Part shown: positions 1-64,000 of the stretch, piece after piece | Layout: every line of letters starts with the position of its first letter | Position numbering within the stretch: position 1 is the stretch's first letter | NCBI GenBank assembly: GCA_958009085.1 | Contig: OY253674.1 | Span: forward strand, 1,178,001 to 1,242,000 | Direction of reading: 5' to 3' | From: Protoeuglena noctilucae | Taxonomy: Eukaryota | Length of the DNA stretch: 64,000 bases | Notes under the pieces: generated by a model | What the model was told of the DNA's origin: nothing | The model's input: the letters and a program-made list of their open reading frames with translations, nothing else | Databases searched by the model: none | Translations under genes and position numbers: made by a program

Positions 1-97
1 CCGCGTTTCGGCTTCTCACCTCGTCAGCACGAGATACATACGGAAGCCAGCCAGCCATTCGCAGCCCAGCGGTCTGCAACCCATTTCGCCCCTGCAG

Positions 98-2244
98 TGC
101 TTCGTCTCTCACAACGCCAGCGGCCTGCAGGTGTCTTGCGGGGCTTCGCTGGCCCTGCGCGGGGTGGTGGCGGACGGCAACCGCGGCATCGGCCTGAGCG
201 CCGCGGGGGCGGGCACGCTGCTGGATGCTTCCGACGTGCAAGTGCGGGCGAGCCACCTGCACGGCGTGGAGGTATCGGGCAAGGCACGCGGGCTCCTCAG
301 GTGACAATGCTGATTCAGTAGTAGTAGTAGTAGTTGTTGTTGTTTGGAGTACCATAGAGTGGAAATAGGCGTGGAGTGTCAGAGAGTGGGCTGCTGTTTA
401 GGTGACCAGGGAGTGCGACAGCAGACACGCGATCGTTGTCGCACTCGCGGTCTCCACACCCTTACCCCTCCCCGCCCCTCCCCCGCAGCAACTGCACCGT
501 CTCCCGCAGCCTCGCCTCGGCCGTGGTCTGCTACGGGGGCGCCGAGCTGCGCATGTGGGACTCGATCCTGACGCAGACCAAAGGGTCCGGGGGACTCATC
601 GCGTTCATGGGAGCACGCGTGGCTTTCCATTCCGTGTGCATCGAGGACGGCGACGGATGCGCGGTGCGGGTGCGGCACGCGGGGACGCGAGTGGACCTGG
701 AGGGGTGCACGGTGTGGCGCCACCGCCACCGCGGCATCAAGGTGTCGGACGGCGGCGCCCTGTCCCTGCGCCGCTGCGACGTCCGGGACGTGCGGCTGGG
801 GCACGCGGTAATCGTCACGGGAGAGGGCACCCGCGCGGCGCTGGCGGAGTCGCGGGTGGCCGGGAGCCGGTGCTGCGGGGTGGCGGTGGAGCGGGGCGCG
901 GGGGTGACGCTCGTGGGGACCGTGGTGGAGCGGTCGGGGAGCCACGCGCTGTGGGTGTCGGGGGTGGGTACCCGGGCGGTCGTGACGGGGAGCGTGCTGA
1001 AGAGCGCGGGGGAGTGCGGGTGCCTGGCGCGCACGAGATGCGTGGTGCAGCTGGCGGGGACGCGCGTCACGGGGGCGGGGGCGTGTGGGGTGCACGTGGG
1101 CGAGAAGGGCGCCATCGTGCAGCTGCGCGAGTGTTTAATAGCCGGCAGCGCGCGGCAGGGGCTGCGTGCGTCGCAGGGGGGTCACCTAGACGTGCGGGAC
1201 ACGGTGGTGGCGCGGAGCGGGGCGGCGGGGGCGGGGGTGGCGGGGCAGCGGGCGCGGGCGCGGCTCGAGGGGTGCGCTCTGACGGACAACGCCGTGAGGG
1301 TGGTGGCGGAGGAGGGGGGACTGGCGGAGGTGGACGGGTGCCGTGTGGCTAGGAGCAAGCGGGACGGCGTGCTCTCCCGGGGACTCTCCTCCACGGTAAG
1401 TGGCGTCACTACCTCATGCTCAAACGGTGATGGTACCCTATTGATACCCTATGCCCTATTGGTACCCTATTGGTTCGCCACGGCATTGCTTGGCTATGAA
1501 CGCGACGGTCCTTGATTGTCATTGTTACTCTCGCAGGTGGCCGTGACCAACTCCGACGTGAGCGACTGCAAGAACGGAGCGGTGGCCGACCGGGGCGGCC
1601 TGCTCCGCGTCTCTAACTCGGTGCTCAGCGGCAATCGGCGTTGCGGAGGGCGAGCCAGCCACGGGGGCCGCCTGGAGCTGTCCGGGCAGTGCCGCGTGAC
1701 GGAGTCGGGCAGGGCAGGCGTGCACGCCGAGCGGGGAGGATCCGCGACGCTGCGGGAGTGCACGGGTGCGGCCGGGGTCGCAAATTAACAGCCTGCTTAT
1801 GATATGCGCCTCGCAGCGTTGGCTTGGGCGCAACGCAGCTAGCAACGAGCTAGCAACGAGTGCAACCGGCGACTCGTGCTTGCAGTGGAGCGGAGCGGCA
1901 GCTGCGGCATCAGCGCGGTGGGCCGCGGCTCCCATCTGACGGCGGAGAGCGGCTCGTTGTTGGGGAACGCGTCGACCATGTCCAAGGACGTCTACTCGAC
2001 CGTAGCCATCGCGAGGGCCGTGCGGGTCGAGGCGAACGACGTCGCTTTCCTCACGGCCATTGGCGTCCTCGAGCGCGCCGGGCAGGGCCGGTCCGCGGAA
2101 ATCCCCAGCGCCGAGGAGACAGGCGCGATGGATGAGCCGAGCGAGAAAGGCCACGACAGCGAAGATGGCCTTGCCGCTGAGGGATCGTGGACGTCATTCT
2201 CGGGCCATAAGCGTGCCTTCAGCTGCGCAGAGATCGTCGAGTGA
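98..2244 (+). CDS. Right-handed parallel beta-helix (pectin lyase-like repeat) protein, 5'-partial; exons approx. 98-300, 489-1396, 1538-1764, 1886-2244
   Basis: Recurring ~23-aa repeats (GIKVSDGGALSLRRCDV, GVAVERGAGVTLVGTVV, GVHVGEKGAIVQLRECLI); GT-AG junctions join the ORFs; TGA at 2242-2244; TGTAA at 2301. Confidence 0.75.
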
Positions 2245-2427
2245 TTTTGCATTTGCTGACTTTTCTTGCGAGCGCATGTCGGATACGTTGTTACCACCCT
2301 TGTAAACTAACAATCCCCCCTCTTCTCCCCCCGTCTTGTCCTACTTGCTGTTTCTGACTACTCGCATGTAGCTAGGGTAGTGATCGCACCTCACCATCGG
2401 GAAAACCCGGCGATTTGACGTCACTCG

Positions 2428-2545
2428 GATCAGAAGGATCGCGGGAATCACTGGATTCATCCCAGTGATCCCCGGGAATCGCCGGGATCATCCCCGTGAT
2501 CCCGGCGATTCCCGCCACTGCCGCAGTGATCCCAGCGATCCCGGG
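2428..2545. repeat. Left subterminal repeat array of the transposon (GTGATCCC/GGGATCA-like motifs)
   Basis: Multiple gatccc/gggatc/ggaatc motifs in both orientations just inside the TIR. Confidence 0.8.
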
Positions 2546-3086
2546 CCGCGGCCCTGACGCGCGTGCGCGCCCCCGCGTTTGCTCAGGGGGCTCGAGAGGA
2601 GGCGGAGAGACCGCACATTTGCTGGTTGGTGCTAATGACTGCCTCGGAGGCCCCTCTCACGTCCTAAAGCTTGCTCCAGCATGCAGACGGGGGCCGTCGA
2701 CGCATCCGGGGTCCGCTTCCCCTGCGCCGCCGCTGTTCAACGTGAGATGTCCATATCTATGCGATGAGCGGGAGCTCGCGGGCTCGCCGGGCCCCCGGGG
2801 GCGCCGGGGAGGTCCCCGTGCTCGACCAGGCCTACCGCCGCCGCGGCCGCGATCGGGCACGCAGCGCTTGGCCTATGGATTGAGGTGACCTGAATCTCGC
2901 TAGCTGCGGCGCCTTTGCCGGCTACGCCGCACGGAGGTGGCTGCTGCATGGGAGGTGAGCCGTCCCCGCCGTCATGGCGCTGCGGATGGGGGCGCGGGGC
3001 TGGCTTCGGAGAATTATCTCGATACAGATGACATCGCCGGCGTCGGGGACCTGGCACCGCGAGCATCGGGGAGCTCCTGGGGTCAC

Positions 3087-6000
3087 CTACTCCTCGCCGC
3101 CGCTGGCGTGGTGCTCCCAGACCTGCTGCACGTGGCCGCAGTGAAGAAGCTTCCCAGCAACTTTCACGGCGTGAAGCTGCCGCCGAAGGTTGCGGAGGGG
3201 CACGCACTTCAGAGCCTCGCCCTCCGCAGGCTCCAGGAGCGACAGCTGGGGAGGCTGCAGCGCTCCCAGGTTGGTGTAGAACGACAAGCACTGGTTGGAC
3301 AGGTACCTCAGGTCGCATGGGGCCCTGTGCACCGGGGCCACCAGGGCGCAGAGGAAGGTCCCGGCACCGGAGCTGGTCTTCGCCTCAACCCCGCACACGA
3401 CCCTGCCCGTCTGCAGCGTGCCCCTGTCCGGGAGGTACTCGACGAAGGACAGGGTCTCGTCGGTGGCGACGATCCTGGCCCGGTCCCCGCTGGCCGTCCC
3501 GATCTCGACCGTGGAGGTCAGCGCGACCTCGCCCAAGACGTGGCAGGGAAGCCCCGCGCCCTTGAGGGCGTTCAGGAGGTCCGCCTTAGAAACGAAGTCT
3601 TCCGCGCGTCCCTCGCTGCACAGGTCGTTCTTCTTCAGGACGGTCTTCACGCCCTTCACTTGGTCCTCGGGCTGGGACGGGACCGGCTGCTCCGCCCTCG
3701 CCCGGCTCTTGATGACGGAGGCCGCCCTCTGAGAGATGACGCTGGTGCTCGCCTGCGACAGGGCTCGGGGGTCAGTCCAGCGCGGCTCAGCATGGCACGC
3801 GGGTCGAGCGCCGTGCGACCGCATCGAGACGTGTGAGTCGCAAGAAACGCGTCCTGCGTGGGCTTCCCCGCGTCGCCTACGCTGGGCGGCGCTTCTTGCC
3901 TGTACCTGCACGTCGCCCTTGCCGTTCGTGCGCGCGTTGGCAATGGGCTTGTGCATGCGCTCGGCGTCGTTCATGCTGCCCAACATGATGGAGCCGTTCC
4001 TCGCCACCACTGCAGGGAAATGCGAAAGCGCGTGGCACTTCTGGCTGTTCTCGATCTTGCTGAAGAGGGGCTTCTCCGTGCGGACGATTTCGTGGCCACG
4101 CAGCAGCGTCTTGAGCACGACCTGCGGCGACACGGCAGCGACAAGGCTTCCAGAGTGAGTAAGGGGCAGCGAACGATGGGGCTGGTGTTGGAGAAGGCCT
4201 CACGTGGAGGACCTTATTCAGCTGCGCGTCCGCCGCCTGCGCCCCTGCGATGGTGGCGCTCTCCAGGGACCATTCGGCATAGAGCTGAAGGCATGCCAGG
4301 GCTACGGCCACGAGCCCAACCCTCTCGTCGTGCACGTCTTTGCTGCCCGTAGGCTCTGCAAGGGATGTGGTGGTGGGGAAACACTCCCGGGGTTCCCCGG
4401 CCCGCATCGCGATACCCGCAGCTCCTCCCGATGCCCTCGCAGCGCTGACTGTCGGCCTCGCCTCGAGAGAAGAGCTCGACGAGGGCGAAAGGCAGAGCTT
4501 GGATCAAGAACCTCGCCTCGTACGCCTTTATCTTCCCAAACGGGTCCACGAGGCTCAGCACGATCTGGAAGGTCTCGCCCCACGGACGGGCGTGGATCCA
4601 TGCCGGGGCCTGCGCTCCACCCACACGACGATGGACATGCCAGGTGAATACCGAGCAGCTGCGGCGCCACTGCAGGCAACGCACGCCATTGCCTGACCTG
4701 CAGCTCACCTTGGCATCCGCAATGATCGATGCGAACGCAGCCAAGAGGGCGTTTGCCTTTGTCGCAGACTCTCCCGCTGCCGCGTTGTTGTAGAGGACGG
4801 TCAGTATGCAGAAGGGAACAGTCTTGCCCAACATTCCCAGTTCCACGGTGTGCATGGGGTCAGGTGCTTGGCCCTGATACAAGTCCGACCCGAACTCGTC
4901 CCAGTACGACAGGGCAGGAACCACAGGATGAATTTTGCTCTCCCTGGCTTGTTCGTTGGCCCTGGCCGTCCCCACGTCCCTCCTCAAGCGCAGGATGTGC
5001 TGCACCTGGAGGCGATGCAGCGCGACGGTGCGAGGCGTGCGGCAGTCATCCTGGAGGCACAGCGGGCACGACCTGACGGCCAGCGTGGACGAGTTGGCCA
5101 TCATGTCGTTCAGCTGCGCCGCCAAGACGGGAAAGACGATGACTCTCCCGACGTCGGGGAGGGTCATCCACACCCCACCGGACCTCGCCACGCCAATCAG
5201 CTGCCGGTCCACGGCAGCCAGCCGCCGCTGGATGGCCTCTCTGTTGTTCAGGTCTGCCTGTGACCCCGGAGTGATCCCGGACACCTGCGGGGGCCTCGAG
5301 CGACAACTCATACACGCGGCGTGGTGGTGGACGTGTGGGCTGCAACGCCGGCAATCCTCCTCTCGCCTTCATGGACTCGACGGTGGCCACGGTTCGCGGC
5401 GTCCCTGTCCTCACGGCCTTGCAAGGCGACAGGAGGTGCATGTGGATGGGCGTCGTCGATGCGCCCTTGGTCATCTCCACCCCGTCGATGCTGTACGCGA
5501 CGGGCACGAGGAGCAGCCGGGCGTGCAGCTCGGGGCGGACTTTGCCAGCGACAGCCTCGGCTATGTCGCTATACCCCTTCGCCCGGGAGAAGGTGAGCTT
5601 CTCGTGGATGCTGAGAAGGTGAGCTTCTCGTGGATGCTGGGATGCGTCTCATGTGGTCTCGCCCGCGCCTGGCGTGACCGTTCCCGTGCCTCGCTGAAGT
5701 CTCGCATCAACTTAACGAGCGTCTTGGGCTTGATCTGCTCCGCGTGCACCAGCATGTCCCTCAGCACCGTTATCGTTTGGTAGATGATGGTTGTGCTGCC
5801 CTCCTCTTGCAAAACCTGCAGGCCGTGCGTGCACTGGTTGGCGTCAGCCCCCTCGGCCGCGTCCAAGGCCCTCGACACAAGCGGCACCGCGGCGTGACGC
5901 ACCTCGTACTGGCCATGGATGCTGTTGAGTGAGGTGTGGAACGTGCGGTGGGAGCGCCCGAGGTCGAGAAGGTCGTCGCGGATGTCGGGGCGCAGCTTCA

Positions 6001-6616
6001 CGAAGCAATCGAAATGCGCTGCCGTCAGCGATGCCATGAACTGCGCCCCTGCTTCAAGTTGGCTCAGGTACTCATCGTCACTGTCCCTGCTCCTGGCCCG
6101 CCATGCCTCCAGGTCCTCCGGCAGCTTCAGCGGTTCGTACTCCCCGGGCGCAGGAAGGTAGGAGACTCCAGGAGCGTCCTCTTGGGGCGCATCATGCGCT
6201 CCGGCGCTCTCGGGCGGTTCACCCCTCTCCGAGTCAATGTCCACGTCCATGTCCACGTCCGTGTCGGCGTAGTGGAGCCACGCGAGTCCTACATCTTCGC
6301 TCTCGCCATCACTGCCCGCAGCAACGTCCGCCGTCCCGTCTTCCTCCCGCAGGTCTTGGTCTGGTCCCGCGCTGGCGCTGTCGCGTGCCAGCCCGTCCGA
6401 GCCTCGCAGAGACGGAGAGACATAGTGTTCGTGTGGGGCGGCGGGGCGGGGTGCTTCCTGGCGGCTCTCCTCGCCATATCTCCAGCCCCACAGCGCAGGG
6501 CATCTTTGCTGATGCCGGGCGAGCTTGGCCGGGGTATCGAATTGCGTTCCACACGCGTCGCATTCGAGCATGGTGAGCTGCAGCGCAGGTTGCGATGCAG
6601 GGTTCAAGGCGGGCAT
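3087..6616 (-). pseudogene. Spliced Plavaka/CMC-type DDE transposase with N-terminal C2H2-like zinc finger, frameshifted
   Basis: CDACGTQFDTPAKLARHQQRC; PVAYSIDGVEMTKG..TTPIHM; NDMMAN..CPLC; PDPMHTVELGM (DxxHxxxLG); KCHALSHF..GS..AERMHK..RTN; a 26-bp tandem duplication at 5587-5638 breaks the frame. Confidence 0.8.
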
Positions 6617-7815
6617 GGTGAGGGCGTGGAAGCGGAGGTGAGGAAAGTCCAGCGCGCGCTCTGTGGGTCAGGCAGGCTCAGGGGTCGTCAGTCCTCCAGG
6701 CAAGCGGGGGTGGATTGCAGGGCTGCAGCGACAGCACCGCGCACAGGCGAGGCTCGGCGCTGCTGGTGCGAACAGCGCTGGATCATCGTCCCTCTCTAGG
6801 GTGAGAGTGCAGCCTGCTGCTGAGCCATCTGTGAGGTGTGCTGACGTGGCTGGGGAGGGGAGGGGCCAGCTCCCGTGAGGTGAGATGCAGCATACGCATG
6901 ACTAGATCAGGTCGGACATTGTCGCTGTCCCCGAGGTGCGCGGTTGGTCTGCTGCGCTACCGGTGGGGTCTGCGACACGGTCAGGTGTGCAAGGGGGGGT
7001 TGGTTGGCTGGGAGGGACGAAGGGCTGGTCCGCCAGCGTGGTATCTCTGTACTTGCTAACTGTACCTGGCACCGTGCCTGCACTCTCTCACCCCGAGACT
7101 GACTCTAACTTCGCCTAACAAGCACGCAGGCGCACGTGCCACCTCGTCCCAAGTTCCGGCGCTGGTCGGGTGCTGGCCGGGCCCGCCATGGCTCGTCCGC
7201 CGACCCATGCCCCTTGTCTGTCGTCTGGCGTCCGCGGCGCCCCGCAGCGGTGGTCATCGACTCCTGGGGCGGCCGTCGGCACGGCGGAGTCGCGCACGCC
7301 ACCATCTCCCGAGTGCCTGGCCCGAGTGCCGGAGCGCCGCTCCCCGATGGAGCGGCAGCGTCCGGAACAAGCGGTCGGTGCCTCTGGCGGTGGTCGCTGC
7401 GCGCTCCCGTCGCGCCTGCGGCCGCCCGAGTCCGGCTGCATGTGCGTGCATGAGTGCGTTGCCTAGAGCGTCACGGATGGTCATGTAACCTCGGCGTAGG
7501 GATTGAAATACCAATAGCTACGCTAGGGAGCGATTACGGGCCGAACGGAGCCCCCCGGGCCGCGCGGGCCCCGGAGCGCGCGTGCCCAAAAGATGCGTCC
7601 GATCGCGATCAAGATAGGTCTGATCGCGGCCGAGAAGGGAGATAGGCGGCGGGATAGCCTCGGCTAACGCTTCCGGCGCCGCTGCGCTCCCGAGTGGGCC
7701 CCGCTCCCCGCGATCCCCGACCACGACGAAATGCCGCGAAACTGCTCCCAGCGGCCTCTCGCATCCCGGGTGCGCCGTGGCCGTAACCGCGCCGCGTAAA
7801 ACGGCCTCCCCAGGG

Positions 7816-7962
7816 AGATCGGGCGCGCGGCTGGAATCACTGGGCTCAATGAGGGTTTACATTACAGTCTGTGTCGTCAGTGGGATCACTGGGATGATCC
7901 CTCTGATACCCCGGGATCAGCGGGATGATCCCCACGATTCCTGGGTATCACGGGGATGATCC
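7816..7962. repeat. Right subterminal repeat array of the transposon
   Basis: Repeated gggatcac/gggatgatcc motifs, complementary to the left array. Confidence 0.8.
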
Positions 7963-8221
7963 TACTGACGCCAGACTCGCGGTTTTCCCGATGGTCCTCT
8001 GCGGCGCCTCTTGTTACCAGACCCCGCCGCGACATTGCTTTGCCGTCAGTTCCTGGGCCGGACCCTGTGCGCCCGTGTCTTTTACTTGCTGAGCGTTGAA
8101 GCAGCCCAGTCTCGCTTTGTTCGTTGGTGGCACCCGCGATCGTATCGTCCCAAACAACATGGGGGTGCGCTTTTTGGCCGAGGCCTGGCGACGGCCGCTG
8201 TAGGGGGGACGCTGAGGGGCC

Positions 8222-11200
8222 ATGAAGAGGACGGCGTGTGTCGTGGTTGCATTGGCGGCGGTGACGGCCGCAGGCGACCTTTCGTTGCATCAGCACCCAG
8301 GACATGGCCCGGGGTACGCGCAGCGGGCTCTGCGGGGCTCGACGTGCGACGCGGCCTGCGAAGACGCGCAGCAGGCGGCGTTGGAGTCGCTTTTCCACAA
8401 CTTGGACGGGAGTCAATGGAAACGGAAGGTGATTGTTTGCCGGACGTGGCGGGGCGCTCTCTGTCCCGGGAGGTGCCGTGCCCTGGCCGGTCAGAGGTCG
8501 CTGCAGTTCGCTGGCGCCGCGGGGCGGCTTGGCGATGGCGCGCGACCACCCGATGCGGCTCTTGGACGGTGTTTGTAGAACTCGTTGCGCTTTGATTGCC
8601 TCGTCGCCAGAGCCGGCGAATGCACGCCCTCGGCCTTGCCCGCCGTAGGACGGTTGGACGGACACGAGCGGCCCGTGCACTTTGCAAGGAACAAGCGTGC
8701 CTGCACACTGCTGTTGGGAAGGGTGAGAAGCGGGCGCGATCACGGAATGAGCCGAGGCGCGCGTGCGCCACTGGCCCGACTTCGCCGTCGTTCTGCACCC
8801 TCGCCCACCTCTGCGCGCGCACGCAGCGTCTTGTGCTGCGTGGACCCGACGAGCACCTGCGTCCCTGATAATGCCGTCACCAAACTCGATTTCGCCGACG
8901 CCGGCCTCCGGGGCTCGACGGACGCACTCGCGTCGTCCCTCTCTGCGGTTCTCATGGGGACGCTCATCGTCGTCGACCTCTCCAACAACGACATCACAGG
9001 CGCGTGTTTTGCAAATCGTCATCGTGACATCGCGGGCGCCCGCTCGCCCGCGACGCAACGCTTGTGCGCGATGCCGGGCCCCATCTACGCCTTGCGACTG
9101 CTTAATGTCGAATGCGGACGCGCTCTCCCGCCCCCAGGAGCTATCGCCGCGCTCGATTCGGTATGGTCATCTGCTTCAAAGCTACAGACGGTGTCCATCG
9201 CCGACAACCATATCACCGGGGATGCGTCGACGTCGACGCTGTTCACGCTCGCCACCCTGCTTGACGCCGACGTCGGGAACAACATGCTGACCGGCACCCT
9301 CCCGACCGCGCCCGCGTCGCTGAGGTCCTTCAACGCAGCGAGCAACTCGATTGCGGGGGCCGTACCGCCCAGCCTATTCTGGTGAGGGACGGGACGGTGG
9401 CTGGGGCGTCGATGGGTGCAAAGGTCGCAGGTCGCATCCAAATACCTGGGTTGTGACGCAGTGCTGCAGTGTCGCGGCCATGCCCTGCCTCGGCTGTCCC
9501 CTGGATTGGGGCCCCCTGGATTGGGGCCCCGCTTAACCACACAAAGACGCCGGCAGTGCCTCGCCTAGCCGCCTCGCGCCCTCATCACCACCGCCCCTAT
9601 TGTCTCCCTTCGCAGCGGCGCGATGGAGATCCTCGTGGTCGACGACAATTTCCTCGACTCGCTCCCAGCCGCGCTTCCCTGCAGCGCCAGGTGAGTGGGC
9701 ACTCAGCCGCGTTGCTGGCAGGGTCACTGGCAGCGCCGGCGGCGCAGGAAAGCGCTGGGCGCAGAGGTGGCACTTGGGAGCCCCGCCTTGCCTGCATGTA
9801 CACATAGATGCTTCCTCACACGTGTGCGAGTATCACCCTCTGCTTACCCAGTGTCGAAATCCATCCATCCCCGCAAGCCCGTATGCCCGTCCCACCTCGG
9901 CGCACCCGCAGTGGCTTGCGCGTCCTTTCCATGCGGCTCAACAACTTCGCACAAGACATCCCCGATTGGATGCTCTTCCAGGTGACTGGGGAGACGGGCA
10001 GGGGTGCGGCGGCGGTGTGTGCGGTGGTGGTGGGTGCGGCGGGGGTGGGTGGCGGTGGTGCTGAGTGTTGTGGTGGTGCAAGGGAGACTGGTTGCGCTGT
10101 GCACCATGCACGCCCTACAGGAACATCGCTCCCAATCGCCCCCTCACCCCACGCCCCGTCCCGCCCTGCCCCGCAGCTCCCCGACATCGTCTCCCTCGAC
10201 CTCAGCTTCAATTCCCTGACGGGCTCCATCGTCACGTTCTCCGTGATGCCACACCTGGAGTCGGTCAATCTCATGTACAATAGCCTGGCCGGGGCGCTGC
10301 CCAAGGGGAGCGACGGGCCCTTCCTGAGCACCCTGCTGCTGGTGAGAGTTGCTGCGGTCGCGACTGCCAATGCACAATATGGTACATTAGATGAGACGCG
10401 GAGGTGAGAGAGAGAGGCAGGGGTGTGTGAGAGGGCTCGTTGTCGCAGACCAGCCCCGCAGTGCCCCCCACCACCCCCCGCAGTCCGGCCATTTGCCTAC
10501 TACAGACTGCGACTCTACTCGCTGGCTCTGACTTCGACCCCCCGTCTTCTGCCCCCGCAGTCCGGCAACCAGTTCAGTGGCACCCTGGACGGCGTCTTCG
10601 ACAACTTCGCGCAGCTGACGACGGTCAAGCTCAGCGGCAATGCGCTGACGGGGCCGCTGCCGGCGGTGTTGGGGACGATGCAGAGCCTTGGGCAGATGGA
10701 CTTTCTGGGCAACTTGATGAGGCACGAGGGGCCGCGCAACTCGCGGGGGGAGCTGCTGCCGGAGGTGAGGGGGTGTGTTCGGGACGTGCGGTGAGGGTGG
10801 AGTGCTGTTGGGAGATGTGGTGTGATGGGGGTGTGACGCGCGGTGAGGTTGGCACGCCACGGGAGTTGTAGTGCTGATGACAGTGTGGGTGGCAGTGAGG
10901 GTGGGATGGAGTGGAAGTGGAGCGCTGTGGGATGTTGGGTGCGTTGGTAGCGGTGTTGCTTTCAATAATGAGACGCGGTACATGCCCCTTTCCAACCCCG
11001 CAGTGGCTCACCTACGACAAGTATGCCGAGGAGACGTCTCTGCTGGACCAGGACGACATCCGCTGTCACTCTGTGACACTGGCAGTGAGGCTGAGGATGG
11101 GGTGTGAATGTGACTGTGTGTGGCTGTCGTTCCATTCAGTGTTACCCAGTGTGGGTGTGACTGTGTGCATGTGGCAGTCATTGCAGTCAGTGTCACGCTG

Positions 11201-14200
11201 GCGGTGAGGATGGCTCCCTTTCGTGCTTCGGTGCAGCTTTCGTCTACACAAAGGCATTTCCTACATGTTCATGCCGAACATAAAGATACTATAGAGCATC
11301 TCTCTCCCCCACACAGGGTGGCTTCGCCAGTGGCTTCACGTCTTGGTGGGCCGACCTTCGCATGGACATGAACGCCACCGCAGCCTGCACTGTGTCGGGG
11401 TGCCGGGAGAACCCGAGCCTGGAGGTGAGGGGGGTGACGGTGATGGGATGTGGGGCTGGAGGGTGAGGTGGGGTGACCATGTGGGAGGTGAGGGGGGCGG
11501 CAGCGAGGGTGGCGTGACGATGCATCGCATGTACCCCACGCAGCCCCGGTCTGCCTCATCCCCTTGCTCCACTTAAGCTGGTACCACGCTGCCACATCGT
11601 TTAACCTCTCGCAAACCCTCGCTCTGTTACCCTCGCCCTGCCCCACCCGGTGCCTCCCCCACCCCCGCAGCGCAAGCGCCTGCTGCTCCTCCACGACCTC
11701 CGCGTCCGCCTGGACCCCGGCTATCACCTTTACGAGAAGTGCTGGTGCCAAAGTGGGGCCAAGCTGCGTGTCACGGTGCCAGAGGACACAACGCAGACGG
11801 TGGTCGCGGTGAGAATGGTGCTGCGAGGGGGGTGCTGTGAGGGGGGGGTGCATGGCATGGTTTCTTAACAGCAGGGCACACCCATATGCTGTTTGATACA
11901 TACTGCATCATGCAAGCAAACCCCCACGCTGCTTCACGCAGAGCTGCAAGAGCGAGCAGGGCAACCGGGCGTACGTGGCGGTGGCGGCGGTGCTGGCGTC
12001 AGTGCTGGGGGTGGCCCTGGCGGTGCTCATCGTGGTGTGGCGGTGGAGGGCGCAGGGGCAGAGCCTCAGGTGGGGGGAAGGGTGTTTGTCTCTCTCTGTA
12101 GGCCGTGTGGGTGTGCGTGGGGTGTGCGTGGGGTGGGTGTGGGTGTGGGTGGGTGTGGGTGCGAGGGGTGAGTGTGGGTGTGACCTGTGGGAGCTGCCAG
12201 TGCCTTTGCAGCCGTGCATGGCTATGAAGTGAGTAGCTAACTACTCCCATATCATCCCTCCCACCACCTCCCACCCCCCCAGGCTCCCCGACAGCATAAC
12301 TGTGAATTGCCAACCCCATAGCAACCCCCTTCATCTCCCTCATCCCCCAGGCTCCCCGACAAGGCCGCGACGGTGCTTGTCACCGACATGGAGGGTTCGA
12401 CGGAGCTGTGGGAGTGGAACGCGATGGCCATGGAGACGGCGCAGGCGGTGCACGACGCGGTCATGAGGCGGGTGCTGAGGAAACACCGGGGATTCGAACT
12501 CTTCACCGAGGGGGACTCCTTCTCGGTCGCATTCCACCAGGCGAGTGGGAGGGGGAGGTGGAATTTATGATATCTATGGTATCTATAGTGGTATCTATGG
12601 TGTCTATACTGTACTACCCAAGCGTCACGGCCAAGACCACCCATGCTGATAGCTGAATTGGATGGAAACGGCCTGTAGCGTAGTGACGCTATCAACCGCC
12701 CACGCCCAGCCACCCCCCTCCCGTCACATGCCAATGCCTCACCACCCACCCGCCATGACCACACCCACAACACCCATCACCACCCCCGCTCGCCCCCCCC
12801 AGACCATCGACGCCGTCCGCTGTGCCTGGGAGGTGCAAGCAGCTCTCTTGGCTGCCCCCTGGCCCCCCGAGCTCCTCAAGCACCCGGCCTGCGCCGAAGT
12901 CTACTCGTCAGCCGCGGCAGGGGGGCACGTGCTGTTCCGGTGAGCTGGGCTGTGCTTGCATGGATGGTTGTTAATATAGTAGTACTACAATTTGAATGGT
13001 AAGGAGAACCGCTGTATTCACACCCAACCCCCCACTGCTACCCCCACTACCACCCCCACTGCCACCCCCACTGCCACCCTCACTGCTACCCACACTGCTA
13101 TCCTCACTGCTACCCCCACCCCTTCCCCCCCAGTGGCATCCGCGTGCGCATGGGCATCGCGCGCGGCACCTTCTCCCGCACCAAACTGAACGGCAAGCTG
13201 TCGATGCCTGGCCCCCTGTGCTTCTCGGGCACCGCGCTGCCCCTGGCCACGGCCGTGCAGGCGATGGGTCATGGGGGGCAGATACTGGTGACGAGGGACT
13301 GCCACGAGGACGTGGTGGACAACCTCAGGGGTGAGTTATAGGGGATGGGAGTAGTGATGGAGTAATGAGGAATACTGGGATACTGTACAACATGAGGGGT
13401 GAGTGGGAGACTGGGAGGAGGTCATTGGTTAGTTAGAAGTAGTACCACACACGTACATGCACACTTAGTCATATCCACCATCTCACCCACATTCAACCCC
13501 CTCCCCCCCCTCACAAACCTCGACATCTTCTCCCGCACCCTCTCTCGCAACCACCCAAACGCACTCTCTCACTCTCTCTGCATCGCCCTCATCCACCCCC
13601 ACTTACCCCCACCCACCCCCAGACCTCGACGTCTTCTCCCGCACCCTCCTGGCCGAGCTGCCCCCGGAATTCAAATCCCCAGACCCTGCCACAGCCTCCC
13701 AGCCCAGCCGCACCGCCCACACCCCCGCGATACGCGATTCGGGTGTGAAGGACCTCTCGGTGGCGATCAGCGGGGATGGATCTGCCGCCATCGTCGCACA
13801 CCCGGCATCTGCCACTGTGCGCGGTGCAGAGCAGGCCGTGGGATTCCGGGACCCCACCTCCCGATCCGCGACCGCCGGGCAGCGGCCCTGGGCCGGCAAC
13901 CACCCCCTCCCGCCCCGGGCAGTGCCCTTGTCATCGCTTGCGGTGGCGGGGCCGGGCGGGACCACCCACCGCCGCCCGCCCCCGCCCATCCGCACCGGCA
14001 GTGGGACGTCGTTTGTCGATGTGAGCGACGCCGCTGCGCACGGCAGGCACCTGGCCACCACCCCCCGGGCCTCCTCCCTCTTTGGCCCGCCCGCCAGTGC
14101 TCACGACTCCGCTGCCCCCCGCACCCCGGGTGCCAGCAGCAGCCGGCTGGGATTAGAGGCCGCGAGTATGCTGCGGAGGGTGGCGTCGGGGGCTCTCGAG

Positions 14201-17200
14201 TCGCGATCGCGTACCCGCTCGCACTCGCACTCGCTCGCGCAGCCGCAAAGCTCTGGCTTCGCCCGGCCGACGAGGGCAGGGTCGGGGGTGGGGCTGCCTG
14301 AGCCGTCATTGCCGTCTGGGTCGGGCTTAGCAGGACATGGGGATCCTGGTGCGTCCGGGGTGGATGATAGCGGCGGTGCGCTGGCGGCAGTGGCGGAGGG
14401 GCAGGGGGCGGAGGAGTGGGCGGGGGCGGGGGTGTGCACCAACTCCAGCACCACCCCTGACCCCGGCTCGCTCACCGCCACGCTGAGCGGCACGCTGAAT
14501 TGGATCGGGCTGACGCTGGGGGTGCGCACGGGGTCCCGCACGCACTCGCGGGGCGCGAGTTCGAATTTCCGTGCGTCGGCGGACGCGCACCCAATCGACC
14601 ACGCGTGCTGCAGCAAGGTGGTGTATTTTGGGGAGCATGTGCTGGTGGCTGCTTTGGAGGACAGCGGGACGGCGACGGGGGGGGAGGGGGGGGCGGCGGG
14701 TGAGTTGGGGTGGCGGGTGGGGGGTGGGGTGTTGTGGGGTTGCATGTGGGGCGGTTGGGTGTGGTGAGGCGGCGGGTGAGTTGCTGGTGAGGGGGTGGGG
14801 CGAGATGCGCTGTGTGGGACTGGTGGGGTTGCGGGCGAGATGGTGAGGTGACATGTGGCGGGGAGTCTGGGACTGTCTTTGCCACAGGTAGCTGCGTTGG
14901 TAGCAGCGTTTGTAGCTGGCATTCGCCACATCCCTCCTTTTCACCCCACCCCGCAGGCGCCACCCCCGGCGCGGGCTCAGCGACCGCCGAGGCCGCCCTC
15001 ACCCGGCTGCTGCGTAGGGGCGGTCAGCGGGACGGCACGACGGTCACCTCCGTGTACCAAGTGCTCCCCCGGTGGCTGCTCACCCGCACCGCGCACTTCC
15101 CGCCCCTCTCCTCGACTATTCGGGTGTCGAATGGCTTCCCCCAGGCGCCTCTGGCCAAAGAGTACCTGCGGCAGTGGGCGGGGCTGGACCCTCCGCGGCC
15201 CATACGCGCACGCGTGACCATCTGCTTCGCGGGTGAGAGAGCGTGGGGTGGGACGGTATGGGACGATATGGAATGAGATTGGATGGGGTGGGGTGGGTGG
15301 GTCACCCTCGCATCTCTACCACCCTTGCACCTGCCCATCTCTCCATCCTCCCGCAGCCATCCACGGCTGAAAGACCGTCTCTCTCGCCACCCCTTACCTC
15401 AATATACCCTTGACCCCCCTCCCCCCCCCGCAGCCATCCATGGCTGGAAGACCGTGGCCGGCCGCTCCTCCGACCCCAACGTGCTGGTGTGGATGTTCAA
15501 CAGCACAGGCCGGTCGCTGCTGTCGCTGTTCGGGGGCACCGAGTGCCGGCAGAAGGACGAAGTCATGCTGCTGGCGTTTTACACTGAGAGGGGGGCCATC
15601 GAGTGGGCGCTCATGCTGGGCGAGATGCTGTCCTGCGTGGGGTGAGATGGGGAGCGTGTTGGTGTAATGGGGAGCATAGTGTATACTAGACACAGGCAAC
15701 AATTCCAAAGACGAGTGCATGGACCAGTCAATGTTGTCAAGCAATCACCACCACCTCCAATGCCCCACAGATGCCAATACACATGCACATGCGCATTTGT
15801 TACCCCCTCCCATCCCCACCCTCACCCACTCCATGACACCCCCATCTCCCCATCTCCCCAGGTGGCCCCCGGATCTCTACCGCGGCCCAGAGACGTTCGT
15901 CCGCGGCCCATTCGGGGCTTCCCACGCACTGAGGGCCAGGGTGGGAATCTACGCCGGTGTGCCGTCCGACCTCACTGTGCACCCCGTGTCAGGTGAGTTG
16001 ACATGTGGCGTGGATATCGAGAGTTGTTTGTATGGAGATCACGACTTGAGACAAATCGTTCTCTTACACCGCCTGTTACTCTGACAGCCCCCTTGTCCCC
16101 ATTTCATGTCGCGCCGAGTGGAGTATCCCATTCGTGCACTCACCCCCACTCCCTCTCCCCCCCAGGCCGCGCCGAGTACTTTGGCCCCGTGGTCAACCGC
16201 GCCGCCCGTCTCTGCCATGGCCTGGTGGCGCCTGGGGAGGTGCTGGTAGAAGAGACGGTGGCCAAGGCGGCGATGGCGGCGTGGGGGATGGGGGGGGTGG
16301 CGAGCGTGGGGGAGGGGAAGGGGAGCGGGGTGGCGGACTCGCGGTGAGGGGTGTGGGAGTGGGGTGGTGGCAGAGTGGGGTGGGAGTAGGGAAGGGTGGC
16401 AGTGGAGTGGGGTGGTAGCAGAGTGGGGTGGGGTGGTTGGTAGTGTGGTTGGTAGAGTGGGTTGGTAGTAGGGAAGGGTGGCAGTGGGGAGGGGTAGCAA
16501 TGGAGTTGGGTGGTTGGTAGATGGGCAGGGCAGAGAGGGCAGTTGTGACAGCATGGCATGGCAGCGTTTGCACCCACGCTCACCCCACTCTCAACCCCTG
16601 GTACTTTACTCTCACCCCCCCACACACATGCAGGCCCCGCACCCCCCAGCCCACATCTCTGTCCAGTGACCTCCGCCACGTGGCACTGCGGGCGGCCGCA
16701 ATCAAGTCCGGCCACTCCGCCACGTCCCCGCAAGCGTCCCCCGACGCGCGCGCCTCCTCCCTCGCCCACGCAAGCGCACCGCCCCTCCCCACTGACACCG
16801 CCCAAGCTGCCCCGCCATCACCCCATGTACCGCCCGCCTCATCACCGCCCCTCCCCAGCCCCACCGCTGCGCTTGACCTCACCCCCGCCCTCGCCGCGAC
16901 TGCCCCGCTGCCGCCCTCCCCGGGGGCCGGCGTGGCTCTTGCCCTCGACACCGCTGTGGACGAGAGCGGTGCGACGGGCGACGTCGCCTTCAGCCCCACC
17001 GCCGCTGCTGCTGAGCGGCGGGCGTGGTTTTCTGAGGATGTAGGTGGTGGTGGTAACGGTGGTGGTAATGCCAGCCCCACAGCGGCGAGGGCGGGCGGCG
17101 GGGTGCGCACATCGATGGCGGGGGGGCGGGGGGCGGCGGGCGGCAGCAACTGGCTCCGGCGCATCTCCCAGTCGCTACGCCCCAACCCCGCCTCGCCCCA

Positions 17201-18155
17201 TGCCCACGTGTCCCGTGCTTCCCGGGAGGGCCCCTCTGCCGGTGGCAGCTCTGCGCACCGTGACTCCCTGAGCCCCGCGGACGCTCACATCGCCTGGCTG
17301 GTGTCCATTCGTCGCATGCTGGCGAGGGGGGCGCAGGCGTGGCCCGAGCGACAGGTCCTGGTGAGGGGGTGGATGCAAGTGGGGGATGGGTGGGTAGTTG
17401 GGTCGTTGCTAAGTGATGGTGCGGCTATGATTGCAGTTGCTAATTGCTGGCGGACAAAACGACCAGGTCTCACCCCTGCCCACCACCACGACCGCCCCCA
17501 CCCCCACCCACCCCAATCCTCACCCCGCCCCCTACCCCCCCAGGTCCGTTTCATGGGCACCTTCATCCTCAAGGGCGTCCCCGAGCGACTGGGACTCGCC
17601 AGCCTGTGCCTAGTGCCCCAGGGTGCAAGCCCACAGGATTGCGACTGGCGACCCCCCGCCCCCGAAGGCTCCAAAGTGCGGTGCGTGAGCCCGCCGCAGC
17701 ACCCGGCCGTGCCGCCAGCCTCGGTGCGGCTGCCGCCCGTCGCGGAGTGCCGGGAGGAGGAAGGGACGGTGGATGTGGGCGACGCGCGCGTGTTTGGGCA
17801 GGCGGCTGATTACAGGCCGGAGGTGGGGGGCGGGGATAGGGCTGCAATCGGGCAGGGGAGCGCGAGGTCGTCTGGGAAGGAAGCCGGGGTGACAAGTGGT
17901 GGGGTGGCGGCAGCAGCGGTGGCAGCAGCGGGGGTGGCTGTTGCGGGGGCAAGGGAGCGGTCGGGGCTTCCAGGGAGGGCGGAGAGCCGCGGGGAGGACG
18001 CACCGGCGGGGTCGGGGGCGGTGTCCGCGATCGCACAGAGCGGCGGTGGGGATGGTGGCGGTGGGGGTGGCAGTGGGGGTGGCAGTGGGGGTGGGGGTGG
18101 CAGTGGCAGTGCCGATGTCCGCGATGCCGCCGAGGTCGACTGCGAAGTGAATTGA
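8222..18155 (+). CDS. Single-pass receptor: signal peptide, extracellular LRRs, TM helix, two class III adenylate/guanylate cyclase domains; multi-exon
   Basis: MKRTACVVVALAAVTAAG; plant-type LRRs (VDLSNNDITG, LDLSFNSLTG, VKLSGNALTGPLP); TM VAVAAVLASVLGVALAVLIVVW at ~11975-12040; VTDMEGSTELW..FTEGDSF..RVRMGI..GGQILV; second domain LRARVGIYAG..EYFGPVVNRAARL..FILKGV. Confidence 0.85.
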
Positions 18156-18908
18156 TACACGTCCTCATCCACACCATGGATGTTGATGCCATGGCAAGTC
18201 ACAGTTAAGAAATGAGACACGGCCGGGGAGGCACGCCCCAGCGGTAAGCAAACGACTCCTTTCCTTCAACGAACGTGCTTCGGCAACAATACCAAACGTG
18301 CTGTTGTGGCGGCCCTGGCGAGGTCTCGTGTTTCCCAGCGCGGCCGCCCCCGCTGCCTGACTGTGCCAGACTGTGTGCCAGACTCTGTATGTGATGTTTC
18401 AAACGCAGCTTCCCCTTGCCGCCACCCTCATTTCTCGTCTGTTCCCGCGACCCTTGCCGCCCGCCAGCGCAGCTCGGCCGTCCAGCAAGGCCCCGTGCTG
18501 CATTGCGTTTCACTTGGCCCGTTGCGCAATCACGTCCCTGCCTGCTCGCCGCCCACCGCCACCGCCTAGCCCTGACTCGAGCACTCAAGCTGGGGCCAAG
18601 AGTTAACGGCAACGAATCGACTGTCAGGAGCCATGAGTTGCTTGGTGGGGCCGAGGTTTGCATACATAGACTGTGCAGACCATGCCTCGCTGTGCCCGCC
18701 CCACCGCTCGCATGCAGCTGCGTTGCGCCCGTGCATGCGTGTGCTCTGTGCCGGTGCGTTTTTCCACGCGAGAAACGCCGATAATACACGCACAGGGATA
18801 TGCATGCGTGCTATGTACACATGCGCCACGCATCGCATCGCAGCCCTCCCGTGCCACCGTCCGCACCCCCGCGCGCTTTTTGAATCCTTCAAAAAGCAAC
18901 AGCTCCAT

Positions 18909-21352
18909 TCAATCGCGGTTCGCGACACTCTGCATCTCCGTCACGCGCGTCTCTCCCGCGAACCCCGAATGCCACACAGAGGCACCTGCTTGGGAAGGAC
19001 CCTTGTTGCCAGAAACGCCCGGGGGCGGCCGGGGGATGTTGCTCGCCCTCACGCGCAGCGGCAAGCCGCCGGCGCCCGGCAGCGGCGACGGCGGGGCCCT
19101 CGGGGCATTGCCGGGGTCGACGGGGGGGATGCTGGCCCGCTCTGGGGTGGCGATGGGTGGAATGACCGAGTCATTGACATCGTGGTGGTCGTGGCAGTGG
19201 TCGTGGTCAGCCAGGGGGTTGATGGCTGCGAGTGAGGAGAGGGTGAGAGTGGGTGGAAACGTAAGAGTACAAGTGAGGGAGCATGCATCCTCTCGTGTTA
19301 CGCCCTGTGCCTTGAACAATACACTGCATACCCTTCTGCTCTGCACCTGGCCACCACCACCTCTCTCACCCATGACGCTCCACGACTCGCCCCACGCCCC
19401 GGCCGGCCAGCAGTCCCTGTCCTCTGACCCCGAAACTCGCACAGTGAGGTCGGGCACAGCGTGGGGACGTGCACCCGACAGTCCCTCATCTGCTGCTGCA
19501 GGCACTCCGCCCAATGCACGACCCCCGGGGGCAGTGGGCGCGGGACTGCTGAGGTGGCTACAGCCATCGCCGTCGCCAGGTGCAGGCCGGGCAGCGGTGC
19601 TGCGCTCACGGACCGGAGTGGGTGCGGCCCAGGCCGGGCGGGACGGGGCGTGGCAGCGCGGCGAAGGAGCGCCAGCGTTGAGCGAAGCGACCGGTCCACG
19701 ACTGGCGGCCTTCTCTGCAGATCCGGGCTGGCTTCGCGGACCCCGGAGACCCGGCCCCGCCTCCGCTAGCCGCGCCGCCACCGCCGCCACCACCTCGGCC
19801 TGCACCGCCGGCCACAGGTGCCCCGCGAAGCACTCGAGCGCCACACGACTGCGGAGAGAAGCAGTGACAGCATGACAGGGCGAATGGGAAGAAGCTATGG
19901 TGCCCATAAAACGCCATGTCGCGCCGACGCGCCGACCAACGAGCGGCAAGCGCCCTGGCCAGGCTTGGAGCCTCGCACAGCTGCACGCCCACGGCACTCA
20001 TGCCACCCCAGGTCCATCCCAGAATCAGCCACGCACCGCATGGCCACGTTGCGAGCCACCGCCTCGCGCTTGCGCCGCTGTTCCCCTGCCGCCATCGCCC
20101 ACGCGTCGAATGCCCCGCGCAAGAGGCCCAGCCGGCGCCGCATCTGCGAGGGCAGAGGAGGACGAGCCACCCAACATGGATGCATGGTGACACAGCAGCG
20201 GGAGGTTTCAGCTGTAGCAGCGCTGTCACAGCCTCGGAACCCTTTGGATTGCTTCGCTGATGGAACAGCAACAGCCACCAGGACACCTCGCAGACTCCAC
20301 ACAGGTGGTCGCAGGGACACGAAGCGACGCCCCTCCTGCTCTCACCGCGACCGTGCGCACCCTGTGCCGCACGCACGCCCTCCACCGGGCAGCCTCCCGC
20401 CACGCCTGGAAGGCGCCCCTCGCGATGCGGCCATAGTGGCTCTGCAGCATGGAATCCAGCAGCAGCTGCACGCGCCTCTGACGGCCGATCTCCCCACGCC
20501 AGGCGTCGAACGCCGCTCGCAGCTGCGGGTAGCATAGCCGGCAGGGATGCGAGCGTGGACCTCGCACGGCCCATCGAGGAACGTTCAGAGAGTAAAAAAA
20601 TGCTCTACTTAGCAGTCACTCCCCCTGGGTGCAGCACCCAGCCCACCTGTGGGACGGTCTCCCTCCCGCACCCACGCCGCCCCAGCGCCTCCGCCACCCT
20701 CCGGCGCGTCCCCAGGTCGTCCGCCAGTCCCCGCCATCCCGACAGCGCGCGGCGCAGAGTCCGGGCCCGCGCGCGCAATGCGAACTGCGCCACCAGCGCC
20801 CGCTCCGCAGCCCTCGCCCGGCAAAGGTCCCGCCACTCCAGCAGCGTCCCCTCTACCCGCAGCCGCTGCCGAAGTCCGCCGAGCGTCTCGGCGATCCCCC
20901 GCGCCTCCCGCAACCGCGCTGCCCGCGCCCGCCACGCCGCCAGAACGGAAGCCTTGACGTCCATGCACTCGCACCGCCGCAGATGCGCACCGAAGGCGGC
21001 CAGGCACCGCCAAGCCCGGAAGACCTGCGCCCTCGCGCGCTCCATACGCCACACAGTGAAATGCGCGGCCTTTATGGCGCCCAGGACCTCTGCCACGGCA
21101 TCCCAGGAGGGCGAAGTGAGGGGCGGGGCCTGGTCTGAGCTGCTGCCGGCCGTGCCATCCCCCGCCGCAGCAGCAACGGCCGCGGTGAGACATACATTTT
21201 CGATCTCGCCCAGGGACACGCGCGGCGACGTCTTCCCTGCGTCGGGGCAGGGACGTATATTGCTGACATCGGGCTAGTCGGCCAGCGTGGGCGCGAAAGC
21301 GTGCACTCCAGCGCACCTATGTCGCGTTCCCTGAAACAATTATCGACTGACA
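18909..21352 (-). CDS. Sfi1-repeat-like (centrin-binding) protein; ends uncertain
   Basis: Periodic A-x-x-x-W repeats (VFRAWR, VLAAWR, TLLEWR, ALSGWR, AFDAWR, AFQAWR) across ORFs 20605-21219, 20226-20567 and 19895-20320. Confidence 0.5.
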
Positions 21353-21701
21353 TCGCATTCGCAGGTAATCCGCCGCTGCCCGGCGCTCCCCGCGGGCGCT
21401 GCCCAACAACGTCTGTCACGGAGAGCGCTTTGAAATGCTGCCTCCCGGAGTGTCGGCGGCAATGACGCGGACTTTGGCGGAAGGTCAAGGCGCGCGTTCC
21501 CCCCGCTCAAGTCACCCACGCCAGCTCCCCCGGCGAGAAAAGCCGATGGTTGCCAGGTTTGCCCGCGCGTCAGGATCCAAGCCGCCGGGACACCAGTGTC
21601 CGTCCTGACCGCACTCATCGCACAACGGCAAACAGTCGAAACCACGCACATCCGCGCTACCCTCGCACGGCTCTTCAATCCGAAGCCCTAAGCTGAACGC
21701 T

Positions 21702-22837
21702 TCACTGCAGGTGCATCTTGCCCAGCTTCTGCCCCGTCTTCTCCGCAGGCAAGCCGCGGTTGAAGCCGCCCTTGCGGTTCATGTACTGCCGGATGGTCCT
21801 CGTGCTCTTGATCTTGACCGCGCCGGCGTCCTCGTGCTCCTGCCCCTTGCTCGTCCCGAACTCGGCCACCAGCCCCATCGCACGCATCATCTCCATTTCC
21901 GCAGCAGCCGCCGGGTCTATCATCGCCGCCGGCTCTTCGTCCTGCGCGCAAAACACATTCACGCATCACTGCCAACACTGGTCACAGGCCTAGCAGGTGG
22001 GAAGGGGAACCAACCAAGCGCGCTGACATCCTTACATAATGTACAACATATCAGAAAATCCCGCACGGCCCCGCTCGCGCTCACCTCGGGCGGCGGGGGC
22101 GGTGGCGGTGGTGGCACATCGTCGTCATCGTCGTCGTCCTCTGGGTCATACTGCGCCCCGTAAACGGCACCATACTGCGCCCCAAGCTCCACTCCCGACG
22201 CCGCTGGGGCATCGCCGTTCGCGTCCCCGCCGTTCATGCCCCCCACATGCCCAGCCCCCTCGTGTGCCGGCGTGGCCCCATGCTGCGGTGGCCCCGGCAG
22301 GGTCCCTGGCGCCCCGCCCGCGCGCGAACGCTCCGTCCTGCAAACAGAGCGCGGCGCGAGCTCAGTGGCGGCCACCTGCATGCAGGCCTCGCCCCTTCCC
22401 ACCCCGCACTGTGCCCCGCCTCACCCGTGCATCTCCGCCGCCACCTCCCTCAGAAAGTCGTCTGCGGCATTGCCCTCCCCGCGCCCTTGCGTCAGCCCGC
22501 TGCGTCCGCGTTCGTGACCCCTGGACTCGCGGCCCCTGTCCTCTCTGCGCCGCGAACGAGCATAAGAATGATCATGCGACGTCCGATGCCATCAAACATG
22601 GAGCCCTGACGTCGCAGCAGCCCCGTCCAGCGCGAAGTCTTTGCCAAAGGCTCACCTCGCGTTGTCGTGGGGCCGACCGCGTGGCGCCGCGCGCGAGAAC
22701 TCGGCCATCTTGCTCACGTCCCGCCCAAACTGATCCAGCACGGGCTCCCGGCCGCGGTGGCGGTCCGGGGAACGCGACCGCGCACGCCGGTACCCATCCC
22801 GCGCAGGGGACGCCCCGCGATGCCCGTCGCGCGCCAT
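21702..22837 (-). CDS. SNRNP27: U4/U6.U5 tri-snRNP 27 kDa protein (DUF1777)
   Basis: RS-rich N-terminus (RRARSRSPDR); C-terminal EMEMMRAMGL..FGTSKG..RQYMNRKGGFNR. Confidence 0.9.
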
Positions 22838-22936
22838 GGCAGCGCCCCGGACCCGCCCCTCGGTCTGCCGAGCGTGCGTGCCGCCAGCGCCCTCGCGTGG
22901 GCCCCGCTTGTAGAGATAGTGCCTCGGAGGAGTCGC

Positions 22937-23333
22937 TCAACGATCGTTGACTTGCTGGTTGGCGCCCGCGAGGACCCCGGCGAGCTTCCCGGTGCGCTGG
23001 AGGTGCTGGATCTGCTTCTGCTGCACGCGGGCCATGCGCGCCTCCGCGTCCCGCTGCAGGTCGAAGTGCTTCACCCACGCCGGCCGGCAATGAGAGAGAA
23101 ACGCCTCCCGAAGCTCGCGGCAGGCGGCGGGGACTTCCTCCTGCGGGAGAGGGGCCAGACACCGTCGTCCCCACTGCTTCGTGGGTTTGTGTCGAGGGGC
23201 GGTTGCAATTCCGCACCTCCTTCGTCCAGCCGGGGCGCAACTTGTCGATGCACGCGTAGAAGGCGTCACGGTGGCCGTAACACGTCTCCCTACCCTCGCG
23301 GTGCACGCTGCTCGCGTCGGCGGGCGCAGGCAT
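22937..23333 (-). CDS. COA6: Cytochrome c oxidase assembly factor 6 (COX6B family), 2 exons
   Basis: RETCYGHRDAFYACID..CRELREAFLSHCRPAWVKHF (CX9C-CX10C-like with WVKHF). Confidence 0.8.
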
Positions 23334-23725
23334 AGTACGGCGCGCTCGCCGTCCGATCTCGCGCGACGGGCGGCATTCCCTGGTAAAAATCCCCCTGTCT
23401 GGAGGAAGCGGGGCCGCGTTCGGCCGAGTTGCTCCAGTCAGACTAGGGCATCATTTGCCCGAACGGCGTTAGCCGACCCACAGCCCATGCGTCCCGAGGC
23501 GACGCCGTGGCCCGCCATCTACGAATGAGGTCCGTTCATGCGCGAAAACGGTTTTGAGTCTGGCCTCTTGCAAGAGAGAAGCCCTCCCTTTGCTTCGCCA
23601 CACAAGCTCCCGCTCTCCCCGCTCGTTCCTGTCCGATTTCCCTTTACTTTACGTCGGCGAAAGTGTCGTCGCTTGCTCGCGCGGCCGAGGACCCGTTGGG
23701 AGTGCTCGCCCATCGCCGCGTCGAA

Positions 23726-25761
23726 ATGTTCGGCGGGGGATTCCCTAATTTCGTCGACCAGAGTGGAGGAGCGTACGGAGGCAGTGCGTTCGGGGGCAGC
23801 GCCTTCCAGGCAAGTGGCGACTGGGGGGATCCGCGGAGGGCAGTTTAGCGCACCCCTGCTAACCCGGGCGGCCTGCGGTCCTGCGTAGCCAGACCCGCGC
23901 CCACGTTTTCTCGAGCTATTGTTCTGGTGCCGGACGTGGCGGAGAGCTTCGATGGTTCGCAGCGGGGGCCGTAGAGCGCAGAGCATGGTCGCGCCGGGGC
24001 GAGGGGGGACCACCGGCCCTGCTGTCGCCCCTGCCCGCTTTCGCACCTGATACTCTCGTTCCGTGCGTAGTCACCGCAATCCGGCTTTCTGTCGCATTGC
24101 GCGGCGCGGTTCTGCTAGGGGCAGTGGCCAAGCGTGTGGGCGAGGCCGATGGCGACCCTCGGAAGCTGATCCGCGTGCGCAGAACATGGGCGCGACCTTC
24201 AGAGGGGCGGGTCCATTCGCAGGGACGGGCGTCTTTGGTCAGGAGAACATGTTCGCCGGCGGGACCAACTTCGTTGGAGCCCCTGGTGACCCCCGCGCCC
24301 CCTGCGCGGCGCCGACTGCGACAGTCCGCCGCAAACGACATGCAGTATGCGATCGCGCACGCCTTTTCTCAGCCCGCGTCGTCGGGCCGCCCTGGGGAGG
24401 CTGGATGCCTTTTTGCGGCTGGTTGGTTCAGTGAGAACCGAGCGCTGTCCTCTCCTCGCCGCAGGCGACGCTCTCGGCGCTGGTCAGGCTTTCGCGGCCG
24501 GAATGCCCGGGTTCACGGGCCAGGTCGCTCCCGCCCCGCTGCCGATCGCAGCCATGCCTGTGCGCGAAGTTCGCAGCACGGACCCGTCCCGCACCGTGTA
24601 CGTGGGAAACTTGTCCCAAGATGTAACCGAGGAGTGGCTCAGATACTTCTTCCAGAGCTGCGGGGAGATCCGGCAGATCCGCATCGCAGGCAACGCCGAG
24701 TACACCACGCGCTTCGCGTTCGTGGAGTACGGGGACGTCGAGCAGGCCCGATACGCGGTCTCCGTCATGGACGGCGTGGACGTGCACAACCCGCAGGCGC
24801 GTCCGCCCCCGGCATGTGGCGTGGCAGCTGGCCCGCCCAGCCTGCCGCGGACGGGGCGTCTGAACTCGCTTCGCCGCCCACGCAGGTCGCCAACGGGCCC
24901 TTGAAAGTGTCGATGGCCAAGGCTGGCCTCGGGGCCGGGCGGGATGGAGCGGCGGGGGACGCGCGCGAGCGGTCAACACGCCTTCCAGAGGACAACGCCG
25001 GGGAGCGCTGCGGGCGCACCATGCACGTGTCCGGCGTCGGAGATGAGGTCTCGGAGCTTGATCTCGTGCGGTTCTTCGGTGACAACGCCGGGAAAGTCGC
25101 GGCCATCCGAAAAGCCCAGGTGCGAGCGGACTCTCGGCACCCGCGACCCTTCGCGGCGGGGACCTGCGCTCCTTCCACGATATGCACGATCATGGCCGCC
25201 GCGCGCTCGCTCCGCCCGCAGCGGTTCGCGTGGATCGAGTTCTTCGACGTCGCGGGCGTGCAGCAGGGCATCGCGCTGGATGGCGCTAAGATCCTCAATT
25301 CTAACCTGCGACTCGCCATGTCGAAGGCAAGAACGGCTCGCTGCCGATGTCCTCCGCGGCGCCTCGCCCCCGGCCGCGCGTCGGGACGTGCCATCACACC
25401 CGCGCCCCCGCAGACTCCGATCCACAACGCCGGCTGGGTGCACCCGGACATGCGCCGGCAGCTCGGCTTGGCCCCCGGCCCCGACCTGCCGCCGAGCCTG
25501 CCGGCCCCCGCGCCTTCCCTGGCCGCGCTCACGCCCCTCGCCGCCGCCGCCTTCCCGGCCTTTGCAGCCGGGGCTTTCGCGACGCCCTTCCAGGCCGCGG
25601 GGCTCCCCATCGAGGCGCTGGCGCAGCTGGGCGCGCTGCCGCAGGCGGGCGTGGCCGCCCCTCGCCTCGGCCTGCCCGCCACCCTGCCCTTCCGCCTCCC
25701 ACCCACCGCGCCGCCCGGCCCGGCCCCCAACGACCCCGCCGCCCGTGGCCGCCTCTGGTGA
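23726..25761 (+). CDS. Two-RRM RNA-binding protein, similar to plant CID8-13 (PABP-interacting) family
   Basis: RTVYVGNLSQDVTEEWL..FQSCGEI..RFAFVEY; second RRM RTMHVSGV..RFAWIEF..LRLAMSKTPI; first exon MFGGGFPNF ends at a GC donor (23810). Confidence 0.75.
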
Positions 25762-27849
25762 CGGCGGGGCACTCCCCGACTCCGCAAACGGCCGCCCTTG
25801 GCCCGGGCACCTCCCGCATTCCCCGGAGGGGCCAGCGCCATTCGCCCACCTCCCCGCCCGCCGCATTCCGACCCAGGCGCAGCCAGCCCGCCCGCCGCGT
25901 GCGTATGTCAGGGCGCGTGCACTCTGCCGCGGCCTCTCGCGTCACAGAGAGACCCCACGACCCGTCGATCGGATCTCCGCGCTGACCCCTCCGGGCGACC
26001 CCCGTGCCACGCGCCCAGGCCACCGCCCAGGCTGCTTGCCGCCCGCCCTTTTCGTGTGCGCTACCATCGTCCCCCGCGCATCTCTGCGGGCCGACCCCGC
26101 CTCCCCCACCTCTCATCACCCCCACCCCTTGCCACCAAGCCCGGCCCTCACTGCCACGCCAGCCATGCCTTACCTCTCACCCCCCCATCCCCCGCCCGCA
26201 CCAGCGCTTCGATCTTTCTCCTGGTGTCCTCTATCAGCCTCACCCTGCTCTGCTTGAGGTCTTTCGGGTCTCTCCATTGCGGTTCGCACCCCCCATCCCA
26301 GGCGCCATTTTTGCCTTTGTCCCCCTTGACCCTCAGCCATGTAACTCCGTACACACCGCGGACTCCCCTCCCCATGTCCATCCCTGTCGCCCCGGGCACG
26401 CGCAGCCCCGCCCCTCGGCCCGTGGCTCGCCCCCGACACCACGGCCGCTGGCGCCGGCTCTGGCGCGGCCCGGGGGTGCACCTAGACCTACGCGGGGACC
26501 CTTGGCCATTTGCAACGGTGCTGGCACACACCCTGTTCCGCACGCCGCGCCGCTTTCGCCCCTCTCCTTCCCAGCAACCCACCTCCGCGCTGCCATGCGC
26601 CAGGCCGCCGCCCTCGGTCGCCTTCGGGCCGCGCGCCCGGGCCTTGAAGCCGCGGGGCTGCCCGCGCGGGGCTGCTGCGAGGCAGCGGCCATTGCTGCTG
26701 ACTCGTGGTTAGATCGGAATAAAGGTTTTTTCCAAAGGGCAGGCCCACAACACCGCCCCCCCCCCCCCCCCCGAGCGCCCCAGGTTCCCGGCAGCCTCGG
26801 CTCCCCGCCTGGCCCCGCCGGCTTTGACGATCTGCCGGCTTTGACGATCAGCCGCGTCCCGGCTCGTTAGCAAGCGTTTCCGCTCATTCACGCGCCCCCC
26901 TGGCCCCCCGCGCCACCCCGGCACCGCCTCGCTCGCCGCAGCGGCCGGCGCCCCGGGCGACGATCGATCGCGCCGCGCCCGCCCGGCCCCACGGGCACGC
27001 GTGGGCCGGCGCGTCGATTTGAGCAGATGTGTTTCTCTGAAGTGGGCAGGGCTGCCACCACGCCCGCCCTGGCACGGCCGGCGCGGTCGGCCGTACCTGG
27101 CCGCAGGGCAACCCATCCCATCCCTTTGGGCCCCCGCCCGCCCCGCCTCGGCGCCCGGCTCTTAAAAGGCGCAGCACAGCACCGGTAGCATTCGCGGCGC
27201 AGCGACCCTAACCGCGGCCTCTGCCGTCCCGGCCCTCGCCCGCCGCCGTCGATTGCCCCGCCACGCCCCGCCTTTCCAGGTGCCCACAGCCCTCGGTTCC
27301 GCTCCTCTCCTGGTGTTCTCCTGGTGTTCCGCCAAGCGGGCCCGGCCACTTAGTCCTTCCCCACTGCAGCTTAGCCCTCCCTTGTCCTCCCTACCCTTTG
27401 TCCCCCCTACCCAGGGGCCCTTTGCACCCCAGTCAGGGCCCCTTGGCTCACCCCCTTGGTCCCACGCATGCACTCTCCAAGCAGAGCGACCTAGCCGCTG
27501 AGGTTGATGGCTGCATTTGAACCTCTCCACGATTCGGGAAGGACGCCCACAGAGATGTGGCGACGCGCGAATCGTGCCGGATTATCAGACCAATCAGCGT
27601 GACTCCATGCGAACGAGAAACGTCGCGTTTGTTTGTTTGTTTTCTCGAAGCTTCAGGGCCCTTCACCATGCTGCGAGGCCCCACCATGCAGGCGAGCGCG
27701 CGACTTGCGACTTGCATAGTCCCCTTGCATAGACTACGATATTGCTCATTCCAAAGCAACACCATTTGAGTGCTGTTTACGTCCAATCAACACCCCTTCA
27801 AGCGCAGCTGAGGTGCTTTCAACTAAGACGACATCACACCGGCCGTGCT

Positions 27850-30800
27850 TCAAGCAAACGCGAGGTCCTGTGGCCACTTGGGGAACACGCGCTTGTAGAG
27901 GGCCATACAGACGGTGTCGTGCTGGTGGACGGGGCCGTCGAAGATGCACTTCATGAGGCCGTGCGTGCCCACCGGCTCCCGGATGCGGCCGTGTCGGCCC
28001 ATCTTGGTGTGGAGCTGCACGGGGCGGAACCATCGCACGTCCTCTGCGGGGGGTGGGGGGAGTATGGTTATTACATGATACCTTGTACCATATAATATCA
28101 TGATTTGGTAAATATATGATTACCATTATCATGACTGATAGTTATTGTCGTGTTTTATACGTTATCATTGTCAATTATGCCATCAGTGAGTCGTTATTTG
28201 ACTCAAATGTTTGCTGTTATGGCTGTAACGCACCAGACACAGATAGAAGTAATCAGTAACGACCACAACCACATTAACTCGCCTGGGTTGTGGAACATGT
28301 ACTTGACCACGGCTTTGGCTTTGTGTGATCGCATGGGCACGCCCGTGAGCACCGCCCTCTTCACCACCACTCGGTCCGGGTCGCAGCTCTGCAGGTGACC
28401 GGACGCCGCCAGTGCGGGGGGGGAGCCCGCGTGGGACCTGGGGGGGTGGGGGGTATGGGTGGTGGTGGGTGGTGGTGTTGATAGGGGAGCGGTGGTGGGA
28501 GAGTGGTGGTGATGTGGCATGGAGAGCGTATGGGAATGTGGGATGGGTAGTTAGTGATTGCAAAGCACATGGCATGGGTAGCAGAACATGCACACCCCCA
28601 CCCCCAATCACACCCACACCCACACCCACACCCACACCCACACCCACACCCACACTGCTACCCACACCCACACCCACACTACTACCCACCCCCACACCCC
28701 CAATCGCACAGCCACTCACTCAAACACCAGGAGCGGCACGGGCGGGTAGCAGATGGGCGCGTAGACGGTCGCGACGGCCGGCCTCCCATGTTGCAAATAC
28801 CTCTCCATCTTGTGCTTGTCTGCGCCGTGCTCATCGGTGGAGAAAATGGGGCGGGCGGGGAAGGAGCGGTGGCCGGAGACGAACAGCAGGGGGTCCTTGT
28901 TCCTGTGTTGGGAAGAAGACATGTGGGGGAGGGGTGAGAATTTGAATGTGGGAAATGCTACTATGAAGACATAGATGGATAGCGCATCTTTGTACACATG
29001 AGCAGAGGCACATGTCCTTTCGAACGAACTCTGCAGCTTGCATCCACCCTCTACTGCACCCAGTAACTGCCAATCATCACACCGTAAAGCACGATCGCAA
29101 ACCCCGCACCACATTTCCACACATCATCACTCGCCCCACTCACTTGATGGGTGCGTGGTAGTCCCCCCTCTTAGTGACGGCGTAGTTAGCGACCGACAGC
29201 TTGCACTCGTGTTGCAGGTTGCCAAACACGCACAATGGGGGCGCACTGCCGGACGCAAACGCGTCTACCCTCGCTCTGATGGACGATATTTGAATTGAAG
29301 ATAACCCGTCCAGGTATACCCTCACGTACGCGTTTGGGGGGACGCCCTCAGCATCGACGCCCACGGACCGGGCGGACTCGAGAGCCTTGCGCATGGTGCG
29401 ACTGCGATATGGGAGGGGGGGGTGGGGTGGTATGGGTGGTGATATGGGTGGCAGTGGGGGCGGCAGTGGGGGTAGCAGTGGGGGTGGTGGTAAGGGTGGC
29501 TGTGAGGGTGGCAGGGAGGGCGGCAGTGGGGGTGGGGATGAGGGTGACAGTAAGGGTGACAGTTACGCCGGCAGTCAGCTGTACATACACCCCATTTCAT
29601 CCCAACCCATCCAACCCATCCCATCACCCATCACCCCTAATCTCTCCCCGCATCTCCCTTCCCCGTCACCGGAACGACGTGAATGCGAACACGCGCGCGT
29701 ACTCCCTGGGCAGCGACTCTCTCGCATCCCACGGCGACAGTCGGAAGGACTTCAATCCGCGGTACTTCTGAAGGCGAATGCGGCCGGGGACGTCGGGGGG
29801 GAGGTCGATCTGGGGGGGAGAGGGGGGGGGTGTTGTTATGGTGGTGTCGATATCAGTCTGCAGACACGAGCAGTGCCACACTGCCACTTGCAGCAAAAGA
29901 AGCAACACGCAGTTATGATAATATAATGCTATCATTAATCACAATACCGATAACCAAACCCGCACTTTGTCACATAACCACCCACACCACTCGCCTCGTC
30001 GGGGTGCGCCTCCTCTTCCCCCTCTGCCGCCTCCCCCCTCGCCCGCCTGGCCTCATCCTTGTGCCTCTGCAGAGCTGCCAAATAGTCACCGCGACCCTCC
30101 TCGTTCATATCATTATCGTTATCCCCATCATTATCGTCATCCCCCTCTGCCCCCATCCACGCATCGTCCCCATCGGTGCCATCATGGGCAGTGCCTGAGA
30201 AGGGGGAGTGAGCCGAAATGAGATGTGAGGAAACGAATATCATGCTTTTGATGTACAGCATCGCCATTGTGTAGTTGAGAAAAGCAGCGTAGTGTATGCC
30301 GCAACCCCCACCGCCCTCACCTGCCCCGCCCGCTCCCCGCCCATCTCCGCTCATTGCCTCGTCATCTGCAAATGCGAAGCCTGATCACATCATCCTCCCC
30401 TTCACTCCCCACCCTCACTTCCCCCCTCCCTCCCCACCCCTCCCTCACCTCCCTCCCCCTCACTTCCCCCCTCCTCCTCCCCACTCCCCCACTCGTCATC
30501 CTCATCAATCCACGCCGCCTGGTAATCGGACACACCCAGTCGGCCCCTCTTGCCACCACCACCGTGCCTGGCAGCGGCAGCATCCACCTGGGGAGAGAGA
30601 GGCGAGGAGATGTGACAGTGTCAATGGATGGGGCATGAATGAATGATTGTCTTTACACCTTGTGTATTACACTGACCTCCACCTCCGTCATCAAAACACC
30701 CACACTCACACCCCACCCCTCACCTCCGCCTCCCTCATCTCTTCCTCAGTTGGCCACGTCTGTTCCCCCGCCAGAGTATCGGGGACGTTCTCCCGAGTCA

Positions 30801-32604
30801 GGGGCTCCCGGTCAGACGGGCCAGCCTGACTCAGCACCACCTCGCCTGACGCAGGCGCCTCCACCTCCATCCCCGCACCGCCACCTGCACAGGAAGCACA
30901 GAGCAAAGCAGAGCACGTTTCGTGTTGCAAGAAAATCAAATGTGCTGCAATGAAATGACAACCAATGCCTCGCTTTTGCCTTTCCCAGAAGCGAGCGACG
31001 CCGCATATGCGTACCCGCACCCCCACCGCCCCATCAATGTCATCAACACCCCACACCACCCATCCCCGCACCCGTGTCTTTGTCCGCCTCTCCCTCTGCA
31101 GCACATCTGCCACCCCATCCGTGCTTGGGCTCTCTCGCAGCGCATATGCGCGACACGGCGACGTCCCCCATCCCGCACACGTGCAGAGACCTTTGGGCCG
31201 ACATCCCTAGGATTCGAACGTGGCCCTCCAGGTACACCTCCCCGGACGCCGCCACGCCGACCGACGGGGCCACCAGGCACGGCCGTTGCTGGCGCCAGAG
31301 CGGCAGCGTCGACGGCATGGACGCCAGGTGCCTGGGGGGGATGGGAGACAGACCGGGGGATATGAATAACAGTCAGTAACAATATCTGAGCCAACCCAGC
31401 GTCGTTATGCTCACGTACAAGGCGTACAAGCCACTCATCAACTCATCGACCTGCCTCGCACCCACGGTGACCGTGACACTGTGACAAAGCAGCCTCGCAG
31501 TCAAAATCACCTCAGCAGCTGATCGGCGTCCGCATCCGACTCGAGCATGTGGGCCTTGTGCCCCCCAGACAAGCATGACTCGACCGCCTGCGTGTGAGCG
31601 TGACAGAGGCACGGCAGTGGCGTTTGTCAATGAATGGGGATGGGCACAACTACTCGCAACGGCATAGGAGGGCTCTCAAGTGACGCAAAGGAGCAACCAT
31701 GAAACGAAGGGACATATGGACCTCCTTGCCCTGCCTTGCACACGACCACGCACCTGGGACGCCCGCTTCTTCGCGGCGCTGCGGCCCTTCAGGTCCCCCG
31801 CCGCCGGCCCGGGGCCCGTCACCGCCCGCGCGGCGACGCAGACGATCCCGGGGAGGCCCATGCTGGCCAGGATAGCGCAGGCGGCCCTGCCCGCACCATC
31901 CACCGCCTCTGCCCCCGCGTGCGAAGGGACCAGGGCCAGCACCACGTCCGCAGCACGCGCGACTTCCACGGCATCCAAAGGGCGAAGCGGGAAGAGCGGC
32001 GGCGCGAAGAGCGCGCGCAGCGTCTGCCGGCCCAGCTGCAGCGTCGCGGCCCAGGGGCGTTTCGAGGTCGGTGCGCCCGTCCCGGCCGGGCCGAAGCGCG
32101 CCGCCGCGCCCGTGAGGAGCTCCCATGTCGCGTCGATGTCCACGTCGCCAGAAAGCGGCAAGAAACACACCACCGTCGGAGGGGCCGCCCACTGCGCCCG
32201 ACGCTGCGGCACGGAGGAAAAACAAAGCCGCGTCGCGCTCCCGGCCGCCGCTGCCCACCTGCATCGTTGTATGTAACCTCTAATCTCCATAACGCACCTT
32301 TCCGACCAGCTCCGCGCGCTTGGCGTCCCGCGCTTGCTTGGCCTGCAGCGCCCTCTGCAGCTTGCCGGCCCCCGCGGCCGGCGCGGACCGGGCCTCGACG
32401 CCGATGATGTGACCGCCTTGCTTCTGTTCCCTGCGACGCGAAGGCAGCCGCGGCGAGGCGTGCGTCATCGCGGCCGAGTGCGGCGGGGCGGCGTTCGGCC
32501 CAGCCCTAAAGCGCGCCGCACCGGTGTTTGTGGCGCTGCCCCTTGCTCTGATGCTTCCCCGTCTTGTGCTCCTTGTTCTTCTGCGAGCGCCCGCCGCCCG
32601 CCAT
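27850..32604 (-). CDS. TSR1: Pre-rRNA-processing protein TSR1, multi-exon
   Basis: [97 protein letters not shown]. Confidence 0.95.
28609..28700. repeat. (CACACC)n microsatellite in a TSR1 intron
   Basis: Direct reading of tandem cacacc units. Confidence 0.85.
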
Positions 32605-33129
32605 CCCCCCTGTCGGCTCGAGCGCGGCCCGGGTCGGGCGAGAGGGTGCGGCCGCCGCCTGGCGCGGGTCTCCGGGGCCCGGCTCTCCGAACGACGCGTG
32701 AGGGGAACGATCTGATGCCTCCAACTGACGCGTGCGGTGCCCACTCGTCGCCTCTCGTGCGCCAGGGCGAGACTTTTTGGCACGACTGATCCAAACGTGC
32801 TGCAGCGCCGTCTGTCTGGGAGACCCGCGTCAGCGCGCGGGTGCAAGGGAGCTCTCCCTGCCCTTTCAGCGTCACATCTGGCCATCCTTCGGTGCCTTGC
32901 AGACCCGTCGCGCTAGCATCGCTGCAAAGTTCTTCCAGGCGCCCTGTACGCGCGTCCGATTGCCTTGCAAGGGGGCCGTTTCTCGCTGGATAGCGACACA
33001 TCGTTCTGCTTGCGGCTGATAGGACTCGATACCACACCAATCGCGCGTCCGAACCCCGCGCGCGCGCGCATCCCGGCCGACGCGGGCAACGGGGAGTTCG
33101 GGGCAGTCCCCGCGGGCCGCCGCCGGGGA

Positions 33130-36100
33130 ATGGCCGGCAGGGTCGCTGATTGGACGGCATTGATGACGGACGTCGGCCTGGCAGGGCCGGCGGGGCCCGC
33201 TTCCACCGACCCGGGTGCGCGGCGTCCCTGCCGCCGCTGCTGTGCGAACAGGCTCGCCAGCGAGCCCCTCCGGCCCTTCACCCGGCCTCTCTTGCTTTGA
33301 ATCGTTTCATATCTTGTATATCTTTCTACCCGCAGTGGAGCGGCTGCTGACCTCGGACCCCTCGCGGCTCACGGAGCCCATCAAGGTGCGATCCGTGCCC
33401 TGGCAGCCCCGCGCCGGCGCGTCCCAGCCCCGCCGCTCGCGCGACTCCTTGTAAGCAATCTTTGTTTATTACACTGTCCATTCGCTGTCGTTGCAGACAA
33501 TCAAGGACAAGTACGAGCTGCTGCCGGCCTTCCTGCGGGTGAAGGGGCTGGTGCGCCAACACATCGACTCCTTTAACTACCTCATCACCCACGAGATCAA
33601 GAAGATCGTGGCAGCGAAGGGGAACAACGAAGTGCGGTGAGGGAATGCGGGGGACGGCCGCAGCGGTGCCTTGGGCTTCGTCGCCACGCTTCCCTACTGG
33701 TCCCGCGTGCTTACCAGGGGCAGTGCCTCCTGCTCATTGCCATGGATTCATTGCATTGCATTCCGTTCCCGCTGCTTTCTCTCAACTCGGCACTCTTACC
33801 CTTCGCCCACTCCTCCCTCCACACCGCCCTCGCTCCACGCCCCACCCCTTGCCATCCCACCCCTCCCTCACCCCTCCCCATCCCACCCCAACCCCCGCAG
33901 CTGCGACGCGGACCCCGATTTCTATCTCAAATACACCGGCATCTTCGTGGGCCAGCCAACCGTGGAGGAGGACTACGTCACCAGCGGCGTCACGCCCCAG
34001 CAGTGCCGCCTGCGGGACATGACTTACTCCGCCCCCGTTTCTGTCAACATCGAGTATGTGCGCGGCAAGGAGGTGGTGTCCAAGACGGGCCGGCCGGGGG
34101 AGGGCGCGGTGGTGATTGGCCGCATCCCGCTGATGCTCCGCTGCCGCAACTGCGTGTTGCACGGGAAGGACGAGGCCGAGCTGGCCACCCTGGGGGAGTG
34201 CCCGCTGGACCCGGGGGGGTACTTCATCACACGGTGAGGTGATGGGTGGAGTAGCAATGGGTAGTTGGGTGCGACGGTAGCGGAGGATCAGTCAACACAT
34301 GATTGTACGGTGGGGGTCGTGTGGGGGTGGTTAGTCATGTTGTGAGGGTGGTGATGGGTGGGTTGGTCATGGGGTGTAAAACAGTGGCTAGGGTGCATGG
34401 GTCGTGACACCCAACACACCCCATCCACACCCACACAGCCGCAACAACTCAGCAACCCCCCACCCTCATCCCAACACCCCCCCCCTTCCCATCCCCCCAG
34501 TGGCACGGAGAAGGTGGTGATGATTCAGGAGCAAGTGAGCAAGAACCGCATCGTGGTGGCACTCGACGCCTCCGACCAGCCCTGCGCGTCGGTCACCTCA
34601 TCCACCCACGAGCGCAAGTCCAAGACAGCCGTGATCGTCAAGCACGGTCGCATGTACGTCAGGCACAACGCCTTCGGGGACGACGTCAACGCGGTTATTT
34701 GTCTGAAAGCGATGGGGATCGAATCAGATCAGGAGTGCCTGCTGATGGTGGGGGGGGAGGCGGCGGTGGCGGCTGTGGTGGCGCCCACGGTGCAGGAGTG
34801 CGCGGCGCTGGGGGTGCACACGCAGGTGAGAATGGGGTTGTGGGGAGTAATGTGTGGTGAATGGTGGCTGAGTGTGGTTGTGGGAGTGCGCGGCGCTGGG
34901 GGTGCACACGCAGGCAAGGGGTGGTGATTGGGTAGTAAGGGTATAGAGGGTGCCATCTACATGTGCACGAGTATGCTGTCCCACATCTAACGATGACGCC
35001 CATAACACCCCCCCTCCCCGCAGATGCAAGCCCTGGAATACCTGGGGTCCAAGGTCAAGGTCACGCGGCAGGGGGGCGTGAGGGGGGGGAGGACCAAGGC
35101 TGACGACGCCAGGGACATCATGGGTGAGCGGATGTGGTAATGCACACCATATGCGTTGTTGATGTTAATGTTGATGTTGATGTTGCTGTACTCAAGAATG
35201 CTATATATACCAGTAATGATGTGAGCAGTGATGATACACCGAGCCACCACCCACCTCACCCTCACCCACACCCCCACTCTTACCCACCCCCCCCAGCCAA
35301 CGTGGTGCTCGCCCACGTCCCCGTGGTCAAATTCGACTTCTCCGCCAAGGCGGTGTTTCTGGCGGCCATGCTTAGGCGGGTGGGGGTGGCGATGCTGGAT
35401 CCCCGGGAGGTCGATGACGTCGATTACTACGGCAACAAGCGCCTGGAGCTGGCCGGTCAGCTATTGGCGCTGCTTTTCGAGGATCTTTTCAAAAGGCTCA
35501 ATGCGGAGCTGCGCAAGCAGGCGGAGGCCCACGCGGCCAAGGCCGGGAGGGGGGCGACGTTCGACGCGGGAAAGGCGATGCGGCCGGACATCATCACGTA
35601 CGGGCTGGAGTCGGCGATCGCGTCGGGTGAGTGGTTGAAAGCAATTGCAGTGTAAATGATGGTAACATGGCAGTCGTAGACATCATCACACACGTACGGG
35701 TTCCAGTCAGCCACCAGCTCACCCTTCACCCCCACACATCCCCCACCAGTCATTAACCTCCCAACCCCTCCCTTATGACCCCACCATTATAGCTCATCAC
35801 CACCCCTTTATACCCATTACCCCCAGGCAACTGGACGATCCGCCGCTTCCGCATGGAGCGCAAGGGCATGACGCAGGTTCTATCCCGGCTGTCGTTCATA
35901 TCCGCGTTTGGCATGATGACGCGGATCATGTCGCAATTTGAAAAAACGCGGAAGGTGTCGGGGCCGAGAGCCCTGCAGCCCAGCCAGTGGGGGATGCTCT
36001 GCCCGGCCGACACGCCCGAGGGGGAGGTGAGGGGGGGAGAGGGGACGGGAGTTGATATGAACTGTTATAGTATATTGGGAAGTGACATGGATATTGTAGT

Positions 36101-39100
36101 AATTAGACATGATAGCAGTAACTGGTTGCCACGCTGTGCCCAGCCGACATGCCCGAGGCTCGACTTTGGAATAATCTAGCATAATTATAACGTTATTAAC
36201 ACCAATAATCCCACTCGCTCTCCCACCCCCTTCAGTCCTGCGGCCTGGTGAAGAACCTCGCGCTGATGGCGCACATCACTACAGATCGTGATGCGTCTCA
36301 CGTGAGGAGGGCGGCTTTGCTGCTGGGGACGCGGCCGGCCGAGGGGGTGCCGCCCAACGAGATGTTCGGGAGGCCGGACGTGGCGGTGGTGAGTGGTTTA
36401 TGGGATATGATGGCATGTAATGGGGTGTTTGGGAGACCAGACATGATACCAACACCAACATCAATGCGAATACCAACACCCACACCAGCACCAACACCCA
36501 TACCAACACACACTTACCAACCCCTCCCCCCCAGGTCTTTTTGAACGGCCAGGTGCTGGGCCTGCACGCCCAGCCATCCATGCTGGTCTCCCGCCTGCGC
36601 TCCCTGCGCCGTGCTGGCCGCATCGACACGTTTGCGTCCATCCACGCGAGCGGGGGAAGGGTGCACATCGCCACGGATGGGGGGCGCGTCTGCAGGCCGC
36701 TGATCATCTGCGATCATGGGGTGAGGGGGGGAGACAATGGGATGCGATAATGAGTGGGGCGTGTAGTGTTGGGTGGGAGCGTGGTGATGGGCGCCTGTCA
36801 TTCGCGACAATGGTAAATATAGTATCATTTTACTATTACTATTACTATCACTATCACTATCACTATCACTATCACTATCACTATCACTATCACTATCACT
36901 ATCACTTTCACTGTTACTATCACTGTTACTATCCCCACCTCTCATCCCTTTCATCACCCCCCCAGATCCCCCGCGTGACCCAGCCCCACATCGACGCATT
37001 GAAGAGGGGCGACATGCACTTTAACGACTTTTTGTCCATGGGACTGATCGAGTACCTGGACGTGAACGAGGAGAACAACGCGCTCGTGGCGCTGTACGAG
37101 TCGCAGTGCCACGCACAGGCGAGGATAGATGGTACTGCTAAGGGAGGGTGTGGTGGATATGGGGTGTTAACAGTGCTATTAGTATAAGTATTATTCTAGT
37201 TATATTTCATAGGTAGTATACTCTTATGTATGATAGTTAATATATCTATTACTATATTTACTCACTGTTTATAATACATAAATACAATCAACATCCTCAC
37301 CCATCGCAGGTGACGCATCTGGAGATCGAGCCCTTCACGATCCTCGGGGTGGTGGCGGGGCTGATTCCCTTCCCCCACCACAACCAGTCCCCCCGCAACA
37401 CCTACCAATGCGCCATGGGCAAGCAGGCCATGGGCAACATCGCATACAACCAGCTGAACAGGCGAGGGGGTGGATGGGTATAGTAGTGGTGGCAGTTGTA
37501 CTAATACTAAGCAACAGTTTGACTCTCACTATGCACCTACTCTATCAACCCCATCCCTGCCACCCAGGCTCGACTCCCTCATGTACCTCCTTTGCTACCC
37601 CATGCGCCCCCTGCTGACCACGAAGACGATCGAGTTGATCGGATTCGACAAACTGGGCGCGGGGCAGAACGCGTGCGTGGCCGTGATGTCCTACTCCGGC
37701 TACGACATCGAGGACGCCATCGTCATGAACAAGGCGTCGCTGGACAGGCGAGGGTGTGGTTGTTATTGAATATTATTTCATATACATATCATGTTTATCT
37801 TAATTATCAAAAAATTATTGATTCTATGTGTCACTGCAATTATGTTGTAATATTGTAACAGCCAGTAACTGTAACTACGAGAATGAATTGTAAATATCAT
37901 CACCCTGTTCCTTCTAACCCCCAGGGGCTTCGGCCGCTGCATCGTGCTGAAGAAGTACGGCACGACTTTGAAGCGTTACGTGAACCGTACCATGGATTCG
38001 ATCTCTATCCCGAGGGGGCCGAATGGGGGGAAGGCCACGGGGAGGTACAAGTGCGTGGACGTGGACGGCGTGGCCACGTGAGTGGGTTTGGGTTTGAATG
38101 CATGATTGGGGATGGGGTGGTGTTGCGTGTGATTCAAATGTGTGGATGGGGATGGGATGGGTGGTGATGTGTTTCAAGTGGATGGGATTGCTAAAAGGGG
38201 TTGGGATGTCAGTGAAAGTTCCGGTCCTTTCACCCCGTCAACTCTTACACTCACCCCCACCCACCCACCCCCCAGCGTGGGTGAGAAGATCTTCCCCGGC
38301 GACGTCTACATCAACAAGCGCGTGCCCATCAACCCCAAGGAGACAGTCGAGGCGGGCATCAACCCAGCGAATATGGCGAGTGGCAACTATGGCTAGTAAA
38401 ATATAATGATGAGCGGGGATGCGATTGGTGGCCGATTGGTGGCCCTCTCGTTTACTGGTGCAAGTACATATGGACTACACCCCCACTGCCACCCCCACTG
38501 CCACTCTAACCCCCACACCCCCTCCCCCTCATCTCAGCCCGAGCACAAGTACCGCCCCACCCCGCTTATCTTCAAGGGCGCGCCCGGTGAGAACTCGGTC
38601 GTGGATAAGGTGCTGCTGACATCGAATGAGACGGATTCGGCGGTCATCAAGGTGTTGCTCAGGCACACGCGGCGGCCAGAGCTGGGGGACAAGTTCTCGT
38701 CACGGCACGGGTGAGGGAGATGCTATCGCTATCGAGGGGGATGTTAGTGTGTGGGAGTAATCATCAACATCGCTGTTTATACACACATCCACTCTCTTCC
38801 TCACTCCCTCCAGTCGAAAACGCGTGGTGGGCAACATCGCTGTTGATGTATAGAATACAAACACCCACTCTCTCTCTCACCCACTCGCAGCCAGAAGGGC
38901 GTGGTGGGCAACATCGTGAAGCAGGAGGACATGCCCTTCTCGGACCGCGGCATTTGCCCCGATCTGATCATGAACCCCCACGGGTTCCCCTCGCGCATGA
39001 CGGTGGGGAAGATGATCGAGCTCATCGGGTCCAAGGCGAGTGGGGGATAGGGATGATGAGTGGTTGTTATTTATATGATCAATAATAACAGGTGATAGAG

Positions 39101-40560
39101 CTCATCGAATCCAAGGCGAGTGACGGGTGATGTTATGGTTGTTGTTGATAATGACAGATGATAATGACAGATGGTCGAGCTCATCGGGTCCAAGGCGAGT
39201 AGCTAGTATATTATGGATGATGTTATGGTTATAAGCATAGTAGCAGATGATCGAGCTCATCGGGTCCAAGGCGAGTAGCGATGGATGTTGTGGTGGTTAC
39301 AAGCATAGCAGTTGTCGATTACAACAGATGATCCTCATCTCTCTCTCACAATCTCTCACACAATCTCACCCTACACAACCTCACCACCACCCCCACCCCC
39401 CTCACCCCCCCCAGGCGGCGGTGCACGAGGGCCGCCCCTTCTACGGCACTGCGTTTGGGGAGCCGTCGGGGTTAGCCGACGACGTGGAGACGATCGGAAG
39501 ATGCCTGACTGCCCACGGGTTCAGCTACCACGGCAAGGACATGCTCACCTCGGGTGAGGGGTATTGGTGATGTGATGTGTATTGAGATTGATTATATTGA
39601 TTATATTGATTATGACTTGTGATATATGTAGTATGGTTCAGCTGCCACGGGAAGGACATGCTCACTCGGGTGAGGAGTGTTCTAATTGTATTCAATTGTT
39701 GTGTCAAAAAAATATATGGTTACCGTTTGATGGTCAACTACCCGATGTCCCCCAACCAACCCAACCCCACCCAACCCCCCCTCCCTCCCCAGGCACCTCC
39801 GGCGAGCCCCTGACTGGCTACATCTTCATGGGATGCGTCTATTACCAGAAACTCAAGCACATGGTGCTGGACAAGATGCACGCGCGAGCCACAGGCGAGG
39901 GTTGCATGCGACTGTAACTAAATTGAACTGATTGTGTAGTTTGTCAGTTACTCCGGCAATATCCGTTGTCAACTCTGCCGATATCATTACTAGACATGGA
40001 CAGGTGGCTTGCTCTGCCTCATTTAAGCGCACCCGCACCCGTACACGCACCCGCACCCACACTCGCTCAACAACCCCTCCTCCCCCACCCACCCACCCCC
40101 AGGCCCCCGCATGCTGATGACGCGTCAGCCGACCGAGGGCCGCTCCCACGACGGCGGTCTGCGATTGGGGGAGATGGAGCGCGACTGCTTGGTGGCCTAT
40201 GGGGCGTCGATGCTTCTCATGGAGAGGCTCATGGTCTCATCGGACGAGTTCACCATTCAGGCAAGGCAGTGTGATGGGCGATGATTACAATAAACACACA
40301 TTACAACTGCCCAATGGAAGCATCTTGTGCACTGACACACACACACTCACCACCACTGCCCATCTCGCCCACCCCTCCAGGTCTGCACCCAGTGCAAGCT
40401 CCTCGCGTATTGGGACTTCGCCCTGCGTGCGGGCATGTGCAGCCGCTGCCGCTCCTCCAGCCACATCACCACCATGAAGGTGCCCTACGCTGCCAAGCTG
40501 CTATTCCAGGAATTGCAGAGCATGAACATCGTGCCGAGGCTCACGCTGGCGGATGCGTGA
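33130..40560 (+). CDS. RPC2: DNA-directed RNA polymerase III second-largest subunit, ~21 exons
   Basis: [113 protein letters not shown]; the start codon is the least certain part. Confidence 0.97.
36831..36931. repeat. (ACTATC)n hexanucleotide microsatellite in an RPC2 intron
   Basis: About 11 perfect tatcac units with degenerate flanks. Confidence 0.9.
39011..39276 (+). repeat. Four copies of a 31-bp exon-end plus GC donor sequence (GATGATCGAGCTCATCGGGTCCAAGGCGAGT)
   Basis: Copies at 39011, 39091, 39170 and 39246; the first is the true RPC2 exon end (MIELIGSK|gc). Confidence 0.9.
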
Positions 40561-41007
40561 GGGGGGGTGGGGGGGTAGGGGTGGGTGTGAGGGGGTGGGG
40601 TGAGGATGGGTGGAGTGAGAGGGGGTGGAGTGAGAGGGGGTGTGGGTGGAGAGAAGGTGGATTGGTCGAGAGGGGGTGGGTGGGTCGAGAGGGGTTGGAT
40701 GAAGAGCAAAGTAGGGGCGTGCGTGGCATGGGGTAGTGGGACAGGGGAGCGAGGGTGCTGCTGCTAGTGCTTGGAGATGGCATGCGCTGTTTTGTCGCTG
40801 AGAGCTGGGATAGGGACGTGCCAGCTGCAGTTGAGCGAAAGTAAATGCGCGTGTCTCTGTCGTTTGCCGGACCTTGAACCGTCGAGCGGAGTTGGGCTGT
40901 CTGGCTTCAACACTGCCCTCCCGGGTCCAGCTGCGCCAGCTGCACAGTGCTCTGCTTACATCCACTCCATTCCCTGTCCGCCACATCTACATCCACCCAC
41001 CCCCCCC

Positions 41008-41691
41008 TCACTCGTGCAGCATCTGGTCCAGCTGCCCCATCTCCGCCTTCAGCTGCTCGATCTTCAGCCCCGTCGAACGCAGCAGCTGGGCGCGGTCCTC
41101 CTCCCGGAGACTGCAAGACGAGGAACACGAGAAGAAGCGTTTAGTCTTACTGAGTCTCAGCAACACACGATCAATCGATCGTCAAACATCACGTTGTGAC
41201 AGCCCTGGGCTTCCCATCGCCTGCAGCACAGCTCACCGTGCGAGAACCCCCTCCCAGCACCGAATGACCTCCTCCGTGCATCGCTTCGCTTCTCGGTATC
41301 CCTCCTCGAAGTAAACCGTGTCTTTGTCCTCCATCGCGAGCTCAATCTCGTCCCTCGCCACCGCGAACAGCTCGTTCATGCGCTCCAGCTCTCCTCGGAC
41401 GTCCTCTAAGGATGCTGCGGCGATGTAAAGAGATGGCGAGTTCGAGGACGCTTCAATAAGCGAAAAATTAGCTTGCTCATCATGCCGCCACCTCCGCGCC
41501 GCTCCCGCACCTGCCGCGGACGACCCCGCCCAGCGCGATGGCCATGGATGGTCTCTGAGAATAGGCGACAGGGCACAGGCGCACGCGCACGCGCGGTGAT
41601 GATGGAACGCGGCGGCGGGGACGTCACGGACTTCCAGCGCCGCGCGCCCCGCGTTCGCCGCGCGGAGGAGGGCGCGGCGCCACACAGACAT
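41008..41691 (-). CDS. Small, probably mitochondrial protein resembling plant 'embryogenesis-like protein'
   Basis: Arg/Ala-rich presequence MSVWRRALLRAA; MNELFAVARDEIELAMEDKDTVYFEE..RSTGLKIEQLKAEM. Confidence 0.7.
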
Positions 41692-42277
41692 GCGTGTGGC
41701 TCCTTTACGATTGCAGATGCAGGGATATCGACCTAGTCGAGGACCAGAGGCGCCGCAAGGCTGCGTGGATGGCTTTCCCGATGGACGCCAACCAAAGCTA
41801 GTCGCTGTCCGCACGATTGAGCAAGCAATCGATCGCAGCTAGCACGGTCAATGACGATGTATGCAGTAGCAGGTCTCGCGCTCAGCTTTCGACCTGGGCG
41901 AGGGCCCCGTGTCGCTCGCACGCCAGACAGCGCTGCAAGGAGTGCGTCAGCAAACCCGCTTTGGCCTAGAGGGCCAGCGCGTGACATGGCAGTATCGCTG
42001 AACGTCATCCCTCTCGCTCGCCGTGGTCAGTCGGAGCCCTCGTCGCACACACGCTTGCTCCCACGCATCATCTGCATCCGCTGCTCGCTCCGCGCGCCAC
42101 TCGCACCGCGACTGCGGCAGACAGCTCTCTATCGTTTGCACTTTACGTCCACTGCGCCTCTCTGCCAAACCGTGCCGCGCCCGTCCGCGATAGCCCGCGG
42201 GAGTTTGGCATAACAAACAGACCCCGCTCCCCGCCGCCGCGGCCGGCCTCCCGGCCCGCCGGGTGCGGCTCCCGACC

Positions 42278-44350
42278 ATGTGGACCAACGAATTTCCGTG
42301 GTACTACCTCCAAGTGAATCCCGTGACCGGAGTGTGGCTGTTCGCGCGGTACACCCTGCTGGTGCAGAGGTGAGGCGCGCGCGCGCTCGATGCGTCGCCC
42401 GGCGTGCCTTCGCGGATACAGTTGCGTTCTATACGTTTACCGCTACTCGCCGCATCGAGTCCGCGCAGGCAGCGATGGACGCTCGACAAGATGTGGGAGA
42501 TGAGCCAGAACATCGACCCTTTGTACGTGGCGCCCGCGGCGCCCCCGAAGGAGCGGCGCCCTATGCGCAATCCCAGTTTCCAGAACTACATTTCCCGCTT
42601 CACGGGAGGGGCCCCGCAGCACGCCAAGGCCCCCAGCATCGGGTCGGTGAGGGGCGAGGCTAACGCACCCGCATTTGGTGGTCACTCACAAAACGTGGCC
42701 ACCCCTCCTACCCCGCTCGCTCGCGTGGCTTCACTGCGAGTTCATATGGTTCATGTGTTGCCATGTTGTGCTCTTGATGCAGTCCTTTCGCTTGCTCGCT
42801 CTCGCTTGCCAATCCAAACACTACCCAACCCCACTCCGTTGCGCAGCCTGGGGAGGGTTTGGGCAGGGAGGACACGGCCAGGTCGGAGAAGAGCGCAAAG
42901 CCATCTATCGGTGAGTGGTTTGATTGCTTGTTATGGATGGGGCATTGCTTTTACATGTACAGACTGTGACATGGGTCACTGCATCGCGTGACGTGCAGAG
43001 CACCAATGTGATGACTCTGACTTGTGTTGCTTCCCCCGCAGCTGAGATCCACCGCAACGTGCTGTCGCGCCAGGCCATCTTCCTGGTGAGCGCTGGGGCG
43101 GGCGTGATGCATGGCGATCACAACTCGCCGTCCCCAACCACCTCTCCATCTCAGCAAGCCAAGCACCCCTCCCACAACTGAAGCTCCACCTCACCTTATC
43201 CCCACCCCATCCCACCCCACCCCCCCTCCCTCCCCAGGCCGAGCAGGCCAAGCACCTGGGCCGCAACTTCCGCATCATCCAGTCCGCGATCGGCTTCTTC
43301 CTGACTGGCATGGCCATCCAGTACCTTTACTTCGCCATCGTGGGCGCGACCGAGGACGAGGCCGTGGTGCGGTGGATGAACATCGTGGCGCAGGTGCTGG
43401 GGATGCTCGCCATGGCGCTCGCCGCCTTCGAGATCCTCACCTCGCACCGGTGAGGGGGTGGGTAATTCTGGGGTTGATTGTTTTGGGAGCGGTACGGGGG
43501 TGACTGTTGTGTGATGAGCGCATTGACATCTCACTCACCCCACCCACCCCACCCCAGTCCCCCAGTCATCCATTTGTGTATTAAACCATTCAACATCTCA
43601 CCCCCTACCCATATTCGCAGTCCCCTGGTAAGCGAGATGACTTTCCAGGACCGATGGGAGCGCAACATGGTGAAGCTGGGGAGGCTGCCGGCGTCGTGGG
43701 GGGACATGCTGAGGAAGAAAGAAGCGATGGGTGATGCCAACTCTGTTAATGCCACTGCCGCTGCTGCGGGTGTGGGAGTGGGGGCGGGAAGTCCCACGAT
43801 GTTCGCTCGGCACCACGACCCCGGTGCTCATACGCATACGCTGCATCATGGTCACGCGGGCGCGTCTGTGCCCGTGGCCGTCCCCGACTCCAATGGCATC
43901 GCCAGCAGCAGCGGGGGTGAGGGCGCGGGTGCAAGCGACAGCAGCAGCGGGGGTGGGAGGGCATGCTTTGGGTACGCAGCCACCCTCCCAACTCCATCTC
44001 TGCTGCACCACCCATGCTTCACTCAATCCCCTTTCCCATCTACTCTGGCTCACTCCCCAACCCCAGCCCCACCCTGACACCCCTCACCCCCACCCTCACC
44101 ACCCACCACCCCCACCCCCGCAGAGCCCGTCCTCCTCGGCGTCCGCTCCCACAGCGCCGCGGACCTCGCCCCCTCCCGGCCGGCAGTCGCCTCCGCCGTG
44201 GAGCTGGGCGCCACTTCGGTTCAAGCAGTGTCGGCGTCAGATCTGCCAATGGCGCCATTGGCGGGCGGCCCTGGGATCTCCGCGGAGGAACCTGCCGTGC
44301 CCTCTGGCGTCTCGGTCCTTTTCGGATTGGGATAGGGATGGGTCTGTGAG
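42278..44350 (+). CDS. Hypothetical membrane protein (two or more TM helices); 3' end uncertain
   Basis: Spliced frame MWTNEFPWYYLQ..|..WTLDKMWEMSQNIDPLY..IIQSAIGFFLTGMAIQYLYFAIV..VAQVLGMLAMALAAFEIL. Confidence 0.6.
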
Positions 44351-44826
44351 TTGGTACGAGAGGTGCATCACAAGCGGCTCAGTTGTGGGCCAGGGTACGC
44401 ATGTCTGGTGGTTTCAGACCCACCACAGCCGGCCCCTCTTGTCTCGCGACTCCCTTTGCACTCCCTTTGGCAAGGCGTGGCTGCGACCCCGACCTTCGGG
44501 CCAGCAGCCACAGGGCAGACCAGCCCCCGGCCCCGCCCGTCACTGGCCAATCTCATCTTTTTTCCCGTTGCCGACGCGGCGGGTGCGGGCACAACAGTGT
44601 AGAACAGCATAGCAGAGCAGTGCCATAACACAACATCATGCCGTCGCGTTGCATGCCGTAGCGCAGCGTTGCATTTGCACCAGTGACGTCAGGCAGGCAG
44701 TTGAACGCGAGCAGAGCGCCCTCTTTACGGCATGCGCGCGCCCGTCATCGGCGATGGCTATCGTCGCCAGACGGGGCTCCCGGGCCAGGCCAAAGGGCGC
44801 CCTCCCCACTCCTCACGGTACAGCGC

Positions 44827-45801
44827 TTACTTCTGCGCCTTGTCCCGCTTCACGCCGCCCGCGATCGTGTCGCACTCGCGCATGCCCTTCTGGGTGATGC
44901 GGCGGCCCCCCTCGTCGTTCTGCGGGCGAGCGCAGAGAGAGGGAAGGGTCGCTTCGCTTCTTCGAGAGGGTCGGCGACGTCACCCTTTCGCGCCCGGCCC
45001 CGCAGCGCCGCCGGTCGCCCCGCGCGCCCACCTTGGCGATCATGCCCAGCTTCTCCAGCTGCGTCAGGCAGAAGCGGATGTTGCCGCTCGCCGCGAGCGC
45101 GCGGTGCTCCTGCTCCACCCCCCGGCGGTCCCGGCCCCCGAACATTCGGCGGAACGTGGTCATGCCCACCCCCTTGTGGATGTACACCCGGCGGAGGATG
45201 GCGGCCATGCGCACGAACAGCCTGCGCGGGAGAGGCGCGCGCGGGGGTCGGAACGAGACGCGGCCGCCGCAATGGGCGCCCCGCGACGCCGCCGCGGTCC
45301 GCCGCCCCGGCAGAGGACGTCAGCGCCAAGAGGAGGCCTCACCAGTCATCGTTGTAGGGGCCCAGCTCCTTGAAGGGGGCGGTCTTGACCAGGGTCGACC
45401 ACTTCGGCAGCGTGACCTGCGTGGGCCGCGGGCGAGGGCGCTCAGGAAAACGCCCAGCCACGCGCGAGCGTAGCCTGTCGATCTCGGACCCATCCGCCAG
45501 GCTGGGCGAGCCCGGCGGGGTCTCGTGGCACCCAGGGCACCGCCCTGTCTGACCCCCGCGGACCGGAGCGAGGAGCAGTGCCGCAAGAGCCCCGAAATAG
45601 GTCGAGTTGACGTCGCGGGGACCCGTGCACGCGCAGACCGCGCAGGGACGGCACGGTCCGGCCTTTCTCCCCCGAGGGAGCCGCCGGACCGCTCTGCTGC
45701 GCGCCGGTCACCTTCCCGGTGGCCTTAAGGTGCTTCGCCATCGCCGCAATCCACACGTCCGCGGGGATGTCCTTCACCCCGGTAGAATGGTCGATCGCCA
45801 T
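44827..45801 (-). CDS. RPS19: 40S ribosomal protein S19 (eS19), 4 exons
   Basis: GVKDIPADVWIAAMAKHLKATGK|VTLPKWSTLVKTAPFKELGPYNDDW|..RMAAILRRVY..GGRRITQKGMRECD. Confidence 0.95.
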
Positions 45802-46156
45802 GGCTGCGGACGGTCACGGCGACGGGCGCGGGGCGCGGGCGGTGTCCTCACGCCGTGAAAAGGGCGGTCGTCGGCGGGCCGGGGCGTGGATGGCCCCCTC
45901 GCGACGCATCTCGGCCCGTCCGACTCAGAGGCCGGTGTCCGTGCAACCCGCGGACGAACTCCTTGCGCAGTGATGCATCGGAGCACGCGGTAGTAATTTG
46001 GCAATCAGTATTATTTACGGATATTAGAAGGAGCACTGGCTAACCTTGCGAGCCACTTAGGAGTCGGACCGCGATTCCGGACAGCATTCTCGCCTCCACG
46101 GCCGCCGGCGCCATCAGGACACCCGACCTGGGGAAGGACGGGGCTGGCGAGCCGCT

Positions 46157-49100
46157 ATGCCTCCCCGGGTGAGCGCGCGAGCTGGGGCCCTGGCGTGAAC
46201 ATGTTGACGTGCGTCCCGCGCTCGACCGAGGCTCCGGTCGGGGCGCGCCTTTGCCTGCCACATCTGCAAGCCGGAAGAAGTAGGGAGGGTTGAGTGGGCC
46301 TCTCAGCGATGGGCCCGGGGAGGCGGGGGACGCGAACGAGAGCATGTCGGACGTGGTTCCCGCCCTGCGCTCGCGTTCGCCGAATGCGGGGTCGTTTACG
46401 GAAACGTGGTATCTATGTCACTCACGCGACGTGGCCCCTCACGGGTTCCCACGCGCCCTAGGGCCGCCCGTGGACTGCCCCGGGGCGCGCATGTCGACGA
46501 CGAGCCCGCGCCGTGCCTCCGCAGAGGGACGGGGGAAAGGGGAAGGGCGCGAAGAAGGAGGAGGACAATTTGAACGAGGAGGAGAGGCTCAGGCGCGTGC
46601 AGCGACGGCGCGGCGGTCGGGAGAGGCGGCGTCGCGACGAGCGGGGCGCAAACATCGCCCCCTCCGCCTCCCCCTCGCTTTGCAGGCGCAATGTCGAGGA
46701 GCGTCGCGTGCAGCTTCGCGCGCGGTTGCTTCGTGAGCAGGAGTACGCGCGCGAGCACGCGGCGAAGATCAACACGGCCTGGCGCCAGCTGCTGCGGAAG
46801 GCCAAGGTGGAGGAGCTGCGGGCGGAGATCCAGGTGCTGAGTCAGGGCCACGAGAGGGAGATCGACCGTCGCGATGCGGTGATCCAGATGCTCGACCGGG
46901 ACCTGGAGGACGCGGAGGACCAGTATTTAACGGCGCTGCGGGGGCACATGCAGGCGAGGGGCGTGAGGGGTGGGGTGGAGTGAGGGGGGGCACATGCAGG
47001 CGAACGACGGTGGCGGTGTGGTGGTGTGAATGAGAGTGGCACATGGCGCGTGACACACGCACAGCGCCCCGCATTGGTGGCACTCCGCCCACCTGTCACC
47101 CACCCCGCGCTGCTCCGCCTGTCCTCGCAGGCCCTCGACGCTTTGCTGGACCTGCAGGAGCTCCGCATCCAGAAACTGGACAAGGAATTCCGAGAGAACC
47201 TGTCCATGGTGAGACTGGGTATTATACTGGCATGGATGTACAGTGGACGTGAAGGCACAGGCGGCGTGCGTGTCGCTGTGTGTGTGTGCTGCCACCGCCA
47301 TCCTAGACCGGCACAAGCGGAGTGAGCGTCGTCACTCCCAACCCGCACCACCCTGTTCCCTCTCGTCATATCATCGTCTTCACTCATCCCATCTCACCCT
47401 CTCCCCCCTCATCACTCCCCCAGACGGAGCAGGAGTTCGAGTCCGAGCGCCAGGAGATCGTGGCCACGCACGTGCGGCAGAAGAAGGACCTGCAGGACAT
47501 CATTGTGGCCATGGAGGCGGAGTTCGCCAGGATCGCGGCGGAGGCGGAACAGGAGTTCGAGGCGGAGAGGACGGGTGAGATGGGATGAGGGGGTGGGGGG
47601 GGGTGGGGGGAGGGGGATTCAGGGAGAGGGGTGAGGGGCACGGGAGTTTGAGGCGGTGAGGACGAGGACGGACGGGAGGGTGCACTGAGATGGGAAGGGG
47701 TGTTGAAGTCCCAGTTGTAACACCACCCCTTCTCTCACCACCCTCAACCTTCTTCATCTCCCCAGACATCAAGAACCGTGCTCAGGAGGAGTACCACGTG
47801 ACGCGCATCCAGCAGAACAACGCCATCGAGGACTGCGAGGCGCACTACGACAAAATGTACAAGACGTACATGCAGGCGAGATGAGGGAGTGGGATGGGTG
47901 CTAGACGTACATGCAGGCAGGAGGGGAGGGAGTGGGATGGGGTGGGATGCACATGCAGCGGGGTGACTGATGATATGGGGGTTGGATGTTCACATACACG
48001 CATTCCCACTGTCCGCCCCCACCAGGCTTCACTCTCACACCACCCTCAACCCCACCCCCACCATGCCCCCCTCTCAAACCCCCCTCACCCCCTCTCACTG
48101 TCCCCCCCACTCAAACCCCCCTTTCCCAACCGCAGTCGAGCGAGAAGGACGCGGCGGACTTCCAGCGACTAGCACAAACGGACAAGCAGGACGCCAAGGA
48201 GATTGAGCGGGAGATGAACCGACTGGCGCGCCTGCACCACGCCGTGCAGCACTGGCGGCTCAAGATCGCCAACAACGAGGAGGAGTGGAGCGACCGGAAC
48301 GCGGCGCTGAGGGACGAGAAGGACGTCATGACGAGGCACTATGCCAAACTGAAGGGGCAGATGGACCGCTTTAGAAGACAGCAGCAGTCGCGGCTCAAGG
48401 AGCTCAGCCGGCAGAGCGGGGCGGCGATGGAGGCGCTGCGGACGAGGATCGCCGTGGCGGAGAGGATTTTGAAGCTGGCCGAGTTCTGCAGGAGGCTCGA
48501 GACGGAGGCGAGGGGGTGGGGGGGTGGGGGTTGCATGGGGGGGTGTCGGGGGTGGTGTTAGGGGTGGCATGGGTAGTGGGGGGTGTAATGGGTGTTGGGT
48601 GTTGCAATTCTTACACCCGCATGCTGCATGGGGTGTTTGTGAGTGGGTTGATGGCATGGACAGTATTACTGGCGTCGTCGTGCGACCGGTTCACGTCACG
48701 GCGCACTCGCTCCGCAATGATCAATGACTACTGCAGCATGTCGTGACAGCCTCTCGTCTCGCTTTCCCCGCAGCAAGAGAAGGTGCTTCCCTTCTGGAGC
48801 CCCGCGGAGGCCCTGGCGGACGAGCTGCTGGAGGGAGACCTGAGGGAGGCACAGGCAGAGGCGTCGCAGGTGAGGGGAAGGTGGGGTAGATGAGCGAATA
48901 AGAGGAGTGCGGAAAGATGGAAGCAGAGGCACCGGCGGAGGCGAGGATGGTTAAATGACGGCAGGGTACTGTTCAGGTGGTGGTAGGGCACAGCGATCGT
49001 CGCCCACTGTCACACCCACACCCCCAGCCGCCGCACCCACCTCACGCTCACCCCCCACCAACCCCAACCCCACTACCAACCACCCCCTCCCCCCAGGCCC

Positions 49101-49757
49101 TGCACCAGGCCGACGACGAGGCCTCCTCGCTGAACCTCCCCCACCGCGCGCAACCCGAGGAGCCCACCAGCAGCGCGGGGGTAGGCCCCGACGGCCGCCC
49201 GGTGCCTGAGTGGGACTACCTCAACAACTTTTTCAAGAAATACAACAAGGTGCTGCTCGACGTGGCGTCCATACGCAGGGAGAAGCAGCGGCTGCAGGCG
49301 GAGGTGAGGGGGGGTGTGGAGGTGGATGTGATGGTGACGGGACATGCGAAGCGATGCCAAGTTACCTCAGGCTGACTGAGCCCAATCCAGGTCTGATAGA
49401 CTCTCTCGCTCGTCGTCCACCTCTCCCCGCATTCGCCTGCCCTGCTGCCTCCCTGCATCGCAACCACCACTGCGTCGCTCGCCCACCGCACCCACCCACC
49501 GCTCATGACCCCCTCCGTCGTCTCTGCAGAACGAGGAGCTCCGCCGCATCCTGAAGCATTACCTGGATGGCATTTCCGTATCGGAGGACGTCATGCAGAA
49601 CCCCGTCAACCCGCTCCTGGTTGTCAACGAGCGGCTGCAGCGGGCGCTCAAGGCGCGCGCCACGGGCACCGCCGCGGGGGTCCAGGCCGAGATGGCGAAG
49701 GCGCAGATGGCACAGGAGGTCGAGCTGGTCGTCGAAGGGGGCGGGGCGCACTCGTGA
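46157..49757 (+). CDS. DRC2: Dynein regulatory complex subunit 2 (CCDC65/FAP250)
   Basis: [114 protein letters not shown]. Confidence 0.92.
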
Positions 49758-49987
49758 CGCGAACCGCAGCGCCAGTTGCGCCAGTTGCTATGTCTGACCC
49801 GCGAAGGGGCGCGCGGCGGCTACATCCGCTGAAAGTATGCGTGTCTGGTGTTTATCTGCGAGCGCTCTTGTTGAAGGGACCCGGAGGGGCAGCTGCGAGG
49901 AAGCCTGGGAGTGTTCCGCTAGCCATGCGCATGCTGCAACGTAAATGCGCGGCCTGCGCCGACGATGACGTCCGTGTCTAGAGCGTG

Positions 49988-52900
49988 ATGAGTTCGTCAA
50001 TAAGAGAGGACGACGCGGCGCCGGCCGCGGTGTCCGGCGGCGCAGCGACGCAAGCGGGGAGAGAACCGGGGAGAGCGGGCGCGATGCCCCTCTGGGTGTT
50101 TGCGCTCGCGGCCATCTTCGGAGCGCTCAGTTTGTGGTCGCTGTGGGAGCAGGATATCTGGTGGCAGGTGATGCCGGCACCGTCGTATCGCGCCGCATCG
50201 CTGCGCGGCCAGCGCACTCTGCGTTGTTGGCCCCCCCTACCCGTCTTTCCATCGACGGGGCGGCTGCGAGAGGCCGCCCGGGCCCTTAATCGCTGCCGAT
50301 TCGTTTTATGAACCCTCCGCCGTCCAATGCCGTCGCTCCGGACCCCTCCTCGGCCCGCCATGGCGTGAAAAGGTTTGCCCGGCTCGCCGCTCGCCCCGCA
50401 GATCCGCGCGGGGGAGCACATCCTCGACACCGGGACCATGATCGTCGAAGACGAATGGTCGTACACGGCGAGTCCCCTCCCGCGCCCGCCGTCGCCAGCA
50501 CCTGCCCCGTAAATGCAAAGCGCGCGTCTTTGATGCGTCATTCGCGCCGCCCGCCCTCCCCGCAGGTCACCGGCGTCGAGTGGAAGAACGTGCAATGGCT
50601 ATCCACCATTCCCATCGCCATCGTCTACCGCCTCTTCGACGTCCCCGGCCTCATCGCCCTCCGCGGGGTCACGGCATCTCTCGTGGTGAGGCCATGTCAA
50701 TGGCAATGCTTACAAACGCTGCATAAGCACTGACCTGCTTGCGTTCGCTGACTCTGAGCATGCATGCATCCACCCTCACATTTGTTTTAACTCACAAGTC
50801 ACTCTCCGCACGCTTTCGTTTCATCCGCCACTCCACCCCCGCACCCTCCCCTGCATCTACCTCTCACCTCCTCAACCCTTCCCCCTCCCCCCCAGTTCCT
50901 CGGCCTCGCCCGCACCGCCTTCCGCACCCGCATCCCCGGCCCACCGGGGCCCTGGGACCGATCCGCATGCGCCCTCGTCCCCGCCCTCGCCATGCCCGCC
51001 ATCGCATTCCGCGTCCAGATACGCAGCGAGTTGTTCGTGATCGCCGCACTGGCGTGGACCGCGTCGATGATCGCAGGCGCACCCCCCGCCCCGCCCTCGC
51101 CCCCACCCCCGCCCGCACCAGACGGCGTCAAACTCGCATGGACGCTGCTTGCGGGGTCCACCCCCCCCGCACCCCCACCCGCCCCACGCGCCCCGCCCCG
51201 CCGCCGCCCCGCTCTGCTTGCGCTGTTCGACGGCGCATCGCCACCCGCCCCGCTCCTCCGCACCGCCCTCCCCGCCGCTGCTGCCATCGCCATTGTCGCC
51301 AACCTCCACTTTGGCCTGGTGCCATTCGCGGTGGCACTGGCCGGATCCTGGTGCCTGGGTGACTCTGGATTGACGAATGGGTTTCACCGACTGATGGTGG
51401 CAGCTGCCATGCCACTGGCAGCCGCGCTCAGCCCCCACCCGGTCTACGGGTGAGAGTGTGCGGGGGTATGTGTATGTGTATATGTATGTGTGGTGAAATA
51501 CTTACTTTACATATCTTGACTGCTATGCCCTTTCCATTGCACCTACACACCGACCCAACTACAACCCGACACTCATCCCACCACCATTATTTACAGAACC
51601 CTGCTCCCCCCCCCCAGTCTCCGTTTCATCTGGCACCACGTCTTTTACTTCCACGACAAGCTGCTGTACAACCCCGACCACCAGCGAATGACGTGGGGTG
51701 ACCTGCGCCATGCGCCCCAGACACCCATTCTGGCGGCACTGGCGGTGGCGGCGCTGTTTACCACAAGGCGATCGGACAGGTGAGGAGTAAGCGGGGGGAG
51801 AGAGAGAGGTGCGAATGCATAGCCGTGCCCGCAACCACACCCCAATCACCCACACCACTCCTCATCTCCCACACCCACACCCCTCTCTCTCAGTCCCCGT
51901 GGCTACACGTGCCTCCCCATCACTAACACCCACTCCTCAAATCATTCACTGCCCTCACCCACACCCACACCCACACCCACACCCACACCAACACCCACAC
52001 CCCCTTACTCTCATCTCACTCATTCCAGTCCCCGTGGCTACGCGTGCCTTCCCATCGTCTTTGCCTCCCTCGCCGCCTGGTCCCTGGGGTGCGCAGACCG
52101 CACCCGAGTGCTGCCATTCGCCATCATCTACGCCACGCCACTCGCCACTGCAGCTGCCGTCAGGGTGAGGGAGCGATGGGGTGGGATGCTATGCGATGCG
52201 TCAATCATGGGTGCTCGACAGATGCGTGCATGCCACGAGTGCCATTCACAACACCAAAGACCACACCTCTCTCTTACCTCACCCCATCTCTCCTCTCCTC
52301 TTCTCCCCAGCTGGCACGTGCCATCCAAACCTCATGCACCTCACCCCATCATCTCACCCCACCCCTCCACCCCTCCTCTCCCCACTCAGCTGGCGCGTGC
52401 CATCCAGACCCTTGGCTTGGAAGACCCCTCCGCCCCCTCCGCCCCCGCCCCGCCACCCCGCAAGCCCCCCCGCCACGCCCGCTCCCTCCTTGCCACCCTG
52501 AGGTCGCTGGTTCGAATCCCATCGGCTCACCTGGCCGCCCTTTTCGCCACCGCGCCCCTCCCCTGGGCCGGCATCGTGGAGGCCGTGTCTAGCTACGTCG
52601 CAGTGACCGAGCATCTGCCCAAAGGACTGGTCATCGCACCCCGCGTGTGGCCGGTGGAAACGGTTCGATTCCTCCAGAGGTACCGGGGCAGCGTGCGGCC
52701 CCACATCTACCACACCAACGACTTCGGGGGTTACCTGGTCTACCATCTGCAAGACTACCAGGCGAGTGTGTATGGGGGCGGGGGTGGTTCATGGAGTGGT
52801 GCAAATGGGTATGGGTAACATTAGATATGTTATATGGTTTATAGCAATGATATAATAACACCCACTAACACGACTGCTATTAGGCAATCGCCATGTCTGT

Positions 52901-53267
52901 GCCATATGCCCAGGTGTGGGCGGACACGCGTGAGACGATCTTCAAGGGCCTGGAGGGGTGGTACCTGGGGGCATACAAGTCACCCGACGTGTTCAAGTGA
53001 GAACAGAGACCGGGAATGGTACTGGCATGACTGCGGGTGATCGCACCACTCGCACTCGCACTGACATTTGAAATTCACATCCCCCCCTCCCCACAAACGC
53101 AGCACTGACATTTGAAATTCACATCCCCTCCCATCCCAACCACAGGGACCTGGTGGAGGAGTTTGATGTAAACGTGGTTCTGACGAAGATATCTGGCACT
53201 CAGTTCCTGGGTTACCCGGGGAGGGGGTTCCGGGACGTGCATTCCGAGTACATGGATGAGGACAAGG
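49988..53267 (+). CDS. Multi-pass membrane protein resembling bacterial GT-C-like hypothetical proteins; 3' end lost in the gap
   Basis: Ordered motifs DIWWQIRAGEHILDTG, WKNVQWL, IRSELF, ANLHFG, SPHPVYG, WPVETVRFL, IYHTNDFGGYLVY, VWADTR. Confidence 0.6.
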
Positions 53268-53467
53268 NNNNNNNNNNNNNNNNNNNNNNNNNNNNNNNNN
53301 NNNNNNNNNNNNNNNNNNNNNNNNNNNNNNNNNNNNNNNNNNNNNNNNNNNNNNNNNNNNNNNNNNNNNNNNNNNNNNNNNNNNNNNNNNNNNNNNNNNN
53401 NNNNNNNNNNNNNNNNNNNNNNNNNNNNNNNNNNNNNNNNNNNNNNNNNNNNNNNNNNNNNNNNNNN
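53268..53467. other. Assembly gap (200 N)
   Basis: Run of N between two convergent, truncated genes. Confidence 1.
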
Positions 53468-56400
53468 TTCACCTCCTCACGCAAACGCGACACGTGGCCC
53501 TCCAACTCCGCCACGCGACGAGACAGCTGCGGGGGTGGTGAGGGGGCGATATATGGGAGGGTGTTTATTATTATAATGAAAGCACCGATGATAGCACAGG
53601 GCAGACGCGACTGACTGGATGCAGTGGATGAGATCATGACATGGGCTTGACAGCAGCATTGCAGTTGTTATGACTATGTCATAAACACCCCGTTCCCATG
53701 CCCACACCCCCTTCCCCCCCTCACCTCCCCCACCCTTATCTCCGCCCTCTCCCTCTCCCCCACCGCCCCTCTCCGCCGCCCCCCTCGCCTCCCCCCACCC
53801 CCTCTCCGCAGCTTGCAATGCCTGGCTCAGCCTGGATGACTCGCGGCCCCACAACGCCTCCGCCTCCGCCCACGCCTGGTCCCTGAGAGAGGGACAGGGG
53901 GGTCGAGTCAATGATGATTGATGCTTATGGATGATTGATGATGGATCTGTCACAACACATGCACCGACATAAACCTAAACTAAGTATCGACAAACACCGC
54001 ACGCATCCCTGCGTGTCGGATGACCATCACCGCACCGTGCATGCATCGCATACTCACCATGCCCACAAGACATTCAAAGCCACAAACAAACAACCCTCAC
54101 CTGTCCGCCAGTGCCCCCTGCAGTCTCTCCACCTCCTTCGCCATCTCCCTCGTCGCCTCTGCCACTGCATCCGCATCCGCACCCGCACCCGCCCCCTCCG
54201 CCCGTGCCTCTGCCTCACGCAGTGCTGACCGCAGCTCTGCCACCTCCCTCTGCCAAGCATCCTCTGCCTGCCACGACGCAGCGCTGGGGGGGAGCGGTAG
54301 GTGAGGGGGAGGTGAGGGTGGCAATGGGGGTGGCAGTGGGGGTGGCAGTGGGGATGGTGATATAGGGTAACTGTGACCACCAACCACTCCACTGTCCTCT
54401 CTCTCTCTCATCTCACCGCACTTGTCCCCATCTCCGCCACCACTCTCTCCCTCTCCCTTTCCACCACCGCAGCCCTCGCCTCCGCCTCTGCTGCCCTCTG
54501 CTGCGCCACACGCGCCCTCTCCCTCTCCGCATCCAACAACGCACGCAGCTGAGAGGGGGAGCATGGAATGGGATATGATCATGGCATTGTTATTGATCAT
54601 CTACATAGATGGTTATTAATGGCGATACGGCCCCTCTCTTAACTCCCCCACCACTCTCCCCCACCCCCAATCTCTCACCTCCCCCACTTCCCTCTCCCTC
54701 CCCACCGCCCCGCCGCCGCCTCCCTCGCCCTCTCCACCTCTGCTTTCATCGCAGACAGCTCTGACGCCGCACGCTGGTCGGCAGCACGCTTGAACTCCAC
54801 CATCTGTGGAAAGAGGGAGTAACGGACAGCGATAACAACAGTAAGCTGCCATGAGATACGATAGTTAGTAACTATCGCAGGTATGGGATCATAACAACTG
54901 GCTAAATTGACATCGGGATTGAAACATACTTTCTACACAGCCACCCCATCCCCCTCACCTCTCTCATCGACTGCTTCAGTCTCTTGTACTTCCCTCCACC
55001 TCACCAATCGACGCCTCTCCGCCTCCCACCCCGCAACCGCCACCGCACGCCCACCGCCATCACTCCCACCCTCACCAGCCCCATTCCCATGCACACCACT
55101 TGCACCGCCCTCCCTCTTGCTGCCAGCCCCGCCGCTCCTCTCGCCCCCATCCCCATCCGCACCCGCACCCACTGCCACCCCACCACTCTCTCGCATCGGT
55201 GTGGGTGGCTCTGCGTCTGTTGACTCGGCAGCCTGGGGTGGTGCGCGTGTGGGAGATGGGGAGGGAGCCTGCGTGTGCAGATAGATAGGAGAGCAGTGCT
55301 GAGTGTGGCGGGAGGAGTGGATGGCATAGCCTAGCCACAACCCCACTCCCTCACCCTCACTGCCGCAGCCGCTCTCACTGTCACCCACCCCACTCTCACC
55401 TCCCCCTTCAGCCCCACCACAGCCACTCTCACTCCCACTCAACCCACTCTCACCTCCCCCTTCACCCCCACCGCTGCCGCCGCCACTTTTGCCTCCAGCG
55501 CCGCAATCACCGCCGCCTGACGCTCCACCTCCTCCTCCAGCACACGGACCTGATAGGGAGGGTGTTAGAACAGTGTGATGGTTTGTCCAAACTCAATTGC
55601 ACGCACAAAGCATCGCCCCGCCCATCTTCACTCACACCCCAACCCTTCCTGCCCATCCCCCCACAGCACTCATTCCCTACAGCACCCTACATACCCCCAC
55701 CCAACCACACACACCCCCACTCCCACCTCGTTCCTCCTCTTCTCCGCCGCTGCCCTCGCCATCTCCTCGTTCACCTCCCCCAGCCGCGCCACCTCCGCAC
55801 GCAGACCGGCCGCCTCCACGGCAAGCCTCTCCAGCTGACCCTCACGGGCAGCGATGACGCGGTCACGGTCCGCGAGAGCTAGTGAGAGACGGGACACCTC
55901 CTCAGCGACACTTGCGACGTGCACAGTACCTACACCATGCCCGCTGCTGCTGTCCCCTTGCGCAGTGCTACTCCCGGCCCCATCTGCCACCACACTCCCG
56001 GCCCCATCTGCCACCCCACTCCCGGCCCCTTCCGTCTCCCTCGCCACCTCGCTTGCACCCGCATCCACCTCCACCTCCAACTCCACCTCCACTCCCGCAC
56101 CCTCATCTGCACCAAGCCCCTGTGCACCCGCACCCGCACCCTCATCCGCACCCAGCCTCTGTGCACCCTCTCCCCCCTCAAACCCTAGCCTTGAGTCGCC
56201 GCTCACTTCGCCCTCGCCCTCACTCCCCTCCATCTCTCTGCCCCCCGTCGCACTCGCACCTCCCTCCCGCTCCTCTCCGCTCACCCCACCCCACCCATCC
56301 TCTATATTTCCACCCATCCCGACACCCGCCACCTCGGCCCCTTCCCACCCCTCCCCATCTCCCGCAGTGCTCTGCCCCACCTCACTCTCCACCCCACCCT

Positions 56401-56767
56401 CGCCACCTCGCGCACTCGCCGCCCCACTCACACTCCCGCTCTCCAACCCCATGCCACCACCACCCCGCACACTCGCCGCCCTTCTCACACTCCCACTCTC
56501 CACCACCGCGCCACCCACACCACCCCCCACACCCACACTCCCACTCCCGCCCCCGTCGCCCCCCCTCCCCCGCTCCTCCCTCCTCCGCTCCCTGGCCGCT
56601 CGTTGCGCCTGCACCGGGTCACCCCGGTCCCATATCTCCTTCAGCCCCTTCAATCCCCCCCACAGCCCCGCCAGCGCCTGCCTCCCGCCCCCCTCCACCC
56701 ACCCCTTGCCATGCCCACCCCCGCCATCCCCGCCCGCCCCAGCCCCCTCGCGTGGCCCCGCCTGCAT
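53468..56767 (-). CDS. Coiled-coil golgin, TMF1/GC5-like; 3' end lost in the gap
   Basis: Low-complexity N-terminus then coiled coil; EDAWQREVAELRSALREAEARAE..VAEATREMAKEVERLQ..DQAWAEAE resembles the GC5/TMF1 conserved block. Confidence 0.6.
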
Positions 56768-56889
56768 CCGTGAGACGCCAATTGATTGATGGACTCAAAC
56801 ACCTCTCGTTGCTGTCACTGGTGTGTCAAGCAGAGCAGTGTGGCTGGCGATGCTCGCGTAACAGTGAGGGACCGTCGGGACAGTGCAGG

Positions 56890-57587
56890 TCACGCGTTGG
56901 GGGGCGTCACGAGCACTCGGGGTGCTTTCAGAAAGGCGAGCTTCTCTCTGCGAAGGGCGTCGATGACGAGGCGTGGGGAACAGTGACAGGGATCGAGGGA
57001 GGAAGGAAGGCACTGGTGGCGATGGCAGTGTGGGTAGCCACGACTGCGACAGTCATGGACAGCAACAGCCGGTGGCAGAGACAGCTCAATTATAGAATAG
57101 TCACAACGTCGCTGTGCACAACTCCACATCCCTGCCCATCCCATCCCATCCCATAGCACCAACGCGCCCTCACCGCAGCACGGCCCGGGCCACCAGTTGC
57201 GGTCCCCCCGGGCCCTCCACGCGCTCCAGCACCAGCAGCGGCCGGGACAGCGGCGCCGTGCCACCCTTCAGCTCGTGCCGCCCGATCACCAGCGTCGCGG
57301 GGGCGACGCCCTTGGCTCCCCGGGGACCCAGGCGACCCGCCCCGACCTCCAGGGACTCGGCCGCGGCCCTCGCGCGCTGCTCCGGGCCCAGCTCCAGCTC
57401 CCCTTGAAGTTCCAGCAGGCACTGCGGGGGCGGAAAAGAGGAGCGCGATGCCGGCGGGGCGTGGAGGGCAGGCCACGCGCCGCGCAGCAGAGCGGGCAGC
57501 GTCCTGCGCCGCCCGCGGCGAGGCGAGGAGCGCGCTGTTCACCCACTCAGGCAAGGGACCGGGGTTCTTGACGACCGGCAAGATCAT
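56890..57587 (-). CDS. CTF8: Chromosome transmission fidelity protein 8, 3 exons
   Basis: MILPVVKNPGPLPEW|CLLELQGELE..LVIGRHELKGGTAPLSRPLLVL..VARAVL|REKLAFLKAP. Confidence 0.85.
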
Positions 57588-58172
57588 CGCGATTCCAGGT
57601 GCAGGAGCACAGCGTGGCGCGCCGGATGCGGATGTCCCACCCCAGCGCGGCGCGGGTGGCGACGCAAACGCTCCAGCGATGCGCGAGGGTGAGAATGTGC
57701 AGCCAGGGAATGGCCGTATGGATGCCAGGAGCGCGTCCGAATGCATGCACGCGCAATGTCAGACTTGAGGTCTGTCCGTCTCACGGGTTCGTCTACGGGG
57801 AAATCAGGGGACTCCGCTGCAGCCACTACATCTCATGTGTGTCGTAGGCAGTCGTGTGGAGCCGATAAAGAAAAAAACACTTTGTCCTAGGCTCTGCGCT
57901 CAAAAGCAACCAGTCTGCAGCGTCGCGAGACTTCCGGTATGCCGTGCATATGAAGATATGATGTTTAATAGCGTTTGAGCGCGTGTAGCTCCCATCGTGT
58001 CCAGCGAAACACTCTCTACAGCCCGTGCATGATGGGCTGCGCGCTGTCGTCCCGAATCGCGTCCGATGGGTGAGTCATCTGGACCTACTGACGGGCTGTA
58101 GGCGCGCGCCCGACCTCTCGCTTCCCGTGCGCGGAGATCCCCGCCAAGGATCTCGAGCAGCGGCCGCGTCGC

Positions 58173-60694
58173 ATGGCGGGCCCCGACAGCGTGCGAGAAC
58201 TATCGAGCGACGAATTGCAATCACTTGTGGCCGCCGACGCTGTCGCCTGCCGCTCAGAGTCCCGGGAGCGAGGGCTTGCTTTCTAACTGGCAGCCGTGCA
58301 CCGCCTTTTCCGCAGGAGTGGTAGGCATTCTAGCTTTAAAGACTCGCGCACGTTTACTTCTGGGGAGCGGTCGGTCGTTACAAGCCCCGAGCCGGCCGGG
58401 AGAGCCCAGGCAAGGAGGGACGGCGGCACTCGGCTGTGCTGCCCCGTTGTCGCGCGCCCCCGGCCTGCGCCCGGGGCAGATTCGTGGGCGTCGTGGTCAA
58501 AGGTTCTGGCTGCCGGCCTCGCGTAACCATCGCTGCGTCGCGTGGCCGCAGGCGCCCGCCGCCGCGAGCCACTCGCAGGGGACCGAGCGCGTCTCCATCG
58601 GCGACCGGCCGACTCCTGAGAACGCCGACGTCGATCGCGTACGCGAGCTGCATCCCGAGGGACCGCAGAGCTCTTGCGAAGGCCCTGGCCCGGGGCCGGA
58701 GTCCGGGCCAGCGGCAGTTAGCTTGCTCCGAATGTTTGCGGAAGACATCTCCCCCTGCCCGGCGGACGCGGGCCCGTCGAGTGCTCCTCATGCCCTCCTG
58801 GACACGCCGATGGGGTCGCTCATCAACGCGCGCCTCGCCGCGCTCTTAGGTGCGTGCCGGCAAGGAACGTCGTCTGATTCGACTCTCGCGCGCGCGCCGC
58901 CCCGCGCCGGCCCGCTCCAGCCCAAAATGTGGTGATTCTCCCACTTGTTTCGCGTCTCTCCGCTCTCGCAGGCACGCCGGGGCCGGGAGCGATCGTAGGC
59001 CTCGCGTCGAGCCCGTGCCAACGCGAGGCGGTGTGGCAGGAGCTGGTGCGCAAGGCGGGGACCGGGGACGAGGGCGTGGCGTACCTCCACTTGCTCTGGG
59101 GCATGGCCGCGGGGCAGCTGCGGGACGTGCACCTGGGATCTCTGCCCCCGGGCCTCGAGGCCCTCATCAACGCCCACCTCTCCCGGTGAGCCATGCACGC
59201 GCCCTCACGCAGCCACGCATTTAACACCGAGGATATCGGATATGAATAAGCTCTGCTGACCCTTTGCATCCTCGGCTCCCCCGGCACTCTCCCCAAACCA
59301 CCTGAGCTCGCACCTCATACCAACCCCACCCACCCCGCCCCCGCAGTGCGTTGGCGCCCCTCGCGGACCGCGAGGCCTCCGCGGCGCGCCGCGCCCTCGC
59401 CGCCCTCGCCGCGGCCGCGGAGCCTTTGTCAGAGTCCGACGTAGCAGCGGTGGTGGCGGTCCCAGACCCCCCCGCCTCCCCCGCCCCCTCCCACGCCCGC
59501 TCCGCCACCGTCGGCATCCCCGCCTCCGCCTGCGCCGCCAGCGACGCCTCGGGTCCCGGCATCTTTGTCCGCCTGCGCCGCTCCCTCGCCGACCGCCTCA
59601 GCGACGCAGACGCGGGCCCCTCGACCGCGGATAAGGCCGACGCCGACCACGCGCTCCCCTCCGCCCGCTTCCACGCCGTGCCGCCCCCCTCGGAGGCCGC
59701 CGACGCCTTCGCCGCCCTGTCGCCGCTCTTCGTCCGCGCCACTGCGGCCGGCGCGTCGCTGGTGGTGCCGACGCACGACGCCGTGGTGCGGTGCCTGCGC
59801 GCCGCATGGCCCGGCCCGGACCTCACCGCCACCGCCGTCCTCGCCCTCTTGCCCCCGCCGCCGCACCAGTGGGGCGCGCCTGGGCCCAGCCCCTCCCCGG
59901 ACCAGCCCAGTGATGTGACGTGGGACCCCAAGTCACTCCCTGCCTGCAACGGCCACCTGGAGCACACCCGCACCTGGCCGCGGCTGCTGCTGGCGAGTGC
60001 CCCGGAGGCCTGGGTCCCATGCGCGGCGGCGGGGGGGGTGGGTCTCTCGGCACGCGTGGGCGCGTATGGCGCCACCTACGCATTGCACCATGCGATGGCA
60101 TTGCTGGCGGAGTTGGACCCACTCCACGTCGGCGACAGCGAGCCGGGGTCCGGCGCACCCACGCCCTCGTACGGCGTGGCGCTGGGGGCCGCGGCGCTGG
60201 GGGAAGGGGACCCGCAGTCGCAATGGCAGTTGCATGCGCACTTGCAGCTGCCGTCCCAGACGCCCGCCCCCGCGCCGGGCCAGGCCGCGCCGCCACCCCC
60301 CGGCAGCCCCGGTGGCCCCGCGGGTCGCCGCCGCCAGCGCGCGTGCGGGCGCGTGCTGGAGTGGCTGGAGGCGGTGGCGACCAGCCTGGAGGCGGTGCAG
60401 GCGGCAGCCGAGCAGCGGTGCCTGCCGCGTCTGGCCCGGGACATGCACCGCGCGCAGCGGTGGCTGCAGCGGCACGGGCGCAGCGGCGGGGCGGCGCGGG
60501 CGGCGTCGGGCGCGGCGTGGCTGGCCGGGTGCGCCTCTCAGCTGGACGGGTCGGTGCGTGCCACGGTGCGCGCGGCTCTGTCCGCGGATGACGACACGTG
60601 GGTGTACCGGGCGGGGGAGCGGTGGGCGGCCGCACTGCCGGGGGAGGGCAGGGCGTTGGCCACCCCCAGCCGCCCCAGCCTCGCCTGCGCGTGA
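58173..60694 (+). CDS. Hypothetical protein; start uncertain
   Basis: Exons approx. 58972-59186 and 59348-60694 with plausible splice sites and a long open frame; no recognisable family. Confidence 0.45.
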
Positions 60695-61528
60695 CGGGAC
60701 ACTGCGTCTGTCTCTGCACCACCCGCCATCACCCGCGCTAGCAACTCAACTACCGCCGCCGTGCAGCAGTGTCGATGCCGACTCCTATCACCACCTCGCT
60801 ACCGGGCCCTCTGCCCCCGCCATATGCCCGCCAGCACCGCCTGGCACGCGACCGCATACCGCATCGCATCGCATCTTAGGGGCAACTGCCCCCATCTCAT
60901 CCCATCCCATCCCATCCAGTCTTGTTTCTGAGCCTCGCTCTGCCTCGTTCCCGTTTCAGCCCTCGTTGTGCCCCCCAGCCACCCCTACCATTGGGGCGCG
61001 CGTGGGTGGGCACTCACCCAGACCGATGCCGTCGGTCCTAGAGAGAGAGAGACTCCTTAGCAGCTACCATACCTGAAGACGTCTAGAGGCACCCCATTGA
61101 TCATGTCCCTGTATATGTCCGTCTTATGTGCGAGCAAGCGCAGCCGCTCATGACCGCCCCCACGCCCTGCTCCGGACATGTGGAGTTGCTGTTAGGCCCT
61201 CTGACTGAAGTGGTCGGCTTGGGGTGGATGCGGTCGGGAGTGCATAGCAGAGGGCTGCATCGTCCGCTGGTCTCTGTCCGCCTCTGTTCGCCTTTTCTGC
61301 GCCTGCGGTGCCGCCGCCGCTTGAGGCGCGGGGTTGAAAGCACATTGAGCATAGTTATACAAACCATGTTACGAGACATGGTGTGACCAGAGAGAGCGAA
61401 GTCATGTGAAGTGACACTGTGTTCTCATTCAAACTAGACTAACTAAGCAATCGTATGTCAACAGCTGGAGTCTCCACCGCTATCTCAACCACACACCCCC
61501 CCTCACTCCCTCATTACGACCTAATCCA

Positions 61529-63933
61529 TCACCCCCCCCTCGCCCTCTCCGCGTCCCTCGCCGCGAATGCCGCCACCAGCACCGGCACTGCGGTGGGTAG
61601 CTGCAGTGGAGGGGGACACCGCGTGAGTGACCCCGCCTCAAAGTGCCACGAGCCGCCCTGGTGGGAGAGGGTGCGGGGGGAGAAAAGCCAGTACCTGGGG
61701 GAACAGGAGAGGGAAGGGGGGTGCTAAGAGGGTTGGGGAGGGAGGAGTGGGGGTGCGGGTGGGATGTGGTGTTTTCACACCGCCAATCAAGAGTCCATCT
61801 CCTGCCACACCTGCTACCCTGACACGTACCCCATAACTGCTCGCGGTATTTCATATACCGGATATCTCACCTGGCGTTCACTGCCCTGGCGTGCTGCACG
61901 CGGCAGCAGAGCACCGGGGCACGCCTTCCCTCGGCGTGTGCCACCCAGGTGTGGCCGCAGACGAGGGCACGGCCGCGCACCCGGAGCGTCGAGAAGAGGA
62001 CAGAGTGGGTGCGACGGAGATGACGGGCACTGGCACTTGCACTGCCACTCTCACCCGCACCCGCACCTGCACCCTCACTGCCACCACCCTCGCCACCACC
62101 ACCGCCACTCTCACCAACCCCCCCCTTTGCCAGGCACACCTCGGACCCGGTCACCCTGGCGATGAGGGGCCCTGGGTTGCTGGGAGTGCCCCAGAACACA
62201 TCGCACTGCACGGCACGCGTGGGGTATGCAACAGTCACGCATCTATCAACAGATGAGCGCAACTGTGACCCCATGCAGCGGCATACGGTCACCCCACTCC
62301 CTCACTTCCCCACTCCCTCACTCACCACATGCAGTGGCATGCTGTCAAACCCACTCCACTCATCCACTCCCACTCACCACATGTAGTGGCATGTTGTCCA
62401 CTCCCACGAAAGGCGCCGCCCAGGCATCCAACGCAGACAGCACCCGCCCCAGCCACCCATGCCGCTGTCGGGACTCATCACCACCCTCCCCCTTCACCCG
62501 ACCACCACCACCCTCTGCCCCTCCCCGCACATCCTCTCCCCTCCCCAACCCCTCACTCCCCTCCGCCACTCCCCGCACACCCTCTCCCCTCCCCACCCCC
62601 TCACCCCCCTCTGCACCCCCCCGCACATCCCCACTCTCCCTCTCCACACCCCCGCTCGGCAGCTCTCTCGCTCCCCACGTCAACTCCCCCCCCGCATGCC
62701 ACGCCGCCCCCTCCGCCTCCCCCAGCCTCCTCCGCACCGCATGCGCCACCACCCGCCCCGCCAGCTCCAACTCCAAACATTCCCTCGTATCCCTCATGTT
62801 GCTGGCATTATCCCTTTTACTTCTCACATCTCTGGCGTCCCCCACGCACCCCGGCAGCGAGGCCTCCCGCACCGCCCCCAGCGTCGTGCGCCCTGACACC
62901 AGCTGCCAGAGATCGCCAGCAGTGGGGGAGGTGCGCGACTCCGCCTCGAAACCATCTGAGAGAGATGGGGGAGAGATGGGATGGGTGATATGCACAGACT
63001 GGGTGCGCAGGGGCGAAGCGTGATGTGGGAAGGGGTGGGGAGGGGCGCACGATGGCACATGGGCAGAGGGGCGAGTGAGGACAGCACTGCTCGGCTAATC
63101 AAGCGCAGTAATGGGGTCCAATGGTAGGAAGCGTCGCGTCTCACCTGGCAGCTCCCCCGCTTTCAGGTGCGATATGTCTGGCCCCAGGTATGCGTGGCGC
63201 ATGGCACCCCACAGCGCAGCCACCAGGGCATCGGGGAGAAGGGCGCCGATGACACTGCGACGGGGGGTGGGTGGATGACGACTGGCGACAATGATGGACA
63301 AAAATAGACAGATGACCCCACGCAGTCAAAACTGGTCAACCAGCAGTGCCCTCACAGCCCCCCCCGCACTCACCCCACGTCCCTCGCATCTTTCACAAAC
63401 CCCACGTCATTCCACCGCACTGCCCGGGCTGGGCTCCTGGGCCCCTCCACGCCCGCCCCCTTCTCCGCTCGCCAACCCCGCGCCCAGTCCAGCAACGTCG
63501 CCTCCTGGGCCCCCTGCGACGTTGAAACCAAGCATGGTATTCATACATCACAGCAAATAGCCCTGCCTGTCCGTATGCTACCGCATTTCTACTCCAAAGC
63601 GCCCCTCACCTCCGCACGCTCCCGCCGTCGCGCGGCCCATCGGTCCAGGCCATCCAATCCCCATCGCCATGGATGCTCCTCGAATCCCTCCGTGTGCTCC
63701 GTGAATTGGACGGGGCCCCGGGGCCGCCGATACACCCCGGCCGGGCCAAATGCGCGGCCGCGGTGGGGAGGGGCGCGATGAGCCGACCCGGGCCCGGCCG
63801 ACGCCTCGCCCGGCGCACGGTTGTCGCCATGACGTCGTGCGTATCTCCCTCCGATGCCTCCCGGACCGCCCGCGCCGTCCCCTCTGCGCAGGTGCGCGTC
63901 GTAAGCGCGGCGCGACACAGGGCTCCCCAGCAC
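61529..63933 (-). CDS. Hypothetical multi-exon protein, possibly 5'-partial
   Basis: Open frames bounded by GT-AG sites (approx. 63611-63933, 63146-63259, 62378-62957, 61529-61694) separated by typical G/C-polarised introns. Confidence 0.5.
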
Positions 63934-64000
63934 CCGCCGGGCGTCGACGAGGCGCTGGAAGACCTCCCCGCGACTTTCCTCCCACTCCCAGATCTCCGAC

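Follow-up and report, generated by a model that had tools for sequence, protein, structure and literature searches.

About one in five introns in a 64-kb stretch of DNA from a GC-rich marine alga (the window, which has ~65% G+C and is the whole of the sample) holds a short stretch that repeats the neighbouring exon's end, splice site included. These copies, here called echoes, probably remain from small tandem duplications of an ordinary kind, whose units measure about 36-137 nt and which are harmless when they span a junction.

Survey of the exon-end copies

Splice junctions were predicted without reference to the repeats, and those of the RNA polymerase III subunit 2 gene (RPC2) are backed by protein homology; the other gene models are, a few RNA-supported junctions aside, ab initio predictions, some of them wrong in detail, and the RPS19 acceptor was mispredicted in this way. 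The junction test covered 80 introns in 13 gene models and 160 junction queries, with a score of at least 16 counted as an echo; 17 of these junctions (11 donors and 6 acceptors) had one in the intron beside them, against 2 of 12,372 control queries of non-adjacent introns that reached the same score. Within RPC2 alone, where homology supports the model, 5 of 36 junctions carry an echo. Exon tails set against the preceding intron and exon heads against the following one gave no echoes in this test, and exon interiors at least 40 nt from a junction gave none in 156 tests over 32,023 nt. The repeats as such are well above chance, since 65 direct-repeat segments score at least 18 at offsets of 12-400, compared with 0, 0, 3, 3 and 0 in five block shuffles. 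The RPC2 copies are as follows (slashes in motifs mark the splice site).

34795..34826, forward strand: RPC2 exon end plus first intron base, source copy (tblastn exon 34502-34825; donor CAG/GTGAGA)
34883..34914, forward strand: donor echo of 34795, 32/32 identical, bridged by X1 unitig 34797-34912
35996..36021, forward strand: stretch near an RPC2 exon end (exon ends 36026), with its echo at 36133-36158 (23/26, donor equivalent lost)
38822..38839, forward strand: acceptor-side echo of 38899-38916 (18/18; flank similarity p~0)
39010..39041, forward strand: RPC2 exon end (exon ends 39035) with donor AAG/GCGAGT, unit 1 of a four-unit array (tblastn, repeat search)
39090..39276, forward strand: three donor echoes, 39090-39121, 39169-39200 and 39245-39276 (X1 unitig 39012-39274)
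39518..39548, forward strand: RPC2 exon end (exon ends 39553), with its echo at 39635-39665 (29/31)

The perfect copy at 34883..34914 sits 88 nt downstream of its source, inside a 198-nt intron, and has CAG/GCAAGG as its splice-site equivalent, and the echo at 39635-39665 is followed by a 1-nt deletion and then an intact GTGAGG. The array with units at 39010, 39090, 39169 and 39245 comprises four copies of 32 nt in which the flanks are common to the units as well as the core, its three echoes being 88%, 97% and 100% identical, with a period of 76-80 nt and an intact AAG/GCGAGT in each. The source copy at 38899-38916 sits 8 nt into an RPC2 exon with its start at 38891, and tblastn aligns the echo at 36133-36158 to the same residues as its source at 35996-36021. 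A protein search with an RPC2 exon returned no identical match, the best being 94%, and in a metagenome relative (L001, 68% identity) RPC2 is one uninterrupted frame (99.9% to P0009) and therefore uninformative on orthologous introns.

Echoes in the other genes of the window, for which a search of the large cyclase exon against longer proteins gave no match, are these.

11419..11490, forward strand: tandem duplication, period 38, beginning 6 nt upstream of the exon 11317-11424 donor (TRF; ungapped-test score 12, below threshold)
12276..12361, forward strand: cyclase acceptor echo, 12276-12293, true copy 12344-12361, exon starts 12351 (18/18)
13517..13648, forward strand: acceptor echo, 13517-13542, true copy 13623-13648 (25/26), with AA in place of the true site's AG
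14692..14783, forward strand: donor echo, true copy 14692-14707, echo 14768-14783 (16/16, G-rich)
15350..15455, forward strand: acceptor echo, 15350-15378, true copy 15427-15455, exon starts 15434 (27/29)
30412..30474, reverse strand: low-confidence donor echo in a Tsr1-like gene, weakly supported exon (18/18, G-rich, low-complexity)
43903..43955, forward strand: donor echo at a distance of 36 nt, true copy 43903-43919, echo 43939-43955 (17/17)
46940..47029, forward strand: DRC1-like donor-side tandem duplication, period 46, 46940-46957/46986-47003 (18/18)
47552..47573, forward strand: DRC1-like exon end (exon ends 47574), with its echo at 47643-47664 (20/22)
47862..47941, forward strand: DRC1-like donor-side tandem duplication, period 41-43, 47862-47877/47903-47918 (16/16), with the intron part GAGGGAGTGGGATGGG repeated too
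51891..52056, forward strand: acceptor echo, 51891-51921, true copy 52026-52056, exon starts 52029 (29/31)
52308..52410, forward strand: acceptor echo, 52308-52331, true copy 52387-52410, exon starts 52390 (22/24)
55366..55472, reverse strand: donor-side tandem duplication in a minus-strand gene, period 54 (repeat search, TRF)
62263..62398, reverse strand: three copies (62371, 62319, 62263) ending TG/GTGAGTG, period 52-56, uncertain gene model

At 55366..55472 the exon tail and GAG/GTGAGAGTGGG occur twice, both intact (55446/55392 match at 26/27, and 53 nt are 89% identical at an offset of 54), and in the triplet near 62.3 kb, which lies outside the curated gene models, 62371/62319 match at 26/28 and the third copy, 62263, at 75%. 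A preliminary description of this DNA had listed twelve repeat pairs, and eleven of these proved to be real direct repeats, ten of the twelve lying exactly at splice junctions, but the pair 36361/36424 (only 17/28, junction-test score 8, p=0.19) does not rise above background. Seven events go beyond that list, namely five donor echoes (14692/14768, 35996/36133, 43903/43939, 47552/47643 and 30457/30412) and two acceptor echoes (15427/15350 and 38899/38822), and TRF adds 11419-11490 to the set. Across the echoes, core identity ranges from 88 to 100%.

Probable tandem duplication and intron geometry

Duplications would arise throughout the genes of such a repeat-rich genome, and those lying wholly within an exon, which alter the protein, would presumably be purged by a selective filter, while those that are intronic or span a single junction would leave the mRNA unchanged, provided that splicing kept to the outer site, and could persist. 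Introns here are short (median 196 nt), and therefore over half of the harmless duplications are expected to span a junction; when uniform duplications with the observed unit sizes were simulated, 55% of those that left the mRNA unchanged spanned one junction. Among the TRF repeats inside gene models with a period of at least 30 and a whole unit that can be aligned, 6 cross a junction, 5 are confined to an intron and 1 to an exon, this last one having a period of 30, a multiple of 3. There is thus no excess over geometry among whole-unit duplications, and the junction-biased duplication process put forward in the preliminary description is unnecessary, as the counts match what geometry gives.

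What would remain of such an event is a short exon-end copy with its splice site within the neighbouring intron. The intron-derived part, being G/T-rich or C-rich, of low complexity and filled with mini- and microsatellites, would be quickly scrambled by indels and array growth, whereas the exon-derived patch is complex sequence whose exon partner is held constant by selection and should therefore stay recognisable much longer. Faster decay of the intron part is suggested by the turnover visible at 51891/52026, where the spacer holds a (CACACC)n array and the register has shifted from 96 to 135 nt.

The units measure 36-137 nt and the copies 16-53 nt. A flank test, which matched the spacer to the stretch on the far side of the echo and took the corresponding position in other introns as its reference, gave evidence of a co-duplicated intron part at p~0 in 6 of the 17 events and at p<0.1 in 11 of them; the 6 with p>0.1 have no detectable similarity of the intron part, and the tandem nature of these is read from geometry alone. 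Together with the lack of any reverse-complement echo in the adjacent introns (0 of 160 queries), the duplicated intron part in 6 to 11 of the 17 events agrees with the tandem duplication proposed earlier, here local and in direct orientation only. The expected lengthening of introns was likewise found, introns with an echo having a median of 225 nt and those without one a median of 185 nt (one-sided Mann-Whitney p=0.0044).

Decoy splice sites, also foreseen in the preliminary description, look intact in about 6 of the 11 donor echoes (from the table and my own reading) and in 5 of the 6 acceptor echoes; the site is lost in about 5 of the 11 donor echoes, and the AG is missing from one acceptor echo. 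Most decoys appear to go unused. Protein homology in RPC2 continues from the outer splice sites, and an RNA contig (X9 record 21) joins 43915 to 44123, employing the upstream, outer donor instead of the echo's donor, which follows 36 nt later, this being the one echo-bearing junction at which RNA use could be read among the joints listed (15 of 64) and the pieces listed (32 of 560). Two 20-letter loose ends of RNA contigs (47455 and 51207) found no match when searched in the window.

Two points count against this explanation, the shortness of the exon part and the way in which the core outlasts the flanks. The exon-derived part measures 8-36 nt in all 17 events (TRF stretches one low-confidence case to 44 nt), and under uniform breakpoints the probability of at most 36 nt, given at least 8, is 0.415 per event and about 3e-7 for all 17. 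As for the core, 355 of 395 positions are identical, compared with ~41% in the flanks, which is near the 36% of unrelated intron pieces, although these figures come from a rough whole-unit global alignment whose free end gaps dilute the identity of the intron part, so that the flank test is preferred. This preservation exceeds the twofold difference expected if one copy alone were free to change. The 34795 pair has a core of 32/32 and a 56-nt spacer without significant similarity (p=0.16), and a pair of units in the 39010 array that are both wholly intronic show, by my own reading, 1 difference in the 33-column core against about a quarter of flank positions.

Other readings of the same copies

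Because the breakpoints are confined to 8-36 nt and the core outlasts the flanks, both beyond neutral expectation, one may suppose that junctions are hotspots of duplication or repair in a GC-AG-rich genome, or else that decoys are kept, by conversion or selection, for splice-site choice; I regard this as unlikely, and its parts can be weighed in turn. A mutational process coupled to junctions, making copies preferentially at exon-intron boundaries as first described, could run through breaks or fork stalling at the G-rich head and C-rich tail of an intron, followed by repair with microhomology-mediated template switching. Exon-side breakpoints do all fall within 8-36 nt of the junction, introns do carry G-rich tracts at the head and C-rich ones at the tail, and junction windows carry about eight times as many events as intron-internal ones, short-period arrays aside (17/160 against ~6/466, the second by my own sorting). 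This excess is, however, accounted for by the slower loss of exon-derived sequence, the breakpoints show no microhomology pattern to the eye, and whole-unit duplications, with 6 junctional and 5 intron-only against the 55% expected, show no preference, all of which leaves such a process improbable.

A second possibility is that certain echoes came about not by tandem duplication but by short templated patch insertion, as in end joining by polymerase theta, with 16-45 nt copied into an intron break from the junction close by. The identity edges are sharp on both sides, and the spacer is unlike the sequence beyond the echo in 6 of the 17 events (p>0.1), the perfect 32-nt copy at 34883 among them. 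Insertions of this type occur inverted as well as direct, yet inverted copies number 0 of 160; the template need not include a junction, yet exon interiors gave 0 of 156; and, by my own reading, homology seems to continue, interrupted by one indel, over the first 30 nt past the 34795 pair. There is accordingly only a small chance that patches contribute.

The exon-like core might instead be actively maintained, either by gene conversion from the exon, confined to the island of homology, or by selection for a splicing role of the decoys, which might supply additional binding sites in support of weak GC donors or serve in regulated unproductive splicing. In favour of this are a core much better kept than its flanks, even between intronic copies, the intactness of most decoy sites, including all three at 39090-39276, and the frequency of GC donors (found in 5 of the 12 training introns from RPC2 and in 17 of the 57 that were predicted). 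A core identity of 88-100% is, however, also what neutral decay over varied ages would give, the flanks are of low complexity and prone to slippage, and the roughly 5 of 11 donor echoes and one acceptor echo that have lost their site weigh against it, so that maintenance must be considered very doubtful.

That the echoes are an artefact of the assembly, a worry since the window comes from an assembly with a 200-N gap and repeats break short-read graphs, can practically be dismissed, as they are bridged without differences in an independent DNA run (X1). The X1 unitigs do break at repeats, but the 116-nt unitig (34797-34912) and the 263-nt unitig (39012-39274) run from copy to copy with 0 differences and at single-copy depth equal to that of their flanks; in addition, all sampled words of 34001-44000 (1.00) are present in runs X1-X3, and 0.94-1.00 of sampled words in four runs of a cultured organism and several metagenome runs.

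Consequences and known systems

If the echoes are as frequent genome-wide, intact decoy splice sites at 36-137 nt from real ones would number in the thousands, and the alga would be a natural test bed for site choice by a spliceosome that uses many GC donors, and a measurable case of intron growth by small duplications. Echoes can also mislead gene prediction, and a gene finder once took the echo donor at 43952 over the RNA-supported one at 43916. As a separate observation, the deposited RPS19 model of the window reads through an intron, and the one identical protein match to an RPS19 exon is a mispredicted model.

The echoes are a known kind of event at an unusually high density. Internal tandem duplications of genes that cross exon-intron boundaries were reportedly described by Gao and Lynch in 2009 (cited in PMC2809761), and a limited literature search turned up no account of widespread echoes at the junctions of an alga. 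Introner elements are intron-creating transposons that obtain one splice site from a target-site duplication, and they share with echoes a duplicated stretch at the splice site, but transposon target-site duplications are far shorter than these repeats, and the introns form no sequence family, 15 spacers compared by blastn with the 64-kb window having yielded only microsatellite or chance-length matches and no dispersed family. The Rogers-type model also has splice sites supplied by tandem duplication, and predicts that the 3' end of an intron copies the upstream exon tail and its 5' end the downstream exon head. This arrangement was seen in 0 of 80 introns, all echoes being intron-internal with none abutting the opposite splice site, and with no tail echo at an acceptor or head echo at a donor, the intron gain or sliding suggested in the preliminary description finds no support in the window.

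Short direct repeats that flank new introns in Daphnia and Drosophila, interpreted by Li et al. (2009), according to PMC2809761, as traces of double-strand-break repair, also overlap splice sites, but in that account they are of about 8 bp or more and stand at both ends of the new intron, whereas in an echo the second copy measures 16-53 nt and occupies the interior of an existing intron, at 36-137 nt from the first. In base composition (~65% G+C) and in its frequent GC donors the window resembles Emiliania huxleyi, for which 56-65% GC-AG junctions and heavy intron retention are given in PMC4028052. A close parallel in form is the RdRp gene of potato, where, according to Ma et al. (2016; PMC4974935), a boundary-spanning tandem duplication made a new intron and changed the transcript. 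Common to both cases is a tandem duplication, local in extent, that runs across the border of intron and exon and doubles the splice signals along with it; in the alga, unlike potato, the mRNA is apparently unchanged and the extra copy is a decoy inside an old intron, in about one intron in five.

Gene models and splice sites

The window has a G+C content of about 65% over its 64 kb, and its DNA is present in public runs that comprise marine metagenomes, metatranscriptomes and runs of one cultured organism. Its genes, five of which are placed below and further ones of which are also present, are intron-rich, as judged from Pfam and from tblastn with three homologues of RNA polymerase III subunit 2 (RPC2).

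Features of the window (basis in brackets)
About 8.7-18 kb, plus strand: LRR/guanylate-cyclase gene (Pfam/tblastn survey)
27.8-32.3 kb, minus strand: Tsr1/BMS1-like gene (Pfam/tblastn survey)
33.3-40.6 kb, plus strand: RPC2 (tblastn, three RPC2 homologues)
44690-45416, minus strand: RPS19
46.4-49.8 kb, plus strand: DRC1/NYD-SP28 flagellar gene (Pfam/tblastn survey)
53268-53467: 200-N gap
13029-13117, 18054-18111, 28591-28699, 29426-29575, 54305-54364, and others: 12-nt-period intron arrays

The exon ends of RPC2 were set by protein homology together with frame-consistent GT/GC...AG pairs, and the introns fixed in this way served as the training set for an exon-chaining predictor combining codon log-odds with splice-site matrices. 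The predictor recovered the RPC2 exons and, among the RNA-contig joints listed, matched those at 43621-43916, 44124 and 48507/48774; it also chose a wrong RPS19 acceptor and produced many spurious single exons, and because of these errors 13 models were curated, giving a set of 80 introns with a median length of 196 nt. Since the predictor is blind to repeats, any agreement between a repeat edge and a predicted junction is independent evidence. GC-AG introns are frequent in the window, with GC donors in 5 of the 12 homology-fixed RPC2 introns (33.3-40.6 kb) and in 17 of 57 predicted introns, without exception in the context (C/A)AG|GC(G/A)AG. Emiliania huxleyi likewise combines a G+C content of about 65% with many GC donors, put at 56-65% in PMC4028052.

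Several observations concern individual models. The true RPS19 joints, taken from RNA contigs, are 44919>45032 and 45220>45342; the sole database protein identical to the RPS19 exon, P0121, is a 131-aa model that runs into the intron after ...GMIAK and was probably mispredicted there, at a donor other than GT. At its end, the first large DRC1 exon has two in-frame candidate donors 9 nt apart, 46953 (CAG|GCGAGG) and 46962 (GGC|GTGAGG). The RPC2 of the closest relative occupies positions 2931-6191 of L001, a related metagenome contig of 6.2 kb and 71.5% G+C, as one unbroken 1087-codon frame with 68% identity in the query exon; L001 either is a transcript-derived contig or comes from an intron-poor relative. 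RNA contigs of three runs diverge from the window at the same three sites (47455, 51207 and 45687), the continuations at 47455 and 51207 being absent from the window, and may represent paralogues, alleles or chimeric contigs.

Copies of exon ends within introns

Twelve repeat pairs had been put forward in the preliminary description as echoes, that is, short direct copies of an exon end (donor echo) or exon start (acceptor echo) inside the adjoining intron. Eleven of them stand as strong direct repeats; the pair 36361/36424, at 17/28, does not rise over background as an echo. Across the window, 65 repeat segments score at least 18 at offsets of 12-400 nt, versus 0-3 in five block shuffles. At the junctions themselves, the donor query consisted of the upstream exon's last 40 nt plus 8 intron bases and the acceptor query of 8 intron bases plus the downstream exon's first 40 nt, each being scored by its best ungapped match within its own intron with a cut-off of at least 16. 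Echoes were found in this way at 17 of 160 junctions (11 donors and 6 acceptors), all in separate introns, and therefore in 17 of the 80 introns; RPC2 alone carries an echo at 5 of its 36 junctions, seven events lie beyond those of the preliminary description, and TRF adds one further duplication at 11419.

The controls confine the effect to direct copies in the adjoining intron: the same queries reached a score of at least 16 in 2 of 12,372 comparisons with non-adjacent introns, reverse-complemented queries had no match in their own intron (0/160), exon tails against the preceding intron and exon heads against the following intron had none, and of 156 tests with exon interiors, taken 40 nt or more away from a junction, 0 were positive. 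An assembly artefact, which the preliminary description had named as what could undo the observation, does not account for the echoes: unitigs of X1, an independent DNA run, stop at the repeats, and short unitigs of that run (34797-34912 and 39012-39274) bridge the copies with no differences and at flank-like depth. The echo observation is confirmed and extended.

Two further perfect repeats were seen, a 26-nt tandem duplication at 5587-5639 (two copies of GAGAAGGTGAGCTTCTCGTGGATGCT, with a donor-like AAG|GTGAGC) where both strands have long open frames, and a 27-nt direct repeat at 53058-53128 (offset 44), which lies just 5' of the N gap and not within any confident exon.

Probable origin by tandem duplication and differential decay

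If echoes stem from tandem duplication, the sequence between copy and echo, which is the intron part of the first unit, should recur past the echo. With the corresponding positions of other introns as reference, this recurrence reaches p~0 in six of the 17 events and p<0.1 in 11 of them, versus about 1.7 expected by chance. In the array at 39010, which comprises four units of 76-80 nt, not only the core (the exon-derived patch) but also the flanks (the co-duplicated intron part) are shared between units. At 51891/52026, where the intron tail is duplicated, a (CACACC)n array has grown in one unit and the register has moved to 135 nt from 96; here the loss of alignability in the intron part can be observed directly. 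By my own count, 5 of the 17 events have a unit length divisible by three, the share to be expected of units that lie outside the mRNA. Introns with an echo are also longer, as had been proposed (median 225 nt versus 185 nt without, p=0.0044).

A duplication process biased towards junctions had been suggested as the source, and this finds no support here. When duplications of the observed unit sizes were placed uniformly over the 13 models, 55% of the mRNA-neutral ones spanned exactly one junction, because an intron is only some 200 nt in length. Within the models, TRF repeats that have a period of at least 30 and are alignable over the whole unit comprise 6 that span a junction, 5 confined to introns and 1 confined to an exon, so there is no junctional excess where both classes are equally detectable. 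The surplus of patch-only echoes is what would be expected if the exon-derived patch outlasts the low-complexity intron part: the patch, being complex sequence with a partner frozen by selection, would stay recognisable for longer, and old intron-only duplications would by now be invisible or have turned into G/T-rich or C-rich minisatellites. Such minisatellites are numerous in the introns. Many introns also contain 12-nt-period arrays of the GGGTGGCAGTGG type or complementary to it, with the G-rich form on the gene's sense strand.

I consider it fairly probable that the echoes arose through ordinary small tandem duplications, which selection and differential decay have since filtered. Two features stay outside this neutral account and are unexplained by it. 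The exon-derived part measures 8-36 nt in all 17 events, when with uniform breakpoints 58% of the detectable cases should be longer than 36 nt (p of about 3e-7, as a rough estimate), TRF stretching that part to 44 nt in one weak case; and the core is far better preserved than the flanks, by more than the factor of two to be expected when one partner is frozen. Possible causes are turnover of low-complexity flanks by slippage, selective removal of long exon-like inserts from introns, gene conversion restricted to the island of homology and, for some events, a patch-copying repair process.

Decoy splice sites and known systems

The decoy splice sites that echoes were expected to leave behind appear mostly intact at the sequence level. 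All three additional AAG|GCGAGT donors at 39090-39276 are preserved, as are the echo donors at 55392 (GAG|GTGAGAGTGGG), 34883 (CAG|GCAAGG, identical in form to the real donor at 40260) and 39635 (GTGAGG), and five of the six acceptor echoes retain a strong C-rich tract with AG, the exception being 13517 with AA; in about five donor echoes the splice site is gone. Among the RNA joints listed, one covers an echo junction, in a contig joining 43915 to 44123 at the outer donor. A second run of the gene finder took the echo donor (exon end 43952) over the RNA-supported donor at 43916, the two being spaced 36 nt apart and in frame, and the case illustrates that annotation can be misled by echoes.

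The further suggestion that echoes offer a route to intron gain or sliding finds no support in the window, where the Rogers geometry does not fit the echo positions; neither Daphnia-type flanking repeats nor introner elements match the echoes. No report of a comparable echo density in an alga was found in the limited library of literature searched, and what deserves attention here is the density of intact decoy junctions together with the rule of a short exon part. The underlying event has precedent, since a tandem duplication spanning an intron-exon boundary has been documented (PMC4974935), and PMC2809761, citing Gao and Lynch 2009, counts boundary-crossing tandem duplication among the routes of intron creation.

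What the first reader, a model, noticed from the sequence alone, without database searches (positions are those of the whole stretch)
39011..39276. RPC2 intron holds three extra 24-nt pseudo-microexons ([12 protein letters not shown]), each flanked by CAG and GCGAGT
Seen: the exon end is repeated at ~76-80 bp period. The exon-derived 31 bp are nearly identical (0-4 mismatches) while the 45-49 nt spacers have diverged strongly. Each intronic copy is preceded by CAG (the true exon has AAG), giving AG|24 nt|GC units that preserve frame. Inference: candidates for alternative microexons, recursive-splicing stepping stones, or gene-conversion-maintained decoys in an essential Pol III subunit.
Basis: partly seen in the sequence, partly recalled or inferred. 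Interest (0 to 1): 0.7.

Follow-up and report, generated by a model that had tools for sequence, protein, structure and literature searches.

The report
Introns echoing their own exon ends
In a marine green alga about one intron in twenty carries a short, apparently unused copy of the neighbouring exon's edge, and the mutation pattern suggests these copies are scars of DNA exchange between very different gene versions rather than hidden mini-exons.

Summary
The repeats are real: an RPC2 intron (39036-39414) holds three copies of the last 26 exon bases plus the GCGAGT donor, with spacers only 54-66% alike; DNA contigs of another sample carry the array. They are not microexons or recursive sites: the CAGs score in the lowest 1.4% of this genome's acceptors, the implied introns (52-56 nt) are shorter than nearly all predicted introns, and the one informative RNA contig uses only the first donor. 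The array is one case of a genome-wide class: 58 of 1106 predicted introns hold a direct copy of the adjacent exon edge (controls 0-0.2%), 14-47 nt long. Across 76 junctions, exon-versus-copy differences favour silent sites (ratio 0.26; neutral-copy simulations 0.42-0.55), and copied donors stay intact while the next bases diverge, although copies carry frameshifts and stops. Best reading: silent junction-spanning duplications whose exon part was copied or refreshed from a working exon of a divergent allele during recombination. No second allele was found, and this array alone shows no silent-site bias. Single cases are known (human F7, CBS); this scan noted a donor array in another genome.

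The parts
33336..40560 (+). RPC2 (Pol III second-largest subunit), 20 modelled exons, 19 introns (7 GC-AG), open frame of 1149 codons plus stop; one further intron upstream (about 33215-33335) is seen in RNA, so intron numbers used here are one lower than from the true start
38891..39035 (+). Exon whose last 26 nt (39010-39035) are copied into the following intron
39036..39414 (+). Host intron, 379 nt, GC-AG; removed whole in the RNA contig
   Evidence: X9 joint 39033-39413 skipping 379, depth 14.2
39090..39121 (+). Copy 1: 4 differences (1 silent, 3 in changed codons), donor intact at 39116; CAG scores -1.8 (0.7 percentile); only copy with AG|GT
39169..39200 (+). Copy 2: 1 non-silent difference, donor at 39195; CAG scores -3.1 (0.3 percentile)
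39245..39276 (+). Copy 3: identical to the exon end, donor at 39271; CAG scores -0.1 (1.4 percentile)
39326..39339 (+). In-register partial unit (8 identical bases, then 6 more after a 3-nt gap): likely the microhomology at the duplication breakpoint
   Evidence: sequence; role inferred
39340..39414 (+). C-rich tail with CTCAC motif and the authentic acceptor (score 6.3, 68th percentile)
34883..34919 (+). Donor-side echo in intron 4: 31 of 31 exon bases identical, but followed by a different valid donor (GCAAGG versus GTGAGA) and a barely alignable intron head
35679..35711 (+). Decayed echo of the upstream exon's 3' part in intron 6 (score 27, local control maximum 20)
36133..36158 (+). Echo of the upstream exon's end in intron 7, donor lost
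38811..38839 (+). Acceptor-side echo in intron 15 (CAG plus start of the next exon); RNA uses the outer, authentic acceptor (skip of 180)
39635..39675 (+). Donor-side echo in intron 17 with a 1-nt deletion and no upstream AG; RNA uses the first donor (skip of 239)

Best explanation
The array is a silent tandem duplication across an exon-intron junction, one of a genome-wide class ('junction echoes'). Step 1 (shown for this locus): the unit is 26 nt of exon end plus about 54 nt of intron head; splicing from the first donor to the only good acceptor removes all copies, so the protein is unchanged and the duplication is tolerated. Step 2 (inferred): the first duplication used a short match between exon and intron (the partial unit at 39326), which explains the shared CAG, and the array then grew by out-of-register exchange. 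Step 3 (inferred from the class): the exon part and donor of a copy stay exon-like because they descend from a working exon of another, divergent allele: either a break in the intron was repaired from the homologous chromosome, synthesis ran 15-45 nt into the exon and was joined out of register, or later gene conversion with unduplicated alleles refreshed the copy. Alleles differ little in exons (mostly silent sites) and much in introns, which gives conserved cores and divergent spacers with no selection on the copy itself. Steps 1-2 about 0.9 and 0.7; the confidence given is for the whole including step 3.
For: First donor only in RNA, also at the two neighbouring echo introns. Class: 42 of 1106 introns match the last 50 nt of their upstream exon and 18 of 1106 the first 50 nt of the downstream exon, versus 2 and 1 of 3312 for other exons, 2 and 0 of 1106 reversed, 2 of 962 and 2 of 971 for exon parts 50-100 nt away. 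Best copy at 76 junctions: non-degenerate sites 43 of 1031 differ, degenerate 86 of 537, ratio 0.26, gene bootstrap 95% 0.15-0.36 over 38 genes, same on donor and acceptor side and without RPC2; neutral-copy simulations with the same detection threshold give 0.42-0.55, 0 of 40 reaching 0.26 under each of three mutation models, while 60% constrained history gives 0.19-0.25. Donor bases were not used for detection: +1 to +3 differ at 7 of 120, +6 at 13 of 40, +7/+8 at 34 of 80. Intron part 0.66 identical versus 0.56 random and 0.94 for the exon part, uncorrelated (rho 0.14; 38 events). Copies are not coding now: 14 of 16 indels break frame, 3 changes make stops, 1 of 50 donor-side copies has an acceptor scoring over 3, 2 of 50 donors would give an open in-frame extension. 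Exon part never over 47 nt (0 of 58; 21.4 expected). HAP2/GCS1 and two SPO11/TOP6A-family loci are in the genome.
Against: No second allele was seen: X6 and X7 match the window almost letter for letter and metagenome scans gave nothing closer than about 75%. This array alone has 1 silent change out of 5. G/C-to-A/T transitions as a whole are not significantly silent-biased (27 of 469 versus 19 of 529, p 0.13); the excess sits in non-CpG transitions (18 of 360 versus 6 of 381, p 0.011) and G-C transversions (20 of 234 versus 11 of 764). The donor test is modest (p 0.021) and G-runs after +5 may slip. In-register remnants are not enriched over the class (39 events, p 0.43). No consistent age gradient among multi-copy arrays. 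Gene models come from my own self-trained predictor (18 of 19 RPC2 introns recovered, trained on them). The model needs high allele divergence in the population, which is unmeasured.
Confidence: 0.55

Rival explanations
1. Plain same-chromosome tandem duplications; spacers diverge fast by slippage in G/T-rich simple sequence, while cores are young or homogenised by conversion from the adjacent exon on the same DNA molecule. No other allele is needed.
For: Spacers are homologous and simple in composition; some arrays have identical intron parts (C12, C14); echo genes also have more intron-internal repeats (16 of 309 versus 13 of 936); CpG changes are equal at silent and non-silent sites, as for neutral decay; this array has no silent bias; detection favours well-kept exon parts.
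Against: Predicts a non-degenerate/degenerate ratio of 0.42-0.55; observed 0.26, upper bootstrap bound 0.36. Does not explain identical exon parts followed by a different but valid donor (34883). Needs a separate reason for the 47-nt ceiling.
Confidence: 0.27
2. The copies are kept by selection as decoy or auxiliary splice signals (for example extra U1 sites) that help recognition of the longer, AT-richer introns.
For: 42 of 50 donor-side copies keep a donor scoring over 3; echoes cluster in genes with long introns and strong G-rich heads.
Against: Selection on an RNA signal gives no reason for codon-position bias in the copied exon part; 8 of 17 sampled blocks have none; several copies have lost the donor or acceptor.
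Confidence: 0.09
3. One reading: the 24-nt units are alternative microexons or recursive-splicing stepping stones in RPC2.
For: AG|24 nt|GC units keep frame; donors score at the 69th-87th percentile; copy 1 would regenerate a donor (score 5.1, 34th percentile); my gene finder called copies 2 and 3 as exons; contigs cannot show rare isoforms; 9 joints were not displayed.
Against: Acceptors at 0.3-1.4 percentile; no branch-point-like motif, C-poor tails, implied introns of 52-56 nt; X9 has zero depth over 39103-39363 and no 24-nt insertion; inclusion would add 8-24 residues beside a motif conserved in human and yeast RPC2; across the class copies lack acceptors and carry frameshifts; the CAG is explained by one breakpoint.
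Confidence: 0.06
4. Assembly artefact: reads of several haplotypes placed in tandem.
For: Conserved cores with divergent spacers resemble stacked alleles.
Against: A single X6 contig spans 39012-39274 without differences; X1-X6 hold 0.95-1.00 of sampled words.
Confidence: 0.02

Closest known systems
Minisatellites whose first monomer spans an exon-intron boundary: human F7 intron 7 (37 bp), CBS intron 13, LMNB2, PDGF, 6-16 (PMC1557585; abstract and passages seen)
   Same: Unit = exon end + donor + intron head; donors reiterated; the most upstream donor is used (F7, LMNB2, PDGF).
   Different: There, single loci with reiterated identical donors; here 2-5 units with spacers diverged to 54-66%, mostly single duplications, in about 5% of sampled introns, on both donor and acceptor side, with silent-site bias.
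Human CBS 844ins68 (PMC2630376; abstract and passages seen)
   Same: 68-bp duplication of an intron/exon junction, neutral because the distal site is used; the authors propose gene conversion between duplicated and unduplicated alleles.
   Different: There the proposed flow is from the silent copy into working alleles at one locus; here the inferred flow is from working alleles into silent copies, at many loci.
[quoted passage not shown]
   Same: Short tandem duplication of coding sequence hidden by splicing.
   Different: That makes a new intron from a duplicated AG/GY; here existing introns are lengthened (median 245 versus 185 nt in the same genes) and no new intron forms.
One-sided invasion / aborted synthesis-dependent strand annealing with end joining (mechanism recalled; only a reference-list title seen in PMC4888836)
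   Same: Would give a duplication with one homologous and one end-joined side, templated by the homologue.
   Different: I found no report of it as a genome-wide source of exon-edge copies in introns; not tested here.

Membership tests
Alternative microexon (definition recalled) | Very short, frame-preserving, AG..GT/GC flanked | tested here: met
   24 nt, CAG and GCGAGT
Alternative microexon (definition recalled) | Functional upstream acceptor with branch point and pyrimidine tract | tested here: not met
   Scores -1.8, -3.1, -0.1 (0.3-1.4 percentile); no motif, 10% C
Alternative microexon (definition recalled) | Flanking introns of spliceable length for the organism | tested here: not met
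   52-56 nt; 4 of 1316 predicted introns under 60 nt, 1st percentile 78
Alternative microexon (definition recalled) | Included in mRNA | tested here: inconclusive
   Absent from the X9 contig (depth 14.2); contigs drop rare forms; X11 gave no displayed joints
Recursive splice site (definition recalled) | Acceptor directly followed by a regenerated donor | tested here: inconclusive
   Only copy 1 has AG|GT; regenerated donor 5.1 but acceptor at 0.7 percentile
Recursive splice site (definition recalled) | Very long host intron | tested here: not met
   379 nt
Recursive splice site (definition recalled) | Lariats or intermediates at the site | not testable with these tools
   Only contigs were available
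Junction-spanning minisatellite (F7/CBS/LMNB2 type) | First unit spans the exon-intron boundary and reiterates the donor | tested here: met
Junction-spanning minisatellite (F7/CBS/LMNB2 type) | Most upstream donor used | tested here: met
   Skip of 379 in X9, one run
Junction-spanning minisatellite (F7/CBS/LMNB2 type) | Units alike over their whole length | tested here: not met
   Spacers 54-66%
Junction-spanning minisatellite (F7/CBS/LMNB2 type) | Copy-number polymorphism | tested here: inconclusive
   X6 has the same array; no other strain found
Introner / transposon-derived intron | Similar intron sequence at many unrelated loci | tested here: not met
   38800-39700 matches only itself and one paralogous coding stretch in G000; each echo matches its own exon only
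Intron gain by proto-splice-site duplication | Duplicated AG/GY turns the intervening sequence into a new intron | tested here: not met
   Unit starts AG|AT in the exon; RNA removes one 379-nt intron
Inter-allelic repair or conversion product | Copy matches another allele's working exon and intron head | not testable with these tools
   No second haplotype reachable; indirect support

The most novel reading that the evidence does not exclude
In this alga, recombination between alleles with conserved exons but strongly diverged introns routinely misfires at the exon edge and leaves 15-45 nt of the other allele's exon plus its intron head inside the intron. About 5% of introns (13 of 35 of those over 300 nt in the first sample) are such chimeras, so a single haploid genome stores readable fragments of other alleles, records cryptic sex and allele diversity, and shows a route of intron lengthening that I did not find described at genome scale.
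Probability: 0.45. Interest if true: 0.72.

Novelty: new variant of a known kind. Interest (0 to 1): 0.5.

Why it matters
For RPC2 itself the array is probably without function. The class matters more: it offers dozens to a few thousand natural tests of how a spliceosome picks among duplicated donors and acceptors, it is a trap for gene finders (mine called false microexons here), and, if the allele origin holds, it is a way to detect outcrossing and estimate allele divergence from one assembly and a concrete mechanism for intron expansion in specific gene classes.

Tried and rejected
Exact-pattern scan of metagenome contigs for the same exon end plus donor: 0 matches (records near this genome may be left out). 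Related-locus scan: 80 loci, best about 75% identical, no conspecific allele; a rough echo scan of about 64 introns in them gave 2 unverified hits (L151 weak, L163 24 nt), against 3 of 12 for the own gene with the same procedure, so uniqueness to this alga is not shown. Protein search: nearest RPC2 75% identical, green-lineage names dominate; lineage below 'green alga' not determined, and a literature search with a guessed class name gave nothing relevant. In-register remnant test over the class negative. Junction-composition test for microhomology weak (donor side 5 of 300 simulations, acceptor side 36 of 300). My first silent/non-silent test (pN/pS 0.14) overstated the effect because it ignored base composition; replaced by polarised counts and simulations. 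RNA run X11 gave no displayed joints and little cover; X7 covers the array only partly. Age gradient along arrays: not consistent. Earlier-finding look-ups by place and relatives were empty.
Full report
Observation. The window lies on contig C7 of a 26.3-Mb, 27-contig genome of a photosynthetic eukaryote (21 light-harvesting matches) whose RPC2 is nearest to green-lineage proteins, at most 75% identical. Twenty exons from 33336 to 40560 give one open frame; two exons hit Pol III RPC2 best in the PDB. The intron 39036-39414 (379 nt, GC-AG) carries three copies of the last 26 exon bases plus GCGAGT at 39090, 39169 and 39245, with 4, 1 and 0 mismatches. Spacers are 44-49 nt, 54-66% identical pairwise and above shuffles (0-14 of 500), so whole units were duplicated. 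A partial fifth unit sits in register at 39326-39339; its 8-nt match to the unit start, preceded by C, explains why each copy begins CAG (inferred). Contigs of DNA run X6 (not the sample flagged as a possible source, but the same study) carry the array unchanged.

Microexon and recursive readings. I built a self-trained gene finder on 864 kb (16 blocks of 50 kb plus the window); it recovers 18 of 19 RPC2 introns it was seeded with, and about 21% of predicted donors are GC (274 of 1324). With its splice models the copied donors are strong (69th-87th percentile) but the CAGs fall at 0.3-1.4 percentile, against 68 for the true acceptor. They lack a branch-point-like motif (present in only 36% of real introns, so a weak criterion) and have 10% C in the last 20 nt, below the 1st percentile. 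Using them would need introns of 52-56 nt; 4 of 1316 well-scored introns are under 60 nt. In RNA run X9 one contig (depth 14.2) joins 39033 to 39413, skipping 379 nt, and depth is zero over 39103-39363; the neighbouring echo introns are also spliced at their outer sites (skips of 180 and 239). Limits: contigs hide rare isoforms, one RNA run was informative, nine joints were not displayed, and recursive removal would give the same end product; only copy 1 could regenerate a donor (score 5.1).

The array belongs to a class. Six of 19 RPC2 introns hold a direct copy of an adjacent exon edge. In the first sample, 1106 of 1323 predicted introns passed score and length filters; 42 match the last 50 nt of their upstream exon and 18 the first 50 nt of the downstream exon (58 introns, 5.2%; 45 of 1018 without the window; no complexity filter in this count). 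Controls: other exons 2 and 1 of 3312, reverse strand 2 and 0 of 1106, own exon 50-100 nt from the junction 2 of 962 and 2 of 971. Eight of 17 blocks have none. Echo genes have more, longer (196 versus 133 nt), AT-richer and CpG-poorer introns (29 versus 114 genes). I then added 140 kb chosen next to rich blocks (biased for counts, used for mutation patterns): 1316 of 1566 introns passed, 108 copies were found, 16 low-complexity ones were dropped, leaving 92 copies at 76 junction sides in 71 introns; 73 touch the junction within 2 nt; 11 junction sides have 2-4 copies. The exon part is 14-47 nt; none of 58 junction-touching events exceeds 47, where 21.4 are expected for random placement.

The copies are not working exons now: 14 of 16 indels break frame, three changes create stops, 1 of 50 donor-side copies has a good acceptor in front and 0 of 23 acceptor-side copies a good donor behind; 2 of 50 copied donors would give an open extension. 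Yet they look as if they had been constrained. Taking the best copy per junction, 43 of 1031 non-degenerate and 86 of 537 degenerate sites differ from the exon (ratio 0.26), bootstrap over 38 genes 0.15-0.36, 0.24 on the donor side, 0.30 on the acceptor side, 0.26 without RPC2. A copy that is neutral from birth beside an exon that takes only silent changes gives 0.42-0.55 in simulations with the same detection threshold, 0 of 40 reaching the observed value in each of three mutation models; a copy constrained for 60% of its history gives 0.19-0.25. Donor bases, not used for detection, differ at 7 of 120 (+1 to +3) but 13 of 40 at +6 and 34 of 80 at +7/+8 (p 0.021 against half the +6 rate). Intron parts are 0.66 identical, random 0.56, exon parts 0.94, with no correlation (38 events). 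Against this: the bias is not significant for G/C-to-A/T transitions overall (p 0.13), CpG changes look neutral, the excess lies in non-CpG transitions and G-C transversions; the RPC2 array itself has 1 silent change in 5; models are predicted; slippage in G-runs can inflate divergence after +5.

Mechanism. Shown: junction-spanning duplication, first donor used, protein unchanged. Inferred: such events survive because the outer splice sites still define one intron; F7 shows that reiterated donors can be functional yet silent behind the first (PMC1557585, abstract and passages). Inferred, about even odds: the copied exon edge and donor come from a working exon of a divergent allele, either at birth (repair of an intronic break from the homologue, synthesis 15-45 nt into the exon, out-of-register joining; mechanism recalled, only a reference title seen in PMC4888836) or by later conversion with unduplicated alleles, which pair with the copy when aligned from the far side. 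Both explain conserved cores, divergent spacers, silent bias and changed-but-valid donors such as 34883; they cannot be told apart here. The genome has HAP2/GCS1 and two SPO11/TOP6A-family loci, compatible with sex but no proof of it. A caution from Chlamydomonas: sex is infrequent and gene conversion was reported as low overall (PMC7186780, passages). The 47-nt ceiling may reflect repair synthesis or selection against longer pseudo-exons. The main rival, same-molecule duplication with fast-slipping spacers, keeps about a quarter of the odds. No second allele could be found.

Known relatives and novelty. Single loci of this anatomy are known in humans: F7, CBS, LMNB2, PDGF, 6-16 (PMC1557585) and CBS 844ins68, for which gene conversion between duplicated and normal alleles was proposed (PMC2630376, abstract and passages). 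Intron gain by tandem duplication differs in making a new intron (PMC2891723, passages; review PMC3488318, passages). This scan noted a 22-fold donor array and an acceptor array in other genomes (unchecked notes). Ten full-text searches (listings seen) showed no genome-wide account of exon-edge copies in introns with silent-site bias; subscription papers and supplements, including any genome paper of this alga, were not seen. Two unverified echo-like hits among about 64 introns of other eukaryotes warn that the class may be more general.

Verdict. Observation confirmed; microexon or recursive function unlikely (0.06); new variant of a known kind. The locus is ordinary in function, the genome-wide pattern and its possible allele origin are worth a follow-up: interest 0.5, 0.72 if the allele origin holds (probability 0.45).

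Noticed in passing
genome sample: About 21% of predicted introns are GC-AG (274 of 1324); 7 of 19 in RPC2.
   Followed up: partly
blocks on C3, C7, C8, C10, C12, C14, C18 versus C1, C2, C4, C5, C6, C9, C16: Two intron regimes: runs of genes with long, AT-richer, CpG-depleted introns (o/e about 0.6) with G-rich heads and C-rich tails, and genes with short GC-rich introns; echoes occur almost only in the first. Could reflect methylation or recombination domains.
   Followed up: partly
L063:6112-6537 (G000:C12): Echo array of alternating unit types (a-b-a-b-a') in which two very different spacers were later duplicated together almost perfectly.
   Followed up: partly
window 13517-13542, 15350-15378, 51891-51921, 52165-52389, 46940-47130, 47575-48135: Further acceptor- and donor-side echoes in other genes of the window.
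   Followed up: partly
L163:3606-3827 and L151:1826-2499: Possible exon-end copies in RNA polymerase subunit introns of other eukaryotes from metagenomes (24 nt with 1 mismatch; 17 nt weak).
   Followed up: no
window 5587-5639: Perfect 26-nt tandem duplication; exon or intron context not checked.
   Followed up: no
L002 (G000:C11:772080-772224): Paralogous second-largest polymerase subunit (reads like RPB2; label inferred) without an intron at the position of the RPC2 host intron.
   Followed up: partly
window 33213-33335: RNA contig shows an additional first intron of 121 nt upstream of the modelled RPC2 exons.
   Followed up: no
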